Below, one piece after another: positions 1 through 64,000 of a stretch of 64,000 bases of DNA. Within the stretch, counting starts at the first letter, position 1. Each line of letters begins with the position of its first letter. The notes beneath the pieces are model-generated. The model was not told the origin of the DNA, searched no databases, and worked only from the letters and a program-made list of their open reading frames with translations. The position numbers and the translations under genes were made by a program. The stretch covers positions 21,966-85,965 of the forward strand of contig JANYHH010000035.1 in the NCBI GenBank assembly GCA_025359505.1, written 5' to 3'. Source of the stretch: Deinococcales bacterium (GTDB taxonomy: Bacteria > Deinococcota > Deinococci > Deinococcales > JAAFIG01).

Positions 1-2879
1 CCACATCACCACCGCCCGCAATCGCCTCCAGCAGCTTCGCGTCGCGTGACACGCGCACGGCGGCGAGGCGGACTCGAGGGCGGGCGTCTGCGATCAGAAA
101 ATCGAGTTTGAAGCTCGGGTCAATGCTGGCAAGTGCAGCAATGGCGGCGGCGGCAATCGCTTCTCTCGGGTCGTCCAGATGCGGGCGCAGCGTCTCGAAG
201 CTCGCCCCCCAGCGGCACAGCACCTCGAGCGCTCGTGGGAGCTGAGTTTCGGGCAAGCCATCCAGCGCAGCCTCGAGCAATCCGGGGTCAGCCTGCCCGC
301 CCTGCGCGGCCAGCTCGAGCAATTCGGCGGCACTGGTCAAGCTAGCTTTCACTGGCGCGGCTCGAGTAGTTTGCACGGTATTTCGAGTTGCGGCGGCTCG
401 AGTCGGCACGGTGTCTGGCTCAAGCTGCTTGGCTTTGCCTTGATCCTCGAGTGGCTGCCCCTCCAAAGATTTGCCCTCGAGCGAGAGCGCTGCAATGATG
501 CCCGCGCCGTGCTTGGTGACACGCTGTTGGTTCCAACCTGACAACTCGAGCAGGTCGCCTGCGGTTTTCGGCTGTGCCTTCACAACCGCCAGCAGTTCTG
601 TATTGCTGAACTCATCCCCCAGTGGTTCATCCACGTCGCGCAGGTTGTTCTGCTGATGACGGTAACTTTTCAGCGCCCCAATCTGTGCGATGCGCGTCAT
701 CGGTGGCATTCGCGTCACGGCGGCAGGATTGAGCAGCGCGATGATTTCCGCGCCGAACTTCTGGAGTTTCTGCGCCCCGACGCCCGGCGCGAGCAGCAGC
801 TCCTCGAGATTCTGCGGGTTCTGACTCGCCACGCCGCGCAGCACGCCGTCGTTGATGATCGTGCTGGGTGAAACGCGGTCTCTGGCGGCGCGGTGCTCGC
901 GCCACAGGGTCAATTGCGTCTCGAGATCGGATTCTGGCGCGGCCACGGCTCGAGTGGAACTGGTCATTCCACCGCCGATGATCTCGAGCAGATCAGCGCC
1001 GTACTTATCAACTTTGCCTTGACCAATGCCGTTCACCTCGAGCAGCGCCTCGGTGGATGTCGGGCGACGCTCCAAGAGTTCCTGCAAGCTCTTGTCCGAG
1101 AACACGACATACGGCGGCACGCTGTCGCGCTTGGCGCGATCCGTGCGGTACGAGCGCAGCCGCATCTCGAGATCACCCGCGCCACTCGAGTTTGGCGACG
1201 CTGCGCCTGAGCTTGTCACACTCCCCGAGCCTGCCACGACCAATCCCGCCTCGAGTTGCAACGAACCCTCCCTGAGCAGCTTGTCGAGCGCGGCGCTGAC
1301 CGTGATGCGTCCCGCGTCGCGCAAAGCCCCGTACAACGGGTCGCGCATCAAGCCCGCTGCCTCGAGCGTGTTGGACTCCGCGCCCGTGACGAATTTAATC
1401 AGTTTGTCGCGTGACAGTCGCTGACCCCTTGTGGCTGCCAGCAACGCATTGCTGACCAGCGCCGCACCGCGATTGGCTTTCGGCGCTCGAGCTTTGACGG
1501 CTGACAGCCCGCCGATGTTGCCGAGGCTCGGGTCGCAAGCGTCGCACTTGCCGCACGGCGGCAGGCGCTCACCGAAATGCCCGACCAGAAACGCCCTCCG
1601 GCACGCGCTCGTCTCGGCGTAGCCGACGACTTTCTCCAGCGCCACACCCTCGAGCCTGCGCCGCGTGTGAAGCTTGGTGTAATCGACTTGCTTCTTGGCG
1701 TTGACGACCCGAAACGCGCCGCCGTCGCTCTGCAAATTGCCGTTCTCGAGCAATAGTTTCACGGCGACGTTGACAGGCGTGCTGTTGAAGCCCCCCAAGC
1801 GCCCGATCACGTCGCCAGCCGTGCCCGGCGCATCCTCGAGCGAGCGCAGGACTTTACGCACCAGTTGCTCCTCGGGGTAGTTCATTTCCATCAATCGCTT
1901 GCGGGTGATTAAATCCGACAAGCTGTACAGCAGCGCCGCGTGCGCCTCAAAGCCGTCGCGCCCAGCGCGTCCCGCCTCTTGGTAGTACGCCTCCAACGTG
2001 CTGGGCATCGCGTAATGCACGACCAGCCGCACGTCCGGCTTGTCAATGCCCATGCCGAAGGCGACGGTCGCTACCAAACACTCGGTTTGACCAGATAAAA
2101 ACCTGTCCTGCACGGCTGAGCGCTGCTTATCGGGCAGCCCAGCGTGGTACGCCTCGACGCCCAAATACTGCGCGACTTCCTCGGTGCTTTTGCGCGTGGC
2201 GCAGTAGACAATGCACGACCCCGGATGCGCGGCCCGCAGCCCATGCAGCGCCTCGAGCTTCTGCGCTTTCGTGACCGTGTGAGCACTGAAGGTCAGGTTG
2301 CGACGATCGAAACTACCGACCTGCACCAGCGGATCGCGCAGCAGCACCTTGGCGATTTCCTCGCGCACCTTCGGCGTGGCGGTCGCCGTCAGCGCTAAAC
2401 GCGGCGCGGTAATTCCCGACAGCAAATCTCCCAGCAGCAAATAATCGGGTCTGAAATCGTGCCCCCACTGCGACACGCAGTGCGCCTCGTCCACCACGAC
2501 CAGATCAGCTCGCTCGAGCAGACTGCGTGAAGCCCGCGCCCGCTCCGGCGCGATGTAAATCAGTTTGTACTCCCCCGCGTGAATGCCGCGCCACGCGGTC
2601 GTGGACTGCGCTTCACTCAGGCTCGAGGCGAGATACGTCGCGGGCACACCCTTGCGGTTCAGCGCATCCACCTGATCCTTCATCAGCGCGATCAGCGGGC
2701 TAATCACGACTGTCGTCCCGCTCATCAGCGTCGCAGGCAACTGATACGTCAACGACTTGCCGCCGCCCGTCGGCAGCACCGTCAAGCAATCGCGCCCTGA
2801 TAGCACGGCCTGCACGGTCTCGAGCTGCAACGTCCTGAACCCCGCGTGCCCGAAGCGCTTCAATGCCGCCTCGAGCATT
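1..2879 (-). pseudogene. recQ: ATP-dependent DNA helicase RecQ (helicase core, Zn/RQC region, three HRDC-like segments, extra C-terminal HEAT-like tail). The frame is broken by one extra base inside the Walker A codons, and the 3' end runs off the window.
   Basis: Own minus-strand translation. ATG at 2879 gives [40 protein letters not shown], then GQVVDV... and TAG at 2702-2700. Shifting one base restores [10 protein letters not shown]...[20 protein letters not shown]...[19 protein letters not shown] plus three HRDC-like blocks, open to position 1. It is absent from the ORF track because it is split and reaches the window edge. Confidence 0.8.
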
Positions 2880-2987
2880 GCGGGGGTGGGATGTTCGGTG
2901 TTCACAAAATGATTCAACCAGATTTCGCTAGAAAACGCGAATGCTGCGACTCAATCGCTCGAGCCTCGAGACGCTGTAGATTTTTCG

Positions 2988-3116
2988 CCTCTCCCTGCGG
3001 GTGAGGGGGTGAGCGCAGCGAATGCACTTGACTTCGACCTTGACGTTCAAGGGCAACTCGCTGCGCTCGCCCCCCTCACCCGCCTGCGGCGGCCTCTCCC
3101 ACGGCGGGGAGAGGCG
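2988..3116. repeat. Nested palindromic (REP/MITE-like) element: a ~23-bp imperfect stem (3000-3022 / 3059-3082) followed by a second hairpin (3093-3116)
   Basis: gggtgagggggtgagcgcagcga pairs with tcgctgcgctcgcccccctcaccc. gcctctccc/gggagaggc forms the second hairpin. The element lies between the recQ start and the UbiD-family stop. Confidence 0.6.
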
Positions 3117-4980
3117 ATAAGACCGTGCCAGCCTCGAGCGTCGGTTTGTGACCCGTCGGTGACTCGAGCTGCGGGCCCGGAATGCCGTAACGCGGCCATT
3201 TCTCGTCCACGAGCACGACGGTTTTCTTGTCCATGACGATCTTGTCCGGCCACGCTCTGGTAAAGCCCTCAGCGGCGATTTTGCGCGTGCCGTCCAGCAC
3301 CAGCACGGGCCCTGTCGGGCCGGATACGATTGCACCGTCGCGCTCCGGGTCGATGTTGTTTAAGAGCGTCCAGAACGCATCTTCGGGATCGCTCGAGTCG
3401 GTTAGTTCGTCCAGCAGCGCAATCAGGCGAATGCCAGATGCAGCGCTCGAGACCGCTAATTCTCGCCCGATCTCGAGTCCCAGCCCGCCGCGTGTTTTGG
3501 CAACGCTGACGAACCAGATTCCGCCGCCCGCTTGGGATTGGTTGACGATCCCCTCGAGCTGCGGAAGTTCGTGATCCGCTCGAGGTGGCGCGGCCTGCCA
3601 CGCGCTCGAGTCGCCCTCCTCCCAGCTTTTCTGCGTCCCATCAATGATGAGCTTAGAGCCGTAACTGAAACTGCGGCTCGAGTGATCCAATACATCGGTC
3701 GGGCCCTTGGTGAAGACCGTATCTCGCCCCGGCACGCAGTTTTTGAGCGCCTGCCGCCAGAACTCGAGGTTGTCCTGCGGTGGCACGCCCCCCGCGTCGC
3801 AGACCACGGCGACCTTGGTGAACATCGCCTGCCCCAACCCGAACATGCCGTTGGCGACCTTGTACGCGTGCCCGGGATACTGTTTTTTAATCGTCACATT
3901 GACCAAGTTGTGCGCGATGCCGCACGGCGGCAAGTGGTAATCGAATATCTCAGGCAGGATCAATTGCGCGGGCACGAGGAAAATCCGCTCGGTGGTCTCG
4001 ATCAGGTACGCGTCCTCCATCGGCGGGCGGCCGACAATCGTCGCGGGGTAAATCGCGTTTTTTCGCATGGTGACGGCCGTGACGTGAAACAGCGGGTACT
4101 GATCCTCCAAAGTGTAAAAGCCCGTGTGATCCCCAAACGGCCCTTCCACGACCCAAGGTTCGTTCGGGTCAATGTAACCCTCGAGAATAAATTCAGCATC
4201 CGCCGGAACCTCGAGCGAAACTGTGACGCCTTTCACGACATCTTGGCGCTTGTGGCGCAAAAAACCCGTCAGGCTGTACTCGTTAATGCCCGGCACGGGC
4301 GGGATCGGCGCGGTCGCCGCGTAGATCAGCGCTGGATCGCCGCCTATTGCCACGGCCACCTCGAGCCGTTTGCCGAGCTTCTTGGCTTTCTCCAAGTGCC
4401 GCGCCCCAGTTTTGTGGCGCTGCCAGTGCATGCCTGTGGTGTTTTTAGACATGACTTGCATGCGGTACATGCCCATGTTGAACTCGCCCGTTTCGGGGTC
4501 ATTGGTGATGACCAGCGGCAAGGTCACGAACGGCCCGCCATCTTGCGGCCAGCAGTTCAGCACGGGAATTTTAGACAAGTCCACCGCGTCCCCGCGCCAG
4601 ATCACTTCCTGCACGGGAGCGGATTTCACGCGGCGCGGCGGCAGGTTCGCCAGTTCCTTGAGTTTTGGCAGGTTGGACGCCAAGCCCAGAATCCCACCGC
4701 CAAGCTTGATGTCCAGCAGCTTGCGAAGGCGATTCGGGATGTCCTCGAGATCATCCACCCCGAGTGCCCACGCCATGCGCTGCCGCGTGCCCATCAAGCC
4801 GATTACGACGGGAAAGTCTTTACCTGTAACGTTCTCAAACAGCAGCGCTGGCCCGCCCGCTTTCATCACGCGATCCGCGATTTCAGTAATCTCGAGGTCA
4901 CTGGTCACGGCTTCAGTGATCCGCACGAGCTGGTTTTTTTCCTCTAAGAACTTCACGAATGCCTGCACGTCAGCGAACAT
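3076..4980 (-). CDS. UbiD-family (de)carboxylase (menaquinone/ubiquinone-type prenyl-FMN-dependent decarboxylase)
   Basis: ORF track 3076..5073. The family-typical N-terminus MFADVQAFVKFLEEKNQLVRITE starts at ATG 4980. UbiD-like blocks are present: GGPALLFENV, MHWQRHKTGARH, GGDPA, GPFGDHTGFY. The last ~20 codons are encoded by the palindromic element. Confidence 0.85.
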   Translation of the reverse strand: MFADVQAFVKFLEEKNQLVRITEAVTSDLEITEIADRVMKAGGPALLFENVTGKDFPVVIGLMGTRQRMAWALGVDDLEDIPNRLRKLLDIKLGGGILGLASNLPKLKELANLPPRRVKSAPVQEVIWRGDAVDLSKIPVLNCWPQDGGPFVTLPLVITNDPETGEFNMGMYRMQVMSKNTTGMHWQRHKTGARHLEKAKKLGKRLEVAVAIGGDPALIYAATAPIPPVPGINEYSLTGFLRHKRQDVVKGVTVSLEVPADAEFILEGYIDPNEPWVVEGPFGDHTGFYTLEDQYPLFHVTAVTMRKNAIYPATIVGRPPMEDAYLIETTERIFLVPAQLILPEIFDYHLPPCGIAHNLVNVTIKKQYPGHAYKVANGMFGLGQAMFTKVAVVCDAGGVPPQDNLEFWRQALKNCVPGRDTVFTKGPTDVLDHSSRSFSYGSKLIIDGTQKSWEEGDSSAWQAAPPRADHELPQLEGIVNQSQAGGGIWFVSVAKTRGGLGLEIGRELAVSSAASGIRLIALLDELTDSSDPEDAFWTLLNNIDPERDGAIVSGPTGPVLVLDGTRKIAAEGFTRAWPDKIVMDKKTVVLVDEKWPRYGIPGPQLESPTGHKPTLEAGTVLSPLPAVGEAAAGG

Positions 4981-5087
4981 GATTCGCACTCTAGGCTCGA
5001 GGGCGCGGGTCGGGGTAGGGGCGTTCGTATGCCCTCGAGTGACGAACTTGTCAGCCGCAGCACACAAATGCACCTCGAGCCGCCGCT

Positions 5088-6239
5088 TTGACCGCTAGAA
5101 TCGCGGGTGTGACCGCCCTCATCCTCGTGTTCTCGTTCGTTCTGGGCGCATTGGTGGGTTCGTTCACCAACGTGCTGATCTACCGCTTGCCGCGCAAGGA
5201 GAACATCGCCTTCCCGCCGAGCCACTGCCCGCACTGCGATCACCGCTTGGGCGTGCTGGATTTATTCCCGATTCTTTCGTGGTTGTACCTGCGCGGCAAA
5301 TGCCGCTACTGCGCCAAACCGATCAAAGCCCGCTACCCGATCGTGGAACTCATCACCGCCATCGCGTACACGGCAATAGCGTACCGCTTTGACCCGATCC
5401 TCGAGCCGCTGCTGACGGTTGGCTACTGGTTTCTGTTCACGATCCTGCTGGCGGGCAGCGCGATTGATTTTGAAACCTTTGAACTCCCAGATGAGTTGAC
5501 GATTCCCGCGATCTTCGTCGGGCTAGGCATCGCCGCCTTGATCGGCACGTTCCCAGCGGCGCTCGAGGGCGCACTGATCGGCGCTGGACTGATCGGCGCG
5601 ATCAGCGCTTACGGGATGTGGGTGCTGCGGCGATTCCGTGAGCCGCGCCATCCAGATCTGCCACTTGGGTATTTGAACATTCACCTCGCCGCACTCGTAG
5701 GCGCGTGGTTCGGCTGGCCGCTCGGGCTGGCTGCTGGGCTGGCGCTCGGCGCGTACCAACTGATCTTCAAACGCACGTTGCCGCTGCTGGACACAATTTC
5801 GCTCGGCGGCTTGATCGTCACGCTCGCCATCAAAGCAATGAATGGCGGTTTGCCCGACCTCATCACCAGCCTCTCGAGCGGCTTGCAGGGCATGGGCGCG
5901 ATGGCGATTGTCGTTGGCGTCTATTGGTGGCTCGCGCCGCTGATTTCCAGTGATACCGCCCCTGACGACACGCCCGAGGAAGACCTCGACCCGCTGGCGA
6001 TGGGCTTTGGCGATGTCAAACTCTGGGCAGCCTGCGGCGCGTTCATCGGCTGGCAAGGAGCATTGTTCGGCTTGGCAGCGGCCGTGGTCGTCGGCGCGAT
6101 CATCGGCGTGATTGCGTTACTGCGCGGCGGCTCGAGACAGATTCCGTTCGGGCCGTACCTCGCATTGGGGGCGCTCGTGGCGCTGTTCACGGGCAGTAGT
6201 CCGCTGCTCGAGTACCTGCGCGGGTTGGGATTGTTGTGA
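5088..6239 (+). CDS. pilD: Prepilin (type IV leader) peptidase, A24 family
   Basis: TTG start in ORF track. Zn-finger pair CPHCDHRL...CRYCAKPI, several TM helices, and the GFGDVKL aspartate motif. Confidence 0.85.
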   Translation: MTARIAGVTALILVFSFVLGALVGSFTNVLIYRLPRKENIAFPPSHCPHCDHRLGVLDLFPILSWLYLRGKCRYCAKPIKARYPIVELITAIAYTAIAYRFDPILEPLLTVGYWFLFTILLAGSAIDFETFELPDELTIPAIFVGLGIAALIGTFPAALEGALIGAGLIGAISAYGMWVLRRFREPRHPDLPLGYLNIHLAALVGAWFGWPLGLAAGLALGAYQLIFKRTLPLLDTISLGGLIVTLAIKAMNGGLPDLITSLSSGLQGMGAMAIVVGVYWWLAPLISSDTAPDDTPEEDLDPLAMGFGDVKLWAACGAFIGWQGALFGLAAAVVVGAIIGVIALLRGGSRQIPFGPYLALGALVALFTGSSPLLEYLRGLGLL

Positions 6240-6357
6240 TGGCTCGAGGGGTGAGTGGTGAAGCCCAAGCTCTCGAGACGGGGCGCTAAGGTGGAGCAGC
6301 CGAACGCGACTGCGTAAAGTTTGAGTGGGTGAGGCTCGAGGGAAACTGTTTTAAATG

Positions 6358-6425
6358 GTTCCCCTCGAACTTTTTGATAGACCTGTATTCTGGACTGCCA
6401 TCAGTTTGAAGACAGGTTCAAGGCA
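6358..6425 (+). repeat. Copy A of a ~70-nt dispersed direct repeat (partner at 8319-8385)
   Basis: The core cctgtattctggactgccatcagtttgaagacaggttcaagg matches cttgtattctggactaccattagtctgtggacagtttcaagc at 8343-8384, at roughly 75-80% identity by eye. Confidence 0.6.
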
Positions 6426-6643
6426 TACGGTTAGGCGAGTGAAGCGAAATCCAAAACTCAAAAGCGTTGAGTTCAGGCGTAGTTACATTAAGCGTCTCAA
6501 TCGAAGGCGTTCAGTTCTGGCACGGTTCTACTCACCTATCAGCCGTCTCGAGCGTTGGGTGATCCCGGCTCGCTGCGAAACCTAAAAACCTGATGCTGTG
6601 GCCTCAATGGAATTTTCGATTAGCCCACAGCAGAGGAGCCATC

Positions 6644-7045
6644 GTGTTTGAACTCAAATTTTTAGCCATCCTCACTGCCGCAGTCGTCGTCTTCGTGGTG
6701 AGTACGGTTTGGTACATGGTGTTCGCGTCTGCACGAGGTTCCCTGACGCCGAGTGTTAATGCGACGCAGGCCAGCGCTCGTCCGCCACTCTGGAAAGTGA
6801 TCCTCGAGATCCTCCGTAGCCTCTTGTTGGCGTCCGTCTTGGCGGGACTCGCCAATCGTCTCGGAATCAAGGACGTATGGAGCGCGGTGTCGCTTGGACT
6901 GATACTGTGGATCGGATTTCCGTTCATCCTTCTGTCGGGATCCGTGATTTGGGACAACATCCCTTGGAAAATCGCAGCGATTCACGCAGGCGACTGGTTC
7001 CTAAAGCTCGTCATCATTTCGATCACCGTCGGACTGTGGCATTGA
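6644..7045 (+). CDS. Small 4-TM membrane protein (DUF1761-like, from memory)
   Basis: ORF track 6593..7045. The in-frame GTG at 6644 is preceded by GAGGAG. Hydrophobic helices run throughout. Confidence 0.55.
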   Translation: MFELKFLAILTAAVVVFVVSTVWYMVFASARGSLTPSVNATQASARPPLWKVILEILRSLLLASVLAGLANRLGIKDVWSAVSLGLILWIGFPFILLSGSVIWDNIPWKIAAIHAGDWFLKLVIISITVGLWH

Positions 7046-7067
7046 TCAAACCGGAGAGGATAAAGCT

Positions 7068-7484
7068 ATGAATCCAAAAGACAAGGTTCACGTCAACTTT
7101 GATCCGCGTGTTGACGCTTATATTGAGGGTCTCCCCGATTGGCAACAGGCGATCTGCCGTGAAGTGCGCGAACTGGTACACGCCGCCGATCCGCAGGTGA
7201 GCGAAATGATCAAGCGCACGACCCAGCCCTACTTCGTGTTGGAGGGCAATATTTGTGCATTGCTGGCCGCCAAAAATCACGTCAATATATTCCTTTATGA
7301 TGGCGCAATCGTTCCAGACCCCGAGGGGATCATCACTGCTGGACACAGCAACCAAACCGCCCGCACCGTGTCCTTCCATAATGGCGAGACCCTCAATGCG
7401 CGTGCTCTGGAGGCGATGTTCAAGCAAATCATTGCCAACAATCGCGCTGGCGGCTGGCGAAAATTGAAACGCGAATCGTCGTAG
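7068..7484 (+). CDS. DUF1801 (YdhG-like) domain protein
   Basis: 138-aa ORF. The pattern VDAYIEGLPDWQQAICREVRELV...KRTTQPYFVLEGNICAL..KNHVNIFLYDGA is typical of YdhG/DUF1801 proteins. Confidence 0.65.
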   Translation: MNPKDKVHVNFDPRVDAYIEGLPDWQQAICREVRELVHAADPQVSEMIKRTTQPYFVLEGNICALLAAKNHVNIFLYDGAIVPDPEGIITAGHSNQTARTVSFHNGETLNARALEAMFKQIIANNRAGGWRKLKRESS

Positions 7485-7633
7485 CACGGAATCACTACGA
7501 TGTGCGCTCGGCGCGGGCGTGGGCACGTCGCTCGAGGTGGCGGAAGAGCGCCGTTACGAGCCAAAGAACCGAAGTGTGAACGCAGGCTCGAGCATGTGCT
7601 GACAAAGCGAAGCTCGAGGTAAAGGGGGATTTA

Positions 7634-8257
7634 ATGAATGAGGCAGCCAAACATTCCGCCTTGGTGTCTGCGCTGACCACCGAACACTTCGTGCTGCAAA
7701 CTGCCTCAAGTTCCACCATCTCTGAAGCTTCTGCGCGAAGCTCGCTGTACATTCTGTCGTTGTCCAGTTCGTTGGTTGCCATCGGGTTCATGTCCCAGTC
7801 GCCCGAAATGCTGCTGCCTTTCGTTGCCGTGGTGTTGCCCGTGCTGCTCCTGCTTGGCTTGTTCACCGTCATTCGGCTCGTGGACACTACGGTAGAGAAC
7901 TTGCAGTACCTCGTCGGTATCGCCCGGATTCGAGGGTACTACCGCTCGCTCTCGCCCGAAGCCGAGCCATATTTCTCGGTCAATACAGGCAGGTGGCCGG
8001 AGGCTAAAATAGTTCCGTCCCAAAGCTTAGGTGCGTCTATCGGGCAATTCGGCACGACCGCCACGATGATTGCTTTCGTCAACAGCGTCGTCGCTGGGGT
8101 GGCTGTGACGCTGGCAGTCAAAACGCTTTTGGGTAACGGATACATGACGGTCGCGTTGTTTTGCGGTGGCGTCTCGGTAATCCTGCTAATGATTGCATTT
8201 ACGTTCTATCAGCGCTGGCGGTTTATCAGCATCGGTTCCGCCATGCAACCCTTGTAG
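7634..8257 (+). CDS. Hypothetical integral membrane protein
   Basis: 207-aa ORF with about 4 predicted TM segments. No recognisable motif. Confidence 0.5.
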   Translation: MNEAAKHSALVSALTTEHFVLQTASSSTISEASARSSLYILSLSSSLVAIGFMSQSPEMLLPFVAVVLPVLLLLGLFTVIRLVDTTVENLQYLVGIARIRGYYRSLSPEAEPYFSVNTGRWPEAKIVPSQSLGASIGQFGTTATMIAFVNSVVAGVAVTLAVKTLLGNGYMTVALFCGGVSVILLMIAFTFYQRWRFISIGSAMQPL

Positions 8258-8318
8258 TTAATGCGTGCCAAACGGGATGAATAGCTGAAACAATAGTGGG
8301 CACGTATCACCAAGAAAC

Positions 8319-8385
8319 GTTCCTCGAGCTTTTGGTATGAAACTTGTATTCTGGACTACCATTAGTCTGTGGACAGTTTCAAGCG
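8319..8385 (+). repeat. Copy B of the ~70-nt dispersed direct repeat (partner at 6358-6425)
   Basis: See copy A. Both copies have the same orientation and bracket the three genes at 6644-8257. Confidence 0.6.
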
Positions 8386-8519
8386 TGTAGCGTAGGGCGG
8401 GCTGTGCCTACCGCAAAGCCACCGCTCCCGCTCGAGCGCTGATTTTACCCCGCCAAGCCGCTCTAGGTGAACGGCAAGAAATCTACTTTATTCGATGCGA
8501 CAAAAAAGTTGCTCGAGAC

Positions 8520-8638
8520 GCCACTCTCATCCCCAACCCTTCTCTCGCCAGCGAGAGAAGGGAGCCGCATTGCACAAAGTTTCGCCCTCTTTCGTGAAAC
8601 GAGAGAGGGCCGACGCGCAGCGGCGGGGTGAGAGTGGC
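8520..8638. repeat. Nested palindromic element: an outer stem enclosing two internal hairpins (REP/MITE-like, or a structured RNA)
   Basis: Outer arms are gccactctcatcccc (8520-8534) and ggggtgagagtggc (8625-8638). There is a perfect 12-bp palindrome cccttctctcgc/gcgagagaaggg (8537-8562). A second hairpin is gccctctttcg/cgagagagggc (8584-8610). Confidence 0.6.
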
Positions 8639-8866
8639 CACCAACGAAATCGAATCCACGTGTCAGAGACGCGTAATCGCTTAAACTGATGCGAATGGGC
8701 GATCCTTGTGATCGCCCGTCCCGACAGGTCAACGCCGCATAGACCCTCGAGCATCAAGCTCTGATGTGGCTCGAGCCGCCTGACAATCGCCGTCATCAAC
8801 AAACCCCGGCTCGAGAGCGCTGACCAGTACCGATCCCTCGAGCCGCGACGCGGTAGGCTGCCGCTT

Positions 8867-10222
8867 ATGAGTGAGGTCGTGGTCATCGGGGCGGGATTGG
8901 CTGGTTCGCAGGCGGCGCTGGCGGCGGCAGATGCAGGCGTGCAGGTGCGGTTGTATGAGATGCGCCCCGTCAAGATGACGCCCGCGCATCGCGGTCACGG
9001 CGCGTCGGAATTGGTGTGCAGCAATAGCCTTGGGGGTGAGGGCGAGACCAACGCCAAGGGGATGCTGCAAGCCGAACTTCGCGCCGCTCGAGTGGCTGTG
9101 ATGGACGCCGCCGATGGCAACCGCATTCCGGCGGGCAACGCGCTGGCGGTGGAGCGCGATGGCTTTAGCAGGGCGATCACGGCATTGCTCGAGGCGCACC
9201 CGAACATCACGATAGAACGCTCAGAGTTGACTCGAGTTCCCGACGAGGGTGTGGTCGTGATCGCGTCGGGGCCGCTGACTTCGGATGCGCTGGCGGCGGA
9301 CATCTTGGAGCGCTTTGCGGGTGGTGAGCGGCTGAGTTTTTACGATGCCGCCGCGCCGGTGATTGAGTTTGACAGCATCGATCTGGAGGTCGCGTTTCGG
9401 GCTGGGCGTTACGGGCAGGAAGCCGATTACCTCAACTGCCCGTTCGACCGCACTCAGTACGCGGCTTTTTACCAGCGGCTCGAGGAGGCTCGCAGTCACA
9501 CGCCACACGACTGGGAGAAGCTGGAGTTTTTTGAAGGCTGCATGCCGATCGAGGAAATTGCGCGGCGCGGGGTGGACACGCCCCGTTTCGGGCCCATGAA
9601 ACCCAAGGGTCTGCCCGATCCGCGCACGGGGCGCGAGGCGTTTGCGGTCGCGCAGTTGCGGCAAGAAGACTTGGAAGGGCGGCTGTGGAGTCTTGTCGGG
9701 TTCCAAACTGGCTTGAAATGGGGCGATCAAAAAGAGGTCGTGCGGCTGATCCCCGGTCTCGAGCAGGCTGAGATTGCCCGTTACGGTGTGATGCACCGCA
9801 ACACGTACCTCTGCGCCCCGAAGCTGCTCGAGTCTAGTTTGCAATTCAAGGCGCACCCGCGCTTATTTACCGCTGGCGTGCTGGCTGGCACAGAGGGGTA
9901 CTTGGAGAGCGCGGCGACGGGCTGGCTGGCTGGCGTCAACGCGGCTCGAGTTGCTTTGAATCTAGCGCCTGTCACGCCGCCTGCGACGACGATGCTCGGC
10001 GGCTTGGTGCGTTACCTTGCGACGGCCGAATCCAAGAACTTCCAGCCGATGAACACGAATTGGGCGCTCGTGCCCGACCTCGAGCCGGACGATCTGCCAG
10101 AGGAGTGGAAGAACCGTAAGAAACTTGGGCGACGCGAGCGGCGACCGCTGCTGTTTGCTCGTGGGCAACGCGATTTTCTCTCGTGGCTCGAGGGGCTGCG
10201 GGCTGGAACGCCCCTGAGGTAA
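8867..10222 (+). CDS. trmFO: Methylenetetrahydrofolate--tRNA-(uracil54-C5)-methyltransferase TrmFO (Gid)
   Basis: FAD fold VVVIGAGLAGSQAA, the block MTPAHRGHGASELVCSNSLG, and a 451-aa length typical of TrmFO. Confidence 0.9.
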   Translation: MSEVVVIGAGLAGSQAALAAADAGVQVRLYEMRPVKMTPAHRGHGASELVCSNSLGGEGETNAKGMLQAELRAARVAVMDAADGNRIPAGNALAVERDGFSRAITALLEAHPNITIERSELTRVPDEGVVVIASGPLTSDALAADILERFAGGERLSFYDAAAPVIEFDSIDLEVAFRAGRYGQEADYLNCPFDRTQYAAFYQRLEEARSHTPHDWEKLEFFEGCMPIEEIARRGVDTPRFGPMKPKGLPDPRTGREAFAVAQLRQEDLEGRLWSLVGFQTGLKWGDQKEVVRLIPGLEQAEIARYGVMHRNTYLCAPKLLESSLQFKAHPRLFTAGVLAGTEGYLESAATGWLAGVNAARVALNLAPVTPPATTMLGGLVRYLATAESKNFQPMNTNWALVPDLEPDDLPEEWKNRKKLGRRERRPLLFARGQRDFLSWLEGLRAGTPLR

Positions 10223-10233
10223 CGCGCCCCACA

Positions 10234-11388
10234 ATGACCAGTGCGTGCACACTACCGATGCTGCGAATCGTCAGATGGTTTACTATACTGAGCAACTTGT
10301 CTGCTCAATCTGCCACCGCCATCACTCGAGTGCAGCGTTTACGAACGCTGTCTGACCGCTTGTTCGGTAAGCGCCGCGATACGGGTATTGTCGCGCTGCT
10401 GATCGCGCTTTTGGAAATCGGAGTGGCGGCTGGCGTGTACCTGACGGGCGGCACGCAGTTTGTGTATCTGCAATTCATGTATATTCCAGTCGCGCTGGCC
10501 GGGCTGATTTTCGGCATGCTTGGTGGCGTGGTTTACGGGCTGTTCGCTGGGTTGATGCTGGGGCCGGTCATGCCGCTGAACGTCGAAGCCAACCTGCCGC
10601 AGCCGCTGCTGAGCTGGGTGATCCGGCTGGGGTTTTTGTGCTTGCAGGGACTGCTCGCCGGGTATGTGGGTGGGATGATTAAGCAGCGTTTGCGCGTGGT
10701 TGAGATCATCGCCGAGGAACTGTCGCTGACCTATGGGCGAATTTTACGCAGTCTGGTAGCGCTGATCGGCGAGCGCGACGACAAAACGGCCGATCACTCC
10801 GAGCGCGTTGCGTACAACGCGATTCAGATGGGGCAAGCGCTGCATCTGAACTCCACTGAACTCGAGACGCTGTACTGGGCGGCTGTGCTGCACGATCTGG
10901 GAAAAATTGGTGTGCCGGAAGCCATCCTGAATCATCCCGGCGTTTTATCGCTTGATGACCGCACGGCGATGCAGCGCCACGTCGAGATCGGCCAGCGTAT
11001 CTTGGAGCAGGCCAGCGTGGAGTTCGGGCCGATTGCCGCGATCGTCGCCACGCACCACGAGCGCTGGGATGGACTGGGCTACCCCAAGGGCTTGAAGGGC
11101 AAAGAAATTCCACTGGCCGGGCGGATTCTGACGGTGCTGGATGTCTTCGAGGCGCTGACCTCCAAGCGCCCGTACCGCGAGCCGATGCTGGCCGCAGAGG
11201 CGCTACACGTGATCCAAGCCGATCGTGACACGCGCTTTGACTCGAGCATCGTCGATGCGTTCGTGATGTTGTACAACAGCGGTCAATTGGCGCTCTCAGA
11301 AGTTAACGATGCACGAGTCGCACAATTGCATGACCGATACGGCTCTGGGGCGTTGCTGCTCAGTCGGTTGCAGTTGATTAAATCGTGA
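10234..11388 (+). CDS. Membrane-anchored HD-GYP domain phosphodiesterase
   Basis: ORF track 10183..11388. ATG 10234 avoids overlap with trmFO. N-terminal TM helices are followed by HSERVA...LHDLGKIGVP...HHERWDGLGYPKGL. Confidence 0.85.
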   Translation: MTSACTLPMLRIVRWFTILSNLSAQSATAITRVQRLRTLSDRLFGKRRDTGIVALLIALLEIGVAAGVYLTGGTQFVYLQFMYIPVALAGLIFGMLGGVVYGLFAGLMLGPVMPLNVEANLPQPLLSWVIRLGFLCLQGLLAGYVGGMIKQRLRVVEIIAEELSLTYGRILRSLVALIGERDDKTADHSERVAYNAIQMGQALHLNSTELETLYWAAVLHDLGKIGVPEAILNHPGVLSLDDRTAMQRHVEIGQRILEQASVEFGPIAAIVATHHERWDGLGYPKGLKGKEIPLAGRILTVLDVFEALTSKRPYREPMLAAEALHVIQADRDTRFDSSIVDAFVMLYNSGQLALSEVNDARVAQLHDRYGSGALLLSRLQLIKS

Positions 11389-11465
11389 CGCGCCCTCTCT
11401 AGCCTTTCAAAGCCAAGTACGGAGATCACTGCCGTCACATCATCGGCTCGAGTATCCTGCTTGGC

Positions 11466-11990
11466 ATGAAGTGGCTGTGGCTGGTTTTCTTGGCGTTGCT
11501 GGGTTCGCCAGCGCTGGCGCACTCGGTCGCGGTGGACATGGATGTTTTCCTCAGGGCCGGGCGCTTGATCGTGCTGATGGGTGGACCCGGCGGCCAGCCG
11601 CTCAACAACGCTAAACTCGAGTACGTGCTGTTTAACGAGGGCGGTCAGACGTACCGATCCCCATTGCCGCAGGTCGCGGACGGTGAGTACGGTGCACAAG
11701 CACCGAAAGCGGCGGCGGGTACGTACACATTGCTGCTGCGCGACACGACCTTTCAGGGCGAAGCGCTCGAGGCGCAAGCGGTGATCGCCTACCCGCCGTC
11801 TAAACCACTGCGTTTGACATTGCCGCCGTCCAAAGTCGGTGCGCCGGACGCGACATTGCTGATTGCGCTGACCGTCGCGCCGGTCGGCTTGAGTCTGCTG
11901 GTGCTGGTCTTCATTCTGGTCAGTCGCCCTAAACCCAGAGCGCTCGAGGCGCAGGTGCTCGAGGTAAAACCACTCGAGGAGTCGCGGTGA
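11466..11990 (+). CDS. Secreted, C-terminally membrane-anchored protein with predicted mature N-terminal His (possible CopC/Ig-like metal-binding protein)
   Basis: Signal peptide ...SPALA|HS, a beta-rich middle region, and a TM anchor LLIALTVAPVGLSLLVLVFILV. It overlaps the next gene by GTGA. Confidence 0.5.
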   Translation: MKWLWLVFLALLGSPALAHSVAVDMDVFLRAGRLIVLMGGPGGQPLNNAKLEYVLFNEGGQTYRSPLPQVADGEYGAQAPKAAAGTYTLLLRDTTFQGEALEAQAVIAYPPSKPLRLTLPPSKVGAPDATLLIALTVAPVGLSLLVLVFILVSRPKPRALEAQVLEVKPLEESR

Positions 11991-12340
11991 AGCGCGTGCT
12001 GCTGATGCTGTTGACGTTACTGGCAGCCTGCGCTCCGCAGAACGCCAATGGACTGAGCGTGACGCTCGCGCCGGGCCGTTATAGTGTCGGTCGGCGCGAT
12101 GTGCTTTTAGAGGTGCAGCGTGACGGCAAGCCTTTTGAGACGCAGGATTTAAATATTGAGGGCAACATGACCCACGCGGGCATGGGCACGGTCAGCGGGA
12201 GCGCCGCAGCGCTTGGCGGCGGGCGTTACCGCGTTAAGAACTTCGATTTCAACATGTCCGGCGATTGGATTCTGACGGTCAGCGCCACTGAAAACGGTAA
12301 GACCTTGACGGGCGAAGTCAAGCTTGGCGTCGCTCAGTAA
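11987..12340 (+). CDS. Lipoprotein with YtkA/FixH-like domain
   Basis: Lipobox LLAAC. The GNMTHAGMG...GRYRVKNFDFNMSGDWIL pattern resembles YtkA/FixH Ig-like domains (from memory). Confidence 0.5.
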   Translation: MKRVLLMLLTLLAACAPQNANGLSVTLAPGRYSVGRRDVLLEVQRDGKPFETQDLNIEGNMTHAGMGTVSGSAAALGGGRYRVKNFDFNMSGDWILTVSATENGKTLTGEVKLGVAQ

Positions 12341-12342
12341 TC

Positions 12343-13806
12343 ATGACCGCCTCTCCCCAACCCTCGAGCCGCTGGGACGTACTGCGCGTGCCGCTGGTAG
12401 GGGCGTTCCTGCGCTGGCGCTACTCGAGGTTCGCGCTGCAATTGCCGCTGCTGCTGATCGCGGCGCTATGCGTGTACGACGGTTTGACGGGGCGGCAGCT
12501 CGCGCCGCGCAATACGGCGACGGTCGCGGTCTGGGTACATTACCGTGGACTGGTCGCGCTGGCATTGGCGGTGGCGGGCAACCTCTTCTGCGCGGCCTGC
12601 CCGCTGATGCTGACGAGGGGCCCGACCAAGTTACTCAAACGCTTCGTGCCGCAGCTCGAGTTTCCAAAGGTTTTGCGTAACAAGTACGGTGTGCTGGGGC
12701 TAACGTTGCTGTTTTTGTTCAGCTATGAGTATTTTGACCTGTGGGCTAGCCCGTGGCTGACGGCGTGGCTGATCTTGGCGTACTTTGCGGCGGCGCTGCT
12801 GACCGACGCACTCTTTCCGGTAGGTACTTTTTGCAAATACGTCTGCCCGCTCGGGAACTTCAATTTCGCGCTCTCAGTCGCGTCGCCGACGCAGATCAGC
12901 GCGATTGACCAAACGGTCTGCCAGTCCTGCGAGGGTAAATACTGCCTCAACGGGCGCGTGGAAACCGCGACGACTCGAGCGCCGCTGCACGGCTTCAAAA
13001 GCACGCACGTCCTGCTCGAGCTGCCGATGGTCAGCACGATGGTCAATGTCAGCGCGACTCGAGGCGCGTTTCCGGGTTGCGAAACCGATTTGTTCGTCCC
13101 TGCGATCCAAAGCAACACCGATTGCACGCTGTGCCTCAACTGCGTTCGCGCCTGCCCGTATGACAACGTGGCATTGACGGTGCGCTCGCCGCTGACGGAA
13201 GCCACCACCCTGCGCCCTCGAGCGGATTGGGCGTGGTTCATCACCGTGCTGGCGTGGGCGGGGCTGGTGAATGCCTTTGCGATGATCCCGCCGTTCTTCG
13301 CGGTGGCGGCGTGGCTGTCAGACCTGCTCGGCACTCGAGACGAGGCGTTGCTGCTGCTCGTCATTCAGGGCACGGGCATTGGTGTGGGTGCGCTGCTGAC
13401 GTGGGTTGCTGCTCGAGGGAAACTGCGCGATTGGGTCGGCGTGCTGTTCCCGCTCACGCTTGCCGTCTGGGGTGGGCATTACCTGTTTCACTTCGTCACG
13501 GGCTACAACACATTGCTGCCGAACGCGTTTTCCGCGCTCGAGCGCTTGGGCTTGCCAGTCACTGCGCTGGCGTTGCCGGGCGTGGTGCGCGGCGATGGGA
13601 TTTTTTGGATTCAAGCGGTGATTTCCTACGCGGCGCTCGTGGCTGCTGGCTGGGTTGCGTACCGCAAAGCCGCTCGAGGGGGGCGCGACGCTCGAGCCGT
13701 GTTGCTGGAGCTGTTGCCGATGTTATTGCTGATTGTTTTCTTTAACACGTTGACGCTGCTGATTTTCTCGCAGCCGATGCAGGCGCGGGGCAGTTTGTTG
13801 CAGTGA
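12343..13806 (+). CDS. Polytopic membrane 4Fe-4S polyferredoxin (NapH/MauN/CcoG-like)
   Basis: Cys motifs CAACP, CKYVCPLGN, CQSCEGKYC and CTLCLNCVRACPYDN are embedded among roughly 10 TM helices. Confidence 0.7.
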   Translation: MTASPQPSSRWDVLRVPLVGAFLRWRYSRFALQLPLLLIAALCVYDGLTGRQLAPRNTATVAVWVHYRGLVALALAVAGNLFCAACPLMLTRGPTKLLKRFVPQLEFPKVLRNKYGVLGLTLLFLFSYEYFDLWASPWLTAWLILAYFAAALLTDALFPVGTFCKYVCPLGNFNFALSVASPTQISAIDQTVCQSCEGKYCLNGRVETATTRAPLHGFKSTHVLLELPMVSTMVNVSATRGAFPGCETDLFVPAIQSNTDCTLCLNCVRACPYDNVALTVRSPLTEATTLRPRADWAWFITVLAWAGLVNAFAMIPPFFAVAAWLSDLLGTRDEALLLLVIQGTGIGVGALLTWVAARGKLRDWVGVLFPLTLAVWGGHYLFHFVTGYNTLLPNAFSALERLGLPVTALALPGVVRGDGIFWIQAVISYAALVAAGWVAYRKAARGGRDARAVLLELLPMLLLIVFFNTLTLLIFSQPMQARGSLLQ

Positions 13807-13809
13807 CGG

Positions 13810-14034
13810 TTACTCGCTACGGATGACGAGCAAATCATTCAAACTGGTTTCAAAACCATTGTTGTGAAACGCCTCGAGAATCGCCTCGAGCACCTCCAAG
13901 CTGGGGCGGCGCGAGCCGTTAGCGATGGCGTAAATGGTTTGCGGGCTGACGCCGACAACCCACTTGCCAAGGGTATAGGCGGTGACGCCGATCTGCTCGA
14001 GGTAAGGTTTGAGCTGAATGTCAATGCGGGTCAT
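13810..14034 (-). CDS. XRE-family helix-turn-helix transcriptional regulator
   Basis: 74-aa ORF. The segment YTLGKWVVGVSPQTIYAIANGSRRPSLEVLEAI is HTH-like. Confidence 0.65.
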   Translation of the reverse strand: MTRIDIQLKPYLEQIGVTAYTLGKWVVGVSPQTIYAIANGSRRPSLEVLEAILEAFHNNGFETSLNDLLVIRSE

Positions 14035-14095
14035 GGTCTTGACAGAATCGCGTCGCTCAGCTCATCAACAGTGACGTTCCACTGCTCAAGGATAT

Positions 14096-14572
14096 TCACG
14101 ACTCAATCCCCGCCGCAATCCCGCGTGGAAACTCCAAAGTCAGGCGCTCAATCGCTTTTTCAGCGGTCGCCTGCGCCATCTTCTCAAATGCCTTGCCGCC
14201 CCACTTCTCGCTGCTCGGTAGGGCGATAAAAACGGTGATGTGCAGCGCGTACTCGATGCTCGAGCCTTGCGGGGCGCTTGACACTCGAGCTTGACCGCTG
14301 ACCATCGCCCACGCCCGGCCGCTTTGCTCTAAGCCAATCAGGTTCGCGCCGTCTGGGTGAGGCTCCAAACGACTGGCAAAGTCCAGCAGTTGCTCCCCAA
14401 GAAACGGTACGTCTACCGCAAGGTCAGCCGTAACCAGATCGCCCTCGAGCCGCAGGTTTTTGATGAATGACACGTGGCTGAGGGATTTATTGATGTCGCG
14501 CACGTACTGGGTAGCCTCGAGCGGTGGGCTTGGGTGCGAAATAGTGAACTGGCGCTGGACGTTAATCTGCAC
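14096..14572 (-). CDS. Hypothetical protein
   Basis: 158-aa ORF with a GTG start, in the same frame as the upstream ORF. Coding-like composition, no motif recognised. Confidence 0.5.
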   Translation of the reverse strand: MQINVQRQFTISHPSPPLEATQYVRDINKSLSHVSFIKNLRLEGDLVTADLAVDVPFLGEQLLDFASRLEPHPDGANLIGLEQSGRAWAMVSGQARVSSAPQGSSIEYALHITVFIALPSSEKWGGKAFEKMAQATAEKAIERLTLEFPRGIAAGIES

Positions 14573-14626
14573 GGTTCACGCGTCCCATGCGAGGCTGGTT
14601 CACGCGTCCCATGCGAGGCTGGTTCA
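14573..14626. repeat. 24-bp tandem repeat, 2.25 copies (ggttcacgcgtcccatgcgaggct)
   Basis: Two exact copies plus ggttca. They fill the whole spacer between ORFs 14624..14893 and 14096..14572. Confidence 0.9.
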
Positions 14627-14893
14627 TTCGATCCATTCGACGACCAACTCACCGTTCTTCGCGGCTTCGGCAATCTCGCTGTCATTGGCGGAGCGTAACT
14701 TGGGCAGATCGCGGAAACTGCCCGTCGCGCTGGCGTACCCGACGCGCACCACGACGCGCTCGGTGATCTCGTCCTTGCCCATCTTCCAGACCAAGTGATT
14801 GCCCAGCCCCTCGAGCTGATCTCTCGGGACGCCAATGTCCGCGCTGTCCTCAAGGTCTGGCTCGAGGTTGAGGGCTGTGGGGTCGTGATCCAT
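14624..14893 (-). CDS. Hypothetical small acidic protein
   Basis: ORF track 14624..14962. The internal ATG at 14893 (MDHDPTALNLEPD) is the more plausible start. Confidence 0.45.
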   Translation of the reverse strand: MDHDPTALNLEPDLEDSADIGVPRDQLEGLGNHLVWKMGKDEITERVVVRVGYASATGSFRDLPKLRSANDSEIAEAAKNGELVVEWIE

Positions 14894-15047
14894 GCGGGTC
14901 AGCGTACCGCGTGCTCGCGGTAGGTCACAAGGGAGTCTCGAGGGGTGAGCGTTGCCTGTCAAAATCTTTGAAGGCTGAATGAACTTGTGTTCAACAGGCG
15001 TTCAGTCTCGAGGGGATGTGCATCTTAAAGTCCTCACGCACAGTCGT

Positions 15048-16046
15048 TCAGCTCAGCCGTGTGGTCGTGGAATTGCGAATCACCAGCTCCACAGGCAGAA
15101 TCACTTGCCGCACAGGTTTGCCCTCGAGCTGCTCGATCAGCATTTCAGCCGCGACGCGCCCGACGCTGCGGATCGGTTGATGCACGGTGGTCAGCGGCGG
15201 GTTGATGTACGTCGCAAATGGCAGGTCATCGAAACCCGTGACGGAGACATCGTGCGGCACGCGGTAGCCCAGATCTTGCAGCGCTTTGATCGCGCCCATC
15301 GCCATCTCGTCGCTGGCGGCCGCCAGCGCTGTAAATGGCAAGTTGGCGCACCCCTCCAGCCTGCGCCTTTCCAAAAACTCGCGCACCGCACGGTACGCCT
15401 CGAGATCGGTGAAGCCGCCGTCCAGCACCAGTGACGCGTCGAACTCGAGGCCAGCGGATGTCAGTGTGGCGCGGTACGCGTTGTAGCGTTCGACGGCTGT
15501 TTGCGCGGCCAGTGTGCCGGTGACGTGGGCAATGCGGGTATGACCGAGCTTGAGTAAATGCTTGATGATCGCTTGAACACCGCCTGCGTTGTCCACTTCG
15601 ACCCACGCGAAGTCGCCATCCACCTGCCCGACGATCACCACGGGAATCCCCGCTCGGCGCAGTGCGTTGACCCTTGGTTCAATCAGATGAACGCCCGGCA
15701 CGATGAACCCAACGCAGTTGCGGCGGTTGACGTCCGAATCTGGCTCGAGCACCCGCGCCACGAAACCGCGCTGGTAGAGGCTTTCTTGAATCGCGTCTAG
15801 CAGGTACGCGTAATACGGGCTGCGCGGTGTGTGATCGCTGAACGGCGCGATGCCGATCAGTTGTCGCGAGCCGCGAGCTAGGTTGACCGCGCCCAGATTC
15901 GGGGTGAAGCCCGTGTCGCGCACGATTTTCAGGATCGCCGTCTGGGTTTCTAAACTGACGCCGTAGCGGCCGTTCAAGGCCCTCGAGACCGTGCCGATGG
16001 ACACTCCAGCCAGTTGCGCGATTTCAGAGATCGTCAGTTTAGACAT
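15048..16046 (-). CDS. LacI-family transcriptional repressor
   Basis: N-terminal HTH ISEIAQLAGVSIGTVSRALNG followed by a periplasmic-binding-protein-like sugar-binding fold. Confidence 0.9.
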   Translation of the reverse strand: MSKLTISEIAQLAGVSIGTVSRALNGRYGVSLETQTAILKIVRDTGFTPNLGAVNLARGSRQLIGIAPFSDHTPRSPYYAYLLDAIQESLYQRGFVARVLEPDSDVNRRNCVGFIVPGVHLIEPRVNALRRAGIPVVIVGQVDGDFAWVEVDNAGGVQAIIKHLLKLGHTRIAHVTGTLAAQTAVERYNAYRATLTSAGLEFDASLVLDGGFTDLEAYRAVREFLERRRLEGCANLPFTALAAASDEMAMGAIKALQDLGYRVPHDVSVTGFDDLPFATYINPPLTTVHQPIRSVGRVAAEMLIEQLEGKPVRQVILPVELVIRNSTTTRLS

Positions 16047-16113
16047 GGTTAAAAGGAAATGGTCAACAATGCGGCTTCCAACGAACGAGCGTCAGAGGGG
16101 CTGGAAACGTTTT

Positions 16114-16127
16114 CGTAAGCGCTTGCG
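16114..16127. promoter_or_regulatory. Candidate LacI-type operator (cgtaagcgcttgcg)
   Basis: Near-palindrome with the AAGCGCTT core, in the lacI/ABC divergent intergenic region. It is related to the site at 16333-16344. Confidence 0.5.
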
Positions 16128-16302
16128 AAACCAAGCCTAGTGATTTTGGCTCGCGCTGTCAATCACCCCTGCGCTCAGCTCGAGCGTTCAATGATCACTC
16201 GAATCAGGCTCGAGGAGGGCAGTTTTTGCTTTCTGGGACATCGTTTTATACCGAAGCGCTTGGTGGGTAGTCGATGCTCGAGAGTCGATCTGGTGACGGC
16301 CC

Positions 16303-16344
16303 TTGACAGAACAATTCGCAGGTACTATCGTTGTAAGCGCTTAC
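16303..16344 (+). promoter_or_regulatory. Candidate sigma-70 promoter (TTGACA, 17 nt spacer, TATCGT) with an overlapping perfect LacI-type operator GTAAGCGCTTAC
   Basis: TTGACA at 16303-16308 and TATCGT at 16326-16331. The 12-bp perfect palindrome is at 16333-16344, about 110 nt upstream of the binding-protein start. Confidence 0.5.
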
Positions 16345-16454
16345 GACAACCCAACCGCTGCCAACGATCCTAAAGAGTGCGCTCTCATCTCGAGACCGCT
16401 CCTGTCGACGCTGCGGGGCTGGATAGGTTCGTAACTGGTGTTCACGGAGGATAT

Positions 16455-17717
16455 ATGAAGAAACGTTGGTTACTGCTCGCAGGTTCGGCTGTTCTCCCCC
16501 TCACGCTGGCGCTCGCCCAGCAGACCAAGACGGTCAATATCCTCGGCGCGTTCGGCGGTAACGAAGCCAAGGTTTTCCAGAACGTCATCAACGCTTTCGA
16601 GGCGCAGAACCCCGGCATCAAAGTTAATTACTCTACCAGCGCTGATTTCAACACTGTACTGAACGTGCGCGTGCAGAGCGGTGATTACCCGGATGTGGCG
16701 GCCATTCCGCAGCCCGGCGTGATGAAAGATTTGGCCGCGCAGGGCGCACTCGCGCCGCTGTCAGCCAGCACGGTTTCCAACATCCAAAAGAACTACGCTT
16801 CGGCGTGGGCTGATTTGGGTCGCGGCAACGACCGCAAGATCTACGGCGTATTCCACCGCGTTAACGTCAAAGGACTGGTGTTCTACAACAAGCCAGCTTT
16901 TGAAGCGGCCGGTTACAAAGTCCCCAAAACGTGGGTTGAACTCCAAGCCCTGACCAAAGGCATGGAATCAAGCAAGTCTACGCCGTGGTGCGTCGGCATG
17001 GAATCTGGCGGCGCGACGGGTTGGGTCGCCACCGACTGGCTCGAGAACATCATGCTCCGCACGCAACCCGCGTCGGTTTACGACAACTGGATCACTGGCA
17101 AAGTCGCCTTTAGCTCACCAGAAGTCAAGAACGCTTTCAACATCGTCAACGAAATCTGGAACAATCCAAAAGCCGTTTACGGTGGACGCAACGCGATTGC
17201 CGCGACCAGCTTCCTCGCCAGCGCCAAGGGGCTGTTTACTGCGCCGCCGCAGTGCTGGCTCCACATGCAAGGCAGCTTCGCCACGGATTTCTTGCAGGAC
17301 GATATCAAGAAGAATTTGGATGCCAACGTCGGCGTGTTCGTTTTGCCGATGATCAACACCAAGCTCCCTGTGACCATTGAAGTTGGTGGCGATCAGTTCG
17401 TCAGCTTCAAAGGCAAAAATCGCCCAGAAGTTCAGAAGTTCCTGTCGTTCCTCGCCACGGGCGCTTCGGCCAATCCATGGATCAAATCCGGCGGCGGCTT
17501 GTTCCCGCACAAGGATCAGAACAACAGCCTCTACCCGACCAAGCTCGAGCGCGACTTCTCGAACATCATCTTATCAGCCAAAGCCGCTCGCTTCGACGCT
17601 TCGGACGCGATGCCATCGGCCGTCAACCAAGCCTTCTGGAAGGGCACGACCGATTGGGTCACTGGCACGCCACTCGATCAGATCCTCAAAGACATCGACG
17701 CTGCGTACAAGAAGTAA
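16455..17717 (+). CDS. Sugar ABC transporter substrate-binding protein (family 1 SBP)
   Basis: ORF track 16377..17717. ATG 16455 is preceded by GGAGG and gives the signal peptide MKKRWLLLAGSAVLPLTLALAQ. Confidence 0.85.
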   Translation: MKKRWLLLAGSAVLPLTLALAQQTKTVNILGAFGGNEAKVFQNVINAFEAQNPGIKVNYSTSADFNTVLNVRVQSGDYPDVAAIPQPGVMKDLAAQGALAPLSASTVSNIQKNYASAWADLGRGNDRKIYGVFHRVNVKGLVFYNKPAFEAAGYKVPKTWVELQALTKGMESSKSTPWCVGMESGGATGWVATDWLENIMLRTQPASVYDNWITGKVAFSSPEVKNAFNIVNEIWNNPKAVYGGRNAIAATSFLASAKGLFTAPPQCWLHMQGSFATDFLQDDIKKNLDANVGVFVLPMINTKLPVTIEVGGDQFVSFKGKNRPEVQKFLSFLATGASANPWIKSGGGLFPHKDQNNSLYPTKLERDFSNIILSAKAARFDASDAMPSAVNQAFWKGTTDWVTGTPLDQILKDIDAAYKK

Positions 17718-17892
17718 AGACTGCACTGGCGGGCGAGGGGATCAACCCTCGCTCGCTGCTTTCATTTAAAGCCGCTGTGGTTTACAGTGGTGTTCTTCAA
17801 AAAACTAAGCGTTGACCTGAACTCAGGGCCAACGTGAAAGATCTCTTTTTAGAGTTGCCAGCGTCAACCGCTTTATCGCAAGGAGGCAGACC

Positions 17893-18999
17893 GTGACGAC
17901 CAACCCAGCTACCTACAAACCCGCCCCTGAACTTCCTCGAGCCTTGCACCTGACAGGCTTGATTTTCGCTTTAGCCGTGACGTTGGTGGCCTACAGCGCT
18001 ATTTTTCTCTGGCTGCGCGAGGGCAAAGCCGACGGTTGGCTGACTTTCTTGGTATCCCTGATTTGGGGCATCGGCGGCGTTTGGCTGCTGTTCGTACTGG
18101 TCAGCTCCATTATCGGTCTGCTGCCAATGAAATGGCGCACCGGGATCATGCCGTGGGTCTTCGTCACTCCAGCGCTCGCACTGGTGTTTTACTACCTGCT
18201 TGTCCCGACGATCCGTACCTTAGACCTGAGTTTACGCAATGCCAACTCGAGCGCGTACATTGGGGTAGACAACTACATTTACGCGTTCACCAGCCCGGCG
18301 ATGCTCGAGTCATTCAAGAACAATTTATTGTGGATTATTTTCGGCGGGGGTTTGAGCGTCCTGCTTGGCTTGGTGATCGCGGCGCTCGCAGACCGCACCC
18401 ACGCGAGTTTTGAAGTCAGCGTGAAAACCTTGATCTTTCTACCGATGGCCATCAGCATGATCGGTGCGTCGGTGATCTGGAAACTGGTTTACGCTTACGC
18501 ACCCGCCGGGGATCAGATTGGACTGCTGAACGCCATCAACGTTGGTCTGGGCGGTACGCCGATCCCGTGGCTGATCACCAGAGGCTTGAATACCTATCTG
18601 CTGATTGTAATTCTGATCTGGATGCAAACAGGTTTCGCGCTGGTGGTTTTTTCAGCAGCGCTCAAGGGCGTGCCATCGGAGCTGAGCGAGGCGGCCCGCA
18701 TCGACGGCGCGACCGAGTTGCAAAGCTTCTTTAAGATCACGATTCCCTACATTCAGATCACGATTATTTCCGTGACCACGACCATCGTGATTTTCACGCT
18801 GAAAGTCTTCGACGTGGTGTTCGGCATGACCGGCGGTAACTTCGGTACGCAAGTGATCGCCAATGAGCAGTACACCCAAAGTTTTAGAAGTTTCGATTTC
18901 GGACGCGGTGCGGCCGTGGCAATGGTCTTGCTGATTGCGGTGCTGCCGGTGGTGTATTACAACATCCGCGATTTCTCCAAGAACTCCAAAGGTTTTTAG
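17893..18999 (+). CDS. Sugar ABC transporter permease (MalF/UgpA-like)
   Basis: GTG start after AGGAGG. Multi-TM protein with the EAA-like loop SEAARIDGATELQSFFKITIP. Confidence 0.85.
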   Translation: MTTNPATYKPAPELPRALHLTGLIFALAVTLVAYSAIFLWLREGKADGWLTFLVSLIWGIGGVWLLFVLVSSIIGLLPMKWRTGIMPWVFVTPALALVFYYLLVPTIRTLDLSLRNANSSAYIGVDNYIYAFTSPAMLESFKNNLLWIIFGGGLSVLLGLVIAALADRTHASFEVSVKTLIFLPMAISMIGASVIWKLVYAYAPAGDQIGLLNAINVGLGGTPIPWLITRGLNTYLLIVILIWMQTGFALVVFSAALKGVPSELSEAARIDGATELQSFFKITIPYIQITIISVTTTIVIFTLKVFDVVFGMTGGNFGTQVIANEQYTQSFRSFDFGRGAAVAMVLLIAVLPVVYYNIRDFSKNSKGF

Positions 19000-19031
19000 C
19001 CCCTCGATCCCCGCCGCAAGGAGTGAACAAC

Positions 19032-19925
19032 ATGGTCGCCAGCAAACTGAACCCCGTTTCTAAATTCATCATTTACACCGTGCTGATTATCCTCGCGGCG
19101 TTCTGGACGATTCCGACCTTCGGGCTGTTGATTACTTCGATTCGCTTACCCGACGACGCGTCTGCCAGCGGCTGGTGGATGTTCTTCACGCCCGGTAAAA
19201 CAAACGTCACGATGCAAAACTACGCTGAAGTCTTCGGTGTCGGCGCGGCCGATACCCAAGGTGGCAACAGCGCCTCGAGCAACAACCTCAGCCAATCAAT
19301 CGTCAACACGGTCATCATGGCCGTGCCCAGCACGATCATCCCAATTTTCTTGGCGGCGTTGGCGGCCTATGCCTTCGCGTGGATGAATTTTCCGGGGCGC
19401 AAATGGCTGTTCATGATTTTAGTGGCCTTATTGGTTGTGCCGCTGCAAATGTCGCTGATCCCGATATTGCGCGATTACAACTCGCTGGGCTTGAATGGCA
19501 CATTTCTGGGGGTCTGGCTGGCCAACACTGGCTTTGGTTTGCCGCTGGCCACATACCTGCTCTACAACTACATCGTCACATTGCCGCGCGAAGTTTTTGA
19601 ATCAGCCGTGATGGACGGCGCGTCGCATCCGGTGATGTTCGCCAAGCTCGTCGTGCCACTGAGCTTCCCGGCGTTTGCGTCGTTTGCGATCTTCCAGTTT
19701 CTGTGGGTCTGGAATGGCGTGTTGATTCCACTGGTGTTCTTGGGCGACAAGCCCAACTTGGTGGTGCTGCCGCAACGGATCTTGCAGATGATGGGCACGT
19801 ATGGCGCAAACTGGACGCTGCTGACCGCTGGCGCGTTCGTCTCGATGGCGATTCCACTGGCGGTCTTCATCGGCTTCCAGCGTTACTTCGTGCGCGGCAT
19901 GCTGGCGGGCAGCGTCAAAGGCTAA
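19032..19925 (+). CDS. Sugar ABC transporter permease (MalG/UgpE-like)
   Basis: ORF track 19023..19925. ATG 19032 lies 8 nt after AAGGAG. EAA-like loop ESAVMDGASHPVMFAKLVVP. Confidence 0.85.
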   Translation: MVASKLNPVSKFIIYTVLIILAAFWTIPTFGLLITSIRLPDDASASGWWMFFTPGKTNVTMQNYAEVFGVGAADTQGGNSASSNNLSQSIVNTVIMAVPSTIIPIFLAALAAYAFAWMNFPGRKWLFMILVALLVVPLQMSLIPILRDYNSLGLNGTFLGVWLANTGFGLPLATYLLYNYIVTLPREVFESAVMDGASHPVMFAKLVVPLSFPAFASFAIFQFLWVWNGVLIPLVFLGDKPNLVVLPQRILQMMGTYGANWTLLTAGAFVSMAIPLAVFIGFQRYFVRGMLAGSVKG

Positions 19926-19999
19926 ACATCACCTCGAGACTCGAGGGCTTGCTGATTTGGCAAACCTTTGTTGATTGGGCAATAGAATTTACCCTCGAG

Positions 20000-21436
20000 A
20001 TGCCACAATCCTTTTCAACCCTCGAGCCAGACCTGTTGCGCCCGAAGTATCACTTCACCGCACGGCGCAACTGGATCAACGATCCTAACGGACTGGTGTT
20101 TTTCGCAGGCGAGTACCACCTGTGCTATCAATACAACCCGCTGGGCAACATTCACAGAAACATGAGCTGGGGTCACGCGGTCAGCCCAGATTTACTTCAC
20201 TGGCGTGAACTCGAGGTCGCAATTGCGGTTGAGGCTGGCGTGGAAGCGTTCAGTGGCGGCGCTGTGGTGGACTGGCACAACTCGAGCGGCTTTGGGTTGG
20301 GTGACGCGCCGCCGCTGGTCGCGGCCTTCACGGGGCATCACACTGGGCAGCGTTTGCAAGATCAGCGCTTGGCGTTCAGTAATGACCACGGACGGACGTG
20401 GACGCTGTACTCGAGCAACCCCGTGCTGGATATTGGTGAGAGCGATTTCCGCGATCCCAAACTTTTTTGGCACGTGGCCACGGGACGCTGGGTGATGCTG
20501 CTGGTGCTGTCGCATGGGCATAAAATTCAGTTCTACGGCTCGAGCGATCTAAAAACTTGGGAATACCTGAGTGATTTCGGGCCCGCTGGCTCGAGCGCTG
20601 GAATCTGGGAAGTGCCGGAGCTGCTCGAGCTGAGAATAGAAGACAGTGGTGAATCGCGCTGGATGCTGAAGGTCGACATTGGTGCGGGCGGCCCGTGCGG
20701 CGGCAGCGCTGGGCAGTACTTCATCGGGCAGTTTGACGGCACGCGGTTCACGGCTGATCTGAGCAGCCTCGAGGCCGCGCCGAATTGGATCGATGGCGGC
20801 AAGGATTTCTACGCAGCCATCGCGTGGTCGGACGCACCAAATGGGCAACTCGTCTGGATCGGTTGGATGAACAACTGGCAGTACGCCGCTCAACTGCCGA
20901 CCGCCCCTTGGCGCGGCGCGATGACATTGCCGCGCACGCTGTCCCTGCGCCGTACCGCGTCCGGTCACGGATTAGTGCAGCGACCGATTCAGCAACTCGA
21001 GACGCTACGAACCGATCATCAGCAGCGCAGCGACCTGCGGCTCGAGGGGCGGCTGGCGCTCGCCACACATTCCACGGCGCTCGAGATCAAGCTATGCGTT
21101 GCGCTCGAGGAGGCTGCGGGCTTCGTGATTGAACTGGGACAGCACGCCCGCGTTGGTTACGAGGCGGGTACGCACGAATTGTATGTGCAGCGAGACGCTG
21201 AGGACTTCAGCGCCGATTTCGGCGGGCGACACTCGAGGGTCGTGCAACTTGAAGGCGGCATCCTCGAGTTACGGATTTTTCTTGATGCCAGTTCGGTCGA
21301 GGTCTTCGCCGACGGCGGCGCGTGCGTCATCACCGATCTGTTGATGCGAGCCATTGACCCGAGTGAGTTTGCGCTGACCTCGAGCGGCGGGGTGTTGCGG
21401 ATCGTGCAGATGGATGTCTGGACGATCAAGGTTTAA
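20000..21436 (+). CDS. Glycoside hydrolase family 32 (beta-fructofuranosidase / sucrose-6-phosphate hydrolase-like)
   Basis: ORF track 19703..21436. The real start is probably ATG 20000 (MPQSFSTLEP). Motifs: YHFTARRNWINDPNG, WGHAVSPDLLHW, FRDPK. Confidence 0.85.
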   Translation: MPQSFSTLEPDLLRPKYHFTARRNWINDPNGLVFFAGEYHLCYQYNPLGNIHRNMSWGHAVSPDLLHWRELEVAIAVEAGVEAFSGGAVVDWHNSSGFGLGDAPPLVAAFTGHHTGQRLQDQRLAFSNDHGRTWTLYSSNPVLDIGESDFRDPKLFWHVATGRWVMLLVLSHGHKIQFYGSSDLKTWEYLSDFGPAGSSAGIWEVPELLELRIEDSGESRWMLKVDIGAGGPCGGSAGQYFIGQFDGTRFTADLSSLEAAPNWIDGGKDFYAAIAWSDAPNGQLVWIGWMNNWQYAAQLPTAPWRGAMTLPRTLSLRRTASGHGLVQRPIQQLETLRTDHQQRSDLRLEGRLALATHSTALEIKLCVALEEAAGFVIELGQHARVGYEAGTHELYVQRDAEDFSADFGGRHSRVVQLEGGILELRIFLDASSVEVFADGGACVITDLLMRAIDPSEFALTSSGGVLRIVQMDVWTIKV

Positions 21437-22623
21437 CGCGTGCGCTCGGCGAAGTCTTTAAACACCGCGTTCGTCCAGCCAAAGCCGCTGACCTGCCCGT
21501 AGACGCCCTCCTCGACTGCGTGGTCTTGGGTATCGGCGGTAACGTTATACTTCTCCCACAACGCGCCCGTGCGCTCGAATTCAGCAGTGACCGTTCCCAG
21601 CCACGCCACGCGCACGGCTCGAGCCTCTGCATGAAAGCCGTACCGCTCCAAGCCCGCATCGACCAGCCAGTGCAGCGGGGCCCAGCCGTTCGGGTACGCC
21701 CATTGCCGCCCGGCCTTGGGCTGGAGGGTCGTCACCAGACCGCCCGCGTGCAGAAATTTCGGCAGCCACTGGCTCACCATCCGCTCGGCTTGCTGCGGCG
21801 TGGCGATGCCCGCCCACAGTGGGTAAAACCCAGCCAGCGACGCGTGCGGATTGAGTCGCTGATTCGCAAAATCGTAATCCAAATAAAAGCCGCTCTGCTC
21901 ATCCCACAGCAGCTCCCGCACCACTGCACCTCGAGCCTCGGCTCTCGATCGCCACCGCTCAGCGCGGCTCGAGTCGCCGAGAGTTTGCGCCATTCGCGCC
22001 ATGTCCAACTCGCAGGCGTAAAGGATGGAGTTGAGGTCAACCGGCAGATGCTCAAGCCAGCGCTCATCGCAGCGCGTGCTGTGATCCCAGCCGCTCTCGC
22101 AACTGGCGAGGATATCCAAGTAATTGATATCGAAATACCGCGACAAGCCGCTCACATGCAAACGATCATGCGGCTGCGCTGTTCCCATCCAAACAGTCTG
22201 ATATTCAAACTCTGCCACATGCAGCATTTCAGTCAGCCACATGTGCAGGTCAGCGTCACCGCGCCGCTCTTTGACGCGGTACGCTTCCCAGACGAGCGCC
22301 GTGAAAAACGGTGGCTGACTGCGCGACGTGAAGTAAAACCTCGAGCCGTTCGGAATCACCAGAAAACGCGTCATCAGTTCGGCTAGATTTTCAGCCATGC
22401 CGGGGATCATGCCTTCCAGCGCCGTGTCACGGAGTCCAAGCGCCATGAAATAACTGTCCCAGTAGTACATCTCCTGAAACATCGCGCCGTCGCTCGGCAC
22501 GAGGTACGGATTTTTTAGACCGATCAATGTGCCAGAGTCACTGGGGTTGTGACGCACCAAGTGCGACCAGTACGCGCCGATGTACTCGAGCACGGGTTGC
22601 CAGCGGACGCGTTGAAGGCTCAT
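21433..22623 (-). CDS. Alpha,alpha-trehalase (GH37), cytoplasmic type
   Basis: Motifs YYWDSYF and RQWAYPNGWAPLHW. No signal peptide. Confidence 0.8.
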   Translation of the reverse strand: MSLQRVRWQPVLEYIGAYWSHLVRHNPSDSGTLIGLKNPYLVPSDGAMFQEMYYWDSYFMALGLRDTALEGMIPGMAENLAELMTRFLVIPNGSRFYFTSRSQPPFFTALVWEAYRVKERRGDADLHMWLTEMLHVAEFEYQTVWMGTAQPHDRLHVSGLSRYFDINYLDILASCESGWDHSTRCDERWLEHLPVDLNSILYACELDMARMAQTLGDSSRAERWRSRAEARGAVVRELLWDEQSGFYLDYDFANQRLNPHASLAGFYPLWAGIATPQQAERMVSQWLPKFLHAGGLVTTLQPKAGRQWAYPNGWAPLHWLVDAGLERYGFHAEARAVRVAWLGTVTAEFERTGALWEKYNVTADTQDHAVEEGVYGQVSGFGWTNAVFKDFAERTR

Positions 22624-23016
22624 GCGGTGGCGAGCATTCTAAGCCAGCCTGCATGAGCTGACCAAACCAGCGTTTTGAAATTGAAGGCAACCGTGCAGTC
22701 AAGTAGCTGTCCCGCAAATCACGGTTGGCTCGAGCCTGACGAATGCAACTCTCGCGTCAATCGCTGAGGGTCGGAGGCTTGATTTAGAGCCGCAACGTTC
22801 GAGTGACATGACGAACCAGACCGACAGCTCGAGAAGATTGAAAGCTGTTCATACTTCGAGCCTTGGCTCGAGGTTCTTGATTTTCAGCAGTCGGTTCTCA
22901 ACTTGATTCGGTCAAGGATTCGCTTGAAATTGACGATCGCTACTGAACGCAAGCTGCTCCCCAGAGCAGATGAAGTGATTCAGTGACAGTCCGTATCTGG
23001 CTTCAAACCGCTCATG

Positions 23017-25248
23017 TCACCGCGTTTCGTAAGCGCCCAGATCCACACCGGCCCCGAGTGGTCGCTTGACCCGATCAATATCCTCGAGCGCACTGAAATT
23101 CGGGCTACCTTTATCAATCGCGGGGCTGTTGGGTTGCAGGCGAAAATTATTGGAGCTGGCACTGATGAAATTGGGGTCGACGCCGATCAGACTGCCTGTT
23201 CCAGTGCCGTCGCTGCCCGTACCGCCGAAGATTAGGTTGAAATCGAACAGTTGCGTGGTCTTGTCGCTCGGGTTGCTTGGCGTACCGAGGCGTTGATTGG
23301 CGGGACGGTTTGACAGCGGCACGATGATGTTGTTGTACGAACGTGTATCGCTCGCCCAGATCGTGGTCAGTTCCCCGTCTTTGATGCTGGGACTGTTGGA
23401 GTTCTGGAACAGCGTGTTGTTGAAAATATCCACGTGATCGCTGAGAAAAACGTGGATCCCACGACCACCATTGCCGTAAACGACGTTGTTCTCGATCAAG
23501 GTGCGACCGTTGTATGGCGTTTTCGTTGAGCCAGCGAATGACTGGGTGTTGCGACCATCGTCAATGATGATGCCGTTGCCATCGCTGATGTTGCGCTTGG
23601 CGGGGTCGGGGTCAGAGTAGTAAAACGGGATCAGGTTTTGGTTCGCGTAGACGACGTTGCGCCGAATGATGTTCTTGATGCCCGTGCTGGCGTCCGAATT
23701 CCAGTTTTGATACAGGGAAATACCGCTCGCGGCGTAAGGGGAGTAGTACGAGTTCCCCCAGACCACATTGTCTTCTATGGTCATGTAATCAGCCCGAACC
23801 GAATAGATGCCACCGCCGGGGCATTGATGGACGATGTTGTTACGAACAATCACGTGATGAACGAACTCGCCGGGCCGGTTGTACGGCTCGGTGATGCCGA
23901 TACAATTTCCACTCGTGACCGGGTTGCTCACGTTGTTCTGCTGTGAGCGTGCGTCATCCAAGGTGATCTGATCGCGGTTGCCCGCAATCTCGAAACCTTC
24001 GACGAGGATGTACGAGGACTGCACGCTGATGGCCTGCCAGTTGCGCGACCGCAACAGCGGGCGTTCGCCGGGGTACGCCATCAACGCAATCCACGCGCTC
24101 GAGGTTCCAGAGTGATTCATAGTCACGATGTTGTTGTTCGCGTCAGCTTGGGCGTATTCGCCCTTCATCACGAGGATCGTGTCGCCCGGTTTGGACAGGT
24201 TCGCGCCACCTTGGATCGTCACGGCTTTTAATTCACTCGAGCCGTCGTTGCTGTCGTTCCCGCCGGGTGACACGTACAGCACGCGGCCGCTGATTGCAAC
24301 CTCGAGCGTTGCTGCGTTGCTCGCGGTGATTTTACCGCTGCTGTCAATCGCTTTGGCGGTGATCGCGCTGCTGCTGGTTTCGGTTTTGGTGAGCGCCAGC
24401 TCCACCGAGTACGGCGCGGTGCTGTCCTCACCGATTTTGGTCGCGCCCCGGTAGAACTCGAGGCGGGCGGGGGGCGGGCCAGTCACATTGGCGCTGATTG
24501 TCACCAGCGCCGGACGCTCGAGGCGGGTTGCGGAGAGGGTCAAGGCAACGCTCGAGGTGGGTGGAGTGACTGGGGGCTGTGGAGGCGGCGGAGGTGCAGG
24601 CGGCGAGGTGGTCACTGCCGTACACGCGACTTGTGCGTCGCCCCAATCCGCGTGATCCCAGCTCAGGTCGTCCCCGCCGTTCGTGACCTCTAATTTGATT
24701 TCCTTGACGCCAGCGAGATCCAAGCTGATTGACTTTGCCGCATCGGTCGGGCGCATCACCCTAGAGTCAAACTTCACTGTTCCGTCAGTCCAGACTTTGA
24801 ACGTCACCGATCCTTTGCCTTTGGAGTTCGCATCAACTTCGTCATCCAAGCCAACTTCAGCGCTGAAACTCGAGCATTGCCCGTTCAAGCCATAAACGAT
24901 GCTGGAGGGGGCGTGAACCCCGAGTCCTTTGGCGAACGTCTTGGCGCTCACGGTGATGGTCTTCCCGTCGCCTGCGCTCTGTTCACCGTTGGATCGGTCT
25001 CTTTCAATCGCTCCCCAGCCGCTCGAGGCAGTTTTCCAAGTCAGGTCGGAGAGGAAGTGATTGCCACCGCTCAACGCGAGTGGGGCGCTGTTCGCGCTGG
25101 GCGCGTCGCTCCACGGGTAGCTGACCCCGTTCGCGTAGGGATCAAAAGTTGAGAGTGAATCGTTGCAGGCGATCAAGGTCAACAATAAACCACCAGACAG
25201 CAGGGCTTGAACCCAGCACCGAGCATCATGGCGTTTCAAAAAGGGCAT
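23017..25248 (-). CDS. Secreted lipoprotein: NPCBM carbohydrate-binding domain + Pro-rich linker + Ig-like region + right-handed parallel beta-helix domain
   Basis: ORF track 23017..25326. ATG 25248 gives the lipobox LLLTLIAC. NPCBM-like segment LSDLTWKTASSGWG..DRSNGE..GLGVHAPS..FSAEVGLDDE. PPAPPPPPQPPVTPP linker. C-terminal beta-helix repeats. Confidence 0.75.
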   Translation of the reverse strand: MPFLKRHDARCWVQALLSGGLLLTLIACNDSLSTFDPYANGVSYPWSDAPSANSAPLALSGGNHFLSDLTWKTASSGWGAIERDRSNGEQSAGDGKTITVSAKTFAKGLGVHAPSSIVYGLNGQCSSFSAEVGLDDEVDANSKGKGSVTFKVWTDGTVKFDSRVMRPTDAAKSISLDLAGVKEIKLEVTNGGDDLSWDHADWGDAQVACTAVTTSPPAPPPPPQPPVTPPTSSVALTLSATRLERPALVTISANVTGPPPARLEFYRGATKIGEDSTAPYSVELALTKTETSSSAITAKAIDSSGKITASNAATLEVAISGRVLYVSPGGNDSNDGSSELKAVTIQGGANLSKPGDTILVMKGEYAQADANNNIVTMNHSGTSSAWIALMAYPGERPLLRSRNWQAISVQSSYILVEGFEIAGNRDQITLDDARSQQNNVSNPVTSGNCIGITEPYNRPGEFVHHVIVRNNIVHQCPGGGIYSVRADYMTIEDNVVWGNSYYSPYAASGISLYQNWNSDASTGIKNIIRRNVVYANQNLIPFYYSDPDPAKRNISDGNGIIIDDGRNTQSFAGSTKTPYNGRTLIENNVVYGNGGRGIHVFLSDHVDIFNNTLFQNSNSPSIKDGELTTIWASDTRSYNNIIVPLSNRPANQRLGTPSNPSDKTTQLFDFNLIFGGTGSDGTGTGSLIGVDPNFISASSNNFRLQPNSPAIDKGSPNFSALEDIDRVKRPLGAGVDLGAYETR

Positions 25249-25340
25249 GTCAGATCGTATGCCCAGACCATGTGATCCCGTCTGTGTCATTTTCAGCTTT
25301 GACTCGCTCGGGGTGGCGCGGGTCATTGCTCGAGGGCTTG

Positions 25341-25376
25341 CGTGAAAATGTTCAAACCGACGTTACATTCGGTTTG
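25341..25376 (-). terminator. Candidate intrinsic terminator after the RlmI-like gene
   Basis: 8-bp stem caaaccga/tcggtttg (25353-25376). On the minus strand it is followed by aacattttc. Confidence 0.45.
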
Positions 25377-25388
25377 ATTAGAAGCGGA

Positions 25389-26543
25389 TCACCAAATCTC
25401 GAGCAGCGCGTACTTCAAGTACCTCGACTCAGGCAAAGCTAAAAGCTCGGGGTGATCGCTGCTTTGCGCCCGTCGCTCGAGAATCCGTACGGAACGCCCT
25501 GCATCGCTGGCGCTGTCGCGTAACATTGCGTAGAAATCGGGTTCTGAAACGTGAAAACTGCATGATGCTGTCCCCAGAATTCCGCCAGCCTCGAGCAGTT
25601 TCATCGCCCGCAGATTTAATTCTTTGTAGGCGCGGTACGCGGCTGGCAGGTCGCGCTTGGCTTTGGCCAGCGCCGGCGGGTCGAGGCTGATCGTCTGGTA
25701 TTTGACGCCGCTACGCTCACGTTCGCGCAGAATATCGAAAGCGTTTCCAGCGGTGAAGCTGAGGTTCGTAAAACCGTTCAGCGCCGCGTTCTCGCGTCCG
25801 CGCTCGAGGGCGGGTTCACTGGCGTCGATGCACTCCACGTCGTCGCAGACGGTCGCCAGATGCAGCCCGAAACTGGCGTGATAGCTGAAAACATCGAGCG
25901 CCCGCCCATACGCTCGCGCCTTCAACGCGGCGCGGTTTTCGCGCTGATCCAGAAACGCACCGGTTTTCTGCCCGCGCCACGGATCGACCAGATAGCGCAC
26001 ATTGCCTTCGATGACCTCGAGCCAGTCCGGGACAGTACCGCGCAATTCAAAGACCCCAGTCTCCAGCCCCTCGAGCGAGCGGCTTTTACCATCGAACCGC
26101 GCCAGAATCCCCAGCGGGCGAAACTCCGCCTCGAGCGCGTCCAGCAAAGCAGGCAGGTGCGGCTCGAGGGCAGCGCTGTGCTGCTGAACCACCAGATAAT
26201 CGCCGTACTTATCGACGGTCACGCCGGGCAGCCCGTCGGCGTCGCTGTGAACAATTCTGAAGGCGTTGCCGTCGATGCTCGAGTCGGCGCGGCGGTGCTC
26301 GATCGCCCGCTCGAGGTGCGTCAATAGCAGGGCTTCACCCGCAGGTTTCATGCCCCTCGTCAGCATCCGCACGGTGATCTCGGATTGCGGGTTGACGGCT
26401 GCCCAACCCAGTACGCGCCCGCGTGCATCGTGAACGGGATACAGCCCAGCACTGGGCGGCATTTGCGCGACATCCGAGCGGTAGATCCACGGGTGGCCAG
26501 TGGTGAAGCGCTCTAAACCACGGGCGGAGAGGGTCACGGTCAT
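25389..26543 (-). CDS. Class I SAM-dependent rRNA (cytosine-C5) methyltransferase, RlmI-like (PUA + MTase)
   Basis: 384 aa. N-terminal PUA-like region, then KTGAFLDQRENR and ISLDPPALAK blocks typical of RlmI/YccW. Confidence 0.75.
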   Translation of the reverse strand: MTVTLSARGLERFTTGHPWIYRSDVAQMPPSAGLYPVHDARGRVLGWAAVNPQSEITVRMLTRGMKPAGEALLLTHLERAIEHRRADSSIDGNAFRIVHSDADGLPGVTVDKYGDYLVVQQHSAALEPHLPALLDALEAEFRPLGILARFDGKSRSLEGLETGVFELRGTVPDWLEVIEGNVRYLVDPWRGQKTGAFLDQRENRAALKARAYGRALDVFSYHASFGLHLATVCDDVECIDASEPALERGRENAALNGFTNLSFTAGNAFDILRERERSGVKYQTISLDPPALAKAKRDLPAAYRAYKELNLRAMKLLEAGGILGTASCSFHVSEPDFYAMLRDSASDAGRSVRILERRAQSSDHPELLALPESRYLKYALLEIW

Positions 26544-27140
26544 GGGTGCAGATTACGACGCGGGTCTCGAGCTTAGTTTCAAACTGAGTGCGGTACTGCT
26601 CGAGGTCGCCTTTGAAACGTTGAAACTTTGCACACCCAATTTACCCCGTGGCTCGAGACCGTCGTGTTGGTCAAGGACGTACCGCTCGAGAAACCTGTTC
26701 GTGCTTGTGATTGCGGTGCTGCGTTGCGTTGCACTCGAGGGTGCGGTGATCGCGCTCGGATCGCTCAACGGCGGCGCGTTGCCCGGTGCTTGAATCACGC
26801 TCGGTTCCACCCGCACTTGGCTCGAGCGCGAAAGTCGCGTGATGGAGTACCCGCTCGAGCTGTAACGCATCACCCGACCACTGTACAAGCATTTGAAACT
26901 GCCAAACGACGCTTGTCCCGAGGCTGGGGACGACACTCGAGGCCATTTGTCCCCGCGTCCGTCCTCGAGACTGTGGTTTGGGTAAGCACTCCTAGAAAAC
27001 GCCGTGCGGGATTGTGATACCATCTTTGCCGCATCACCTGTGACAACCGTTTCCGTTTCAACTCGCAAGAGAACGCCCCTCAGGACGCCCTCGTGTGAGC
27101 GTATGCGCGAACAAGAAGTAGAGAGGGAGGAGGGGACATC

Positions 27141-27458
27141 TTGGAAGCCAACACTGGAATTTTGAAGGACTTGGCCAGCCGTGAAGTGGCGCTGACCCAA
27201 AAAGTCGAGGCCGCCAAAGCCGAAGCGCTGAAAGTCATCGCCGAGGCCGAGGTCAAAGCCAAAGAAGCGTTCACCAAAGCTCAAAGCGATGCGTCCGCAC
27301 TCGAGGCGGAGTACCGCACGCGCCGCGAGAGCGAAGCCGACAGCATTCTCAAAGGTGGTATGAGCGCCGCCAAAGCCAGCGCTGACGCGGCTCGTGCGGC
27401 CGCGCAGAGCAAAATCGCCGATGCCGTCAAGGTCATCGTCGCAAAGGTACTGCCGTGA
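27141..27458 (+). CDS. V/A-type ATPase peripheral-stalk subunit G/H-like coiled-coil protein
   Basis: TTG start after GGAGGAGGGG. 105-aa Ala/Glu/Lys-rich helix at the first position of the operon, as in the Thermus G-I-K-E-C-F-A-B-D order. Confidence 0.6.
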   Translation: MEANTGILKDLASREVALTQKVEAAKAEALKVIAEAEVKAKEAFTKAQSDASALEAEYRTRRESEADSILKGGMSAAKASADAARAAAQSKIADAVKVIVAKVLP

Positions 27459-27474
27459 AGTCGGGGTTGCAAGC

Positions 27475-29595
27475 ATGATCGCTGGAATGTCAGAAGTGCT
27501 GATTCTCGGACGCAAGCGCGACACCTTAGAGGTCGTGCGGGCGCTGCAAGACGTGGGCATCGTGCAACTCGACCCGATTGAACCGGGCGAACTCCCGAAA
27601 GCCGTGCTGGTCGGGGCGGACGCGGAGCGTAAAGCGCAACTCGAGCGGCAACTCGCCCGCGCTGAGAGCGCTTTGGCGGCCATGGGCGCGACCGATGCCA
27701 TGCCCGAGCCGAGCAAACTGCGCGGTGCGGATTTATCAGCCATGCTCGAGGATGTCGGCCATCGCGCCGATGTGCTGAGCAAGGAGCGCAATGACCTAGC
27801 CAGTGAGCTGAGCGCCATTGGCAGTTTCGGCAGTCTGGCTCGAGTGCTGGCCGAGTTGAGTGGTTCGCTGGGCAAGAGCGGGCGCGTGGCGGTGCTGGGC
27901 TTCACGTTTGCCGACGAGGACAAGCCGCGCTTGGAGCAAAACCTCAAAGACGCTGGGTTGACCTATACGCTTGGTCACGGTCTCGCGCCGAAAGGTAACG
28001 CGGGCGTGCTGGCAGTGCGCGTGCAAGACGTGGCGGCTGCTCGCACCGCGCTGTCGCGCTCTGGGCTGGCGGAGCTGCGCTTCCCCGGCGCGTTCGAGGG
28101 ACTGAGCTACACGGAAGCCTCGAGCCGCATGGAGCAGCGCTCGCGCACCGCGCCCGAGGAGTTGCAGGGCATTACGGCTGGTTTGGAGAAGCTCAAGCTC
28201 GAGTCCGGCGGCGCTTTGTCGGCAGCCCGCAATGAGCTGCGCGACGAACTCTCGCGTTTCGATGCGGTGGGTAACAGCGTCGCGGGCAAGTACGGCTTCG
28301 CGCTGCGCGGCTGGGTTCCTAACGCCGATAAGGCTAGCCTCGAGTCGGCATTAGCGCCGCTCAAAGGTCAGGTCGTTTATCAGTTCGCGGCTGCGCCCGA
28401 GTATCACGCCGAACACGTGCCGGTGAAACTCGAGAACAACGCGGCGTTCAGACCGTTTGAATTGCTGCTCGGGATGTTCGCGCCGCCCGCGTATGGCACG
28501 TTCGATCCGACGTGGGTGCTGGCGATCTGCTTCCCGCTGTTTTTTGGCTTTGTGATCGGCGACGTGGGACTGGGCGCGGTGTCCTTGGCGCTGGCGTTCT
28601 TCCTGCGCGGCATGGCCGCCAAGGGCAGGACACTGGATTTGGGGCCCTTGGGCATCACCGTGCCACCCAAGCCGCTGTTCCAAGTCTCGAGCGTTTTGAC
28701 GTGGATGGCGGTCTGGAGCATCGTTTTCGGCTTCTTGTACGGCGAGTTCTTCGGTACGCTCGGCGAGAATCTGGGCTTGTTCCACGTCGTCAAACAAGAG
28801 GTTGTCGTGGATGGTGTGAAGCAGAAACTCGCCGTCTCGAGCCTCGCGGCTGCGCCCAAAGCTGAGAGCGAGACTAAATACGAATACGAATGGCTCGAGG
28901 ACGGACATTTCCCCAGCGCCGAACACGCCCGCGAGTACCACGAGGAGCGCCACCACGGTCTGCCGATTGTCATGCCCCGGGTGAAGTCTGAATTCGCAAA
29001 CATCATGTTGATTCTGGCGCTGATCCCCGGCATCTTGCAGGTCTTGGGTGGCTGGCTGCTCAGGGCGCAGATGGGTTTGAAGCACCACAACCAGATGCAT
29101 TTCTGGGAAGGCGTCGGGATGTTCTTAGGACTGGTCGGCGTGATCGTTTTCGCGTACTACTACCGCAATCCCGGCTCGAGCCAACTGCTGGTGTATGTCT
29201 CGATTGCCTGCTTGCTGGCGTTTGCCGCGAGCGCCGTGATGGTCATGCGCCACAACGCGATCACAGGCGGCATGATGTTCATTGAAATCCTCTCCAACGG
29301 CGGCGCGATCCTCTCGTACCTGCGTTTGTTCGCCGTCGGTTTATCCAGCGCGATCCTCGCTAACCTCGCCACCGACTTGGGTTGGAATCTGGGCGGGTCA
29401 CTCGGCGCGATTGGCATTCTGATCGGGATTCTCGTGGCGACCTTCGTCCACCTCTTCGCCATCGTCTTCACGATCATCGGTCACGTGCTGCAACCATTGC
29501 GACTTCACTACGCCGAGTTTTTCACCAAGTTCGGGTTCTACGACGAATCGGGTCGTCGTTACAAGCCATTTGCTCGAGTTGGACAGCACACCTAA
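27475..29595 (+). CDS. atpI: V/A-type ATPase subunit I (a)
   Basis: ORF track 27394..29595, likely ATG 27475 (MIAGMSEVLILGRKRD). Cytoplasmic N-terminal half plus a C-terminal TM domain containing LSYLRLFAVGLSS. Confidence 0.9.
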   Translation: MIAGMSEVLILGRKRDTLEVVRALQDVGIVQLDPIEPGELPKAVLVGADAERKAQLERQLARAESALAAMGATDAMPEPSKLRGADLSAMLEDVGHRADVLSKERNDLASELSAIGSFGSLARVLAELSGSLGKSGRVAVLGFTFADEDKPRLEQNLKDAGLTYTLGHGLAPKGNAGVLAVRVQDVAAARTALSRSGLAELRFPGAFEGLSYTEASSRMEQRSRTAPEELQGITAGLEKLKLESGGALSAARNELRDELSRFDAVGNSVAGKYGFALRGWVPNADKASLESALAPLKGQVVYQFAAAPEYHAEHVPVKLENNAAFRPFELLLGMFAPPAYGTFDPTWVLAICFPLFFGFVIGDVGLGAVSLALAFFLRGMAAKGRTLDLGPLGITVPPKPLFQVSSVLTWMAVWSIVFGFLYGEFFGTLGENLGLFHVVKQEVVVDGVKQKLAVSSLAAAPKAESETKYEYEWLEDGHFPSAEHAREYHEERHHGLPIVMPRVKSEFANIMLILALIPGILQVLGGWLLRAQMGLKHHNQMHFWEGVGMFLGLVGVIVFAYYYRNPGSSQLLVYVSIACLLAFAASAVMVMRHNAITGGMMFIEILSNGGAILSYLRLFAVGLSSAILANLATDLGWNLGGSLGAIGILIGILVATFVHLFAIVFTIIGHVLQPLRLHYAEFFTKFGFYDESGRRYKPFARVGQHT

Positions 29596-29781
29596 TTACA
29601 TTGTCGTTCTGGAAATGTAGTTATGTTAAAATCTTGGACTGGCAATAAACTCGTTCCACACAGCACATCGTTAAGCTTTAAAAATCTTTGAGTCCAAGTT
29701 TTAACTGTAGAGATACTGCTCGAGTCAGCCAGCGGGTCTGAATTCCAGACTCAGCTACACTGGTTTTATCGGAGGATAGTT

Positions 29782-30111
29782 ATGAAAAAGCACGCCATGT
29801 TGATTGTTTCCGCACTCGTCTTCGCCCTGTTCGCCTCGGTCGGTCTGGCCCAAGAAGCCGCCGCTGTCGCCACCGGCCCAGTCGGCACGAGCCTCGGTGG
29901 TGGACTCGTCGCCATCGGTGCGGGCCTCGCGCTCGGACTGGCGGCTTTGGGCGTCGGTATCGCGCAGAGCAGCATCGGTGCGGCCGCCGCTGGAGCCGTC
30001 GCCGAAGACCGTAGCCTGTTCGGTCAATTGCTGATCTACATCGTCATCCCAGAAACGCTGATCATCTTCGGGTTCCTCGTCGTGATCTTCTTCCAAAGCG
30101 CCATCAAGTAA
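29782..30111 (+). CDS. atpK: V/A-type ATPase proteolipid subunit K (c)
   Basis: Gly/Ala-rich TM hairpin with the conserved IPETLIIFG glutamate. Confidence 0.9.
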   Translation: MKKHAMLIVSALVFALFASVGLAQEAAAVATGPVGTSLGGGLVAIGAGLALGLAALGVGIAQSSIGAAAAGAVAEDRSLFGQLLIYIVIPETLIIFGFLVVIFFQSAIK

Positions 30112-30156
30112 ACTTGTGAGCCAAGTCATGCCTGTGAGCGTAGAGAGGAACTATTC

Positions 30157-30729
30157 ATGGCTGACCTAGCCAGTTTGCTCGAGAGCGAAGCCCAAGCCGA
30201 GATCGAAGCGATCCTCGGTGAGGCCCGCATCAAAGCCGATGGCATCGTGAAAGCTGGTGAGGACAGCGCCAAGAGTTACTTTGAGGGCAAGAAACGCGCT
30301 CTGGAGAACGACTTGAACGCCGCCATCACCCGCGCCAAGAGCGGTGCGGAGTTGGAAGGCGCGGCGCTGACCCTGCAAGCCAGTCACGGAGCCAACGAGC
30401 AGGCGTTTAGCTCGGCAATGAGCGAGCTGAAAGCCTTCACCAAGTCTGGGGAATACGAACACACGCTGACCAAGCTGATCAAAGAGGTCAAAACCGCTTT
30501 GGGCAGCATCACCAAGCTCGAGGTCAACCCGAGCGACATTGAAACCGCCAAACGCGCCGCGAGCGCCGCTGGGGTAGACGCTCCAGTCACCGGCAATGCC
30601 GACATCGAAACCGGCGTTCGCGCTGTCGCCGAAGGCGGAGCCTCGAGCGTCACCAACACGCTGATCGGGCGTTTGAGCCGGGCACGCGACAGCTTGCTCA
30701 GCGAAGTCGCCAGCGTGCTGAAAGCCTGA
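30157..30729 (+). CDS. atpE: V/A-type ATPase subunit E
   Basis: 190 aa with an N-terminal long helix. Assignment rests on its position in the operon. Confidence 0.8.
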   Translation: MADLASLLESEAQAEIEAILGEARIKADGIVKAGEDSAKSYFEGKKRALENDLNAAITRAKSGAELEGAALTLQASHGANEQAFSSAMSELKAFTKSGEYEHTLTKLIKEVKTALGSITKLEVNPSDIETAKRAASAAGVDAPVTGNADIETGVRAVAEGGASSVTNTLIGRLSRARDSLLSEVASVLKA

Positions 30730-30742
30730 GGGGGCACAAACC

Positions 30743-31744
30743 ATGCCCGATAACTACGCTTACATCAACGCCCGCGTCAGGGCGATGCACTCCAAGCTGA
30801 TCACCGAAAAGCTCGAGGAGACCATTCAAGCCTCGAGCTACGGCGAGTTTTTACGGATTCTGTCCGAGTCCAATTTGGGTGCGGATATCGGCGAGGCGAC
30901 GGCTGCGGGCGCGGGCTTGCCGCAACTCGATGCTGCGCTGTCCCGCAACTTCTTCAGCACCGCCCAGAAAGTCGTCGGCATGGCGGACGGCTCGAGCGGG
31001 CGCGACATCGCATTGCTGTTTGCGCGGTATGACCTGCTCAACTTAAAAGCGGTCGCACGCGGGAAAATCGGCGGTCGCAGCGCGGCAGACGTGATCCCGA
31101 GCTTGTTGCCCGCTGGTTCGCTGAAACCCAGCGTGCTCGAGGCTCTGGCCAACGCGCCGGAACTGGGCAACCTCGGCGGGGTCGCGGGCTTGGCGGCTAC
31201 ACCGCTGGCCAGCGCGTTCCGCAAGGGCGTCGCGCAACTGGCGACCGACGGCGACCTGCTGACTTTTGAAGTCGCGCTCGATCAGGCGTACTACAGCACC
31301 GCGCTCAGTGAAGCCTCGAGTAGCGTCCTGAAAGATTACCTGCGCCGCGAGGTCGACGGCGCGAACATCCTGACTGCGCTGAAACTCAAAGCGCAGGGCC
31401 GCACGGAAAACCTCGAGCCGTACTTCATCGCGGGTGGGCGCGAGGTGGACAAAACCCGTTTCGGGCAACTCGCCAGCGGCAACGGCGGACTCGAGGGGCT
31501 GCGGGCCTTCTCTGGACTGTCCGACGCCAGCGACCTCTCGAGCGCCGAGACCTTGGTGCGCGGCGTGCTGCTGAGCAATGCCAAACGCCTGTACGCCTCT
31601 GACGCACTGGGCATCGGCGTGGTGATCGGCTTCCTGAAAGACAAAGAGCGCGAGGTCGCCGTGACCCGCCTGATCGGTCGCGCCAAGTATTACAACGTGC
31701 CTTTGGAGACGCTGCGAAAAGAGGTGGGAGGCAATGGCAACTAA
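30743..31744 (+). CDS. atpC: V/A-type ATPase subunit C (d)
   Basis: 333 aa. N-terminus YAYINARVRAMHSKL is typical of subunit C/d. Confidence 0.85.
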   Translation: MPDNYAYINARVRAMHSKLITEKLEETIQASSYGEFLRILSESNLGADIGEATAAGAGLPQLDAALSRNFFSTAQKVVGMADGSSGRDIALLFARYDLLNLKAVARGKIGGRSAADVIPSLLPAGSLKPSVLEALANAPELGNLGGVAGLAATPLASAFRKGVAQLATDGDLLTFEVALDQAYYSTALSEASSSVLKDYLRREVDGANILTALKLKAQGRTENLEPYFIAGGREVDKTRFGQLASGNGGLEGLRAFSGLSDASDLSSAETLVRGVLLSNAKRLYASDALGIGVVIGFLKDKEREVAVTRLIGRAKYYNVPLETLRKEVGGNGN

Positions 31745-32060
31745 AATGGCCATCCTGACCGACGGCGAAAGCGCCACGGGCTTCAGGCTCGCGGGCGTCG
31801 AAGTGCTCGAGGCGACCAGTGAGACCGCCACGAAAACGCTCGAGGCGGCGATTGCGTCCAATCAGTTTGGCTTGATCGCGATTGACGAGAGCATCGTTGC
31901 TGATCCCAGCAAAGCCATGGAGCGTCAGATGCGCGGACGCGATTTGCCCGTGCTGCTGACCATCCCGTCGCTGGCTGTGGCGTTTAGCGACAGCGTGGAC
32001 GCGAAGGCGTACATGCGGGCGTTGGTTCGCAGCACGATTGGGTTCGACATCAAGTTGTAA
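31734..32060 (+). CDS. atpF: V/A-type ATPase subunit F
   Basis: 108 aa. KMAILTDGESATGFRLAGV pattern. Confidence 0.85.
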   Translation: MATKMAILTDGESATGFRLAGVEVLEATSETATKTLEAAIASNQFGLIAIDESIVADPSKAMERQMRGRDLPVLLTIPSLAVAFSDSVDAKAYMRALVRSTIGFDIKL

Positions 32061-32156
32061 GCTCGAGAGAAGTTTTGCTTGAGAGAAGTTTTGGTAGTGC
32101 AGCCCGTAAAAGTCTCGAGATCAACTCGAGCCAGATCAAGGCATTAGGGGGTAACT

Positions 32157-33893
32157 ATGGCAGGCAAAATCAAGAAAATTGCCGGGCCAGCGGTGATCGT
32201 CGAGAGTCTCGACGGCGCGAAGATGAACGACATCGTTCGCGTCGGTAAAGAGCAACTCGTCGGCGAGATCATCCGCTTGGATGGCAACGAATGCTTCGTG
32301 CAGGTTTACGAGGACACCAACGGTCTGACGGTCGGCGAGGACGTGATCTCCACGAACCTGCCGCTGGCTGTGGAACTGGGGCCCGGAATGCTCAACGGTG
32401 TCTTCGACGGTATTCAGCGCCCACTGGACAAAATCCGCGAGGCATCTGGCGATTTCATCGCCAGGGGCGTCAACGTCAAATCGCTGTCCCGCGAGCAAAA
32501 GTGGGACTTCACGCCGGGCGTCAAGGTCGGCGATCAGGTCGAGGGCGGCTCGAGCCTCGGAACTGTGCCGGAGTTCTCGTTCACGCACAAGATTCTCGTG
32601 CCGCCAACGGTTTCCGGCAAAATCAAGAGCATCAAACCCGCTGGTAGCTACACGATTGAAGAGGTCGTGGCGACGCTCGAGGATGGCACTGAGTTGAAGA
32701 TGTACCACAACTGGGCGGTGCGCCGCGCACGCCCGGTCACGCGCAAGCTCGACCCGAACCTGCCGTTCCTCACCGGAATGCGGATTCTGGACGTGCTCTG
32801 CCCGCTGACCGCTGGCGGCACGGCCGCGATTCCGGGCCCGTTCGGTAGCGGCAAGACCGTCACGCAGCAGTCAATCGCTAAATACGGCAATGCCGACATT
32901 GTGGTCTACGTCGGTTGCGGCGAGCGCGGCAACGAGATGACGGACGTATTGGTCGAATTCCCGGAACTCGAGGATCCCAAAACGGGTAAGCCGCTGATGC
33001 AACGCACGATTCTCTTGGCGAACACCAGCAACATGCCGGTCGCCGCTCGAGAAGCCTCGCTGTACTGCGGCGTCACGCTCGCCGAGTACTTCCGCGATCA
33101 GGGCTACGCCGTGAGCATGATGGCGGACAGCACGAGCCGTTGGGCGGAAGCGTTGCGCGAAATCGCGTCGCGTTTGCAAGAAATGCCCGCCGAGGAAGGC
33201 TACCCGCCGTACCTCTCGAGCCGCTTGTCCGCCTTCTACGAGCGTGCCGGTCGCGTCACGACCCTCGCGGGCGACGCTGGCAGCGTTTCGGTCATCGGCG
33301 CGGTTTCCCCAGCCGGTGGCGATCTCTCCGAACCCGTCACGCAATCCACGCTCCGCATCACTGGGGCGTTCTGGGCGCTTGACGCGAGCCTCGCCCGCGC
33401 CCGCCACTTCCCGGCGATCAACTGGGCAGGCAGCTACAGCTTGTTCATCAACGTCCTCGAGCCTTGGTACAGAGAGAACATCGCGGCCGATTACCCAGAG
33501 AAGCGCAAGGAACTGATTGTGCTGCTGCAACGCGAAGCCGCGCTTCAGGAAGTCGTGCAACTCGTCGGGCCGGACGCATTGGCAGACAACGAGCGCCTGT
33601 CGCTCGAGGTTGGCCGCATCATCCGCGAGGATTTCCTGCAACAAAACGGTTACGACAAAGTGGACGCTTCGTGCAGCATGGAAAAAGCCTACGGCATGAT
33701 CGACATGATGCTCGAGCTGTACAAATCCGGCGATAAGATGCTCAAAAGCGGCGGAGCAATCAGTGACTTCTTAGATGACGCTGCCGTGATCGAAAAAGTC
33801 GGTCGCGCCCGCTTCGTGCCAGAAGCCGAGTTCCCCGCTTACAAAGGCGAGTACATGAAGATGCTCGAGACGGCGTTCAAGGCCAAAGCTTAA
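32157..33893 (+). CDS. atpA: V/A-type ATPase catalytic subunit A
   Basis: Walker [10 protein letters not shown], the non-homologous-region insert, and the [10 protein letters not shown] block. Confidence 0.95.
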
Positions 33894-33897
33894 ACCC

Positions 33898-34350
33898 ATG
33901 CGCTTCCTCGTCGCCGTGCTGATCTTCGTCGCCTCGAGCGCATTGGCGCAAAGCGTGATTCGCTTTGCGCTGCTGCCGAGCGACGTGCAAACGGCGGTGG
34001 CGGGGTTTGACGAATTTGGGCGACCGAGTGTGCTGGTGCAACTCACGACTGAGGCCGGCAAGCGCTTTGAGCGGCTGACCTGCGCGAACATCGGCAAGCA
34101 GCTCGAGTTGACGGTGCGCGATTCAGTGGTGATTAACGCTAAGATCGTGGAGTGTATACCGAACGGTAGGTTGCAGATCAGCGGGAAATTCACGGTCGAA
34201 GAAACCCAAGCCATCGCCCGCAACCTCGAGCCGAATCAGCCGCAGGAAATCGCGGCTCAGCCCGTGCAGAACGCGCCCTTCGCACAGAATTTGCTTGAGA
34301 AAATGGTCAACTGGTTCAGTGAATTGTTGAAGATATTGTTCAGGAGGTGA
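33898..34350 (+). CDS. Small secreted protein with a SecD/SecF P1-head-like domain, inserted between atpA and atpB
   Basis: Signal peptide MRFLVAVLIFVASSALAQS. FDEFGRPSVLVQLTTEAGKRFERLTCANIGKQLELTV...ISGKFTVEETQAIARNL mirrors the SecDF head motif FDQFGRPxVxxxLxxEGAKKFxxxTxxNIGKRLAIVLDG...G..S.EEA (recalled from memory). 4-nt gaps separate it from both neighbours. Confidence 0.6.
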   Translation: MRFLVAVLIFVASSALAQSVIRFALLPSDVQTAVAGFDEFGRPSVLVQLTTEAGKRFERLTCANIGKQLELTVRDSVVINAKIVECIPNGRLQISGKFTVEETQAIARNLEPNQPQEIAAQPVQNAPFAQNLLEKMVNWFSELLKILFRR

Positions 34351-34354
34351 GTGA

Positions 34355-35758
<1,404 letters not shown>

Positions 35759-35868
35759 GGCAGGCGAAGGGCAAAGGTTAAAAGGCAAAGGGAACGTCAA
35801 CGGCTCGAGCGCATATCTCGAGATTGCACAGGTTTTACAGTTCCCTTCGCCCTTCGCCTTTTGCCTGC
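35759..35868. repeat. Imperfect inverted repeat of a purine-rich motif (GCAGGCGAAGGGCAAAGG...AAGGGAAC) in the atpB-atpD spacer
   Basis: Left arm 35759-35795, right arm 35840-35868. Related single copies occur at 43801-43820 and 46381-46414. Confidence 0.6.
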
Positions 35869-35883
35869 ACCAAGGAGCTACCC

Positions 35884-36558
35884 ATGGCAGAACAAATCAG
35901 TCCAACCCGCTCGAACCTGCTGGCCCGGCGCGGCTCGAGACGCTTGGCGGTGCAGGGTGCGGATCTTTTGAAGCGCAAGCGCGACGCGCTGATCGGTGAG
36001 TTTTTTGCGCTGGTTAAAGAGTCCCTAGCGGCGAGGGAGATGTTGCAGCAGTCCAGCAAAGACGCCTACTTCGCGCTGTTCCTCGCTAAAGCGTGGGACG
36101 CGCCCGAAGCCGTCGAATCGCTGGCGCTCGCCCGTCCCGCTGGTCTCGAGCTGGAACTGCAAGTCGAGAGCATCTACGGCGTGAAGATCCCGAAGATCAC
36201 GCTGCCGGAGTTTTCCAAAGAGCTGCCGTTCTCACCGATCGGCGCGGGCGCTCGCACCTTGGAGGCAGCCGTGCAGTTTCAAAATCTGGTCGAGGCAATC
36301 ATCAAAGTCGCCGCGACTGAGAACAAGCTGCGGCGCATCGGTGAGGAAATCAAGAAGACCTCACGGCGCGTCAATGCCTTGGAGCAAATCGTCATTCCCG
36401 GCATTCAGGGTGAGATCAAGTTCATCACCGACACTTTGGATCAACGCGCTTTAGAAGAGGTCACGACGCTGAAACGCATCAAGGCCAAGATTGACCTCGA
36501 CGAAGCGACCGCCAAAGGTTTGGTCACTGCCGCGAACGAAATCGGTGCTGGACTCTAG
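35884..36558 (+). CDS. atpD: V/A-type ATPase central-stalk subunit D
   Basis: ORF track 35824..36558. ATG 35884 after AAGGAG gives MAEQISPTRSNLL...LKRKRDAL, typical of subunit D. Confidence 0.9.
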   Translation: MAEQISPTRSNLLARRGSRRLAVQGADLLKRKRDALIGEFFALVKESLAAREMLQQSSKDAYFALFLAKAWDAPEAVESLALARPAGLELELQVESIYGVKIPKITLPEFSKELPFSPIGAGARTLEAAVQFQNLVEAIIKVAATENKLRRIGEEIKKTSRRVNALEQIVIPGIQGEIKFITDTLDQRALEEVTTLKRIKAKIDLDEATAKGLVTAANEIGAGL

Positions 36559-36577
36559 GTATCAGCTCGAGCCTTCC

Positions 36578-36608
36578 AAACCCCCCATATCTCGAGCTGG
36601 GGGTTTTT
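36578..36608 (+). terminator. Candidate intrinsic terminator of the V-ATPase operon
   Basis: C-run 36581-36586 pairs with G-run 36599-36603 and is followed by TTTTT (36604-36608). The 12-nt loop contains CTCGAG. Confidence 0.5.
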
Positions 36609-36650
36609 ACGTGCTTGTCGAAACCAGCCCTGCCCACTCAACTCGAGCGT

Positions 36651-36842
36651 ATGAACGCCGTGCCAGATATTCAAAACCTCAGTGTTCCAGAGCGCTTGGA
36701 TTTGCTCGAGCGAATCTGGGAGAGTTTGACGAGTGAAAACGCCGTGCCAGAGTTGACGGACGCGCAGAAACTCGAGGATCGCCGTGTGCTTGAGTATAGT
36801 GTCTTATGGCGCTCAACCAAATTGACCTCACCGCATTGGTGA
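36651..36842 (+). CDS. Putative addiction-module antitoxin component (TIGR02574-like). The C-terminus looks degenerate and there is no toxin partner.
   Basis: LSVPERLDLLERIWESL....PELTDAQKLEDRRV matches the family pattern as I recall it. The tail overlaps the S9 peptidase start. Confidence 0.4.
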   Translation: MNAVPDIQNLSVPERLDLLERIWESLTSENAVPELTDAQKLEDRRVLEYSVLWRSTKLTSPHW

Positions 36843-38632
36843 ACCTGTCTTCTAGCTTCGGCGACCGGCTCTCGCACGACAAATGCACGATTGCCTACCT
36901 GAGCAACCGCACCACCACGGGGCGCTTTGAGATGTTTGTCACCGATGTTGCGACGCGTGCGTCCAAACGCGTCAGCGACGGGCAACTGCCCGCTACGCCG
37001 CGCTCTGGGCTGGTCTGGCTGCGCGATCATCGTAGCGTCGTTTACGGCAAGGACGCCAGCGGCAACGAGCAGGCGGACTTGTACAGTTTGGACACGCAGT
37101 CGGGTGAGGTCAGGCAACTCACGAACCTCGAGACCTCGCAGGATATCGCTGTCGCCGCGCACCCGGACGGCGAGCGCTTGCTGGTGCTCAGTTCGCGCAC
37201 AGGCCAGATGCAACTGCATTGGCTCAACTTGCAGACACTCGAGTTGCAGCAACTCACGCACTTTAAAAACCCGGTCGGCGTGGCGCACCTGTCCGCAGAC
37301 GGCGCACGCATCGCGTTCAGCGCCAACGAGAGCGACGAACCCAAGAACATGGACTTGTACGTGATGGACAGCGACGACACTGGGCAGCAGCGGCACGTCA
37401 CGCTGGAAGCCGAATGCATGGTTTTCGCCGCCGATTGGAGTGCGGACGGTCATCGCATCGCCTTGTACGCCGACGCGAGCGGCGAGTGGCGCACAGGCGT
37501 CTACGACCTCGAGACCGGTGATGTGCGCTGGCTGTCAGTGGGACGTGTTGGCGTCGCAGAATTTCCCGTGGCGTTCTCCCCAGACAGCCAGTGGTTGCTG
37601 TGTCTGCGCGACGTGGAGGCGAGTTACACGCCCGTGCTGTACGACTTGGACAGCGGCGCGGAACGCGTGTTGGAAGTGCCAGCAGGCATAGCGGACGGCG
37701 GGGAGTGGCTGTCGGACACGCGGTTTTTGATTTACACAGAATCGCCCACATCGCGGGGCACGATGAGCGTTTACGACCTCGAGACCGATACCGCCACGAC
37801 CCTACGCGAGGCTGACTACGGCAGCATTGACCCTGCGCTGTTCGTTGCCCCTGAATACCTGCGCTACCCGAGCTTCGACGGCGCGGGCGTGCCTGCCTTC
37901 GTCTACACACCAAGGGACGCCGAGCTTGGGCAACGCTTCCCGGCGGTGGTCGTCGCGCACGGTGGGCCGACCGCGCATTACGTGCATGGCTTCGAGTCGG
38001 AGGCGCAACTGCTCGCAGACCGTGGGTACGTCGTCTTGATGCCCAACATTCGCGGTAGCACCGGCTACGGCAACGCGTGGCGCGACGCGAATATCAAAGA
38101 CTGGGGCGGCGCAGATTTGCAAGACATTGTTCATGGCGTGCAGTACCTGCAATTTAGGGAGGATGTGATCCCAGACCGCGTGGCGATCACGGGCGGGTCG
38201 TTCGGCGGTTACATGACCTACATTGCCGCGACGAAGCACCCAGCGCTGTTCAAGGTGGCGATTCCGATCATCGGGATCACGGACTTGCACCAGTTATACG
38301 AGGACAACAAGCGCCTGTTGCCCGCACTGGCGTATTACTTCCAGCGCATGATGGGCGATCCCGTCGCGGACGCCCCGCTTTGGCGCGAACGGAGCGCGGT
38401 GACTCACGCGCATCAACTGCAAGCCAAAATGCTGGTCATTCACGGGCGCAACGATCCGCGCTGCCCGCTGAACCAAGCCACCGGGTTCATTGAAAAACTC
38501 GAGGCTGCTGGGAAAGTGCAGGGCAAAGATTTCGAGGTGGAGATTTTTGACGAGGGGCACGGCTCGGCAGATCGGGCGTTGCGGAAGCGGCATTGGCGAA
38601 TGATGTTGGATTACTTGGAGCAGCACCTCTGA
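36806..38632 (+). CDS. S9-family serine peptidase (prolyl oligopeptidase / acylaminoacyl-peptidase type) with an N-terminal beta-propeller
   Basis: C-terminal alpha/beta-hydrolase domain with nucleophile elbow GGSFGGYMT. The N-terminal half has WD/TolB-like repeats. Confidence 0.85.
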   Translation: MALNQIDLTALVNLSSSFGDRLSHDKCTIAYLSNRTTTGRFEMFVTDVATRASKRVSDGQLPATPRSGLVWLRDHRSVVYGKDASGNEQADLYSLDTQSGEVRQLTNLETSQDIAVAAHPDGERLLVLSSRTGQMQLHWLNLQTLELQQLTHFKNPVGVAHLSADGARIAFSANESDEPKNMDLYVMDSDDTGQQRHVTLEAECMVFAADWSADGHRIALYADASGEWRTGVYDLETGDVRWLSVGRVGVAEFPVAFSPDSQWLLCLRDVEASYTPVLYDLDSGAERVLEVPAGIADGGEWLSDTRFLIYTESPTSRGTMSVYDLETDTATTLREADYGSIDPALFVAPEYLRYPSFDGAGVPAFVYTPRDAELGQRFPAVVVAHGGPTAHYVHGFESEAQLLADRGYVVLMPNIRGSTGYGNAWRDANIKDWGGADLQDIVHGVQYLQFREDVIPDRVAITGGSFGGYMTYIAATKHPALFKVAIPIIGITDLHQLYEDNKRLLPALAYYFQRMMGDPVADAPLWRERSAVTHAHQLQAKMLVIHGRNDPRCPLNQATGFIEKLEAAGKVQGKDFEVEIFDEGHGSADRALRKRHWRMMLDYLEQHL

Positions 38633-38738
38633 TCGGCTGGTCTCAAAACTTATGACGCTGACCCAAGCACAAGGCGTTCATGGGCGGAGGCTCGAGCTAG
38701 GGTTTTTAACTCACCGCAAAAGTGATAGCGTTTGCCGC

Positions 38739-39122
38739 ATGTCACTGACCCTGACCCTCGAGCCAAGCCTCGAAGAGCGCTTGCGTCTCGAGGCAGAGCA
38801 ACGCGGGCTGTCGGTTGAGCTGTGGCTGGTGCAGGAACTCGAGCAGCGCTTCCAAACGACAGACAAGGCGTCATTGCTGGAGCGTGTTGCGGGCGGTTTG
38901 CCAGCATCGTTTTGGATCTCGTATCGGGCGCTTATCGCCAAGCGCGATGCCGAGGACTTGAGCGATTCCGAGCGCCTCGAGTTGATTGCGATGGCAGATC
39001 AGACTGAAGCGTCGACGCTGCGCCGCGCCGAAGCCTTGGTGGAACTGGCGAAAAGGCGCAGCACAACGGTGTCCGCGTTGCGCTCGCTGTTTGGTTTACA
39101 ACCCATTGCCGTCCAGTCATGA
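38739..39122 (+). CDS. Hypothetical protein with an N-terminal ribbon-helix-helix-like segment
   Basis: ORF track 38652..39122. ATG 38739 gives MSLTLTLEPSLEERLRLEAEQRGLSVELWLVQELEQRF. ATGA overlap with the HNH gene. Confidence 0.5.
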   Translation: MSLTLTLEPSLEERLRLEAEQRGLSVELWLVQELEQRFQTTDKASLLERVAGGLPASFWISYRALIAKRDAEDLSDSERLELIAMADQTEASTLRRAEALVELAKRRSTTVSALRSLFGLQPIAVQS

Positions 39123-39508
39123 CGCAAAATCAAATTCGAGTGCTCGTGGTGACTCGAGCGGGTGGGCGCTGCGAGTATTGCCGATCACCATTGGAATTCT
39201 CGAGCGACGATTTCGCGGTGGAACACATCGTCCCCAAGTCACTGTCGGGATCGGATGAACTGGGGAATCTGGCGCTGTCGTGCCAAGGTTGTAACAGCCG
39301 CAAATTTGTTTCCATAAATGCCATTGATCCAGCGACGGGACTCGAGAGTCGCTTGTACCCCCCACGCTTGGATGATTGGGTCACCCATTTTCAATGGAGC
39401 GATGACGCGACCATACTGATTGGATTGACAGCCGTTGCTCGAGCGACGATTGAACGACTGGAACTCAACCGCTCGAGGGCACGCACAAGCGTCGCGTGCT
39501 GGCGCTAG
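39119..39508 (+). CDS. HNH endonuclease
   Basis: CEYCRSP....EHIVPKSLSGSDELGNLALSCQGCNSRK (HNH with Cys4 Zn). Confidence 0.8.
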   Translation: MTQNQIRVLVVTRAGGRCEYCRSPLEFSSDDFAVEHIVPKSLSGSDELGNLALSCQGCNSRKFVSINAIDPATGLESRLYPPRLDDWVTHFQWSDDATILIGLTAVARATIERLELNRSRARTSVACWR

Positions 39509-39571
39509 CGAGCGAACATCCCATAATCTGAATGCTGTTTACGCCCCAGATTACCGGGTAACATCAGTCAC

Positions 39572-40336
39572 ATGACACAACTGATTGGCAAAGTCGCGCT
39601 CATCACGGGTGCGGGTGGTGAAATCGGCACGGCGACTGCTCGAGTTTTCCATGCACGAGGCGCTAAACTCGTCCTGACTGATGTGCGGCTCGAGGAGCTG
39701 GACGGGTTGCGAGCGCAATTCGGTGCGGATGCGCTGATGCTCGAGCATGACGTGACGTTGGAAGCGGACTGGATGCGGGTGATGGCTGAAGTCACTGCCA
39801 AGTTTGGCGCGTTGCACGTGCTGGTCAACAACGCGGGCATCGGTGGCACGCCCGCGCTGATCCCGAATTACCCGCTCGAGGATTTCCAGCGCGTGATGAA
39901 CGTCAACGTCAGCGGCGTTTTTCTGGGGGTGAAACACGCGATTCCCGCGATGCTGAACGCTGGTGCGGGGAGCATCGTCAACATCTCGAGCATTGCAGGT
40001 GTGATCGGCTCGCCGGGGATGATCGCGTACAACGCCAGCAAGCACGCGGTGATCGGACTCACGCGGGGCGCGGCTGCCGAATGGTCACGCAAGGGCATCC
40101 GCGTGAATAGCGTCAATCCGGGGCCGCTGGATTCAGTGATGATGCGTTCCTACGACGAAAGCCTCAAGCCCGGCAACGGCGAGACGGTACGTGCGAATTT
40201 GGAGCGGACGATTCCGTTGCGGCGCTACGGGCTGCCGATGGAAATCGCGCAGGTGATCGCGTTTTTAGCCAGTGATGACGCCAGTCTGGTGACGGGCGCG
40301 GTGTACATGGCAGATGGCGGCTTGCACGCGGTCTGA
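39572..40336 (+). CDS. SDR-family oxidoreductase
   Basis: TGAGGEIG Rossmann motif, NNAG, and the S...YNASK catalytic triad. Confidence 0.85.
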   Translation: MTQLIGKVALITGAGGEIGTATARVFHARGAKLVLTDVRLEELDGLRAQFGADALMLEHDVTLEADWMRVMAEVTAKFGALHVLVNNAGIGGTPALIPNYPLEDFQRVMNVNVSGVFLGVKHAIPAMLNAGAGSIVNISSIAGVIGSPGMIAYNASKHAVIGLTRGAAAEWSRKGIRVNSVNPGPLDSVMMRSYDESLKPGNGETVRANLERTIPLRRYGLPMEIAQVIAFLASDDASLVTGAVYMADGGLHAV

Positions 40337-40450
40337 CCTGAGGTTAGCGCGCCAACCTCGAGTCGCACGAGTTCAATTCTTATTTTTCGGTAGCCATTGA
40401 CCACGCATACCGTTTGCAGGTTGCCTGTGGATGAAGCCAGCCGCTCCGTC

Positions 40451-40789
40451 TCACAGTGGTGGTAATTCCTGCGGCGCTTGATTGCGTTCAAACATTCCGT
40501 AATCGCGGATCACGCTGGCGACACGCAGGCGGTAATTTAAGAAAATCTCAAAACGTCCACGCAACTGTGTTTTGTGGTGCTGAGCGTGTTCGCGCCAGCC
40601 GCGCACAGCGGATTCACTCTCCCAAAACGAAAGTGACAGGATTTTTCCAGTCTCGGTCAGACTCTGGAAGCGTTCCACCGAAACGAAACCCGGCATCGTT
40701 TTGAGATCACTGCGTAGGGCGGCCGCCAGTTCTAGGTACTCGTGGTGACGGGCTGGTTTGGTTTGCACCTCGAAGATCACGGCGATCAT
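40451..40789 (-). CDS. Antibiotic-biosynthesis-monooxygenase (ABM) domain protein
   Basis: 112-aa ferredoxin-like ABM pattern (GFVSVERFQS...LSLSFWESESAVRGWREH..H). Confidence 0.7.
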   Translation of the reverse strand: MIAVIFEVQTKPARHHEYLELAAALRSDLKTMPGFVSVERFQSLTETGKILSLSFWESESAVRGWREHAQHHKTQLRGRFEIFLNYRLRVASVIRDYGMFERNQAPQELPPL

Positions 40790-41422
40790 TCACGCCTCCG
40801 CTCTGAAATTGCGTCCCAGTTCCGCACCAGTTCCAAAGTAATGCCGGAAGACGTACAGCAGTGGATTCCAGCGACTCGGATCAATGTGGCCGGAGGTTGG
40901 AATGACGAGGTTGGTGTGAGCGTGGACTTGGGTTACTTCGGTTTCGACGATACAAAACCCGTCTTCTGGAGGACTAGCGGCGTGTATTTTCAACAGACGC
41001 GCCTCTAATTGCAATGGGCACTCCGCGATGCGCGGTGCAGAAACGGTAGCGGAGGGCAGTGGGGTGAAATCCGCAATCCCGAACTTGTTCGCCTCGAAGC
41101 GGTAGCCCATTTTTTGTTTGGTGATCGGTACGGGGTCGCGTCCCGTTGTCGGTGCGATTCGTTCCACGCTTTCCCACATCTGGCTCGAGGGCAGATTCAG
41201 CACGCATTCGTTGGTGCGCTCGAGGTTGAGGATGCCCTGACCGTCGACACCCAAGCCGAGAATGACGCGTTGTCCCAACGCCCAAGCGCTCGAGAGCACG
41301 CTCAGGTTTGGGGTGTTGTCGGGATTGAGCGTACTGAGAATCACGACAGGCGTTCCGAAGTACAAGATGCGCGGGGTGATCTGAACGCTTTTCACGCCAC
41401 TGAGCCTACGCGCCCCGATCAT
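40790..41422 (-). CDS. Flavin reductase-like (FMN-binding split-barrel) protein
   Basis: 210 aa. The PVVILSTLNPDNTPNLSVLSSAW pattern is typical of the flavin reductase domain. Confidence 0.7.
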   Translation of the reverse strand: MIGARRLSGVKSVQITPRILYFGTPVVILSTLNPDNTPNLSVLSSAWALGQRVILGLGVDGQGILNLERTNECVLNLPSSQMWESVERIAPTTGRDPVPITKQKMGYRFEANKFGIADFTPLPSATVSAPRIAECPLQLEARLLKIHAASPPEDGFCIVETEVTQVHAHTNLVIPTSGHIDPSRWNPLLYVFRHYFGTGAELGRNFRAEA

Positions 41423-41479
41423 CTCGTCGTTTCAGCGATCATCGAAACAATATCCTGAGCTGTCCCATACAATCTTTGA

Positions 41480-42166
41480 ATGTTGCTCGAGCGAACGGCG
41501 TTGGAAGCTGACTTTTCAAAGGTCGCGGCCTTGATCGGTGAACCTGCTCGAGCCGCGATGTTGACGGCGCTGATGGATGGGTTGAGCCTACCCGCCGGGG
41601 AATTGGCGCAATTGGCTGGGATCAGTCCGCAAACCGCGAGCGCCCATTTGCAAAAACTGCTCGAGGGTCAGTTACTGATCGTCGAAAGCCACGGGCGGCA
41701 TCGGTATTACCGACTCAGCGGAACAGCGGTGGCAGCGGCGCTCGAGGCGCTGATGGTGCTCGCGCCCGCCCCGAAGGTTCGTGTGACGCGCGACGACGCG
41801 CTCGCAGCGGCTCGCACCTGTTACGACCATTTGGCTGGGAAGCTGGGCGTGCAACTCGCTCAAGGCTTGGTGGACGGCGGTTGGCTCGAGTTGAATGGCA
41901 GGGTTTATGGGCTAACCACGCTGGGCTATGCGAAACTCGGCGCGTTTGGTCTGGACGTGGCGCAGATCGTTCTCAAACCCCGTTTCGCTCCCACCTGCCT
42001 CGACTGGACGGAGCGGCGACATCACATCGGTGGAGCGCTCGGGCAGTCGCTCACGGCACGCTTTTTGGAACTGGGTTGGCTTGTCAGAACCTCGCAGAGC
42101 CGCGCTCTGCGGACGACTGAACTCGGGAGGCGCGGGTTCGAGCGCGAGTTCGGTTTGCGATTTTGA
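41480..42166 (+). CDS. ArsR-family winged-helix transcriptional regulator
   Basis: IGEPARAAMLTALMDGLSLPAGELAQLAGISPQTASAHLQKL. Divergent from the redox genes. Confidence 0.75.
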   Translation: MLLERTALEADFSKVAALIGEPARAAMLTALMDGLSLPAGELAQLAGISPQTASAHLQKLLEGQLLIVESHGRHRYYRLSGTAVAAALEALMVLAPAPKVRVTRDDALAAARTCYDHLAGKLGVQLAQGLVDGGWLELNGRVYGLTTLGYAKLGAFGLDVAQIVLKPRFAPTCLDWTERRHHIGGALGQSLTARFLELGWLVRTSQSRALRTTELGRRGFEREFGLRF

Positions 42167-42219
42167 CGTTTCGCTCTGCGCTGAAGCATTTCGCGTTCAG
42201 TCGGGAGGATCATTGAAGC

Positions 42220-43356
42220 GTGAACCCGATCAGTGCCGTAACGCAGACCGATCCGTACCCGTTTTACGCCAGCCTCGTTCAGCATCGCCCGATGTACTTT
42301 GACGAACACTTAGGGTTTTGGATCGCCTCGAGCGCCGAAGCTGTATGCGGCGTGCTGCTCAGTGATTTGTGTTCAGTGCGCCCTGTGAACCAGCGCGTGC
42401 CATCGGCACTGATCGGGACGGCGATGGGTCAGATTTACCCACAGCTCGTTCGTTTCGCTGACCGCCCACAGCACTGCCCGGCGAAGGCTGAGGTGACGAG
42501 CGCCTTGGATAACCTAGAGAGCGCTCGAGTCAGCGAACGTGCTGGGTTCTGGGCGCAGAAATTGGTCGCAGAGTCGCAACCTGATTGCGGTCATTTGGAC
42601 GCTTTGCGCTTCAAATTGCCCGTTTACGTTGTCGCTGATTTGCTCGGCATATCGCCAGACCCGTTGCCTTGGATGGCGCTTTGGACGCGGGACTTCGTGC
42701 GCGGACTTGCGCTGGGCGCGTCACCCGAAGCGCTCGAGTTGGGCAATGCGGCGGCTGTGTCTCTGGTCGCCTCATGCCGTGAAACACTGCGGCTTGGAGC
42801 GCCGGGGCTGCTGACCGAGTTGGCTCGAGCGGCGCAGCACGGCGATGAGATCAGGGTGCTTGGGCATGGGATCGGTTTTTTGATGCAGAGCTTCGAGGCG
42901 ACCGCAGGTTTGATTGGCAACGCACTCCTCGCGCTCGGACGGCATCCGGATGTTTTGCAATCTGTGTTTTTAGAGCCGCGCTCGCTGCCTGACTTGATCG
43001 AAGAAGTTAACCGTTACGATCCAGCGGTTCAGAACACGTGGCGTTTCGTGGCGAAGGACGGCATCGTCGCGGGTCAACGCGTCAAATCGGGCGATACGAT
43101 TCTGGTGATGCTCGCGGCTGCGAACCGCGACCCAGCCGCAAATCCCGATCCTGCTCGTTTCAATTTAGCTCGAGCGAACCGCAAATCCTTTAGCTTCGGT
43201 GGAGGCTTGCACGCCTGTCCGGGGCAGGCGCTTGCCTTGCTCACTGCCCAAGCAGCCGTTGAGCACTGGCTCGTCACCGATGGCGACCTCGAGCGCATCG
43301 TTTCAAAGGTCAACTATCAACCATCGGTCAATCTACGCATGGCGCTCTTTGGTTGA
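42220..43356 (+). CDS. Cytochrome P450
   Basis: Heme-thiolate loop FSFGGGLHACPGQALA, and an ExxR-like EEVNRYD. Confidence 0.85.
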   Translation: MNPISAVTQTDPYPFYASLVQHRPMYFDEHLGFWIASSAEAVCGVLLSDLCSVRPVNQRVPSALIGTAMGQIYPQLVRFADRPQHCPAKAEVTSALDNLESARVSERAGFWAQKLVAESQPDCGHLDALRFKLPVYVVADLLGISPDPLPWMALWTRDFVRGLALGASPEALELGNAAAVSLVASCRETLRLGAPGLLTELARAAQHGDEIRVLGHGIGFLMQSFEATAGLIGNALLALGRHPDVLQSVFLEPRSLPDLIEEVNRYDPAVQNTWRFVAKDGIVAGQRVKSGDTILVMLAAANRDPAANPDPARFNLARANRKSFSFGGGLHACPGQALALLTAQAAVEHWLVTDGDLERIVSKVNYQPSVNLRMALFG

Positions 43357-43359
43357 ATG

Positions 43360-43779
43360 TCACCCAAGCTCGAGCGCATCAATCCCAAGCTGCGCGAGTT
43401 CGATGTCTTCGCTCTCAGCTAAGCCGCTGACGCCGACCGCGCCGACGCACGCATCACCAACCCAGACGGGCAGCCCACCGCCCCAACCGATGTAACGCGG
43501 ATCGCCGAAGTTACGCAGATCAAAGCCGTCCGTCGGGTGTCTCGAGGCTTGCCCGATGTCACGGCTGGCTCGGCGCTCGCGGGCGGCGGTGAAAGCTTTG
43601 TTCTGCGCGATTGCGATGCTCGGCAGTGGTGCGCCGCTGACCCTGAGCAGCGCCAGCAGCTCGCCGTGCGAATCAGTTACGGCAATCACGGCCGCCTTAC
43701 CGCGCCGCTCGAGTTCAGCGGCAATGGTGGCGATGACGGTTTGCGCCTCGAGATGAGACAGGTTCTGTGTGGTGTGCAT
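43360..43779 (-). CDS. GlcG/HbpS-family (DUF336) heme-binding protein
   Basis: 139 aa. Pattern AQNKAFTAA...GGGLPV...G.VGAVGVSG. Confidence 0.75.
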   Translation of the reverse strand: MHTTQNLSHLEAQTVIATIAAELERRGKAAVIAVTDSHGELLALLRVSGAPLPSIAIAQNKAFTAARERRASRDIGQASRHPTDGFDLRNFGDPRYIGWGGGLPVWVGDACVGAVGVSGLAESEDIELAQLGIDALELG

Positions 43780-43841
43780 GGGCAGTAGCGTAGCAGGGGA
43801 GGGCAGGCAAAGGGAATTGCGTACCCCGTGGCTCGAGCCGT

Positions 43842-44978
43842 TTAGCCCTGTGCCAAGACCCGTTCGACCTCGAGCGCAATCGCCAGTTCCTCGTTGGTGG
43901 GAATCACCAGCGCTTGCACCCTCGAGTCAGCGCGACTGATGCGTGTGTCCCCTCGAGCGTTGGCATCAGCCTCGAGCGCGATGCCCAAGAAATCCAGTTC
44001 CCCCAGCACCTTCGCCCGTAGCCTCGTATCGTTCTCGCCCGCGCCAGCGGTGAAGATCACGGCGTCCGCACCGTTCATCGCGGCGATATACGCGCCGATG
44101 GTTTTCCTGATGCGGTAGGTGTAAATCTCGAGCGCGACGCTTGCATCGCTGCTGCCCGCGTCGCTGGCCGCCCAGACATCGCGCAAGTCGCTCGAGCCAG
44201 CTAAGCCCAGCAACCCGCTTTGCTTGTTTAAAAGCGCGTCGGTTTCAGTGATCCCCAAGCGCCGCGCCAGATGCAGCACCAGCCCCGCGTCGATGTCGCC
44301 ACTGCGCGATCCCATCACCAGTCCCTCGAGCGGTGTGAACCCCATCGTCGTGTCTACGCTTGAGCCGTGCAGAATCGCACAGGCGGACGCGCCGTTGCCG
44401 ATGTGCAAACTAATCAGCTTCAACTCCTCAATTCTTCGCTCCAGAAACTTCGCAGCCTCGAGCGCGACGTATTGGTGGCTCGTGCCGTGGAAACCGTAGC
44501 GCCTGAGTTCAGCGCCCAAATTCGGGGAAATAGCGTAGCGGTACGAGCGTTCGGGCAGCGTGGTGTGAAAGCCGGTGTCGAAAACCGCGATGTTCTCGAG
44601 CTTCGGGAGTTGGCGCATCACCGCCCTGATCCCCGCGATGTTCGGGGGGTTGTGCAGTGGTGCTAAAGAAACGTTCTCCTCGAGCGCCTGCAACACCGCG
44701 TCGGTGACGATCACGGGTTGACTGAACATCACGCCGCCATGCACCACGCGATGCCCGACCGCTTGCACCGCGCTGAAATCCTCGAGCCGCGAGATGATCT
44801 CGAGGGCTGATGTGTGCGTTGGCGCGTCGATCGCCACGCTCGAGCCGTCATGTTTAAAAACAGCCATGCCCGAGCCGATGCGCTCGATCAAGCCTTTGGT
44901 CAATGCCTCACGGGAAACCGTGTCGTAGACAGCGTATTTTAGGCTCGACGAGCCGCAGTTAATCACGAGGACGCGCAT
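43842..44978 (-). CDS. ackA: Acetate kinase
   Basis: MRVLVINCGSSSLKYAVYD, HRVVHGG and FHGTSHQYV blocks. Confidence 0.9.
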   Translation of the reverse strand: MRVLVINCGSSSLKYAVYDTVSREALTKGLIERIGSGMAVFKHDGSSVAIDAPTHTSALEIISRLEDFSAVQAVGHRVVHGGVMFSQPVIVTDAVLQALEENVSLAPLHNPPNIAGIRAVMRQLPKLENIAVFDTGFHTTLPERSYRYAISPNLGAELRRYGFHGTSHQYVALEAAKFLERRIEELKLISLHIGNGASACAILHGSSVDTTMGFTPLEGLVMGSRSGDIDAGLVLHLARRLGITETDALLNKQSGLLGLAGSSDLRDVWAASDAGSSDASVALEIYTYRIRKTIGAYIAAMNGADAVIFTAGAGENDTRLRAKVLGELDFLGIALEADANARGDTRISRADSRVQALVIPTNEELAIALEVERVLAQG

Positions 44979-44999
44979 CAGCGCATTGTAGCCAATTGA

Positions 45000-45464
45000 C
45001 TACTGCCAGCGGTCAGCGTGCGAATGATCAATCTGCGCGATACGCTCACCCAAGTTGGGATCGTCGGGATCTAGATTGGCGATCAGCAGCAGTTCGTTGG
45101 CTTTTTCAAACGCGGCGCTGTCCCCGTCGTCGCCCCTGATCTGCCCGAACGACTCGTCCTCGAGCTGTACATTCCAAACCACGTTGTGCCCAAGCGCGAG
45201 ACGTTGCAGCAATTTGAGGATGCGGGTCGTATCGCGCCACGCCATCAATGTGTCATCCGCAAAATCGACCGCGCCGCTCAGCAAAAAAATTTTGCTCGAG
45301 CCGCTGATCCCACGATCAGCATCGTCAGATTCGTAGAGCATGAACGACTCGCACCACCAAGTCTGGTCATCGCCTTGAAGCTCGAGTTCAGCCGCGTCTC
45401 GCAGCGCTCGCCGTGCGACTGAAGTCAGTGGAGACTGCGTGTCGTAATACAGTGAAATGCCCAT
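45000..45464 (-). CDS. Hypothetical acidic protein
   Basis: 154-aa ORF. No motif recognised. Confidence 0.45.
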   Translation of the reverse strand: MGISLYYDTQSPLTSVARRALRDAAELELQGDDQTWWCESFMLYESDDADRGISGSSKIFLLSGAVDFADDTLMAWRDTTRILKLLQRLALGHNVVWNVQLEDESFGQIRGDDGDSAAFEKANELLLIANLDPDDPNLGERIAQIDHSHADRWQ

Positions 45465-45476
45465 ACGACTCCTGTC

Positions 45477-46343
45477 TTACTCGAGACTCCATTTTTGCAG
45501 TGCCCCCGCGTAATCACTGCCCAGCTCGAGCAGCAGTGCTGGTTTGTGGGCTTTTTTGGCAATCGTTTGCGCGAACGCGCTCTGCGCGACTGAGCGCGGT
45601 TCGGTCAAGATGATGATGCCTTTGACCTGCGCTTTTTGCTCCAACAATCCCGCACCGCCCGCGAACTCGAGATCGGTCTCCAGCAGCAGCTCGCCGCGCC
45701 TGCGGCTGCCCGTTTCCAAGGTGCGTTCACGCGGCAGGGCTGTGCCCAGCACGGGATGCAGCTTCGCCTTGGAAAGCGCCTCGAGCAGTGGCGCGATCAA
45801 AAAATCTTGCTCTAAGAGTGCCGGGTTGCCCGCGATGCCGACGGTCTTCATGCCGCTCAGTTGCCACGTCGGTTCCGCGTACCGCACTGGGCGCAAAGCA
45901 CTGGAGTGACGATCCAGCACGCGGCGCACGAGCTGCGCGTTGCTGGTCAGTGCCTGCCCCAAACGCACCGCGAACGGCGGCGTCAGCTTGGGACTGACCA
46001 GCGCTGGCACGGTATGAATCGGTGGTATTGAAAAACGCATACTCAGCACATTCGGCAAGTCCACCATCCACGGGTCGCCGCTCGAGCCGCGCACGCCCGG
46101 CTCCGAACCGGGGTTGAGGTCGGGCAGCAGCAGTGCGTCGGAATCGCTGGCGATTTCCATCACGCGCCCGATGAACAGTTGCAGCAGCGGCGATTCGTTC
46201 GGCATCAGCACCGCGCCCGCCTCGAGCGATTCCTGTTTAGAACGCAGTGGTTTCACCAGCTCAATGCCCAGCGCTTCAAAAAAAGACTCCCACCACGCGC
46301 CGTAACGCGAGTAGAGCAGGGTATCGGGCAGACCAAGTTTCAC
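45477..46343 (-). CDS. Hypothetical protein (possibly DUF2229 / CoA-enzyme-activase-associated family)
   Basis: GTG start. The N-terminus LGLPDTLLYSRYGAWWESFFEALGIELV resembles the IGIPRAL..YE..PFW.TFF..LG motif (from memory). Confidence 0.45.
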   Translation of the reverse strand: MKLGLPDTLLYSRYGAWWESFFEALGIELVKPLRSKQESLEAGAVLMPNESPLLQLFIGRVMEIASDSDALLLPDLNPGSEPGVRGSSGDPWMVDLPNVLSMRFSIPPIHTVPALVSPKLTPPFAVRLGQALTSNAQLVRRVLDRHSSALRPVRYAEPTWQLSGMKTVGIAGNPALLEQDFLIAPLLEALSKAKLHPVLGTALPRERTLETGSRRRGELLLETDLEFAGGAGLLEQKAQVKGIIILTEPRSVAQSAFAQTIAKKAHKPALLLELGSDYAGALQKWSLE

Positions 46344-46412
46344 ACCCTCGAGTGTACCCCGACCAAGCAGTTCGTGCGGAAGGCAGGCGAAGGGCGAAAG
46401 GGAGGGCGAAAT

Positions 46413-47297
46413 TCAGCTCGAGATCGCTCGAGCGGGTGGTTTGAAGATGCCCGCGACGAAGCCCGCGCCGCAGAGGATCACCGCGCAGGCGATGACTTTC
46501 GTGGTCGTCACGGTTTCCCCGAGAAACAGGGCGCTCCAGACCGTGCCGAAAATCGGCGCGAGGAACGTGACCGTCAGCGCCCGCGTCGCGCCCAACTCCA
46601 GAATCAGCCCGTAGTACAGCAGGTACGCGGCAGCGGTGCAAACTAGCGCGAGCGCGAGTAAGCACAGCCACACCGTCAGATTCGGCGTTGCTCGAGGGAG
46701 GTCAAACGGCATCAGTGGGGCGAGCGCCATACCAGAGGCGAGCTGCGACCCCACAACCGTGCCGATCAGTGGAGCGCCCTGCAATTTCGCTTTGGTCAGG
46801 TTACTCGAGATGCCGTAGCACAATGTCGCGGTCAGCATTGCCAGAATGCTCAGGGTCGTCATCAGCCCCGCCTCGAGCGGACTCCAACCGACCAGAATCG
46901 CCACGCCCACAATGCCTACGAGTAAACCTAGCCCTTTGTAAACGTTGAAAGCTTCTTTAAAAAACACTGCGCCAACCAGTGCGCCCCACAGTGGACTCGT
47001 CGCGTTGAGAATCACCGCCATGCTGGCCGTCAAGCGCAACTCGGCGAAGGCGATCAGCGCAAACGGGATGCCGCTGTTGAGAATCCCAATCCCCGCGATC
47101 CAGATGCCGTACCGTCGCCACTCGAGCGTTGATCGTGTGACGAGCGCCACGAGCAGCAGCGCCAGACCCGCGATCAGCACGCGCCCTTGCGCTGTCCAGA
47201 TTGCGCCCAGCACGGGGGCGATAACCCGAAAGAAGATAAAACTCGCGCCCCAAATCGCGCTCAGCAGCAGCAACCGCAGCGCCGCGCTCGAGGTCAC
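46413..47297 (-). CDS. DMT-superfamily (EamA) transporter
   Basis: 294 aa with about 10 TM helices and two EamA-like halves. Confidence 0.8.
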   Translation of the reverse strand: MTSSAALRLLLLSAIWGASFIFFRVIAPVLGAIWTAQGRVLIAGLALLLVALVTRSTLEWRRYGIWIAGIGILNSGIPFALIAFAELRLTASMAVILNATSPLWGALVGAVFFKEAFNVYKGLGLLVGIVGVAILVGWSPLEAGLMTTLSILAMLTATLCYGISSNLTKAKLQGAPLIGTVVGSQLASGMALAPLMPFDLPRATPNLTVWLCLLALALVCTAAAYLLYYGLILELGATRALTVTFLAPIFGTVWSALFLGETVTTTKVIACAVILCGAGFVAGIFKPPARAISS

Positions 47298-47319
47298 GGG
47301 ATGTACCGCTCGAGATCGT

Positions 47320-47724
47320 TCAAGAGACCGTCCCCGCCGATGGCGTGACCGTCGCGTCCACGTAATATGTCGCCCAGACGCCTCGAGCCACGCCGACGAT
47401 CACCGTGTCCTCCAAGCTGCCGTCAAAATGCCGATCACCTGCTGGGACGAGCAGCACCGAGCCAGCCTCGAAGCGTTCGGCTGCACTGATCTCGAGCAAA
47501 TCACCGTAACCCAAATACAACGATCCGCTCAGCACGATCACTCGAGCGTCCTGCGTGTGCCAGTGCGCCGCGTCCCAGAAGCCAGCGGGGATGAAAAACG
47601 CGTAGGTGAAGAGTTCACCGTCAAGGTCGCGGCGACCCTCGAGCAGTGCGTAGCGCGTGCCATCGGGGGCGGCGTCGCCCCACGGGATGGAATCGGGTGT
47701 GAATGCGGCTCGAGGTGTGGTCAT
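47320..47724 (-). CDS. Cupin-domain protein
   Basis: ORF track 47320..47958. ATG 47724 overlaps the ogt stop (ATGA). The sequence has a beta-barrel pattern with conserved His residues. Confidence 0.6.
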   Translation of the reverse strand: MTTPRAAFTPDSIPWGDAAPDGTRYALLEGRRDLDGELFTYAFFIPAGFWDAAHWHTQDARVIVLSGSLYLGYGDLLEISAAERFEAGSVLLVPAGDRHFDGSLEDTVIVGVARGVWATYYVDATVTPSAGTVS

Positions 47725-48257
47725 GCGCGGTTCTCCTGTGCTGAACGAAAGAGGCTCGAGCCAGCAAATTTCGCTTCGTGCTCGAGCAGCCATTTCTTGC
47801 GCTCCAAACCGCCCGCGTAACCGGTCAGCGAACCGTTCGCGCCGATCACGCGGTGGCACGGCAAGGCGAGGCTGATCGGGTTGAGTCCGTTGGTCATGCC
47901 GACCGCCCTGACTGCGGCTGGATTGCCGACGTGCCGAGCCAGCTCGAGGTAACTCCAAGTTTGCCCCACGGGAATCTCCTTCAACGCGTTCCAGACAGCT
48001 CGCTGGAACATCGTGCCGCCGCTATCCACAGGCAGCTTGTGGATAAGGGATAACTCGCCTGCGAAGTACGCGCTGACTGCGCTCGAGAACTGTGACAGGG
48101 CGGCTGGCTCGAGGGTGTAGTTGGCAAAGCGCTTCTCGAGCAGTTTGTGGATGCGAGCGGCGTTGTCTGCGAAGTCGAGCAGCACGAGCTTCTCGTCTTT
48201 CACCACGAGCCGCACCTGACCAATCGGCGTCTCGAGCGTCGCGGATTGCAGCTTCAC
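47721..48257 (-). CDS. ogt: Methylated-DNA--protein-cysteine methyltransferase
   Basis: Active-site PCHRVIG followed by GYAGGLERKKWLLEHE. Confidence 0.9.
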   Translation of the reverse strand: MKLQSATLETPIGQVRLVVKDEKLVLLDFADNAARIHKLLEKRFANYTLEPAALSQFSSAVSAYFAGELSLIHKLPVDSGGTMFQRAVWNALKEIPVGQTWSYLELARHVGNPAAVRAVGMTNGLNPISLALPCHRVIGANGSLTGYAGGLERKKWLLEHEAKFAGSSLFRSAQENRA

Positions 48258-48817
48258 ATCAACCTCGAGCGGCGATACTCGAGCGGGGAGACGCGCATCA
48301 GGCGTTTGAAATTCGCGTTGAAGGCGCTCAGGCTCTGAAAACCGACCTCGAGCGCAATCTCGATCACGGGCTTGGCCGGTGATTCGAGACGGGCACAGGC
48401 GGCTTTGACCCGAGCGCGGTGCAGCACCTCGAGCGGCGTGGCATGGTGGTATGTGCGAAAGAGTTTGTAGAGCTTGGACTCGCTGACCAGTGCTACGGCT
48501 GCCATCTGCGCGACATTTTCAAACTCGAGCGAATTCTGGACGAGTGCTGCGACGAGTTGCGCTTCGCGCTTGGCTGGCTCGAGACCATCGGGGCGGCAGA
48601 GTTTGCAGGCTCTGAACCCCGCACCCACCGCCTCGAGTGGTGTGGCGTAAAAGCGGCGATTCTCGAGTTTCGGCACGCGAGGCGGTTTGCACGATGGGCG
48701 GCAGTAGATTCTGGTGCTGCTGACGCCGACGACGAACAGCCCATCCAAACTGTGGTCGCCCGTGAAAGCCCGCTCGAGCAGTTGCTGGTGATTCATCGCT
48801 GCATTCTGCGCTGCCAA
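48254..48817 (-). CDS. adaA: Ada-type regulator: N-terminal Zn methylphosphotriester-repair domain + AraC HTH
   Basis: Cys ligands in the two motifs CRPSCKPP and FRACKLCRP, then an AraC-type HTH. GTGA overlap with ogt. Confidence 0.8.
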   Translation of the reverse strand: MAAQNAAMNHQQLLERAFTGDHSLDGLFVVGVSSTRIYCRPSCKPPRVPKLENRRFYATPLEAVGAGFRACKLCRPDGLEPAKREAQLVAALVQNSLEFENVAQMAAVALVSESKLYKLFRTYHHATPLEVLHRARVKAACARLESPAKPVIEIALEVGFQSLSAFNANFKRLMRVSPLEYRRSRLM

Positions 48818-48855
48818 GCCGCCGTCTGGCTACCGATTTTCTGCGCGGTAGGCAT

Positions 48856-49365
48856 TCACTGTTGGAACAGGGCTGTATCTTCGGTCGTTTGAAACAAAAG
48901 TGTTCCAACAGCGATCACGTGCTTCAAAGGGATTTTTGGATTGTTGATGTCCTTACTGCCGTCTGCGTGCCATTTGGCTTCCCATTTTGCAAAGAACGCT
49001 TCTAGATCGCTAGGACTGACGCGGTAGATCGAAATGATTTTAATGCCTTCGTAGACGGCGAAGATCCATGGAACGAGACGGTACTTCTGGAGAATTCTAG
49101 GGTTGAGGTGATGGTGCGTGGTGAACTGTTTTTGTTTGAGAACGTTGACCGTTTTCAGTTCGTACTCGTTGCCATTAGCGTCAATCGCATCGTTGCCTTC
49201 TCTGCCCGCGATCACCTTCAAGCCAGTCAGCAACAAGACCTGCAACAGCTTGCCGCCGTTATCCTGAAAAATGTCGTCAATGCCGTGACGGGTGGCGAGC
49301 GCTTGAAACTGCTCCAAGTAAGGAAACAGCTCCTCGAGCTGCTCGAGATCATCATGTGGTCTCAC
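48856..49365 (-). CDS. Type II restriction endonuclease, PvuII family (predicted CAGCTG)
   Basis: Aligns along its length with R.PvuII as I recall it: HGI(N/D)[15 protein letters not shown](I/L)TGL, GREGNDA(V/I)D, EYELK, THHH(M/L)NP, VPWIFA(I/V)Y, DINNPKIP. Confidence 0.85.
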
Positions 49366-49598
49366 GATGCGTCCGCAGTCAGCAGCGCCGCTACTGTGAT
49401 CTGAAAGGCGGTGGCGATCCGCTCGAGGTTATCTATTGAAATGTTGCGCTCGCCGCGCTCGACTGAGCCGATGTACGTGCGGTGCAGACCGCAGAGTTCT
49501 GCCAGCTTCTCTTGCGACACCCCCTGCACTGCCCGCAGTTGACGCAAATTTTTAGACAACACAGCCCGAATTAGGATCGGTGATTTTGCTTGTGGCAC
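49362..49598 (-). CDS. Controller (C) protein, XRE-type HTH
   Basis: 78 aa. The segment [41 protein letters not shown] is typical of R-M C proteins. It overlaps the R gene by 4 nt and is divergent from M, as in PvuII. Confidence 0.85.
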
Positions 49599-49621
49599 AA
49601 TTTTAGAATTCAGTAAGTGAT

Positions 49622-49666
49622 GCTTTTAAGTCTACAGACGATGAGTAGCATTTACTGGTGTAGACT
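49622..49666 (-). promoter_or_regulatory. Candidate C-box operator / R-M switch region
   Basis: Inverted repeat agtctaca (49629-49636) / tgtagact (49659-49666). On the C-gene strand ACTCatcGTCTGTAGACTtaaaAGC resembles GACT/AGTC-type C-boxes, about 30 nt upstream of the C start. Confidence 0.5.
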
Positions 49667-49672
49667 GCGACC

Positions 49673-50707
49673 ATGACCGCAGCGAGCCGCTTGATTCACT
49701 CCCAGCTTCCGGCGTACCGCACAGCGCTTGGTGAGTGTCACTGTGGCGATTCCCTCGAGTTGCTGCGACAGCTTCCAGACAACTCCCTCAACTTGGTGAT
49801 GACCAGTCCACCCTTCGCGTTGCAACGCGAAAAAGAGTACGGCAATCGCTCGCAAGCCGATTACGTCGCATGGCTCAGTCAATTCGCCCGCTTGGTGTTT
49901 GAGAAACTGCGCGATGACGGTAGTTTCGTGCTTGATTTGGGTGGCGCGTATCAAAAAGGCGTCCCCTCGAGAAGCCTATACAATTTTCGTGTGCTGCTCG
50001 AGTTCTGCGACGAGATTGGCTTTCATCTGGCAGAGGATTTTTACTGGTTCAATCCCGCGAAGCTGCCCAGCCCAATCGAATGGGTCAACAAACGCAAGAT
50101 TCGCGCCAAAGACGCGGTGAACACGATCTGGTGGTTCTCCAAAACGCCATTTCCAAAAGCTGACGTGACCCGCGTACTGACCGAGTACAGCGACCGCATG
50201 AAGAAGCTGCTGCGAGACCCAGAGAGTTACTACACCCCGCAAAAACGCCCGTCGGGTCACGATATCGGCAGCGCTTTCGCTAAAGACAACGGTGGTGCGA
50301 TTCCGTCAAACCTGTTGCAAATCCCCAACACCGAAGCCAATACTCAGTATCTCGAGTATTGCCGAGCGGCTGGAATCAAAGGACATCCCGCTCGCTTCCC
50401 CGCGAAGCTGCCCGAGTTTTTCATTCGGATGCTGACCGATCCCAATGATTTGGTGCTGGATATCTTCGCGGGTTCAAACACCACGGGCGCGGTCGCCCAA
50501 GCCGAGGGGCGGCGCTGGCTGGCATTTGAGATTGAGCAAAACTATGTCGCCAGCTCAGCCTTCAGGTTCTTGCAGCGTTCAATGCCTGCCACGCAGGTCT
50601 GTGCAGTGCATCAGCAGGTGCTGCAAGGGCAGACCCTCGAGTTGCCATTGCCGCTGGCTACGCCGCAATCGACGCTGTTTGAATTCCCAGTAGCGGCTGA
50701 CGATTAG
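49673..50707 (+). CDS. DNA methyltransferase, beta-class N4-cytosine/N6-adenine type, M.PvuII-like
   Basis: TSPPF catalytic motif near the N-terminus and DIFAGSNTTG SAM motif near the C-terminus. 344 aa, with PvuII-like gene arrangement. Confidence 0.85.
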   Translation: MTAASRLIHSQLPAYRTALGECHCGDSLELLRQLPDNSLNLVMTSPPFALQREKEYGNRSQADYVAWLSQFARLVFEKLRDDGSFVLDLGGAYQKGVPSRSLYNFRVLLEFCDEIGFHLAEDFYWFNPAKLPSPIEWVNKRKIRAKDAVNTIWWFSKTPFPKADVTRVLTEYSDRMKKLLRDPESYYTPQKRPSGHDIGSAFAKDNGGAIPSNLLQIPNTEANTQYLEYCRAAGIKGHPARFPAKLPEFFIRMLTDPNDLVLDIFAGSNTTGAVAQAEGRRWLAFEIEQNYVASSAFRFLQRSMPATQVCAVHQQVLQGQTLELPLPLATPQSTLFEFPVAADD

Positions 50708-51138
50708 GTCATAAATCCAACCGCGTAGACATCACCCTCGCGCAGCTCCAACCGCAAACGCTGCAAGCTCGAGCCTGCGATGCCGCTGTGCGGACTGCCG
50801 TCAGCCGCGTTGAAAACGCTGCCGTGGCACGGGCACTCGAGCTTGTGGTCGCTGTTGGGTAGTTTGACGGTGCAACCCTCGTGCGTGCAGGTCAGCAGGT
50901 ACGCGCTCAAAAACGCGCCGTTTGCCTCGAGCAGCGTCTTGTCTGGAGAAGCGGGTTTGGGAATGCGGGTCAGCAGCGCGGCGTCATCGACCCAAGTGAA
51001 CTTTACGGTATCCCACTCGCTTTTCAGATCCGCCAGCGGCGCGATTTTCAAGACGAATTCAGCGGCGCGGCTTTGGGTCAGCAGTGGCAGGCTCGAGCCG
51101 CCGAGCGCCAAGGCTTTGAGGACATCGCGGCGCTTCAT
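50704..51138 (-). CDS. Tat-exported Rieske [2Fe-2S] domain protein
   Basis: Twin-arginine leader [10 protein letters not shown], then CTHEGCTV...CPCHGSVF. ATGA overlap with galT. Confidence 0.8.
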   Translation of the reverse strand: MKRRDVLKALALGGSSLPLLTQSRAAEFVLKIAPLADLKSEWDTVKFTWVDDAALLTRIPKPASPDKTLLEANGAFLSAYLLTCTHEGCTVKLPNSDHKLECPCHGSVFNAADGSPHSGIAGSSLQRLRLELREGDVYAVGFMT

Positions 51139-52226
51139 AACCAGCTCGAGACATCCACGGCGCGAAGGTCGGCTGCTTTGTCCTCGGGGAGTACGTCCAT
51201 CGCTACGAGTCCCGCGCCGAGTTCCGTACCCGCCAAGTATTTGAGCTTGTCTTTGGTGCGGTACGGCGGGTAGAACTCCATGTGGAAATGCGCCTCGGGG
51301 TGCGCGTGGCCATCGGTCGGCGCTTGGTGCATGACCATCAGGTACGGGAAAATCGGGCGGGATTCAAAGAGGTTGTCGAATTTGAGCAGCACGGTCTTCA
51401 GTACCAACGCCAAATCTTTACGCTCATCATCCGTCAACTCTGTGAGGCTGGGGGCAGCGCGAATCGGCGCGATCCAGACTTCATACGGATAGCGGGCAAA
51501 CGCGGGGATGAAGGCGATGACTGTCGCTGATCGCACCACGACCCGTTCATTAGACTCGAGTTCCTTGCCGATAATGTCCTCGAGCAAACCGCGACTGTGC
51601 GCGTCGAAGAATCTTTGTTGCTGCTCCAGTTCCCGCGCTGGCACGGGTGGTACGTGATCGTAAGCGTAAATCTGCCCGTGCGGATGGTGCAGCGTCACGC
51701 CCATTTCGACGCCGCGATTCTCAAACGGCATCACGTATTTGATGTGCTCTAGCGCTCCGATTGTTTTGTAACGCTCCGTCCAGACTTCGATCAGCAACTC
51801 GAGCTTGCCTAATCCCATTTTGGTCAGGCTGTCGCTGGCGTCTTGGCTGAAGACCACGACCTCGCAGTGACCGATGCCCGCGCTGGTTGGCACGATGCTG
51901 TCGGGCGGGTCGTGCGCTGCCAGCGCGAGGCTTGGAAAGCGGTTATCGAAGACGGCGATTTCAAAATCGCCCTGCGGTAATTCTGTGGGGAACTCTGGAT
52001 TTGTCGTCGGCGCGAGCGGGTTGTAATCGGCTGGCGGCAGGAACGGGCGACCCTGACGCTGCGCGGCATACGTGACCCATTCCGCCCGCAATGGATGCCA
52101 GCGCAGGTGCGGGTTGGGGTGCAGCGCGTCTGCGCCCGGACTCGGCGCGGGGTCACTGCTGATCTCAGTCCTCGAGTACAGGTGAAGTGCGCGACCATCT
52201 GGCTTCACTAAAGTTTTGCGCTGCAT
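51135..52226 (-). CDS. galT: Galactose-1-phosphate uridylyltransferase (HIT superfamily)
   Basis: ORF track 51135..52376, likely ATG 52226 ([12 protein letters not shown]). Active site [10 protein letters not shown]. Confidence 0.8.
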
Positions 52227-52238
52227 TTGCGACCAGTG

Positions 52239-52318
52239 TACCTGAGCTGCCCTGTACCCGAGCTGTCCTGCACTCGAGCTGCCCTGTACTCGAGCTGCCC
52301 TGTACTCGAGCGGTCTTC
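52239..52318. repeat. 16-bp tandem repeat, 5 units (consensus TACTCGAGCTGCCCTG)
   Basis: Units start at 52239, 52255, 52271, 52287 and 52303. Three of them carry an intact CTCGAG. Confidence 0.9.
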
Positions 52319-52391
52319 GCGCTGTGAACCTCGAGCCGTGATGAGCGTCATTCTCCCACGCTGCCCAGCATGTCACCCAAGCCTCGGTAAT

Positions 52392-53195
52392 TCAAATCAT
52401 GGGAGACGCGGGCGGTTGAGCCTTGTAGAAATCGCAGATTTCAATCAGAGGACAGCCCTGACAAGCTGGACGATCATAGAAGCAGCAGCGCTGTCCGTGC
52501 AGCATCATCGCTTCGTGATTGTCATAGACGCGTTGTGCATCCCAATCCGTGGGCAGCAGCCCCTCGAGTTGACGGTGCGCGGCCCTCAGCGAGGTGTTGC
52601 CCGCGATCAACCCGACCCTGACCGCCACGCGGTAATGGTGGCTGTCCACTGGCAGCGCTGGACGGCGCAGATTGCTGAACAGCAATGTCGCCGCGCTGGT
52701 TTTCGGGCCCACACCGGGCAGTTGCTCGAGCCATGCCCGCGCCGCTGGAACGGGCATGGCTGCCAGAAATCCGAGGCTCAGCTCGCCTTTGAGTTCGGTG
52801 ATGAGGCGCAGTACCGTTTGGATGCGCGGCGCTTTTTGCTCTGGCCAAGTTGCGCTCGCAATCGCGGCCCGCACCGCTTCCACGTCCGCGTCGCGCACAC
52901 CCGTCCAAGTTGGGAAGCGCTGGCGCAGGTGTTGATACGCGAGGGCTGAATCGCGGTTCTTGGTGCGGTGCGACAGCAGGCTCGAGATCAGCTCGCTGAG
53001 CGGATCGCGTTCTGCGAAAAACGGAATCGGACACTGGTACAGCGCACAAAGCTGGCGATGCACCTCGAGCGCTTTTCGGGAAAGGCATGATTGATTGGCG
53101 GCGGCGCTATTGAAACTATCCTGAATCTCAACCAGATCGTCAGCCGAGCCTCGAGCGGGCAGTGAATCCGGTGCGTCTAGATTTGAAGCCATCAT
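52392..53195 (-). CDS. nth: Endonuclease III-family HhH-GPD DNA glycosylase with a 4Fe-4S cluster
   Basis: HhH motif LPGVGPKTSAATLLFS and a C-terminal Cys cluster in two motifs, CCFYDRPAC and CPLIEIC. Confidence 0.8.
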   Translation of the reverse strand: MMASNLDAPDSLPARGSADDLVEIQDSFNSAAANQSCLSRKALEVHRQLCALYQCPIPFFAERDPLSELISSLLSHRTKNRDSALAYQHLRQRFPTWTGVRDADVEAVRAAIASATWPEQKAPRIQTVLRLITELKGELSLGFLAAMPVPAARAWLEQLPGVGPKTSAATLLFSNLRRPALPVDSHHYRVAVRVGLIAGNTSLRAAHRQLEGLLPTDWDAQRVYDNHEAMMLHGQRCCFYDRPACQGCPLIEICDFYKAQPPASPMI

Positions 53196-53603
53196 AGCGT
53201 GTCATTTTTGATGTTGCGACTGACGCTGCGCTGAGCACGCTTTGAATGGCAGTTGTGAACCGAGAGGGGATTCCCGAGGCGTGCTCGAGCTGAAATTCTG
53301 GAGGATTCAATCTTTGAGGGTCAGATCCCTGCGAGGCTCGCTTCAAAAGTGCAACGTTTGAATAGCCGGGGATTGTGTATCCGTGTCTCGAGAAGATTCG
53401 CTGCTTTTCGTACCTCAAGCCAAGGAAAAGAGGTTCCTGATTCGGGAATCGAAGTTCTGACTGGCTCAGCGCCAAGTTATGAGCTTTGATAAAGCCAGTG
53501 TGCGCCGTTTGTGTTTTGAAATTTTTCACTGCTCGAGTTTCGGCTGTGCATGACCGATTTACCGTGTCACGCAGAAATTTCTTGGTTTCAAACCCTCAAG
53601 TCG

Positions 53604-53900
53604 TTAGTTGTTCGGGTAATCGCCGCGCCCGAATTCGCTTTTGGCATCCGCTAAACACAAGCACCAATCGGTGACACTGCGAGCGCCCGCTTCGACTGCT
53701 TCGCTCGGCGTGCTGAACGGCAGGTCGCTCAGAAAGCGTTGCCGGGCGAGCTTCAAGTAATTCTCGTCGCGCATCTTCGCCAGCGTGCGCGGTGCGATGT
53801 ACCCGGTGTGTTCTCTCGAGTGGCTGAGTTCACTTGACCTCGAGTGGAAAAAGCTGTGGGTGGGTTGAGAAGCAAGATCGGTTTGCATCGCGTTTTTCAT
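53604..53900 (-). CDS. Hypothetical small protein
   Basis: 98-aa ORF in a lower-GC stretch. No motif recognised, so the coding status is uncertain. Confidence 0.35.
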   Translation of the reverse strand: MKNAMQTDLASQPTHSFFHSRSSELSHSREHTGYIAPRTLAKMRDENYLKLARQRFLSDLPFSTPSEAVEAGARSVTDWCLCLADAKSEFGRGDYPNN

Positions 53901-54002
53901 GGTGTTCCCCCTACTTGATTGCTTTGACTGGCGAGGAGCATAAAAAGCTTGACTGAACGCGATTTGGTTAACTGCTGAACCGAAGCTGATGAGCGCGACG
54001 AA

Positions 54003-54677
54003 TTAACTCGAGCGCATCACGTAACCGACGTTGCGAATCGTGTGAATCAGCCGCTGTTCGCTGCTCTCCTCGAGTTTCTGCCTGAGCTGCGAGATGAAGA
54101 CCTCGACAACGTTCTCGTCGCCGAAGAAATCCTCGCCCCAGACGCGATCCAGCAGGTAGGATTTGCTCATCACGCGCTCGGGTTGCTCCAAGAACTCTTG
54201 CAGCAACTTGAATTCGCGGCTGGTCAGCACCAGATGGCGTTTGCCGCGATGCGCGGTGAAGGCTGAGACATCCATTGAGAGGTCATCAAAACGCAGCAAA
54301 TTACTGACTTTGCCGCCCAACCTGCGCTGTATCGCTCGGACTCGAGCCATCAGCACATCGAAATTCACGGGTTTGACCACGTAATCGTCCGCGCCGCTGT
54401 CCAAACCCTCCAACTGCGCTTCGGGCGCATCGTTGGCGGTCAGCATAATCACTGGAACGGTCGAATCGGCTGACCTCAAACGGCGCAATACCTCAAAGCC
54501 GTCAATGCCGGGCATCATCAAATCCAGCAAAATCAAGTGTGGTGTGCGGTCAAGCGCGATCCGCAAGCCAAGCTCGCCAGACTCAGCCGTGTCGACCTGA
54601 AAGCCTTCAAAGGACAAGCCACGCTTTAAAAAGCTGCGGACACTCGCGTCATCGTCGATCACCAAAATGCGTTGCAT
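54003..54677 (-). CDS. OmpR-family response regulator (no adjacent kinase)
   Basis: ORF track 54003..54839. ATG 54677 gives MQRILVIDDD. Receiver domain plus winged-helix domain (IHTIRNVGYVMR). Confidence 0.9.
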   Translation of the reverse strand: MQRILVIDDDASVRSFLKRGLSFEGFQVDTAESGELGLRIALDRTPHLILLDLMMPGIDGFEVLRRLRSADSTVPVIMLTANDAPEAQLEGLDSGADDYVVKPVNFDVLMARVRAIQRRLGGKVSNLLRFDDLSMDVSAFTAHRGKRHLVLTSREFKLLQEFLEQPERVMSKSYLLDRVWGEDFFGDENVVEVFISQLRQKLEESSEQRLIHTIRNVGYVMRSS

Positions 54678-54974
54678 GACGCCATTAGAACGTAAATTGC
54701 CAGCGCGTGTCATGGCTCGAGTCTGAAGCGAAACTGAACTCAAGCTGAGGACGCATTCAGCTTCGCCGTTATTGAAACTGAGAAAAACGGAGAAAAACTG
54801 CCTCGCACGATGAAGAAACTCGACTCGAGCGTTCACCAAAGCTGATTCAGGTTACGCTCGAGGCTCTGCTACACCACCTGGATGGTTTTCTCGAGAAAAC
54901 TCGAGTTGCGGTGCAGAGGAACGGGGACGCTCGAGCACTGAAAAAATTGTCGCTCGAGCATTGCAGCTTCAGCG

Positions 54975-56561
54975 CTAAAACCACGTTCGCACGAGTGGGA
55001 TCAGCAGCGTTAGCAGCAGGCCGACGTGAAAAACCCACTGCGCGACGATGGCGGGCAACGTGCCGCCAGCGCGGTTGGTGAAGTACAGCAACCCGACGGC
55101 AATACCGATCAGCAGGGGTAGCGGTGAGGTCAGCGCCAGCGCGTAAATCACACTGAGAATCGCGTAGGCAATCGGTTGACCGTAGCGCTTCTCCATCGGG
55201 TAGAGCGCAAAAGCCCTGAAAAACACTTCGGTCAGCGGCAAGATGATGACGACCACAGCCAACGAGCTGCGCCACGTCGACAAATCGAGGTAAAAACCCT
55301 TGAAGTTCAGAAAATGTGCGCCGTACTGGTAAAGCAGCGTCACAGCCAATATCACCAAGCCGACCGCCGGGCCGTCCAGTACCAACTCGCGTTGGGCTGT
55401 TCCCAGCAACTGCTGACGGGCGTTCCAACCGTTGCTGACTGCGGTCTGAAACGATAAGCCGACCAGCGTGAGCGAAAAGAAAATAAAGTAGATGTCTTTG
55501 GTCAGTGCGGACTGGAATGGGGTCATGATCGCCAAGTAATTGCCGTAAATCAGATTGCCTGATACCAGCGCCGCGACCGCGCCGACCAGCACCGCCAGCA
55601 GCAGCCACAGGTACGCCACACCGACCGTCCACGGGCGCGGCCCATCCTGAATCTCTATGGTCGACAGCGGCTCGATGCGGCTCTCGCCGATCAAATGCAG
55701 CACCAGCAACAGCATGGCTCCCAGCAGCCACGGCAGCGATCTGGAAATGAACAGCGCGAACAGGTTGCCTTGGTTGTCCATCAGCGCCAGCACGCGCCCA
55801 CCCTCGTTGAAGCGCCCCTGCCCGAAATAGGCGTAGGTCAGTGCGCCCAAAGCCCGCTGGTACGTCTCGCGCTCGCCTGAGAAGCTCTGCGCTTTGCCGG
55901 TGATGCCTTCCAAGGTGGCAATCGCGGCCGTGAGGTCGCCCGCCACCCACTGGGCCCGACCGAGGTCTGCCAGTATCGGCGCGGTTTTCAGCGGTGCGCC
56001 TTGCAAAGCCAGCACCGCTTGGATCGGATCGCGTTTGAGGTACAACTCGGCCGCCGCACGACGCAATTTAATGTCGCGGGCATCGAGCATCAACGCACGT
56101 TCAAAAGCGCGAATCGCATCCTCGTCGAAGCTTTGCTTGGCAAGCACCGTGCCACTGACCCGCAGCGCCCGGATCGTTTCCAAGCGCGGTAAGTTTGGGC
56201 TGCTCAGCGCGGCGTTGCTGGCATCCAAGGCAACTTGCAGGTCATTCCTGAAAAGGGCGATTTCACTGGCGATGATCTCGTTCTCAGCATTGGTATCGCG
56301 GCTGCGGGCCTGACCGAGCGCCCCCTCGGCGGCATCTGGCTTGCCGTTTGACAGCAACACGCGGGCGTACAAGCGCTGATACTCGGCTGATTCTGGGTTG
56401 AACTGCACGGCGGTATTACAAAACTGCTCCGCGATTTGCGGGTTGTCTTGGCGCAGGTAAAACTCCACGCAGCGACTGAACGAAGTCTGCGCTTCCTTGG
56501 ACTGCGCTCCCGCGACACCGCCGAAACTCAGCAATGCAATCAAGACTACAAAAAACCTCAC
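54975..56561 (-). CDS. TPR-repeat protein fused to a CPBP-family (CAAX/Abi) intramembrane metalloprotease
   Basis: Signal peptide, TPR-like N-terminal half, and a C-terminal 8-TM region with the PLTEVFFRAF motif (EExxxR-like). Confidence 0.7.
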   Translation of the reverse strand: MRFFVVLIALLSFGGVAGAQSKEAQTSFSRCVEFYLRQDNPQIAEQFCNTAVQFNPESAEYQRLYARVLLSNGKPDAAEGALGQARSRDTNAENEIIASEIALFRNDLQVALDASNAALSSPNLPRLETIRALRVSGTVLAKQSFDEDAIRAFERALMLDARDIKLRRAAAELYLKRDPIQAVLALQGAPLKTAPILADLGRAQWVAGDLTAAIATLEGITGKAQSFSGERETYQRALGALTYAYFGQGRFNEGGRVLALMDNQGNLFALFISRSLPWLLGAMLLLVLHLIGESRIEPLSTIEIQDGPRPWTVGVAYLWLLLAVLVGAVAALVSGNLIYGNYLAIMTPFQSALTKDIYFIFFSLTLVGLSFQTAVSNGWNARQQLLGTAQRELVLDGPAVGLVILAVTLLYQYGAHFLNFKGFYLDLSTWRSSLAVVVIILPLTEVFFRAFALYPMEKRYGQPIAYAILSVIYALALTSPLPLLIGIAVGLLYFTNRAGGTLPAIVAQWVFHVGLLLTLLIPLVRTWF

Positions 56562-56701
56562 ACTTGTATCTTAACAGAGGTTGCGCCCTCAACCCGCGTG
56601 TAACTGGCACGCTGACGGCAATCACGACCGCTATTGAAAGTGCTGATGAGTTCAAGTGCTGATGAGTCTTGGTCTCAGGCTCGAGGGGTAGACTATTGGC
56701 A

Positions 56702-57571
56702 ATGAGGAATCTCAGCCTCGCGTTGGGCGGCGGTGGTGTGCGTGGCGCGGCCCACATCGGCGTGCTGCGGGCGCTCAGTGAAGCAGATTTAGCCCCGAAG
56801 GCAATAGCGGGAACCTCGAGCGGCGCGATTGTCGCGATGTTGTACGCCTTGGAAACCAGCGAGCGCTTCGGGGGGGATACCTACCGGCACATCGAACGGA
56901 TCGGCGCTCAGGGCTACGCGGAACTGCGGCTTCTTTTTCACCCGCAGATTGCGCGGGCGGTCACGTTATCGGATCGCCTGAAGGTTCTGGCGGGTTGGGA
57001 GCGCGTGATTCGCGGCGGCGTTTTTGGTGCGGGCATGGTCAGCCAAGAGGTGCTGCGCTCTAACTTAATCGCGATGATCGGTGGGGCGCGATTCGAGGAT
57101 GCACGGCTTCCGTTGGCGTTCATCGCTGTGGACTTGATGAAGGGCGAAAAAGTCGTTCTGAACAGCGGCTCGATGCTCGAGGCGGCGCTGGCCTCGAGTG
57201 CGATTCCCGGCGTTTTCCCGCCGGTTGCGCTGAACGGTCAACTGCTGAGCGATGGTCACATCGTTGATAACATTCCCGTGGATGACGCGAGGGCGCTCAT
57301 TGGTAACGCTTTTGTGCTGGCGGTGGACATCGGCGATCACAGCCCACCGAGCGTCCCAAAAACCGCGCTGGACGTGATCCTCAGGTCAGCCGCGATCAGC
57401 CGCGATCACCTGCGCCGCTCGAGCCTAGCGCGGGCTGACCTGACGCTGAGCTTCGCAGATGTCACGGCTGGAAGCTTCGAGTACGAGCGCAGCCAAGAAC
57501 TCGCGCAGATCGGCTATGAGCGCACGTTGGCACTGATCCCCACGCTCAAGGCGGCGCTCGAGAAGACTTGA
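56702..57571 (+). CDS. Patatin-like phospholipase
   Basis: GGGVRG oxyanion loop, GTSSG nucleophile, and the SDGHIVDN Asp motif. Confidence 0.85.
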   Translation: MRNLSLALGGGGVRGAAHIGVLRALSEADLAPKAIAGTSSGAIVAMLYALETSERFGGDTYRHIERIGAQGYAELRLLFHPQIARAVTLSDRLKVLAGWERVIRGGVFGAGMVSQEVLRSNLIAMIGGARFEDARLPLAFIAVDLMKGEKVVLNSGSMLEAALASSAIPGVFPPVALNGQLLSDGHIVDNIPVDDARALIGNAFVLAVDIGDHSPPSVPKTALDVILRSAAISRDHLRRSSLARADLTLSFADVTAGSFEYERSQELAQIGYERTLALIPTLKAALEKT

Positions 57572-57609
57572 AAGTAGCTCGAGTAAACAGAGATTCTTGA
57601 TTTGAGCAT

Positions 57610-58080
57610 TTAATCGGGGCGAAGTTCACTTTCGCGCGGCGGGATTCTGCGAGCCAGCAGCAGCAACCGCGCCGAGGCGAAAATCAGCATTTGCAGACTG
57701 ACGAAAAATAGCACTCCCGCCCCGAAGCGCCAGCCTTCCAAAGCCACCAGCAGCCACGCGAAAATCGCGGGCAGCGCCGCTGACCCGCCGAGCAAAATAG
57801 CGAATTGTAGGCCGGTGCGTAGGCTCGGCTGGCGGGTGAATTCGCGCTCAGCGAAGCCCGCGATGCAGGTTGACATCAGCAGCGCCAAACCCAGCAACCA
57901 CCACGTCCATCCCAGATCCGCATGGGCAGATCGCCCCAGCAACCACGCGACCACTGCGGGAATGGCCAGCAACCCAACTTGAGACATGTAAATCGCTAGC
58001 ATCGCCTGCCGCAACCCGGCCGCGATCTGCATCGGTGTGGCGTGCTGATCGGTTAGAGCGGTCTCGAGCGCGGGCAACAT
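57610..58080 (-). CDS. Hypothetical 4-TM membrane protein
   Basis: 156-aa hydrophobic ORF. Confidence 0.5.
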   Translation of the reverse strand: MLPALETALTDQHATPMQIAAGLRQAMLAIYMSQVGLLAIPAVVAWLLGRSAHADLGWTWWLLGLALLMSTCIAGFAEREFTRQPSLRTGLQFAILLGGSAALPAIFAWLLVALEGWRFGAGVLFFVSLQMLIFASARLLLLARRIPPRESELRPD

Positions 58081-58231
58081 GGGTGCGTCAGCTTAACGTA
58101 CTCAACTGCGGCGCTCGAGCCTGCGTGCGGTTTGAGGATCGGGGCGCTTCATCCGAATGCGTGTGCTGTACAGCATCTGCATGGCTTCTCGAGCCGCGAA
58201 TTCAATGCTCGGAACGATGGAGCCACACGGT

Positions 58232-58753
58232 TCACTCCTCGCGGCGTCCTTGGAGCATCAACTGGGCAAGTGTGGCGAACGTCGCTTCCACGCCAGCGCC
58301 GGTTTTCGCGCTGGCTCGCGTCAGACCGTACACGTCAAGCGCTGTGATCTGAGCAGCACTGACCTGCCAGTCCACGTGCAGGTCGGCTTTGTTGGCGATC
58401 ATCACGCTGGGAACGCTCGCCCCTCTGGCTTCGACGGTTTCGCGCAAACGCAAGGCGAACTCGAGGGTGTCCGGGCGGGTCGGGTCGAAGACCAGCAGGT
58501 AACCGTGCATGCCGCGCAGGTACGAGCTTTGCACCCGCTCGAACATCTCATCGCCGTTCAAGTCCCAGAGCATCAGTTGCACTTCACCGCTGGGGGTAAC
58601 GACGGTGCGGGCGTCGATTTTCGCGCCGATGGTCACGAGGTAGCGCTCGTCAAAAAGGCCGCTGACGAAGCGCTGAATCAAACTGGTTTTTCCGACGCCC
58701 GGCGCACCGAGCAGGCAAACCTTTTTGTAGATCACTCGTCGATCACCGCGCAC
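58232..58753 (-). CDS. Ras-superfamily small GTPase
   Basis: G1 GAPGVGKTSL, G3 WDLNGDE, G4 NKADL. 173 aa. Confidence 0.85.
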   Translation of the reverse strand: MRGDRRVIYKKVCLLGAPGVGKTSLIQRFVSGLFDERYLVTIGAKIDARTVVTPSGEVQLMLWDLNGDEMFERVQSSYLRGMHGYLLVFDPTRPDTLEFALRLRETVEARGASVPSVMIANKADLHVDWQVSAAQITALDVYGLTRASAKTGAGVEATFATLAQLMLQGRREE

Positions 58754-58774
58754 TCCGTTTCAGGGTTTGGTATT

Positions 58775-60247
58775 TCAGGGCCTGGCGCTGATGATTTTAA
58801 TGCCATCTAGATTAAACCGCGCCACGCCAGCAATCGCGGTCACTCTGACCTGTGCGTTCGCAAGCCATGTTGTAGAGGCGCTGCCTGAAGCCAACAACAC
58901 CCCGTCGTTCGAGAGCTGTAAGCGCACAGTGCTGGGCGGCTCGAGCGCGATCATGGCGCGTTTGAGCACAAAGACCGACTCGAGCGACGCGAACGGGCGC
59001 AGGTTGGAGCGCACCTGCGCGGCCGGCAAGCCGTGCTGCTCGAGTAGCGCAGCAGGGTTGACCCCAAGCGGATCCCGCAGACCCTCGAGTACCCACCGAC
59101 CGTTTTGTTGGCTGACGTTGGTCAGCGCAATGCCGGGTGCGTTTCGCAGCGCTGCAAAGAACCCATCCCACCGCGCCCGCTCGCGTTGAGCGAGCAGCAG
59201 CACCCCGGCGATAGCCACGACAATCACAGCGATTAACGCAGCAACCCGCTGCGGTTGCCGAGGGTGAGTGACCCGTGGCGTTTTCGGTGCTCGAGCGCCA
59301 CGGTAGGCGGCGACCAGTAACTCGGTCAGTTCATTGCGGGTGATTTCAAAATGCTGGGGGTCGCCGTCAAACTCGTGCAGCGCATCATTGGAGTGCTGAT
59401 GGACGCCCTCTAAGAGTTGCGCGAGGCGGTCGCGCAGTTCCTGCGGTGGCGAGCCGCGCACGACGACCGCCACCACGGCCAGCGGCCCGGTTTCGACGTG
59501 AACGGCCAGCTCACCGAGCTGGAACTGATCGAGGTTATCGCTGGTCTGAAAAGAATCCTGCGCGAAATCGCGGATCGCGGTCAGCATCGCCGACACGAGA
59601 CCCGCATCCGGGGTGCTCGAGCCGACGACACCTTCGTGCAGCAACACCAGACCGGTCTCGCGGTGAATCAGGTAGGCTTGTTCGACGCGGTACTCCAAGG
59701 TTTTGAGTAAGACGATCTCACCAAACGAGCGCCCCGTGCGCGACGCCTCGAGCCGCCAACGAAGGGCTTCCAGCGTCAAAGTCTGGTCGATTGCGCGGCT
59801 CAAACTTGCCGAAGCCGCCGCGAGGGTGTGCGCGACCGTGCGCCGAATTGCCGGGCCGAGGATCGGAAAGAGAATTTCCGCCAGCACGAGCGGCGTGCGC
59901 TTGACCGACACGCGCAATGCGTCCTCGACCAGTGGTCGCAGTGACCGTGCGAACTGCGGATCGCGCCCAGCGCGTTCGAGCATTGCCTCAAGGAGTACGT
60001 CTGAGACGGCCGCTGTGCGCCCGGATTCGCTGAGCACCAGCGTCTCGAGCTGAGCGATGCGCTCGCGTTCCCCGGACAGCAGCAATGCCTGCAACTCGTC
60101 CAGACCCGCTGGGCTGAGCTGACCGTCCTCGAGCTGATCTGAGCTGAGTTGCTTGTCCTCGAGCTGATCTGAGCTGAGTTGCTTGTCCTCGAGCCGTTCT
60201 CCCTCAGGGGGCTGCGACGATTCCCGTGCGGGCAAAGCGCGGTTCAC
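58775..60247 (-). CDS. Bitopic membrane protein: acidic repeat N-terminus, cytoplasmic domain (possibly roadblock/LC7-like), one TM, and a periplasmic C-terminal domain
   Basis: GTGA overlap with the upstream coiled-coil gene. TM segment VAALIAVIVVAIAGVLLLA. The block YLIHRETGLVLLHEG...AMLTAIRDFAQDSF. Tandem LEDKQLSSDQ repeats. Confidence 0.6.
   Translation of the reverse strand: MNRALPARESSQPPEGERLEDKQLSSDQLEDKQLSSDQLEDGQLSPAGLDELQALLLSGERERIAQLETLVLSESGRTAAVSDVLLEAMLERAGRDPQFARSLRPLVEDALRVSVKRTPLVLAEILFPILGPAIRRTVAHTLAAASASLSRAIDQTLTLEALRWRLEASRTGRSFGEIVLLKTLEYRVEQAYLIHRETGLVLLHEGVVGSSTPDAGLVSAMLTAIRDFAQDSFQTSDNLDQFQLGELAVHVETGPLAVVAVVVRGSPPQELRDRLAQLLEGVHQHSNDALHEFDGDPQHFEITRNELTELLVAAYRGARAPKTPRVTHPRQPQRVAALIAVIVVAIAGVLLLAQRERARWDGFFAALRNAPGIALTNVSQQNGRWVLEGLRDPLGVNPAALLEQHGLPAAQVRSNLRPFASLESVFVLKRAMIALEPPSTVRLQLSNDGVLLASGSASTTWLANAQVRVTAIAGVARFNLDGIKIISARP
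60125..60194. repeat. 30-bp in-frame tandem repeat, 2.3 copies (gtcctcgagctgatctgagctgagttgctt)
   Basis: Exact duplication. Encodes LEDKQLSSDQ x2 in ORF 58775..60247, and each unit carries CTCGAG. Confidence 0.9.
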
Positions 60248-60834
60248 GCGAGGTCTTCACCATCGCGGCCGATCAGCAACGCCAGATCAGCCAGTGACCG
60301 CGCCAATGTCTGGCGATCCAACTTGTCGCGCTTCAAGACCGTGACCTCGCGCTCCAAAGTCGCTTGGGTGTGCTCGCGCAGCAGTTTTAAGTCAGCCGCG
60401 AAGCGCTTGCCTTGCTCGAGCAGCGCTTCGCGCAGCTCCGCGAGGCTGGTCTCACTCGTCTGCGCCTGCACCGATAGTTTGCGCTCCGCGTCGGTGCGAT
60501 CCATCTCTGCTTGTCTGGCGGTGCGCTCAGCTAACTCCAAGCGGGCATTGGCTTCGGTGGTCAAACGGTCTTTAAGCGCTTGCAGTTCCTGCTTGAAAAA
60601 CCCTTCCAGCGCCGCGATGCGCTCCCCACCCTCGCGCTCCATGCCCTCGAGATCGCCGCGCAAGCGCTCTTCAGAATGGGTCAAACGGCGCTCTATCTCA
60701 CGCGACTGCTGCCCGAAGAGGATATCGCGCACCTTTTCTAGATTGCCAGACTCGGGTAAGGCCTCGCTCGCCACGATCACAGCCAGAGGGGTTTCGGATT
60801 GGCCATTAGCTTTAGATTTACTTCCAGCGGACAT
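60244..60834 (-). CDS. Coiled-coil protein of unknown function
   Basis: 196 aa, heptad-rich and Glu/Arg/Leu-rich, with the motif VRDILFGQQSREIERRL. The start lies 8 nt after the kinase stop. Confidence 0.6.
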   Translation of the reverse strand: MSAGSKSKANGQSETPLAVIVASEALPESGNLEKVRDILFGQQSREIERRLTHSEERLRGDLEGMEREGGERIAALEGFFKQELQALKDRLTTEANARLELAERTARQAEMDRTDAERKLSVQAQTSETSLAELREALLEQGKRFAADLKLLREHTQATLEREVTVLKRDKLDRQTLARSLADLALLIGRDGEDLA

Positions 60835-60842
60835 AACTTGAA

Positions 60843-62477
60843 CTATAGACCAGATTGCTCAACGAAGCCGTGCTTTTCGTGCGCTGGATTTTGACCCGAG
60901 CGTTGAGCGCTTGGCAAGACCAGTGTAAAGCTGCTGCCGATCCCCAGTTGGCTGCTGACCTCGATGCGCCCGCCGTGCAGCTCGGCGAGTTTCTGCGATA
61001 GCGTCAAACCCAAACCGAAGCTGCGGTGATGGGCGGGGCTGTTTCTGGCTTGTGTGAACGGTTCAAAAATCTTGGCGAGGTCATCTTCCAGTAAACCAAT
61101 GCCGGTGTCCGTCACCATCAAGCGCTGCCAGTCTCCGTCCGTAGCGAGGCTCAGGCGCACAGAGCCGCCGCTCGAGGTGAATTTCACGGCGTTGGAGAGT
61201 AAGTTGACCAGAATCTGGCGGACTGAGCGCTCGTCGCCGTAAATCGGGGCTGGATTCGCACCCACCTCGAGCGACAGGATCACGCCGTTTTGCTGCGCGG
61301 CTGTTTTCAGCATCGACAAGCAACTCCGCAGCAACGGTGCGGGGCGGAGGAGTTTCGGCGCGAAGTTGGCGGCCCCCGCACCGAGCTTGGATAGATCCAG
61401 CAGATCGGAAATCAGCGCGAATAGGTGATCGCTGGCCGAGCGAATCTCCTTGGCGAAATCAATTTGGTCTGGGCTGAGCGATCCCAAGCCCGGATCGAGC
61501 AGCAAATCGCAGTAACCGCTGATCGCGTGCAGCGGCGTGCGTAACTCGTGCGTGACGAAATTGAAGAACTCACCCCGAGCACTGAGCGCCTGATCTGTGG
61601 CTTGGGCTGATCGCCTTGCAGCGCTTTCGCTGCGCCGCAGGGCGCTGGTGTCGATGCCCGTGATGACCACGTGACTGATTGCGCCGCTGCCATCGCGCAG
61701 TATTGAACACGACAGCGCCGCGTGTCGCCTCGAGCCATCGGTGGTGAGCCACGATAGTTCGCCGTGCGAGACCAGTGCGCCGCACAGCACGCGGCGCATC
61801 GCCCGCTCGACGAGGCGAGCGGCGACTGGATCGCTGAACAATGCCCAGATCGGCTGATGCTCAGCCATGGCGCTGTCGATGCCCAGCATCTGCTCGGCGC
61901 AAGGGTTCAAGCGGGCGACGCAACCCAACGCATCCGTCGCAATCGCCAGAAAATCTGCGTTTTGCGCGACCGCATCGTAAAAATTTCGCTCCTGCTCCAA
62001 CCGCGCCGCCGATCCGTGCCACTCGAGTTGCGAGGCTATGCCAGCGGCCAAATCTTGCAGCGCCTCGAGATCGCACGGGTCGGTGTGTGAGCGACGCACG
62101 CTGTCGATCACGCAGAGCGTGCCGATCAACTGTCCCTGTTTGGTGATGAGCGGCACGCCGATGTAAAAGCGCAGCTCGGGCAGCGCGGCGAACCGTTCGT
62201 CGCTGCCGACATCCAGCAGCACCTCGAGCACCGCGCTGGGTTGAACGCCAGCCAAGCCGCGAAGCAGGGCGTCCCACTCGAGACTTGCGGACGAGGTGAT
62301 GCCGATGATCGAAAACGGTTGCGCTGAGGCGGGCAGGATCATTGCCACGGGTGCAGCCAATAAGTGCAGCGCGACCCTGAGCAGCGGGGAAAGCGCTGAC
62401 TCTAGTCCTGCATCCAAACGCGCTCGCGCCGACGGATCGGCTGAAGGTGGTCGTCGGGTGGTCGTCGGTGACGCCAT
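60843..62477 (-). CDS. Cytoplasmic sensor histidine kinase (GAF + PAS + HisKA + HATPase_c)
   Basis: H-box FVTHELRTPLHAISGY, plus N/G1/G2 boxes (NLLSNAVKF, DTGIGL, GLGLTL). No TM segment. Confidence 0.9.
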   Translation of the reverse strand: MASPTTTRRPPSADPSARARLDAGLESALSPLLRVALHLLAAPVAMILPASAQPFSIIGITSSASLEWDALLRGLAGVQPSAVLEVLLDVGSDERFAALPELRFYIGVPLITKQGQLIGTLCVIDSVRRSHTDPCDLEALQDLAAGIASQLEWHGSAARLEQERNFYDAVAQNADFLAIATDALGCVARLNPCAEQMLGIDSAMAEHQPIWALFSDPVAARLVERAMRRVLCGALVSHGELSWLTTDGSRRHAALSCSILRDGSGAISHVVITGIDTSALRRSESAARRSAQATDQALSARGEFFNFVTHELRTPLHAISGYCDLLLDPGLGSLSPDQIDFAKEIRSASDHLFALISDLLDLSKLGAGAANFAPKLLRPAPLLRSCLSMLKTAAQQNGVILSLEVGANPAPIYGDERSVRQILVNLLSNAVKFTSSGGSVRLSLATDGDWQRLMVTDTGIGLLEDDLAKIFEPFTQARNSPAHHRSFGLGLTLSQKLAELHGGRIEVSSQLGIGSSFTLVLPSAQRSGQNPAHEKHGFVEQSGL

Positions 62478-62539
62478 GGCACTAGCCTACCAACAGCAGC
62501 CCTGCTGATGGTGATGATTTTAGCCCCGAGCCTCGGTGC

Positions 62540-63514
62540 TTAGACCATGCGCTGGCAAAGTGCGACGGCTGCGTCCCAGCCGATGACGCCGCCGGTCGCG
62601 CCGAGCGCGGAAACGCAGAGCGCACCCGTGGCATTGCCGATGCGGGCGCTCTCGAGCAGGTCAAACCCGCGCAATCGCGCTGCCAGAAACCCTGCGATGA
62701 ACGCATCGCCCGCGCCCGTCCCATCGATCGCTTCGACGCTTGGCGCGAGCACATCGTGATGTTCACCCCCCTTGTCCATCACGAACGATCCCTGTGGCCC
62801 CATCTTCAATGCCACGACCTGCCGCACGCCCAGCGCGAACAGTCCCAGCGCGATCTCTCGAGGGGACGCGCTTTCTGGTAAGCCCACAATGGCTCTTGCT
62901 TCGTGAATGCTCGGGCAGAAAATATCAGTCTGCTCGAGTACGGGTGCGATCAAACTTGACCAGCGCCCCGTCGCGTCCCAGACGCAATCGAGCGAGGTGG
63001 TTATTCCAAGCTCGGTGGCTCGAGCGAACAGGTCACTCGCGGGTTCACCGCGCTCGCCTTCCATCGCGGTCAAGATGAAAAAGCCAGCCAAGTGTAAAAC
63101 CTTGCAACCCCTCGCTTTGAGATCCTCGAGCGGCACGTCACTCGGGGTCAGTTTGGCGTTCGCGCCGATACTGTGCAGAAACGTGCGCTCGCCGTCGGGT
63201 GTGACCGTCACCAGACTCGAGGATGTGCCGGCTGTCAAATCGCGCTTGAGTAAACTCGAGTCGCAACCAACGCGCCTTGCTTCAGCCTCGAGAAAATCTC
63301 CGAAGCCGTCCGCGCCAATCCGTCCAATCAGTGCGACGCCCACGCCGAGCTTGGCGAGGTCGTACCCCGTGCTGGCTGCGCTGCCACCACTGTACAAACC
63401 GATCGTGTCCACCAACTCGAGTTGCCCCAATTGCGGCTGTTTGAGGACAGGACGCGCCACGCAATCGGCAACGACGATGCCCACGCAGGCCACGTCGATC
63501 GTCTCGAGCTTCAC
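62540..63514 (-). CDS. PfkB-family carbohydrate kinase
   Basis: GGSAAST N-terminal motif and the DGTGAGDAFIAGF C-terminal motif. Confidence 0.85.
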   Translation of the reverse strand: MKLETIDVACVGIVVADCVARPVLKQPQLGQLELVDTIGLYSGGSAASTGYDLAKLGVGVALIGRIGADGFGDFLEAEARRVGCDSSLLKRDLTAGTSSSLVTVTPDGERTFLHSIGANAKLTPSDVPLEDLKARGCKVLHLAGFFILTAMEGERGEPASDLFARATELGITTSLDCVWDATGRWSSLIAPVLEQTDIFCPSIHEARAIVGLPESASPREIALGLFALGVRQVVALKMGPQGSFVMDKGGEHHDVLAPSVEAIDGTGAGDAFIAGFLAARLRGFDLLESARIGNATGALCVSALGATGGVIGWDAAVALCQRMV

Positions 63515-64000
63515 GCGCCCCCCATGGAGGCTGGCTCGAGCTTAGCGACGCTGCCCGAGCGCTGACTCTCGAGCGCAGCGGTGAACAGGGCGTGACTGAG
63601 CGCAGCTTCGGTTGGCGTGCCGCACTGGAATCTGGGCGTGTTGCCCGCGACCTCATCGCAGAATGCGGCCCACATCTGCTGGATCGCATCGGTGAAGCCA
63701 AACTCGAAGATGCTCCCCGTGATCGTCGGGTAGACCGTTTCAAACCCAATGTCTTGCTCATGCCACGCCTGCGGCTGACCCGCTGTGTACGGCAATGTTC
63801 GCAGCGTCTTCGGGTGTTTCGTGCTGAACTCCGCGCTCAGCTCACTGCCGATCACGCGAATGAACCACGTGTTTGCCTCGCCCGGCGCGATGCGCTTCAT
63901 GCTCAGGGTCATCGGAAACTCGTAGTGTCCGAACCTCGAGTCCTCGAGCGCCACGCTGGTCAGCAGGTGCGCGTTGTCCCATGTCTCGCACGGAACCATA
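63511..64000 (-). CDS. Gfo/Idh/MocA-family oxidoreductase, C-terminal part (5' end outside the window)
   Basis: The ORF is open to the window edge. The assignment from the C-terminal alpha/beta-domain pattern is tentative. Confidence 0.5.
   Translation of the reverse strand, partial: MVPCETWDNAHLLTSVALEDSRFGHYEFPMTLSMKRIAPGEANTWFIRVIGSELSAEFSTKHPKTLRTLPYTAGQPQAWHEQDIGFETVYPTITGSIFEFGFTDAIQQMWAAFCDEVAGNTPRFQCGTPTEAALSHALFTAALESQRSGSVAKLEPASMGGA

What the first reader, a model, noticed from the sequence alone, without database searches (positions are those of the whole stretch)
1..64000. CTCGAG behaves as a highly iterated palindrome throughout the window
Hand counts of CTCGAG:
- 17 copies in 1-1260.
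- 9 in the 590-bp non-coding stretch 26550-27140.
- 11 in 30121-31744.
- 11 in 32101-33900.
- 21 in 58232-62477.

Extrapolated, this is a few hundred copies in 64 kb. Base composition predicts about 20 (my rough estimate at ~60% GC).

The hexamer occurs in all three codon phases: CTC-GAG Leu-Glu, xC-TCG-AGx Ser-Ser/Arg, and xCT-CGA-Gxx x-Arg-x. In atpA I see 6, 2 and 1 of these. It is found in genes on both strands and is densest in non-coding DNA. That points to a DNA-level signal rather than an amino-acid or codon preference.

No fixed flanking bases were evident. The motif also sits inside the units of two tandem repeats (52239-52318 and 60125-60194).

The closest known analogue is the cyanobacterial HIP1 octamer GCGATCGC. 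I know of no described CTCGAG equivalent. No CTCGAG-specific methyltransferase, nuclease or Vsr is encoded in this window.
Basis: partly seen in the sequence, partly recalled or inferred. Interest (0 to 1): 0.85.

Follow-up and report, generated by a model that had tools for sequence, protein, structure and literature searches.

The report
Hyper-abundant CTCGAG palindrome, Deinococcota lineage
The six-base palindrome CTCGAG occurs about 16 times more often than chance in this DNA and in every related uncultured Deinococcota genome examined, strongly enough to have changed protein sequences, which makes it a counterpart outside cyanobacteria of their still unexplained HIP1 repeat.

Summary
CTCGAG occurs 410 times in 64 kb. 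Composition predicts 21-35, a synonymous-codon shuffle predicts 66, and CTCGAG is the commonest hexamer by a factor of two.

It is a DNA-level signal:
- It is enriched in all three codon phases and in non-coding DNA.
- Flanking bases carry at most 0.11 bit per position.
- Leu-Glu dipeptides are 2.27x over-represented, while Glu-Leu is at 1.00x.

It is a lineage trait. Nine further contigs of an uncultured Deinococcota clade (46-60% GC; atpA, where present, 82-94% identical) hold 4.4-8.9 copies per kb, which is 8-45x expectation. Thermus shows none of this after codon control. Meiothermus relatives show a weak excess confined to phase 0.

Sites turn over by ordinary point substitutions at all six positions. 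They are nevertheless retained 2-5x better than synonymous controls, equivalent to a scaled fixation bias of about 3.

The clade also avoids nearly all other GC-rich 6-bp palindromes.

No CTCGAG-specific enzyme was found. The window does carry a restriction-modification system, but it is PvuII-type.

Best reading: a HIP1-like highly iterated palindrome kept up by a site-specific fixation bias. The agent is unidentified; I favour a methylation- or transformation-linked one. I found no prior description in the searchable literature.

The parts
1..64000 (.). 410 dispersed copies of the exact palindrome CTCGAG: mean spacing 156 bp, median 108 bp, largest gap 1,727 bp
   Evidence: Spacing is close to exponential (CV 1.07).
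2..2905 (-). recQ-like gene (three HRDC domains) with 27 copies, 9.3 per kb.
   Evidence: Positions; Pfam match.
26544..27140 (.). Intergenic region between divergent genes (an RlmI-like methyltransferase gene on the - strand and the V-ATPase operon on the + strand). It holds 9 copies, three adjacent pairs of which are exactly 33 bp apart, with no shared sequence between the sites.
32157..33893 (+). atpA (V-type ATPase subunit A) with 9 copies: 6 in phase CTC|GAG, 2 in phase C-TCG-AG and 1 in phase CT-CGA-G
   Evidence: Positions. Orthologue alignments show amino-acid replacements and fully synonymous alternatives at these positions.
54678..54974 (.). Intergenic cluster of 7 copies in 297 bp, at 54716, 54824, 54857, 54890, 54900, 54930 and 54953. 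Two of the spacings are 33 bp.
52237..52311 (.). Tandem repeat with a 16-bp unit (4.7 copies) carrying CTCGAG at 52273, 52289 and 52305
60125..60194 (-). Tandem repeat with a 30-bp unit (2.3 copies) inside gene 58775-60247. It carries CTCGAG at 60128, 60158 and 60188 and encodes repeated ...LEDKQLSSDQ...
11943..11978 (+). Three copies 15 bp apart at the 3' end of gene 11466-11990

Best explanation
CTCGAG is a highly iterated palindrome of the HIP type. It is a genome-wide signature of an uncultured Deinococcota clade.

SHOWN
- The unit is the exact hexamer in double-stranded DNA. It is not a shorter core, a longer repeat, a codon pair or a peptide.
- Copies arise and decay by ordinary point substitutions at all six positions.
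- Changes that complete a site are fixed preferentially, and changes that break one are disfavoured.
- The scaled strength is about 3: ln of the odds ratio at Leu-Glu is 2.97, and ln of motif enrichment over neighbour enrichment is about 2.8-3.4.
- Each genome therefore holds a steady 4.4-8.9 copies per kb whatever its GC content, while individual positions turn over.
- The pressure is strong enough to convert amino acids to Leu-Glu, Ser-Ser and x-Arg-x.

INFERRED
- A bias that senses the whole symmetric hexamer points to a homodimeric protein that recognises CTCGAG.
- My preferred agent, by analogy with HIP1, is a conserved CTCGAG-specific methyltransferase whose methylated sites are read by the recombination or natural-transformation pathway.
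- Kin DNA carrying intact sites would then be incorporated more often. That is a molecular drive acting like weak selection at every site.

I put about 0.9 on the shown layer. I put about 0.35 on this particular agent. A methylation-directed repair bias is the next most likely agent.
For: DNA-level, exact hexamer:
- Enrichment survives composition nulls and codon shuffles.
- All three phases and non-coding DNA are enriched.
- Flank information is at most 0.11 bit. CTC-N0-GAG occurs 410 times against 3-32 for other spacings.
- TCGA outside CTCGAG is below expectation: 193 copies against about 320.

Imprint on the proteome:
- Leu-Glu 2.27x, Glu-Leu 1.00x, Ser-Ser 1.51x.
- 70% of Leu-Glu dipeptides are CTCGAG against 10.6% expected.
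- Lineage-specific replacements to xSS, LE and AR appear in V-ATPase alignments.

Clade trait independent of GC:
- L081 46% GC, 45x. L083 53.5%, 25x. L085 49.5%, 26x. L086 55.7%, 16x. L423 59.9%, 11x. L299 60.1%, 25x.
- Thermus: 10 observed against 8.7 after a synonymous shuffle.

Retention with turnover:
- With Leu-Glu held constant, CTCGAG is retained in 53-96% of cases. Other Leu-Glu encodings are retained in 11-60%, and equal-degeneracy control dipeptides in 16-57%.
- In the closest pair (87.8% identity), 88 of 116 and of 103 sites are shared, against 51% for background hexamers. Of the 40 unshared sites, 20 differ at one base: 16 transitions, spread over all positions.
- Polarised changes: 7 gains and 4 losses. 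100 alignment columns are used by six genomes that each carry 36-43 sites. 44 columns are singletons and only 3 are universal.

Strength: ln of the odds is 2.97. One-off neighbours sit near expectation, as a fixation-bias equilibrium predicts.

Short-range spacing: a deficit below 23 bp and an excess at 29-34 bp (62 against 39, z = 3.8). This is compatible with a protein footprint.

HIP1 precedent:
- Cognate methyltransferases accompany HIPs (PMC4390886).
- HIP1 motifs are conserved beyond codon conservation (PMC5861425).
- Methylation- and homology-dependent stimulation of transformation, and correlation with DNA-uptake genes (bioRxiv 10.1101/2024.09.10.611283 and 10.64898/2026.06.24.733823).
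- Natural competence of Thermus and Deinococcus is established knowledge.
Against: - No CTCGAG-specific methyltransferase, endonuclease, Vsr or uptake receptor was found in the window. None was found in the roughly 130 kb of relatives' DNA held. The only DNA methyltransferase seen is PvuII-type.
- There is no methylome.
- A 6-bp tag discriminates poorly against GC-rich foreign DNA. Haloarchaeal loci reach 3.5 copies per kb by codon usage alone.
- Known uptake sequences are longer, asymmetric and about 1 per kb.
- Selection and biased conversion cannot be told apart from divergence data alone.
- Whether phages or plasmids of the clade share the signature could not be established.
- Only about 190 kb of clade DNA was seen, not whole genomes.
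Confidence: 0.45

Rival explanations
1. Methylation-directed or site-directed repair bias (the Elhai model for HIPs, or an extended Vsr-like system). Mismatches arising inside or next to a (hemi)methylated CTCGAG would be repaired towards the intact site. The motif would then ratchet up without serving any function.
For: It acts on every replicon and every position, so it explains thousands of weakly favoured sites (S about 3). It also explains retention at synonymous positions. HIPs co-occur with cognate methyltransferases in cyanobacteria (PMC4390886). E. coli Dcm/Vsr raising CCWGG is established knowledge. The pervasive palindrome avoidance shows heavy exposure to restriction-modification enzymes.
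Against: A Vsr-type enzyme protects only the methylated cytosine, yet gains and losses are spread evenly over all six positions. The deamination neighbours TTCGAG and CTTGAG are not depleted: 0.9x in the window and 2-2.9x in L081. No m5C methyltransferase or Vsr was seen in any held locus. Deinococcota lack MutH (established knowledge).
Confidence: 0.2
2. Direct natural selection for binding sites of an abundant dimeric DNA-binding protein (nucleoid organisation, condensation or segregation). Density, rather than individual sites, would be the selected trait.
For: Density is constant at 4.4-8.9 per kb across 46-60% GC, while positions turn over. There is a deficit of pairs closer than 23 bp and an excess at 30 and 33 bp, about three helical turns. 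Xu et al. reached a similar view for HIP1 (PMC5861425).
Against: Spacing is otherwise close to random (CV 1.07; gaps up to 1.7 kb). That gives no sign of selection for even coverage. Selection of about 1/Ne per site at roughly 20,000 sites (my extrapolation) is demanding. No candidate protein is known. Kilobase-scale periodicity cannot be tested in 64 kb.
Confidence: 0.15
3. A self-marker for a DNA-end-processing or defence nuclease. This would be a symmetric analogue of Chi: dense CTCGAG would protect or identify host DNA.
For: Short Chi sites are frequent and over-represented in their hosts (established knowledge; for example the 5-mer of Bacillus subtilis). The clade shows signs of intense nuclease pressure.
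Against: Chi sites are asymmetric and strand-skewed, and a palindrome cannot be. Chi over-representation is a few-fold, not 16-45-fold. No AddAB/RecBCD-type gene lies in the window.
Confidence: 0.05
4. A by-product of codon usage, codon-pair bias or a preference for the Leu-Glu dipeptide.
For: In Thermus and haloarchaea, CTC and GAG are favoured codons and CTCGAG is 2-3.6x above dinucleotide expectation. 208 of the 319 coding copies are in the CTC|GAG phase.
Against: A synonymous shuffle gives 66 against 319 observed. Phases 1 and 2 are enriched 22x and 10x. Non-coding density is 11 per kb. CTC is only 19% of Leu codons outside Leu-Glu contexts. In the 46% GC relative, 58% of Leu-Glu dipeptides are CTCGAG against about 5% expected. 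Glu-Leu is not enriched and is never written GAGCTC.
Confidence: 0.01
5. Copies of one dispersed repeat or mobile element, or an assembly or linker artefact.
For: A few copies sit in short tandem repeats. Some intergenic pairs share a 33-bp spacing.
Against: Flanks carry at most 0.11 bit per position, and the intergenic pairs share no sequence. Copies lie in frame in conserved genes. The same trait appears in independent assemblies from NCBI, ENA, JGI and Logan.
Confidence: 0.01

Closest known systems
HIP1 (GCGATCGC) and the alternate HIPs of cyanobacteria (PMC4390886, PMC5861425)
   Same: Both are short GC-rich palindromes, 15-300x over-represented. Both occur in all reading frames and in non-coding DNA and are not part of a longer repeat. 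Both are shared by a whole lineage across different GC contents. Both are conserved beyond codon conservation while individual sites turn over. Both hosts otherwise avoid many palindromes. The function or cause is unresolved in both.
   Different: The sequence differs: HIP1 itself occurs 0 times in the window. This motif is a hexamer, not an octamer, and lies in a different phylum. Density is about 5-6 per kb, against roughly 1 per kb for HIPs as stated in PMC4390886. A cognate methyltransferase and kilobase-scale periodicity, both reported for HIP1, could not be tested here.
DNA uptake sequences (Neisseria DUS, Pasteurellaceae USS)
   Same: Both are lineage-specific short motifs accumulated by a transmission bias. 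Both are found inside genes in all frames and leave an imprint on protein sequence (established knowledge). The hosts belong to naturally competent groups.
   Different: DUS and USS are 9-12 bp, asymmetric, have an extended flanking consensus and occur about once per kb. CTCGAG is a symmetric 6-mer with uninformative flanks at about 6 per kb. No uptake receptor is known.
Dcm/Vsr very-short-patch repair raising CCWGG in E. coli
   Same: Both involve a palindromic methylation site whose frequency is pushed up by a DNA-level bias rather than by function.
   Different: The VSP effect is modest and acts on one cytosine. Here the excess is 16-45x, all six positions behave alike, and the deamination neighbours are not depleted.
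XhoI/PaeR7I-type restriction-modification (recognition site CTCGAG)
   Same: The recognition sequence is the same. CTCGAG methylation is reported in hot-spring metagenome genomes (bioRxiv 10.64898/2026.06.24.734251).
   Different: Restriction-modification systems normally cause avoidance of their site, which is what this clade shows for about 25 other palindromes. No XhoI-type gene was seen in the DNA held.

Membership tests
Highly iterated palindromes (HIP class) | Short palindromic word far above compositional and codon-aware expectation | tested here: met
   410 copies against 21-35 (orders 0-2) and against 66 after a synonymous shuffle. It is the top-ranked hexamer.
Highly iterated palindromes (HIP class) | Present in all reading frames and in non-coding DNA; not part of a longer repeat | tested here: met
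   Phases 208, 38 and 73, plus 91 non-coding copies. Flank information is at most 0.11 bit.
Highly iterated palindromes (HIP class) | Trait of a whole lineage, across genomes of different composition | tested here: met
   Nine further contigs, 46-60% GC, 4.4-8.9 copies per kb, 8-45x expectation. Absent in Thermus after codon control.
Highly iterated palindromes (HIP class) | Motif instances conserved more than expected from codon or amino-acid conservation | tested here: met
   53-96% retention, against 16-57% for control dipeptides and 11-60% for other Leu-Glu encodings. 76-85% against 51% for background hexamers.
Highly iterated palindromes (HIP class) | A methyltransferase specific for the palindrome (or its core) encoded in the genome | not testable with these tools
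   Whole genomes of the clade could not be read. None was found in the window or in about 130 kb of relatives. The only DNA methyltransferase seen is PvuII-type.
Highly iterated palindromes (HIP class) | Kilobase-scale (10-90 kb) periodicity of motif density | not testable with these tools
   A 64-kb window is too short for this test. At short range, spacing is near-exponential with a small excess at 30-33 bp.
HIP1 proper | The sequence is GCGATCGC | tested here: not met
   0 copies in the window and 0 in L423.
DNA uptake sequences (DUS/USS) | Asymmetric core of 9-12 bp with an extended flanking consensus | tested here: not met
   The motif is a symmetric hexamer and its flanks are uninformative.
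DNA uptake sequences (DUS/USS) | Sequence-biased DNA uptake by the competence machinery | not testable with these tools
   This needs uptake or transformation assays.
Dispersed repeat / MITE / REP family | Copies share sequence beyond the core | tested here: not met
VSP-repair-driven site excess (Dcm/Vsr type) | Depletion of the C-to-T neighbours of the methylated cytosine; Vsr and an m5C methyltransferase present | tested here: not met
   Neighbours are at 0.88-0.89x in the window and 1.5-2.9x in relatives. Turnover is even across all positions. No Vsr or m5C methyltransferase is present in the DNA held; whole genomes were not seen.
Chi-like recombination hotspots | Asymmetric site with strand skew relative to replication | tested here: not met
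   The site is its own reverse complement, so no skew is possible.

The most novel reading that the evidence does not exclude
CTCGAG is the recognition tag of an undescribed Deinococcota system, arisen independently of cyanobacterial HIP1. The system would mark kin DNA, probably by methylation. It would bias recombination, transformation or repair towards intact sites. If so, hyper-abundant palindromes are a general, convergent outcome of one class of mechanism rather than a cyanobacterial peculiarity. This clade would then offer a second system, with a different motif and phylum, in which to find the responsible enzyme by comparative genomics.
Probability: 0.3. Interest if true: 0.85.

Novelty: new variant of a known kind. 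Interest (0 to 1): 0.78.

Why it matters
HIP1 has been known for about three decades without an agreed cause. One reason is that it is essentially a single phylum-wide case. A second case changes that. This one is independent and stronger per kilobase, has a different sequence, and sits in a different phylum.

It makes three competing ideas testable by comparison: a cognate methyltransferase with biased repair, a transformation or uptake tag, and a chromosome-architecture signal. The question becomes which gene families co-occur with the motif in both lineages.

It also shows how far a DNA-level bias can reshape proteins. This window holds about 165 more Leu-Glu dipeptides than amino-acid frequencies predict, in roughly 18,500 residues.

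Practical consequences:
- CTCGAG density is a near-diagnostic marker for binning contigs of this clade. It flags at least one contig filed under a cyanobacterial MAG.
- XhoI would cut this DNA about every 156 bp.
- Composition-based gene-transfer and binning tools will be skewed by the motif.

Tried and rejected
- Identifying the source genome. An exact-protein look-up found nothing.

- Rfam and tRNA scans gave no taxonomic anchor.

- One-base neighbours as a signature of Vsr-type repair. They sit near expectation. That is what any stationary fixation bias predicts, so the test does not discriminate.

- A 'multi-nucleotide writing' mechanism. Distant pairs show an excess of unshared sites with 3 or more differences: window against L082, P = 1e-5; L083 against L085, P = 0.003. 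In the closest pair, however, half of the unshared sites differ by a single base and the excess is marginal (P = 0.04). Ordinary stepwise substitution under directional pressure is enough.

- Depletion of near-cognate Leu-Glu encodings. CTGGAG is at 0.17x and CTCGAA at 0.12x. The effect is real but only moderately significant by mismatch class, and it is confounded by codon context. I did not build on it.

- Longer palindromes or hairpins as the unit. Rejected: 8-mer palindromes around the core are at or below expectation.

- Allomeiothermus silvanus as a culturable model. Its V-ATPase region looked enriched (7.9x). Its plasmid pMESIL01 shows only 3.6x, almost all in phase 0, so the effect there is weak.

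- Scans for CTCGAG-dense phages and metagenome contigs. Most hits were GC-rich chance or codon-driven matches. They yielded one new clade contig (L299) and no phage that could be tied to the clade.

- Pfam scans of unannotated neighbours in relatives found no DNA enzyme.

Full report
**1. The observation**

CTCGAG occurs 410 times in the 64,000-base window.

| Null model | Expected count |
|---|---|
| Markov order 0 | 20.6 |
| Markov order 1 | 26.3 (shuffles 27.1 +/- 5.1, maximum 40) |
| Markov order 2 | 35.5 |
| Markov order 3 | 99.4 |
| Markov order 4 | 338.8 |

The high-order values are inflated by the motif's own sub-words. 410 of 455 CTCGA pentamers and 410 of 603 TCGA tetramers lie inside the hexamer.

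TCGA outside CTCGAG is below expectation: 193 copies against about 320.

CTCGAG is the commonest hexamer by a factor of two. The runners-up are its overlaps.

**2. The signal is in the DNA, not in codons or peptides**

I built a 63-gene model covering 87% of the window.

- 319 copies are coding (5.7/kb) and 91 are non-coding (11.0/kb).
- Phases are 208, 38 and 73.
- Shuffling synonymous codons within genes gives 66 +/- 6 (57, 1.7 and 7.2 by phase).
- Shuffling codon order gives 27 +/- 5.

Outside Leu-Glu contexts, CTC is 19% of Leu codons and GAG is 56% of Glu codons. Yet 208 of 298 Leu-Glu dipeptides are written CTCGAG, against 31.5 expected.

At the protein level:
- Leu-Glu is 2.27x over-represented (298 against 131.5).
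- The reverse dipeptide Glu-Leu is exactly at expectation (131 against 131.5).
- Ser-Ser is at 1.51x.

GAGCTC never occurs.

Flanking positions carry at most 0.11 bit. Only the spacing CTC-N0-GAG is enriched: 410, against 3-32 for N1 to N12.

Eight-base palindromes around the core are at or below expectation.

The intergenic clusters share no sequence apart from the hexamer.

**3. It is a lineage trait**

The source genome itself was not found. The closest atpA relatives are unnamed metagenomic proteins at 82-94% identity. Meiothermus and Allomeiothermus follow at 78-79%.

| Locus | Source | atpA identity to window | GC | Copies per kb | Ratio to dinucleotide expectation |
|---|---|---|---|---|---|
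| L082 | ENA ERZ27272753 | 94% | 59.6% | 4.4 | 8x |
| L081 | GCA_013298595.1 | 89% | 46.4% | 6.1 | 45x |
| L083 | GCA_025352125.1 | 87% | 53.5% | 6.3 | 25x |
| L084 | Logan SRR23617199 (identical to part of L083) | 87% | 54.8% | 5.1 | 18x |
| L085 | GCA_043775825.1 | 87% | 49.5% | 4.6 | 26x |
| L329 | ENA ERZ22858803 | not computed (99% to L085) | 53.0% | 6.7 | not computed |
| L086 | GCA_965188805.1 | 82% | 55.7% | 5.2 | 16x |
| L423 | GCA_012030945.1 | 84% | 59.9% | 6.4 | 11x |
| L299 | JGI metagenome | no atpA | 60.1% | 8.9 | 25x |

CTCGAG is the top hexamer in every one of these loci for which rank was computed. Density stays roughly constant while the background expectation varies several-fold.

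I made a codon alignment of the V-ATPase operon, 8.5 kb.
- Each clade genome carries 36-43 sites, in all three phases.
- Thermus caliditerrae carries 10, all in phase 0, against 8.7 after a synonymous shuffle.
- A Meiothermus-like contig carries 9 against 3.8.
- Allomeiothermus silvanus carries 23 against 7.6, with 21 of them in phase 0.

The first 50 kb of the A. silvanus plasmid pMESIL01 show only 3.6x. The strong phenomenon therefore begins inside the uncultured clade. The nearest named genera show at most a faint effect confined to synonymous choices.

**4. How sites behave in evolution**

Third codon positions between most clade members are near saturation, at 40-48% identity. Even so, sites are shared more than background hexamers.

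| Pair | Sites shared | Background hexamers identical |
|---|---|---|
| L083 / L085 | 72% | 37% |
| window / L086 | about 39% | 17% |
| window / L081 | about 28% | 12% |

With the amino acids held constant (conserved Leu-Glu), CTCGAG is retained in 53-96% of cases. Other Leu-Glu encodings are retained in 11-60%, and control dipeptides of equal degeneracy in 16-57%.

Turnover is nonetheless high.
- 100 alignment columns are used by six genomes. 44 are used by one genome only and 3 by all six.
- The alignments show many lineage-specific replacements to xSS, LE and AR-x at otherwise variable positions.

In the closest pair (L329 and L083; 17.2 kb; 87.8% identity):
- 88 sites are shared out of 116 and 103.
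- Of the 40 unshared sites, 20 differ at one base. These are 16 transitions and 4 transversions, spread over positions 1/6, 2/5 and 3/4.
- 12 differ at two bases and 8 at three or more.
- Polarising with an outgroup gives 7 gains and 4 losses.

Sites are therefore made and lost by ordinary substitutions. No position is privileged.

The excess of multi-base differences in more distant pairs fits repeated directional steps. It does not need a templated event.

**5. Strength of the bias**

One-off neighbours of the motif are close to expectation: 0.67-1.31x in the window. A stationary process that favours only the complete site predicts exactly this.

The ratio of motif enrichment to neighbour enrichment gives a log value of about 2.8-3.4. 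The Leu-Glu odds ratio gives 2.97.

That is the range of codon-usage selection or GC-biased gene conversion. It is weak per site but effective over thousands of sites.

**6. Spatial pattern**

Spacing is nearly exponential: CV 1.07, median 108 bp, gaps up to 1,727 bp.

Pooled over clade loci and compared with a phase-preserving jitter null:
- Pairs closer than 23 bp are under-represented (z = -4 to -2.3).
- Pairs 29-34 bp apart are over-represented (62 against 39, z = 3.8), with peaks at 30 and 33 bp.
- Five adjacent non-coding pairs in the window are exactly 33 bp apart.

This is a small effect. Two of the pooled loci are related to each other. I treat it as a hint of a protein footprint, not as a result.

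**7. Genomic context**

The clade avoids nearly all other GC-rich 6-bp palindromes.

| Palindrome | Window observed / expected | Pooled relatives observed / expected |
|---|---|---|
| GCGCGC | 1 / 140 | 16 / 79 |
| CCGCGG | 0 / 48 | 1 / 38 |
| CTGCAG | 0 / 26 | 1 / 27 |
| GAGCTC | 0 / 26.5 | 0 / 22.9 |

GGCGCC, GACGTC, GCCGGC, CCCGGG and AGGCCT behave the same way. Thermaceae outgroups sit near expectation for all of these.

The window encodes one Type II restriction-modification system.
- The endonuclease matches Pfam Endonuc-PvuII (E = 5e-66) and PDB 1eyu (E = 1.5e-66).
- The methyltransferase matches the M.PvuII structure 1boo (E = 9e-149).
- CAGCTG is absent from the window.

No CTCGAG-specific enzyme, m5C methyltransferase or Vsr was seen in the window or in the relatives' loci.

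**8. Interpretation**

What is shown is a HIP-type phenomenon. An exact palindromic hexamer is kept at a steady high density. The cause is a persistent DNA-level fixation bias that acts on point substitutions and overrides codon and amino-acid preferences.

What produces the bias is inferred. Sensing a complete symmetric hexamer suggests a homodimeric sequence-specific protein.

For HIP1, the best current clues are:
- cognate methyltransferases (PMC4390886);
- conservation beyond codons (PMC5861425);
- methylation- and homology-dependent stimulation of natural transformation, and correlation with DNA-uptake genes (bioRxiv 10.1101/2024.09.10.611283 and 10.64898/2026.06.24.733823).

Thermus and Deinococcus are naturally competent (established knowledge). 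The clade also shows signs of intense restriction pressure.

I therefore favour a methylated kin-DNA tag read during recombination or transformation, at about 0.35. Next come a methylation-directed repair bias (about 0.2) and direct selection for an architectural protein's sites (about 0.15). The remainder is unknown.

A simple Vsr-type mechanism is disfavoured, because all six positions behave alike and the deamination neighbours are not depleted.

**9. Novelty**

Five full-text searches found no paper that links CTCGAG to HIP-like over-representation or to Deinococcota. The library does not hold most subscription-journal papers, so this is absence of evidence only.

I rate the finding as a new variant of a known kind. 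It has the same class of behaviour as HIP1 and the alternate HIPs. It differs in motif, in length, in having several-fold higher density, and in phylum.

**10. Limits**

- Only about 190 kb of clade DNA was examined.
- The genes in the window were called with a simple codon-usage model.
- Divergence data cannot separate selection from biased conversion.
- No methylation data were available.

Noticed in passing
window 48856-49365 (-) and 49673-50707 (+): A complete PvuII-type restriction-modification pair. The endonuclease matches Pfam Endonuc-PvuII (E = 5e-66) and the methyltransferase matches PDB 1boo (E = 9e-149). It lies next to an ada/ogt-like pair (47721-48817). CAGCTG occurs 0 times in the window against 26 expected. 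The two genes carry CTCGAG at about the usual density (2 and 5 copies).
   Followed up: yes
whole window; L081, L082, L083, L085, L086, L299: About 25 GC-rich 6-bp palindromes are 5- to 100-fold under-represented in the window and in the clade relatives. Examples are GCGCGC 1/140, CGCGCG 3/139, CCGCGG 0/48 and GAGCTC 0/26.5. Thermaceae outgroups do not show this. GAGCTC is 0 in every clade locus checked.
   Followed up: partly
window, all CTCGAG sites: The 8-mer CCTCGAGG occurs once against 25 expected from the flank frequencies (P about 3e-10). CCTCGAGC occurs 80 times and GCTCGAGG 58 times. Relatives show at most a mild deficit: 15 against about 33 pooled over eight contigs. This may reflect a lineage-specific 8-bp restriction specificity.
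   Followed up: partly
window, genome-wide: CTC-N1-GAG occurs only 3 times, against 14-32 for other spacings. TTCGAA is 0 against 22 expected in the window and absent or nearly so in most relatives, but L086 has 7. GTAC is 2.2x and AGCGCT 2.4x over expectation.
   Followed up: no
window 26566-26859, 54824-54895; pooled clade loci: Adjacent CTCGAG pairs favour spacings of 30 and 33 bp and avoid spacings below 23 bp: 62 against 39 for 29-34 bp, z = 3.8. Five non-coding pairs in the window are exactly 33 bp apart and share no internal sequence.
   Followed up: partly
L423 (GCA_012030945.1, contig JAAUUV010000018.1): The atpA protein on this contig is labelled 'Pleurocapsa sp. SU_196_0', a cyanobacterium. 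The contig has 83 CTCGAG in 12.9 kb, no HIP1 and a Deinococcota-type V-ATPase operon. It is probably a mis-binned contig of this clade.
   Followed up: partly
L355 (IMGVR_UViG_3300047160_002402), 14.5 kb: A prophage-like contig at 68% GC with an HK97-type capsid gene and ORFs that look like protease, terminase and integrase genes. It carries 83 CTCGAG (22x the dinucleotide expectation) and no GAGCTC. Its capsid is only about 26% identical to those of actinobacterial phages, and the host is unknown. CTCGAG hyper-abundance may therefore exist in other lineages or in phages.
   Followed up: partly
L088 (Allomeiothermus silvanus DSM 9946 chromosome) and L330 (plasmid pMESIL01, 1-50 kb): A cultured relative shows a weak form of the bias, almost entirely in phase 0. 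64% of V-ATPase Leu-Glu dipeptides are CTCGAG against about 22% expected. The excess is 7.9x in the V-ATPase region and 3.6x on the plasmid.
   Followed up: partly
window 33898-34350 (+); L085 11832-13928: A 150-aa protein resembling the SecDF P1 head lies between atpA and atpB in the window, L083 and L086. In L085 the same slot holds two genes (292 and 404 aa) with no Pfam match.
   Followed up: no
window 2-2905 (-): The RecQ helicase has three HRDC domains and a long C-terminal extension. It is cut off by the window edge.
   Followed up: no
L167 (IMGVR_UViG_3300017971_000277), 2.9 kb stored: A fragment of a viral contig at 58% GC in which AGCGCT (16 copies) and CTCGAG (13 copies) are the two commonest hexamers and GAGCTC is absent.
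   Followed up: no

Follow-up and report, generated by a model that had tools for sequence, protein, structure and literature searches.

The hexamer CAGCTG does not occur on either strand of a 64,000-bp stretch of DNA (hereafter the window) from an uncultured, probably Deinococcales, clade, and the same window carries a PvuII-type restriction-modification (R-M) cassette that is predicted to recognise this site. We judge it likely (probability about 0.78) that CAGCTG is missing because the lineage has long lived with a PvuII-type Type IIP R-M system. Avoidance of the site is probably clade-wide, older than the present insertion and not caused solely by it.

CAGCTG is absent from the window

An exact search of all bases (positions 1–64000) returned 0 copies of CAGCTG where ~27 were expected. 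Dinucleotide-preserving shuffles of the window gave 26.6 ± 5.2 copies, and Markov models gave 20.6 (order 0), 26.3 (order 1), 50.8 (order 2) and 24.4 (order 4); since these models expect 21–51 copies, the sub-words of the hexamer must be common, and the deficit is confined to the complete hexamer. Counts of the NAGCTN words (AAGCTG 32, GAGCTG 49, TAGCTG 4, CAGCTG 0, CAGCTC 35, CAGCTT 26) showed a gap specific to CAGCTG. The original prediction, made by reading the sequence, had stated that CAGCTG appears absent and that every AGCTG noted is preceded by G, A or T, and both statements held when counted. It had also put the expectation at about 20 from the equal base composition of CTCGAG; the figure agrees with the zero-order value, but CTCGAG is a poor yardstick, being itself highly abnormal (410 copies).

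When synonymous codons were shuffled within the 62 called genes (n = 200 shuffles), with proteins and codon usage preserved, CAGCTG appeared 26.8 ± 4.5 times (range 18–38), against none in the window, and the Poisson probability of zero copies in the window was ~2e-12. Not one of the 97 Gln-Leu dipeptides in called genes was encoded by CAG-CTG (22 expected from codon usage). The pairs used instead included CAG-CTC (25), CAA-CTC (23), CAA-CTG (21), CAG-TTG (8) and CAA-TTG (8), which are the five substitutes that had been named beforehand. CAGCTG is therefore significantly under-represented against models that preserve composition, sub-words and coding.

A PvuII-type cassette is inserted between a Rieske-domain gene and ada

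The whole inserted cassette (M, C-boxes, C and R; positions 48855–50707) lies between the stop codon of a Rieske-domain gene and the upstream region of an ada-like gene. The R gene (48856–49365, minus strand; 169 aa) encodes a PvuII-like restriction endonuclease that matched Pfam Endonuc-PvuII (PF09225) over its full length (5.4e-66; profile positions 2–155 of 155) and PvuII in the PDB at 62% identity (1.5e-66) in a gap-free alignment. Residues D58, E68 and K70 of R.PvuII are catalytic, and D34, H83–H85, N140 and N141 contact DNA. The aligned product keeps D58, E68, K70, D34, N35, H83–85, N140, N141 and K143, and among the catalytic and DNA-contact residues checked only S81 was changed (S81T). 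The M gene (49673–50707, plus strand; 344 aa), divergent from C and R, encodes a PvuII-like N4-cytosine DNA methyltransferase that matched Pfam N6_N4_Mtase (1.5e-42) and M.PvuII (PDB 1BOO; 65% identity over 315 aa, E = 8.7e-149), with TSPPF (the SPPF motif) kept.

The C gene (49362–49598, minus strand; 78 aa) encodes a helix-turn-helix controller protein that matched Pfam HTH_3 (8.7e-15), with C.BclI (1e-15) and C.AhdI as its best PDB matches, and it carries GLHRTYIG, the HRTY recognition helix of a class of C proteins defined previously (PMC2175313). The stop codon of C overlaps the GTG start of R by 4 nt (GTGA). Upstream of C, within the 74-bp intergenic region separating it from the divergent M, lies a candidate C-box operator, TACTcatCGTCtgtaGACTtaaAAGC (49622–49647, minus strand), identical to the symmetrised PvuII C-boxes GACTcatAGTCtgtaGACTcaaAGTC at 21 of 26 positions, TGTA spacer included, and preserved as a block in L088, L091 and L002; its role as operator is putative. 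The flanking Rieske-domain gene (50704–51138, minus strand) has a stop codon that overlaps that of M, and on the other side the ada-like regulator/methyltransferase gene (48254–48817, minus strand) is followed by ogt (47721–48257). Judged by the R, M, C and C-box matches, the locus at 48856–50707 is a complete, intact PvuII-type Type IIP R-M cassette, as originally proposed. Its specificity for CAGCTG is predicted from the 62–65% identity and the conserved contact residues, and we infer that its enzymes are active today.

The cassette is old and under purifying selection

The same cassette occupies the identical junction (Rieske stop/ada upstream) in three other lineages (L087, L088-90 and L091) that are 81–83% identical to the window in DNA. 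The empty site in L092/L093 runs directly from TAA into TGCCTATC, and L085/L086 are likewise empty at this junction. Measured against orthologues, dS of R and M (0.45–0.85) matched that of galT and the Rieske gene (0.55–1.2), and dN/dS (R 0.07–0.09, M 0.07) equalled that of galT. Because it shares its junction with ~82%-identical relatives and its dS equals that of its flanks, the cassette is old and long-resident, and dN/dS values of ~0.07–0.09 place it under purifying selection. It also bears the odd k-mer signature of its host: CTCGAG occurs 8 times in it, and the sites that the host avoids do not occur. The claim that the system is not a very recent arrival thus stands on the shared junction in three lineages, flank-like dS and host signature, and the low dN/dS supports the companion claim that the system is or was active. 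Presence and absence of the cassette at the junction were patchy among lineages of roughly equal distance, and gene trees did not decide between empty sites as the ancestral state and empty sites as losses.

Long residence of such a system offers a route to the loss of its sites. The homodimeric endonuclease R would cut unmethylated CAG^CTG, the N4-cytosine methyltransferase M would protect CAGCTG, and the C protein, by binding the C-boxes, would delay and limit expression of R. Each CAGCTG on the chromosome would then put the cell at risk whenever methylation fell behind, as it may after replication or repair or through an imbalance of M and R, and also when DNA passes between cells of differing R-M content. 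Variants that destroy the site, mainly synonymous ones (CAG-CTG to CAA-CTG or CAG-CTC), would be favoured, and over a long residence CAGCTG could be pushed to zero; the same history would probably extend to the wider clade. Long-lived orthodox Type II systems are known to cause avoidance of their own sites, and avoidance that records a system since lost, or one belonging to a related strain, is documented (Rusinov et al. 2015, PMC4687349).

CAGCTG is depleted in relatives with and without the cassette

Relatives were compared over ~10–20 kb each. The four cassette-bearing lineages had 0 CAGCTG against 43 expected (0/26, 0/7, 0/5 and 0/5), whereas the two empty-site sisters retained 6 of ~13 expected (L085 5/10, L092 1/3), a small sample of 6 sites. 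Given equal rates, all 6 sites would fall by chance within the empty-site DNA (24.6 kb) with a probability of 5e-5. At orthologous positions, CAGCTG in L085 stood against CAACTG or CAGCCG in cassette-bearing lineages. CAGCTG was also scarce in more distant relatives whose corresponding locus lacks the cassette (L082 0/7, L083 1/7, L094 2/6, L095 0/6; 3 sites against ~26 expected in total), which argues that the avoidance is probably older than the insertion and clade-wide. Other Deinococcales MAGs (L002, L003, L055 and L013) carried PvuII-like cassettes at non-syntenic positions, and given these genes, part of the depletion likely predates the present insertion. At 80 loci drawn from GTDB genomes encoding a PvuII-like R, the count of CAGCTG was 113 against 366 expected, and that of the composition-matched CTGCAG 256 against 366. 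The comparison with close relatives proposed in the original prediction went the predicted way for the empty-site sisters, but the distant cassette-less loci were depleted too.

These counts bear on a possible though rather unlikely alternative, that avoidance was inherited and the cassette rode along as a passenger. The clade would already have been nearly CAGCTG-free, owing to earlier or neighbouring PvuII-like systems or to selection to pass restriction barriers in DNA exchange, and the resident cassette would not be the cause; a site-free genome would be permissive, so that a PvuII cassette could establish and later be lost without self-killing. Such a history would suit the scarcity of sites in distant relatives, the non-syntenic cassettes, the patchy distribution at the junction and the dead cassette of L087, which still has 0 sites, and avoidance left by lost or related-strain systems has its precedents (PMC4687349). 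The contrast between the empty-site sisters and the four cassette lineages speaks against it, as does strong purifying selection on R and M throughout their divergence, which points to function and not to passive carriage.

Other palindromes are purged and CTCGAG is in excess

About 12 other palindromic motif classes were at least 94% depleted in the window, and a Pfam search of the 64 kb found no other R-M genes. Because roughly a dozen palindromes are equally absent without a cognate system in the window, the missing CAGCTG alone would not have proved restriction avoidance. The original reading of the absence as long-term avoidance is supported by the old, intact cognate system and the sister contrast, with the purges that lack a cognate system and the depleted distant relatives as caveats. 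Some palindromes were unaffected (observed/expected: GGGCCC 12/12, CACGTG 14/13, GAATTC 15/15, AAGCTT 10/10), and non-palindromic controls were normal. The purged set differed between lineages: CCWGG stood at 3/113 in the window and 48/36 in L085, and TGCGCA at 0/49 in the window and 23/16 in L083.

CTCGAG departed in the opposite direction, with 410 copies in the window against 26 expected (15-fold; one per 156 bp). Coding sequences held 351 copies against 67 in synonymous shuffles, spread over the three codon phases (213/55/83), and density was higher in non-coding (9.6 per kb) than in coding DNA (6.1 per kb). The Leu-Glu dipeptide was enriched ~2.3-fold, CTCGAG was enriched in prophage DNA too, and it was kept at orthologous positions above background. 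No methyltransferase associated with CTCGAG was found within the 64-kb window, and a literature search returned no published description of the excess. The CTCGAG excess is a more unusual observation than the loss of CAGCTG.

Breadth of this kind might reflect general palindrome editing in the clade that removes many short palindromes, CAGCTG included, whatever R-M genes are present, for instance by biased gene conversion that starts from cleavage, in a Deinococcales genome that is polyploid and highly recombinogenic, or by a repair bias. The ~12 purged classes beside normal controls, the opposite push on CTCGAG and an elimination that is total, not the usual partial depletion, would all suit such a process. 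We nonetheless think it improbable: purging is specific to certain motifs, and these are not the same in sister lineages (CCWGG, TGCGCA), a pattern that fits differing R-M repertoires better than one process, the CAGCTG pattern tracks presence of the cassette, and no candidate machinery was identified.

Selection and not mutation as the probable cause of the loss

Methylated cytosines in CAGCTG might instead mutate faster, so that sites eroded without selection. Decay of this sort is established for 5-methylcytosine sites, and some of the CCWGG loss might be due to it. M, however, is a PvuII-type N4-cytosine enzyme, and deamination of N4-methylcytosine yields uracil, which is repaired normally. 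One of the replacements seen at orthologous positions, CAG to CAA, changes the third base and not the methylated C, and purifying selection on R would be left unexplained, all of which makes mutational decay very improbable; we infer selection, not mutational drive, as the cause of the loss. Chance, base composition or codon usage was rejected outright, with 0 copies against 18–38 in 200 synonymous shuffles and 24 under the order-4 Markov model, at a Poisson P of ~2e-12.

Restriction avoidance under a long-resident PvuII-type system, the reading we prefer, makes the loss of CAGCTG a clean but ordinary case of a known phenomenon. The example is unusually clean: orthologues reveal the age of, and the constraint on, a cognate system that is intact, and the pristine empty site kept in sister lineages allows presence of the system and loss of its target sites to be compared directly. 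As the genome sampled so far has no target sites, one may also ask why selection on M persists. Of greater value is the wider setting, an uncultured, probably Deinococcales clade in which many sites are avoided completely and sister lineages differ in their avoidance. Part of the clade is known from environmental metagenomes, including those of glacier-fed streams.

As a tentative wider reading, which we hold to be doubtful, the CAGCTG gap could be one result of genome editing that is peculiar to this clade and unusually efficient, and that drives lineage-specific sets of at least a dozen short palindromes to zero and CTCGAG up. A mechanism beyond ordinary weak selection would then be needed. 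Restriction cuts in a multi-copy, recombination-proficient genome might be repaired from site-less copies, a site-purging biased gene conversion, and a methylation- or repair-linked drive, as proposed for HIP1, would create and maintain CTCGAG.

Comparison with known systems

The closest counterpart of the cassette is the PvuII system of Proteus hauseri (pvuIIM/pvuIIC/pvuIIR, CAG^CTG), which matches it in its three genes and in their arrangement: M is divergent from C-R and the C stop overlaps the R start in both, and an HRTY-type C protein is accompanied by a candidate operator resembling GACT-N3-AGTC-TGTA-GACT-N3-AGTC (21/26 positions). The window cassette is chromosomal in a probable Deinococcales MAG, whereas PvuII is plasmid-borne in an enterobacterium. 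It further differs in the GTG start, S81T and ~10 additional C-terminal residues of R, in deviating outer half-boxes 1A and 2B (TACT and AAGC), and in a coding sequence reshaped to the host k-mer signature.

Restriction-site avoidance by Type II R-M systems was reportedly described by Gelfand and Koonin in 1997 and by Rocha et al. in 2001. Our case resembles known avoidance in that an orthodox Type II system is resident and its palindromic site too rare, in that depletion accompanies long residence, and in that relatives bear traces of present or lost systems. It differs in that depletion in the window is total (0 of ~27) and not partial, in that about a dozen motifs, CAGCTG among them, have been purged together, and in the presence/absence polymorphism at one locus among sister lineages, an unusually direct natural comparison.

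The CTCGAG excess finds its likeness in HIP1 (GCGATCGC) of cyanobacteria (PMC5861425). Both are short GC-rich palindromes, and CTCGAG, at 15-fold over-representation, occurs in non-coding DNA as well as in every codon phase and is conserved at orthologous positions above background. CTCGAG is a 6-mer in a probable Deinococcales clade, whereas HIP1 is an 8-mer of cyanobacteria, and the resemblance could allow the origin of highly iterated palindromes to be studied in a second, independent system.

CAGCTG is absent from the window

The original prediction held that this DNA lacks CAGCTG, and an exact search bears this out: the hexamer occurs zero times in the 64,000 bases of the window, below every shuffle and Markov expectation that we computed. 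Dinucleotide shuffles of the window gave 26.6 ± 5.2 copies, and Markov models predicted 20.6 (order 0), 26.3 (order 1), 50.8 (order 2) and 24.4 (order 4). By these expectations both constituent pentamers, CAGCT and AGCTG, are frequent, and nothing but the full hexamer is missing, as is seen in the counts of neighboring words (AAGCTG, 32; GAGCTG, 49; TAGCTG, 4; CAGCTC, 35; CAGCTT, 26).

We then shuffled synonymous codons in the 62 called genes (90% of the window), preserving proteins and per-gene codon usage. The shuffled sequences averaged 26.8 ± 4.5 copies and never fell below 18 (n = 200 shuffles), against none observed (Poisson P for zero copies ~2e-12), which excludes codon usage, composition or chance as the cause of the loss. 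The same avoidance is visible at the level of dipeptides: CAG-CTG encodes 0 of the 97 Gln-Leu pairs where 22 were expected, and the replacements are those named with the original prediction (CAA-CTC, CAA-CTG, CAA-TTG, CAG-CTC and CAG-TTG). The genes of the window include V-type ATPase genes, trmFO (Pfam GIDA family), DUF3809 and DUF3248, which we take to point to Deinococcota; a galT homologue with 64% identity is labelled Deinococcales.

A complete PvuII-type cassette is encoded in the window

Three ORFs at 48856–50707 make up a complete PvuII-type restriction-modification (R-M) system. The R protein (169 aa) has a full-length match to Pfam Endonuc-PvuII (5e-66) and aligns without gaps to the crystallized R.PvuII at 62% identity. 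Residues D58, E68, K70, D34, N35, H83–H85, N140, N141 and K143 are all identical, and the sole change among the residues checked is S81 to T. The M protein (344 aa) shares 65% identity with M.PvuII (1BOO) over 315 residues (E = 9e-149) and carries the TSPPF motif. The C protein (78 aa), of the controller HTH type, has C.BclI and C.AhdI as its top PDB matches and bears an HRTY recognition helix. The divergent intergenic region of 74 bp holds a candidate C-box block, TACTcatCGTCtgtaGACTtaaAAGC, that equals the PvuII C-boxes, GACTcatAGTCtgtaGACTcaaAGTC (PMC2175313), at 21 of 26 positions, including the critical TGTA spacer. This block is kept in relatives, among them the Deinococcales MAG L002. 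The start codon of R overlaps the stop codon of C (GTGA), an arrangement typical of C-controlled systems (PMC2997769). From the identities of R, M and the C-boxes, the predicted specificity of the cassette is CAGCTG. The closest relatives of R are found in Deinococcales MAGs, the nearest match among the scanned GTDB representatives being 73%. Within one R orthologue (L088 10441–10944, GCA_965193395.1) an Asp occupies the position aligned with PvuII His84 (TTHDH, not TTHHH), a substitution that may alter or abolish recognition.

The cassette has co-diverged with its flanks

To obtain relatives, we searched with the product of the neighboring galT gene and compared the contigs recovered. An identical junction, between the stop codon of the Rieske-domain gene and the ada upstream region, harbors the cassette in three other lineages (L088/L089/L090, GCA_965193395.1; L087; and L091), which have 81–83% DNA identity to the window with alignments continuous through the cassette. 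Synonymous divergence from the window is 0.65–0.85 for R and M, 0.72–0.93 for galT and 0.60–0.67 for the Rieske gene, and dN/dS is 0.07–0.09 for R, 0.07 for M and 0.08–0.11 for galT. The cassette also bears the k-mer signature of its host, with 8 CTCGAG in 1.85 kb and zero host-avoided sites. The shared junction, dS, dN/dS and k-mer signature together indicate that the cassette co-diverged with its flanks under continuous purifying selection. It is thus old and is predicted to be functional, in agreement with the earlier proposal that the system is or was active and is no very recent arrival.

One lineage has a damaged copy. A deletion at L087 ~6100–6260 (corresponding to window 49422–49754) lies between two short CTCGAGSGRATCGCC repeats, one within the 5′ portion of M and one within C. 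It cost M its N-terminus and also removed the C-boxes along with two thirds of C; the R ORF is still intact. This copy is a recently inactivated cassette, and CAGCTG still stands at 0/5 (observed/expected) in L087. Four Deinococcales MAGs (L002, L003, L055 and L013) conserve the cassette and not its flanks, so these loci are uninformative on the age of insertion at the window locus.

Sister lineages with an empty site contain CAGCTG

Two sister lineages at similar distance, L092/L093 and L085/L086, have an empty site. The L092/L093 junction (L092 4700–4720) is clean, with TAA joined to TGCCTATC. The L085 junction (11515–11545), also empty, bears a 17-nt duplication, GTTCACCTGATGCC ... GTTCACTTGATGCC, which could be the scar of a loss or an unrelated duplication. 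Trees of galT, ada and ogt, built for polarizing the empty site (gain versus loss), gave conflicting topologies with a star-like look.

Relative to order-1 expectation, CAGCTG counts were 0/26 in the window, 0/7 in L088 and 0/5 in each of L087 and L091 among the cassette lineages, compared with 5/10 in L085 and 1/3 in L092 among those with an empty site. Were rates equal, all six sites would lie within the empty-site DNA (24.6 kb) with a probability of 5e-5. The comparison with empty-site relatives tends to favor the original prediction as far as these sister lineages go; it does not extend to remoter lineages whose corresponding locus has no cassette, which are also poor in CAGCTG (L082, 0/7; L083, 1/7; L094, 2/6; L095, 0/6). 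L082, with a 5.08-Mb genome, was not found among the best 120 of 4,837 R homologues. PvuII-like cassettes do occur in other genomic contexts in Deinococcales MAGs, and because of these and of the CAGCTG-poor distant relatives, avoidance probably spans the clade and in part predates the insertion at the window locus.

Many other palindromes are purged

Under the same synonymous-shuffle null, several further words were strongly depleted (observed/expected: CCWGG 3/201, GGWCC 1/107, GGYRCC 0/85, GCGCGC 0/84, CGCGCG 2/89, CCGCGG 0/42, GGCGCC 0/41, GAGCTC 0/32, TGCGCA 0/26, CTGCAG 0/20, TTCGAA 0/15), and control palindromes were normal (GGGCCC 12/12, CACGTG 14/13, GAATTC 15/15, AAGCTT 10/10). A systematic motif scan of the window found 16 motifs depleted by at least 94%, corresponding to about 12–13 non-redundant classes, nearly all palindromic. 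About 12 palindromic classes reach this level of depletion: GCGCGC, CGCGCG, CCWGG, GGWCC, GGYRCC, GAGCYC/GRGCTC, TGCGCA, CCGCGG, CAGCTG, CTGCAG, GACGTC and TTCGAA. A Pfam scan of all called window genes except those of the cassette and of the V-ATPase core found no other R-M genes, the sole nuclease-like hit being a small HNH protein. With so many palindromes purged and no R-M gene cognate to the others recognized by Pfam, a missing palindrome in this genome is not on its own a pointer to a nearby system.

Sister lineages do not share one purged set. For CCWGG, the counts are 3/113 (window), 48/36 (L085) and 10/20 (L087); GGWCC is near-absent in the window clade and 29/50 in L083 and 25/56 in L082; and L083 has near-normal counts of GCGCGC, CGCGCG and TGCGCA (TGCGCA 23/16). 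These lineage-specific sets fit changing R-M repertoires, not one general process, and suggest that restriction specificities turn over rapidly and separately in each lineage.

AGCGCT is about twice as common in the window as expected (83 versus 34–47; 73 versus 36 in synonymous shuffles), unlike the other NGCGCN palindromes (TGCGCA, GGCGCC and CGCGCG), which are absent or nearly absent. Separately, the window encodes a small HNH endonuclease (39119–39505; 129 aa; Pfam HNH 1.7e-12) without an obvious methyltransferase partner, directly preceded by a 156-aa ORF without a Pfam match (the pair spans 38652–39505).

CTCGAG is hyper-abundant

The window holds 410 copies of CTCGAG, or one per 156 bp, where 26 were expected, and its coding regions contain 351 against 67 in synonymous shuffles. 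The word appears in every codon phase (213/55/83), has a higher density in non-coding regions (9.6 per kb) than in coding ones (6.1 per kb), and shows a weak preference for the flanks GCTCGAGC. CTC-GAG encodes 213 of the 306 Leu-Glu dipeptides (70%), whereas CTC accounts for only 25% of Leu codons. These 306 dipeptides, counted across all window genes, exceed the ~131 expected from amino-acid frequencies, and the enrichment of CTCGAG thus seems to have affected the make-up of the proteins. This enrichment is found across the clade (L082–L095, L002 and L055) at GC contents of 46–63%, and at orthologous positions in L085, L087, L088 and L091 (81–83% DNA identity) CTCGAG is conserved at 63–89%, compared with 35–43% for all hexamers.

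A prophage-like segment in a distant relative (L095 1–8118; terminase, integrase) carries the host signature, with 52 CTCGAG and zero CAGCTG, CTGCAG, GAGCTC, GGCGCC and CCGCGG. It also has zero GGWCC against 22 in the adjacent host DNA; avoidance of this site appears to be a trait of the phage and not of its host. A search of IMG/VR for CTCGAG-dense phages yielded for the most part chance matches, or phages of high GC content in which GAGCTC is present too, a different signature.

Restriction avoidance as the probable source of the loss

Classical restriction avoidance is the best-supported reading of the loss of CAGCTG. R would cut unmethylated CAGCTG, which would make each site a lasting hazard, both when methylation lags and when cells exchange DNA; changes that destroy sites, mostly synonymous, would be favored, and a long-resident system could drive the word to zero. 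Alternatively, a genome already free of CAGCTG may merely have let the cassette settle, which we consider unlikely. Mutational decay driven by m4C is very unlikely, given the chemistry involved and the substitutions at orthologous positions, where alignable CAGCTG sites of L085 correspond to CAACTG or CAGCCG in cassette lineages. The outgroups L082 and L083 gave no alignable matches at the five L085 sites. Long-term restriction avoidance, as originally proposed, is thus supported by the complete, old PvuII-type system and by the counts in the sister lineages.

The overall palindrome landscape of this genome deserves a study of its own. Our literature searches found no published description of CTCGAG hyper-abundance, and the excess resembles cyanobacterial HIP1, a highly iterated palindrome (PMC5861425). 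As for CAGCTG, the sum over 80 loci from GTDB genomes encoding a PvuII-like R was 113/366, with zero copies in many of these loci, compared with 256/366 for the composition-matched CTGCAG. Rusinov et al., 2015 (PMC4687349) have described this pattern; the phenomenon is of a known kind, and the window is a new and unusually clean member of it.

Follow-up and report, generated by a model that had tools for sequence, protein, structure and literature searches.

A stand-alone SecDF P1-head protein encoded between atpA and atpB in the V/A-ATPase operon of uncultured Deinococcota

The sequence data analysed here indicate that one uncultured clade of Deinococcota keeps, inside the operon for its rotary V/A-ATPase, a gene for a stand-alone SecDF P1 head that is followed by a family-specific leash-and-helix tail. 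The arrangement is unusual, conserved and confined to that clade. The gene was found between atpA and atpB in a 64-kb window (the whole stretch of DNA that was analysed), and it is genuinely protein-coding and subject to purifying selection. A literature search for stand-alone P1-head proteins, for a link between such a protein and V-ATPases and for the assemblies concerned found no paper. The single likeliest reading, to which we assign a probability of roughly two in five, is that the product has an ATPase-directed role, as a dispensable helper in assembly or stabilisation on the periplasmic side of Vo.

The gene, its family and its junctions

The V/A-ATPase operon of the window is complete, with a Pfam match for every subunit, and reads atpG-I-K-E-C-F-A-[ORF]-B-D (Table 1). 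A divergent PUA/SAM-methyltransferase gene marks its upstream limit, and an Unstab_antitox gene its downstream limit. The coordinates confirm what the first-pass annotation had described, namely a 150-residue ORF set between atpA and atpB with a gap of 4 nt on either side, ACCC towards atpA and GTGA towards atpB. The GC3 of the ORF, 0.77, equals that of the flanking atp genes; a recent foreign insertion was rejected, since both GC and GC3 fit the operon and the junctions show neither flanking repeats nor a target duplication. No Rfam family, tRNA or structured RNA overlaps the ORF, and an opposite-strand ORF at 33771..34223, also of 150 aa, was set aside as an ordinary GC-rich shadow ORF.

Table 1. 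Coordinates of the operon, the inserted ORF and its predicted parts within the window
Feature	Position	Strand	Basis or remark
Divergent PUA/SAM-methyltransferase gene, upstream operon boundary	25389-26543	-	
V/A-ATPase operon	27141..36558	+	Pfam, each subunit
His/Glu-rich insertion of ~55 aa in the MH3-MH4 loop of subunit I	28783..28962 (approximate limits)	+	Alignment
atpA (catalytic A subunit, 578 aa)	32157..33893	+	Stop TAA at 33891-33893
Inserted ORF (150 aa, ATG start, TGA stop)	33898..34350	+	Pfam, dN/dS, same slot in homologs
Predicted signal peptide, aa 1-17 (MRFLVAVLIFVASSALA, then QSV)	33898..33948	+	Hydropathy, conserved AXA/Q
SecDF P1-head-fold domain, aa 18-110	33949..34227	+	PF22599, AF2, Foldseek
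Cys62 codon (TGC), half of a putative disulfide	34081..34083	+	
Cys86 codon (TGT), second half of the putative disulfide	34153..34155	+	
Pro/Gln-rich flexible linker, aa 111-129	34228..34284	+	Low pLDDT
Predicted C-terminal amphipathic helix, aa 130-150 (QNLLEKMVNWFSELLKILFRR)	34285..34347	+	AF2, hydrophobic moment
atpB Shine-Dalgarno element AGGAGGTGA, read in the ORF as Arg-Arg-stop	34342..34350	+	Sequence, duplex energy
atpB (B subunit, 467 aa)	34355..35758	+	Pfam

The ORF is a member of a small family. An exhaustive profile search of 1.8 billion representatives returned three family clusters together with about 4,100 generic head-domain matches, and a six-member profile recovers 19 family clusters at 90% identity, all of them from MAGs or metagenomes and all carrying PF22599. 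Their database entries are unnamed, called 'hypothetical protein' or, at JGI, mislabelled 'preprotein translocase subunit SecD'. When the family patterns were scanned against GTDB species representatives, one genome was hit; the same scan of JGI metagenome contigs gave no match. Two subfamilies can be told apart: subfamily 1 (seven clusters, including the window's) has a 17-residue leader and the cysteines Cys62 and Cys86, and subfamily 2 (12 clusters) has a leader of 26-29 residues and neither cysteine. All 18 full-length members share the same plan, an AXA/Q site (the slash marks the predicted cut), the head, a linker of 7-26 residues and an amphipathic tail. Among the profile-search matches, this family is the only one to combine the linker, the amphipathic helix and the atpA-atpB location.

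In every context that could be read, comprising five family lineages and the window, the gene occupies the atpA-atpB slot of one uncultured Deinococcota clade. Specifically, it lies there on the 5.09-Mb chromosome OZ252252.1 of a 'Deinococcales bacterium' (L001/L007), on a short Logan contig whose protein is 100% identical to that of the window (L002), on short ENA metagenome contigs (L003-L006), on a 173-kb JGI contig and a Logan contig (L008/L009), in GCA_965188805.1 (L015) and on short JGI contigs whose flanks were verified as the C-terminus of AtpA and the N-terminus of AtpB (L010-L012). Four further family members are linked to AtpA by indirect evidence of co-location, as the longest contig in each case is exactly as long as that of an AtpA hit. 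The ORF had initially been called unexpected; its operon position is indeed unusual, while the notion that it is unique to this genome does not survive the existence of 19 clusters.

The pattern of substitution in the ORF is that of a coding sequence under purifying selection. By the Nei-Gojobori method, its dN/dS is 0.15-0.36 across homologs (0.26 for the least saturated pair, the window and L003), as against 0.06-0.15 for atpA and 0.04-0.10 for atpB, and its dN is 5-8 times that of AtpA and AtpB. These values mark the ORF as coding and as far less constrained than the two catalytic-subunit genes beside it. A spurious or decaying, functionless ORF, which small size, restriction to one lineage, the lack of a name and loss in relatives might suggest, is effectively excluded by this same dN/dS range, by a Pfam domain well above its cut-off, by a confident predicted fold, by 19 intact homologs and by a host-like codon GC3.

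The junctions reveal how closely the ORF is fitted to its neighbours. Its end, FRR-stop, coincides with the atpB Shine-Dalgarno element, and the stop codon TGA lies inside that element. The element is identical in L001 and L003, subfamily 2 has the variant ending FRGR-stop, and in L008 and L015 the ORF overlaps atpB by 13 nt. In L013, a relative without the ORF, the junction is TAA-AGGAGGTGA-ATC-ATG, with the element directly after the atpA stop, and in the window it reads TAA-ACCC-[ATG...TTC]-AGGAGGTGA-GTGA-ATG, a comparison that places the insert exactly between the stop of atpA and a pre-existing Shine-Dalgarno element of atpB.

Shine-Dalgarno strength, expressed as the energy of the duplex with the 16S anti-Shine-Dalgarno sequence, differs sharply between the ORF and its neighbours. 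The atpB element reaches -16.2 kcal/mol in the window and -13.8 to -16.2 kcal/mol over the ORF-bearing loci as a whole. At -2.8 kcal/mol, the ORF's own is the weakest in the operon, the other genes having values of -7.2 to -16.4 kcal/mol; elsewhere in the family it amounts to -0.6 (L008), -3.1 (L003) and -15.0 kcal/mol (L010, which has a strong Shine-Dalgarno of its own). Because of this weakness, the ORF is probably translated in this genome mainly by reinitiation after atpA, and its output would in that case probably lie below that of A and B. A search of both ORF junctions for a sigma-70-like promoter or a terminator-like site on the + strand found neither, and co-transcription with the operon can be inferred. 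As such, the earlier suggestion that the ORF is co-transcribed and translationally coupled is plausible on both counts.

This tight fit invites the view that selection acts in cis, on the translation of a signal-peptide-bearing ORF that would tune atpB or keep mRNA and ribosomes close to Vo at the membrane, with the protein itself of secondary importance. The locking of the ORF end to the atpB Shine-Dalgarno and the conservation of tight coupling would be in line with such an effect, as would the fact that no other segment is as well conserved between the window and L001/L003 as the signal peptide (88% identity, dN 0.06-0.09). We nevertheless consider it highly improbable: purifying selection acts on the amino-acid sequence of the head and the tail helix, members with as little as 36% identity still share the fold, the genes for subunits I and K, which lie upstream, bring the mRNA to the membrane in any case, and ORF-less relatives keep the same Shine-Dalgarno directly after atpA.

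Head, leader and tail of the predicted product

The protein has a single Pfam match, PF22599 (SecDF_P1_head), which scores 57.6 bits (E=1.4e-15; gathering cut-off, 27 bits) over residues 28-110 and covers positions 24-107 of the 114 in the profile, corresponding to a minimal head. In phmmer comparisons, the SecDF of T. thermophilus (3AQO/3AQP) is matched at E ~1e-10 and that of D. radiodurans at E ~1 only. Two independent AF2 runs, with 4 and 17 sequences, agree on an alpha/beta core at residues 20-110 with pLDDT of 84-92, and a Foldseek search of the model against the PDB returns SecDF P1 heads only (all of the top 8), the best being 3AQO with an RMSD of 1.6 A over 87 columns at 38% identity. 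Both by profile score and by predicted fold, the domain thus belongs to PF22599. The likeness to the SecDF head that the first-pass annotation had proposed is borne out by all three comparisons, and each of the motif strings it quoted is present in the translation.

The protein is, at the same time, not a SecD. It has no Pfam match to the P1 base (SecD_1st, PF21760), which the genuine SecDs P0028 and P0046 do carry, and none to the SecD_SecF_C membrane domain; its sole hydrophobic stretch is the signal peptide. The NCBIfam SecD and SecDF models (TIGR01129, NF009585 and related) reach only 21-46 bits, over the head segment, against cut-offs of 149-1249. An assignment as a SecD or SecDF subunit was therefore rejected, since the membrane domain, the P1 base and the P4 domain are all missing. 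The label 'preprotein translocase subunit SecD' that JGI gives to P0005 and P0275 is a misnomer for want of the P1 base, and labels that call proteins of this 150-aa family 'SecD' are hereby corrected.

A Sec signal peptide had been noted at the outset, and inspection and hydropathy agree that it is of textbook form. It begins with M-R, continues with a 12-residue hydrophobic core (FLVAVLIFVASS) and ends in ALA/QS; Kyte-Doolittle hydropathy exceeds 1.7 across residues 1-19, and AF2 places a helix at residues 4-16. Judged heuristically, this is the tripartite layout of a Sec/SPase-I signal with a predicted cleavage site, and no lipobox was found in the N-terminus. With the AXA/Q site kept in 18/18 full-length homologs, we infer that the product is exported by Sec and cut after Ala17. 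Alternatively, the signal might stay uncleaved as an anchor, giving a bitopic membrane protein whose head is periplasmic and whose tail helix contacts a partner. The hydrophobic segment could span the membrane, especially in subfamily 2 with its longer leader; an anchor is nonetheless improbable, as the AXA motif (-3/-1) and the following Gln persist in all full-length members despite the differing subfamily leaders, and as the conserved mature N-terminus QSV(I/V)RF makes up the first strand of the head.

The two cysteines follow an all-or-none pattern, with both in 7/7 members of subfamily 1 and neither in 12/12 members of subfamily 2. This presence or absence as a pair suggests a Cys62-Cys86 disulfide, and it fits an oxidising, extracytoplasmic location. 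Beyond the head, the linker falls below a pLDDT of 50 (residues 114-131 and 114-129 in the two AF2 runs), and a tail helix is predicted at residues 128-148 and 130-149, respectively, with pLDDT of 60-69. The helix is rich in Trp, Phe and Arg, and combines a hydrophobic moment of ~2.0 on the Kyte-Doolittle scale, reached by 24 of 2000 shuffled tails, with a mean hydropathy of only ~0.2-0.6, on which ground a transmembrane anchor was rejected. An equivalent amphipathic tail helix, with a moment of 1.75-2.05, is found in 19/19 family members.

Origin and history of the insertion

As part of SecDF, the P1 head is mobile and periplasmic; its amphiphilic cavity crosslinks to precursor proteins and is thought to capture chains emerging from SecYEG, and even from one SecDF to the next the residues of this cavity show little conservation (PMC5974789). 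The ORF does not appear to be a recent copy of such a protein. Scored with the family profile, the SecDF of T. thermophilus reaches 50-52 bits, that of D. radiodurans 26 and that of E. coli 13. A score of 54 bits or more, above that of Thermus SecDF, is reached by over 150 library proteins, and the best of them are not SecD. Recent duplication of SecD was rejected as the source on this ground, because even the 150th library match, at 54 bits, outscores Thermus SecDF and many of these matches are non-SecD proteins; no SecDF gene lies within the 64-kb window. By these scores, the ORF is one of a larger set of free-standing head modules. The best profile matches include secreted proteins and lipoproteins of 120-170 aa (P0012, P0013, P0016, P0019), and further matches carry up to five tandem heads or are Ser/Thr kinases with C-terminal heads. 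Two stand-alone head genes that were examined lie in unrelated neighbourhoods outside ATPase operons. Stand-alone secreted P1-head proteins are thus common elsewhere, so that only the operon position and the tail helix set the present family apart. In a broader sense, these observations draw attention to the PF22599 head as a widespread, uncharacterised extracytoplasmic module, which occurs in lipoproteins, in tandem arrays and fused to kinases.

The slot itself is occupied in some relatives and empty in others. Four operons (L013, L014, L016 and L021) are intact and have no ORF. The first-pass annotation had described atpA and atpB as adjacent in the operons of Thermus and D. radiodurans, and such adjacency is what three of the four show: the gap is 11 nt on a contig of Allomeiothermus silvanus (L021; AtpA 78% identical to that of the window), 14 nt in a Thermaceae-like operon (L016; AtpA 79%) and 12 nt in GCA_013298595.1 (L013; AtpA and AtpB ~91% identical, 90.7-92%). 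In L014 (AtpA 84% identical), the two genes are separated by a 138-nt non-coding spacer; it was rejected as a decayed ORF, as it has no similarity to the ORF by tblastn or in any frame. In a neighbour-joining tree of AtpA and AtpB, the window groups with L001 and L008 at 96% bootstrap, with the ORF-less L013 as their sister, and the ORF-bearing L015 groups with the ORF-less L014 at 93% (the bootstrap counter slightly double-counts one split, which appears as '101%'). Given that close relatives without the ORF, and A. silvanus, have atpA and atpB adjacent, the history probably consists of one gain at the base of the uncultured clade followed by at least two losses. Similarities among subunits I disagree with the AtpA and AtpB tree, and recombination within the operon may therefore blur the history of the ORF. 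The absence of the gene from the close relatives L013 and L014 also means that the enzyme works without its product; the gene is dispensable.

Dispensability raises the question whether the gene has anything to do with the ATPase. The product may be a hitchhiker, that is, a periplasmic polypeptide-binding or chaperone-like factor, or one with another envelope role, without any specific relation to the enzyme. A single ancestral insertion into a strongly and constitutively expressed operon would then have been inherited ever since, as operon order rarely changes, and fixation in the slot could be mere inheritance of one insertion in a rigid operon. This is nearly as likely as an ATPase-directed role, and the abundance of secreted and lipoprotein stand-alone P1 heads in unrelated contexts, the repeated loss of the ORF, its fast evolution and its weak ribosome-binding site all lend weight to it. 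The same is true of an unrelated Cupin_2 gene between atpF and atpA in the operon of L001, which indicates that, in this very clade, operon insertions need not be functional partners. Against a hitchhiker speaks that the family was met in no location other than the atpA-atpB slot, even where pairs of members are saturated at synonymous sites, that tight junctions, of 4 nt or overlapping, are maintained and that the family-specific tail helix suggests a dedicated docking surface.

Proposed role and comparison with known systems

The ATPase-directed role is favoured here on two grounds: the tail-bearing family is found only in this slot, and subunit I carries the loop insertion of Table 1 in three of the four complete ORF-positive operons. 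The absence of the gene from L013 and L014 and a dN 5-8 times that of AtpA and AtpB weigh against it. According to the proposed model, the ORF would be transcribed with the operon and translated chiefly by reinitiation, at levels below those of A and B, and the product would be exported by Sec, freed of its leader after Ala17 and, where the cysteines are present, braced by the disulfide. The tail helix may then settle on a membrane protein or on the cytoplasmic membrane itself, at its periplasmic leaflet; a short flexible leash would thus keep the head above the membrane, in a manner resembling that of the SecDF head. Since the cavity of the SecDF head contacts unfolded precursor chains, the activity proposed for the product is to bind extended polypeptides promiscuously at the membrane surface. 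Its client or partner would most likely be the periplasmic face of Vo, be it the loops of subunit I or the c-ring, because the product is made with the ATPase; it would serve there as an accessory and not as a core subunit. A more committed version, in which the product is a true periplasmic accessory component whose tail helix, head cavity or both dock on subunit I or the c-ring near the proton-entry half-channel, is rather unlikely.

The loop of subunit I offers one candidate contact. The insertion is present in the window, L001 and L008 and absent from L015, L013, L014 and L016, and on either side of it lie the positions that align with Tth a/E426 and a/R453, residues that line the periplasmic half-channel (PMC7367684). 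On the strength of these alignments, the loop is a possible periplasmic partner surface for the ORF product. The co-occurrence of loop and ORF is not strict, as L015 has the ORF and no loop.

If the product does associate with Vo, it would be a candidate for the first accessory subunit or assembly factor on the exoplasmic side of any prokaryotic rotary ATPase. The V/A-ATPases of bacteria and archaea are, to our knowledge, taken to be minimal machines without exoplasmic components. The product would then represent a functional analogue of the luminal accessory subunits of eukaryotes, arrived at by recruiting a substrate-binding module of the Sec machinery, and would show the substrate-binding head of SecDF redeployed as a free module. 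Even as a hitchhiker, the gene would provide a clean and datable example of an insertion into a tightly coupled operon that leaves the operon undisturbed.

The closest known structure is the P1 head of SecDF itself (T. thermophilus 3AQO/3AQP/5YHF; D. radiodurans 5XAM/5XAN/5XAP). The two share the same fold, with 38-39% identity to the Thermus head and an RMSD of 1.6-2.0 A, and in both the head faces, or is predicted to face, the periplasm near the membrane on a flexible connection. Unlike SecDF, the ORF product lacks the P1 base, the P4 domain and the 12-helix proton-conducting membrane domain, and unlike the SecDF head it has its own signal peptide, a cysteine pair and a C-terminal amphipathic helix. 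Lacking the SecDF membrane domain, the product cannot be driven by the proton-motive force, and a link between SecDF and the ATPase through that force, as raised in the first-pass annotation, is therefore speculative. Stand-alone PF22599 proteins are likewise exported single heads without the membrane part of SecD; they are at most 41% identical to the ORF head and differ in that their head is C-terminal, that they have no tail helix and that they are often lipoproteins.

Comparison with the ATPase itself sets the product apart from the known subunits. Searches for homology to a known V/A-ATPase subunit in Pfam and NCBIfam gave SecD-head matches only, and every canonical subunit is encoded separately in the operon. 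The ORF shares with the subunits its place in the atp operon, and probably its transcript, and does not share their universal retention. In eukaryotes, ATP6AP1/Ac45, ATP6AP2 and Voa1 anchor by a true C-terminal transmembrane helix. The likeness to them is conceptual only, in that the ORF product would likewise be an exoplasmic, Vo-associated domain outside the rotary core; its tail is amphipathic and not transmembrane, and neither Pfam nor the PDB yields any similarity to subunits of the Ac45/ATP6AP1 type. The Thermus enzyme serves as the structural reference for bacterial and archaeal V/A-ATPases. It is built without the eukaryotic accessory subunits (PMC7367684).

A last comparison concerns genes that accompany rotary ATPases without encoding subunits of them, to which the ORF is similar as a small extra gene embedded in the operon of such an enzyme. 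AtpI/UncI of F-type ATPases and AtpQ/AtpR of N-ATPases are operon-encoded, dispensable helpers with a presumed role in assembly, and are integral membrane proteins encoded at the start of their operons. Unlike these, the ORF encodes an exported soluble domain, and it does so between the genes for the catalytic subunits.

The P1-head domain beyond SecD

The SecDF P1-head domain (PF22599), which is carried by the predicted exported 150-aa protein encoded between atpA and atpB, is also present outside SecD, where it occurs in other architectures, with P0007, P0009 and P0011 as examples. Specifically, P0007 is a Ser/Thr protein kinase fusion with two P1 heads at its C-terminus, P0011 carries five P1 heads in tandem, and the domain is furthermore found in many small lipoproteins. 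The P1 head looks like a putative mobile extracytoplasmic binding or sensor module. Two homologs of the exported protein, P0005 and P0275 (152-157 aa), bear the JGI label 'preprotein translocase subunit SecD', a misannotation driven by the shared domain, since both are without the SecD membrane domain and the P1 base.

Insertions and spacers in and around the atp operon

A small toxin-antitoxin-type gene lies directly 3' of atpD in the window and in three relatives, L008 and L009, which encode the exported protein, and L013, which does not. Further downstream in the window, the stop of a 156-aa ORF without a match in Pfam overlaps the start of an HNH endonuclease gene, and the two could form a small mobile or defence-type cassette. 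Additionally, the operon of L001 contains a Cupin_2 gene that is not present in the window, and the operon of this clade therefore accepts unrelated insertions. The atpA-atpB spacer of L014 is not similar to the gene for the exported protein; within it lies an inverted repeat (CTCGAGCC...GGCTCGAG).

Coordinates of features in the window and in related loci
Feature	Locus	Position	Size
Unstab_antitox gene, apparently orphan	window	36615-36842	
Unstab_antitox gene, apparently orphan	L008	12735-12941	
Unstab_antitox gene, apparently orphan	L009	6125-6349	
MazE/PIN pair	L013	9947-10626	
ORF directly before HNH endonuclease gene	window	38652-39122	156 aa
HNH endonuclease gene	window	39119-39508	129 aa
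Cupin_2 gene between atpF and atpA	L001 (related Deinococcales MAG)	7825-8211	128 aa
Non-coding atpA-atpB spacer	L014 (ORF-less relative)	7738-7875	138 nt
His/Glu-rich insertion, subunit I (a) MH3-MH4 loop (alignment A2)	window	~28783-28962 (atpI aa ~437-496)	~55 aa

Subunit I and the history of the operon

The similarity of subunit I to that of the window (62% for L014, 57% for L013 and 56% for L015; alignment A2) conflicts with the AtpA+B tree, in which L013 is the sister of the window clade whereas L014 groups with L015. This discordance suggests that recombination or mosaicism may have occurred inside the atp operon among these lineages. The mechanical ORF of atpI begins with a GTG at window 27394, within the end of atpG; aligned homologs point to ATG 27475 (MIAGMSEV...) as the true start, and in L001 the equivalent interval contains a distinct called ORF of 39 aa.

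The MH3-MH4 insertion of subunit I (VVKQEVVVDGVKQKL...HFPSAEHAREYHEERHHG in the window) is common to the window, L001 and L008, and in the same alignment, A2, it is not found in L015, which encodes the exported protein, or in L013, L014 and L016, which do not. The insertion could represent a proton-antenna or docking loop. It is flanked by the positions that align with Tth a/E426 and a/R453, the residues that line the periplasmic proton half-channel (PMC7367684).
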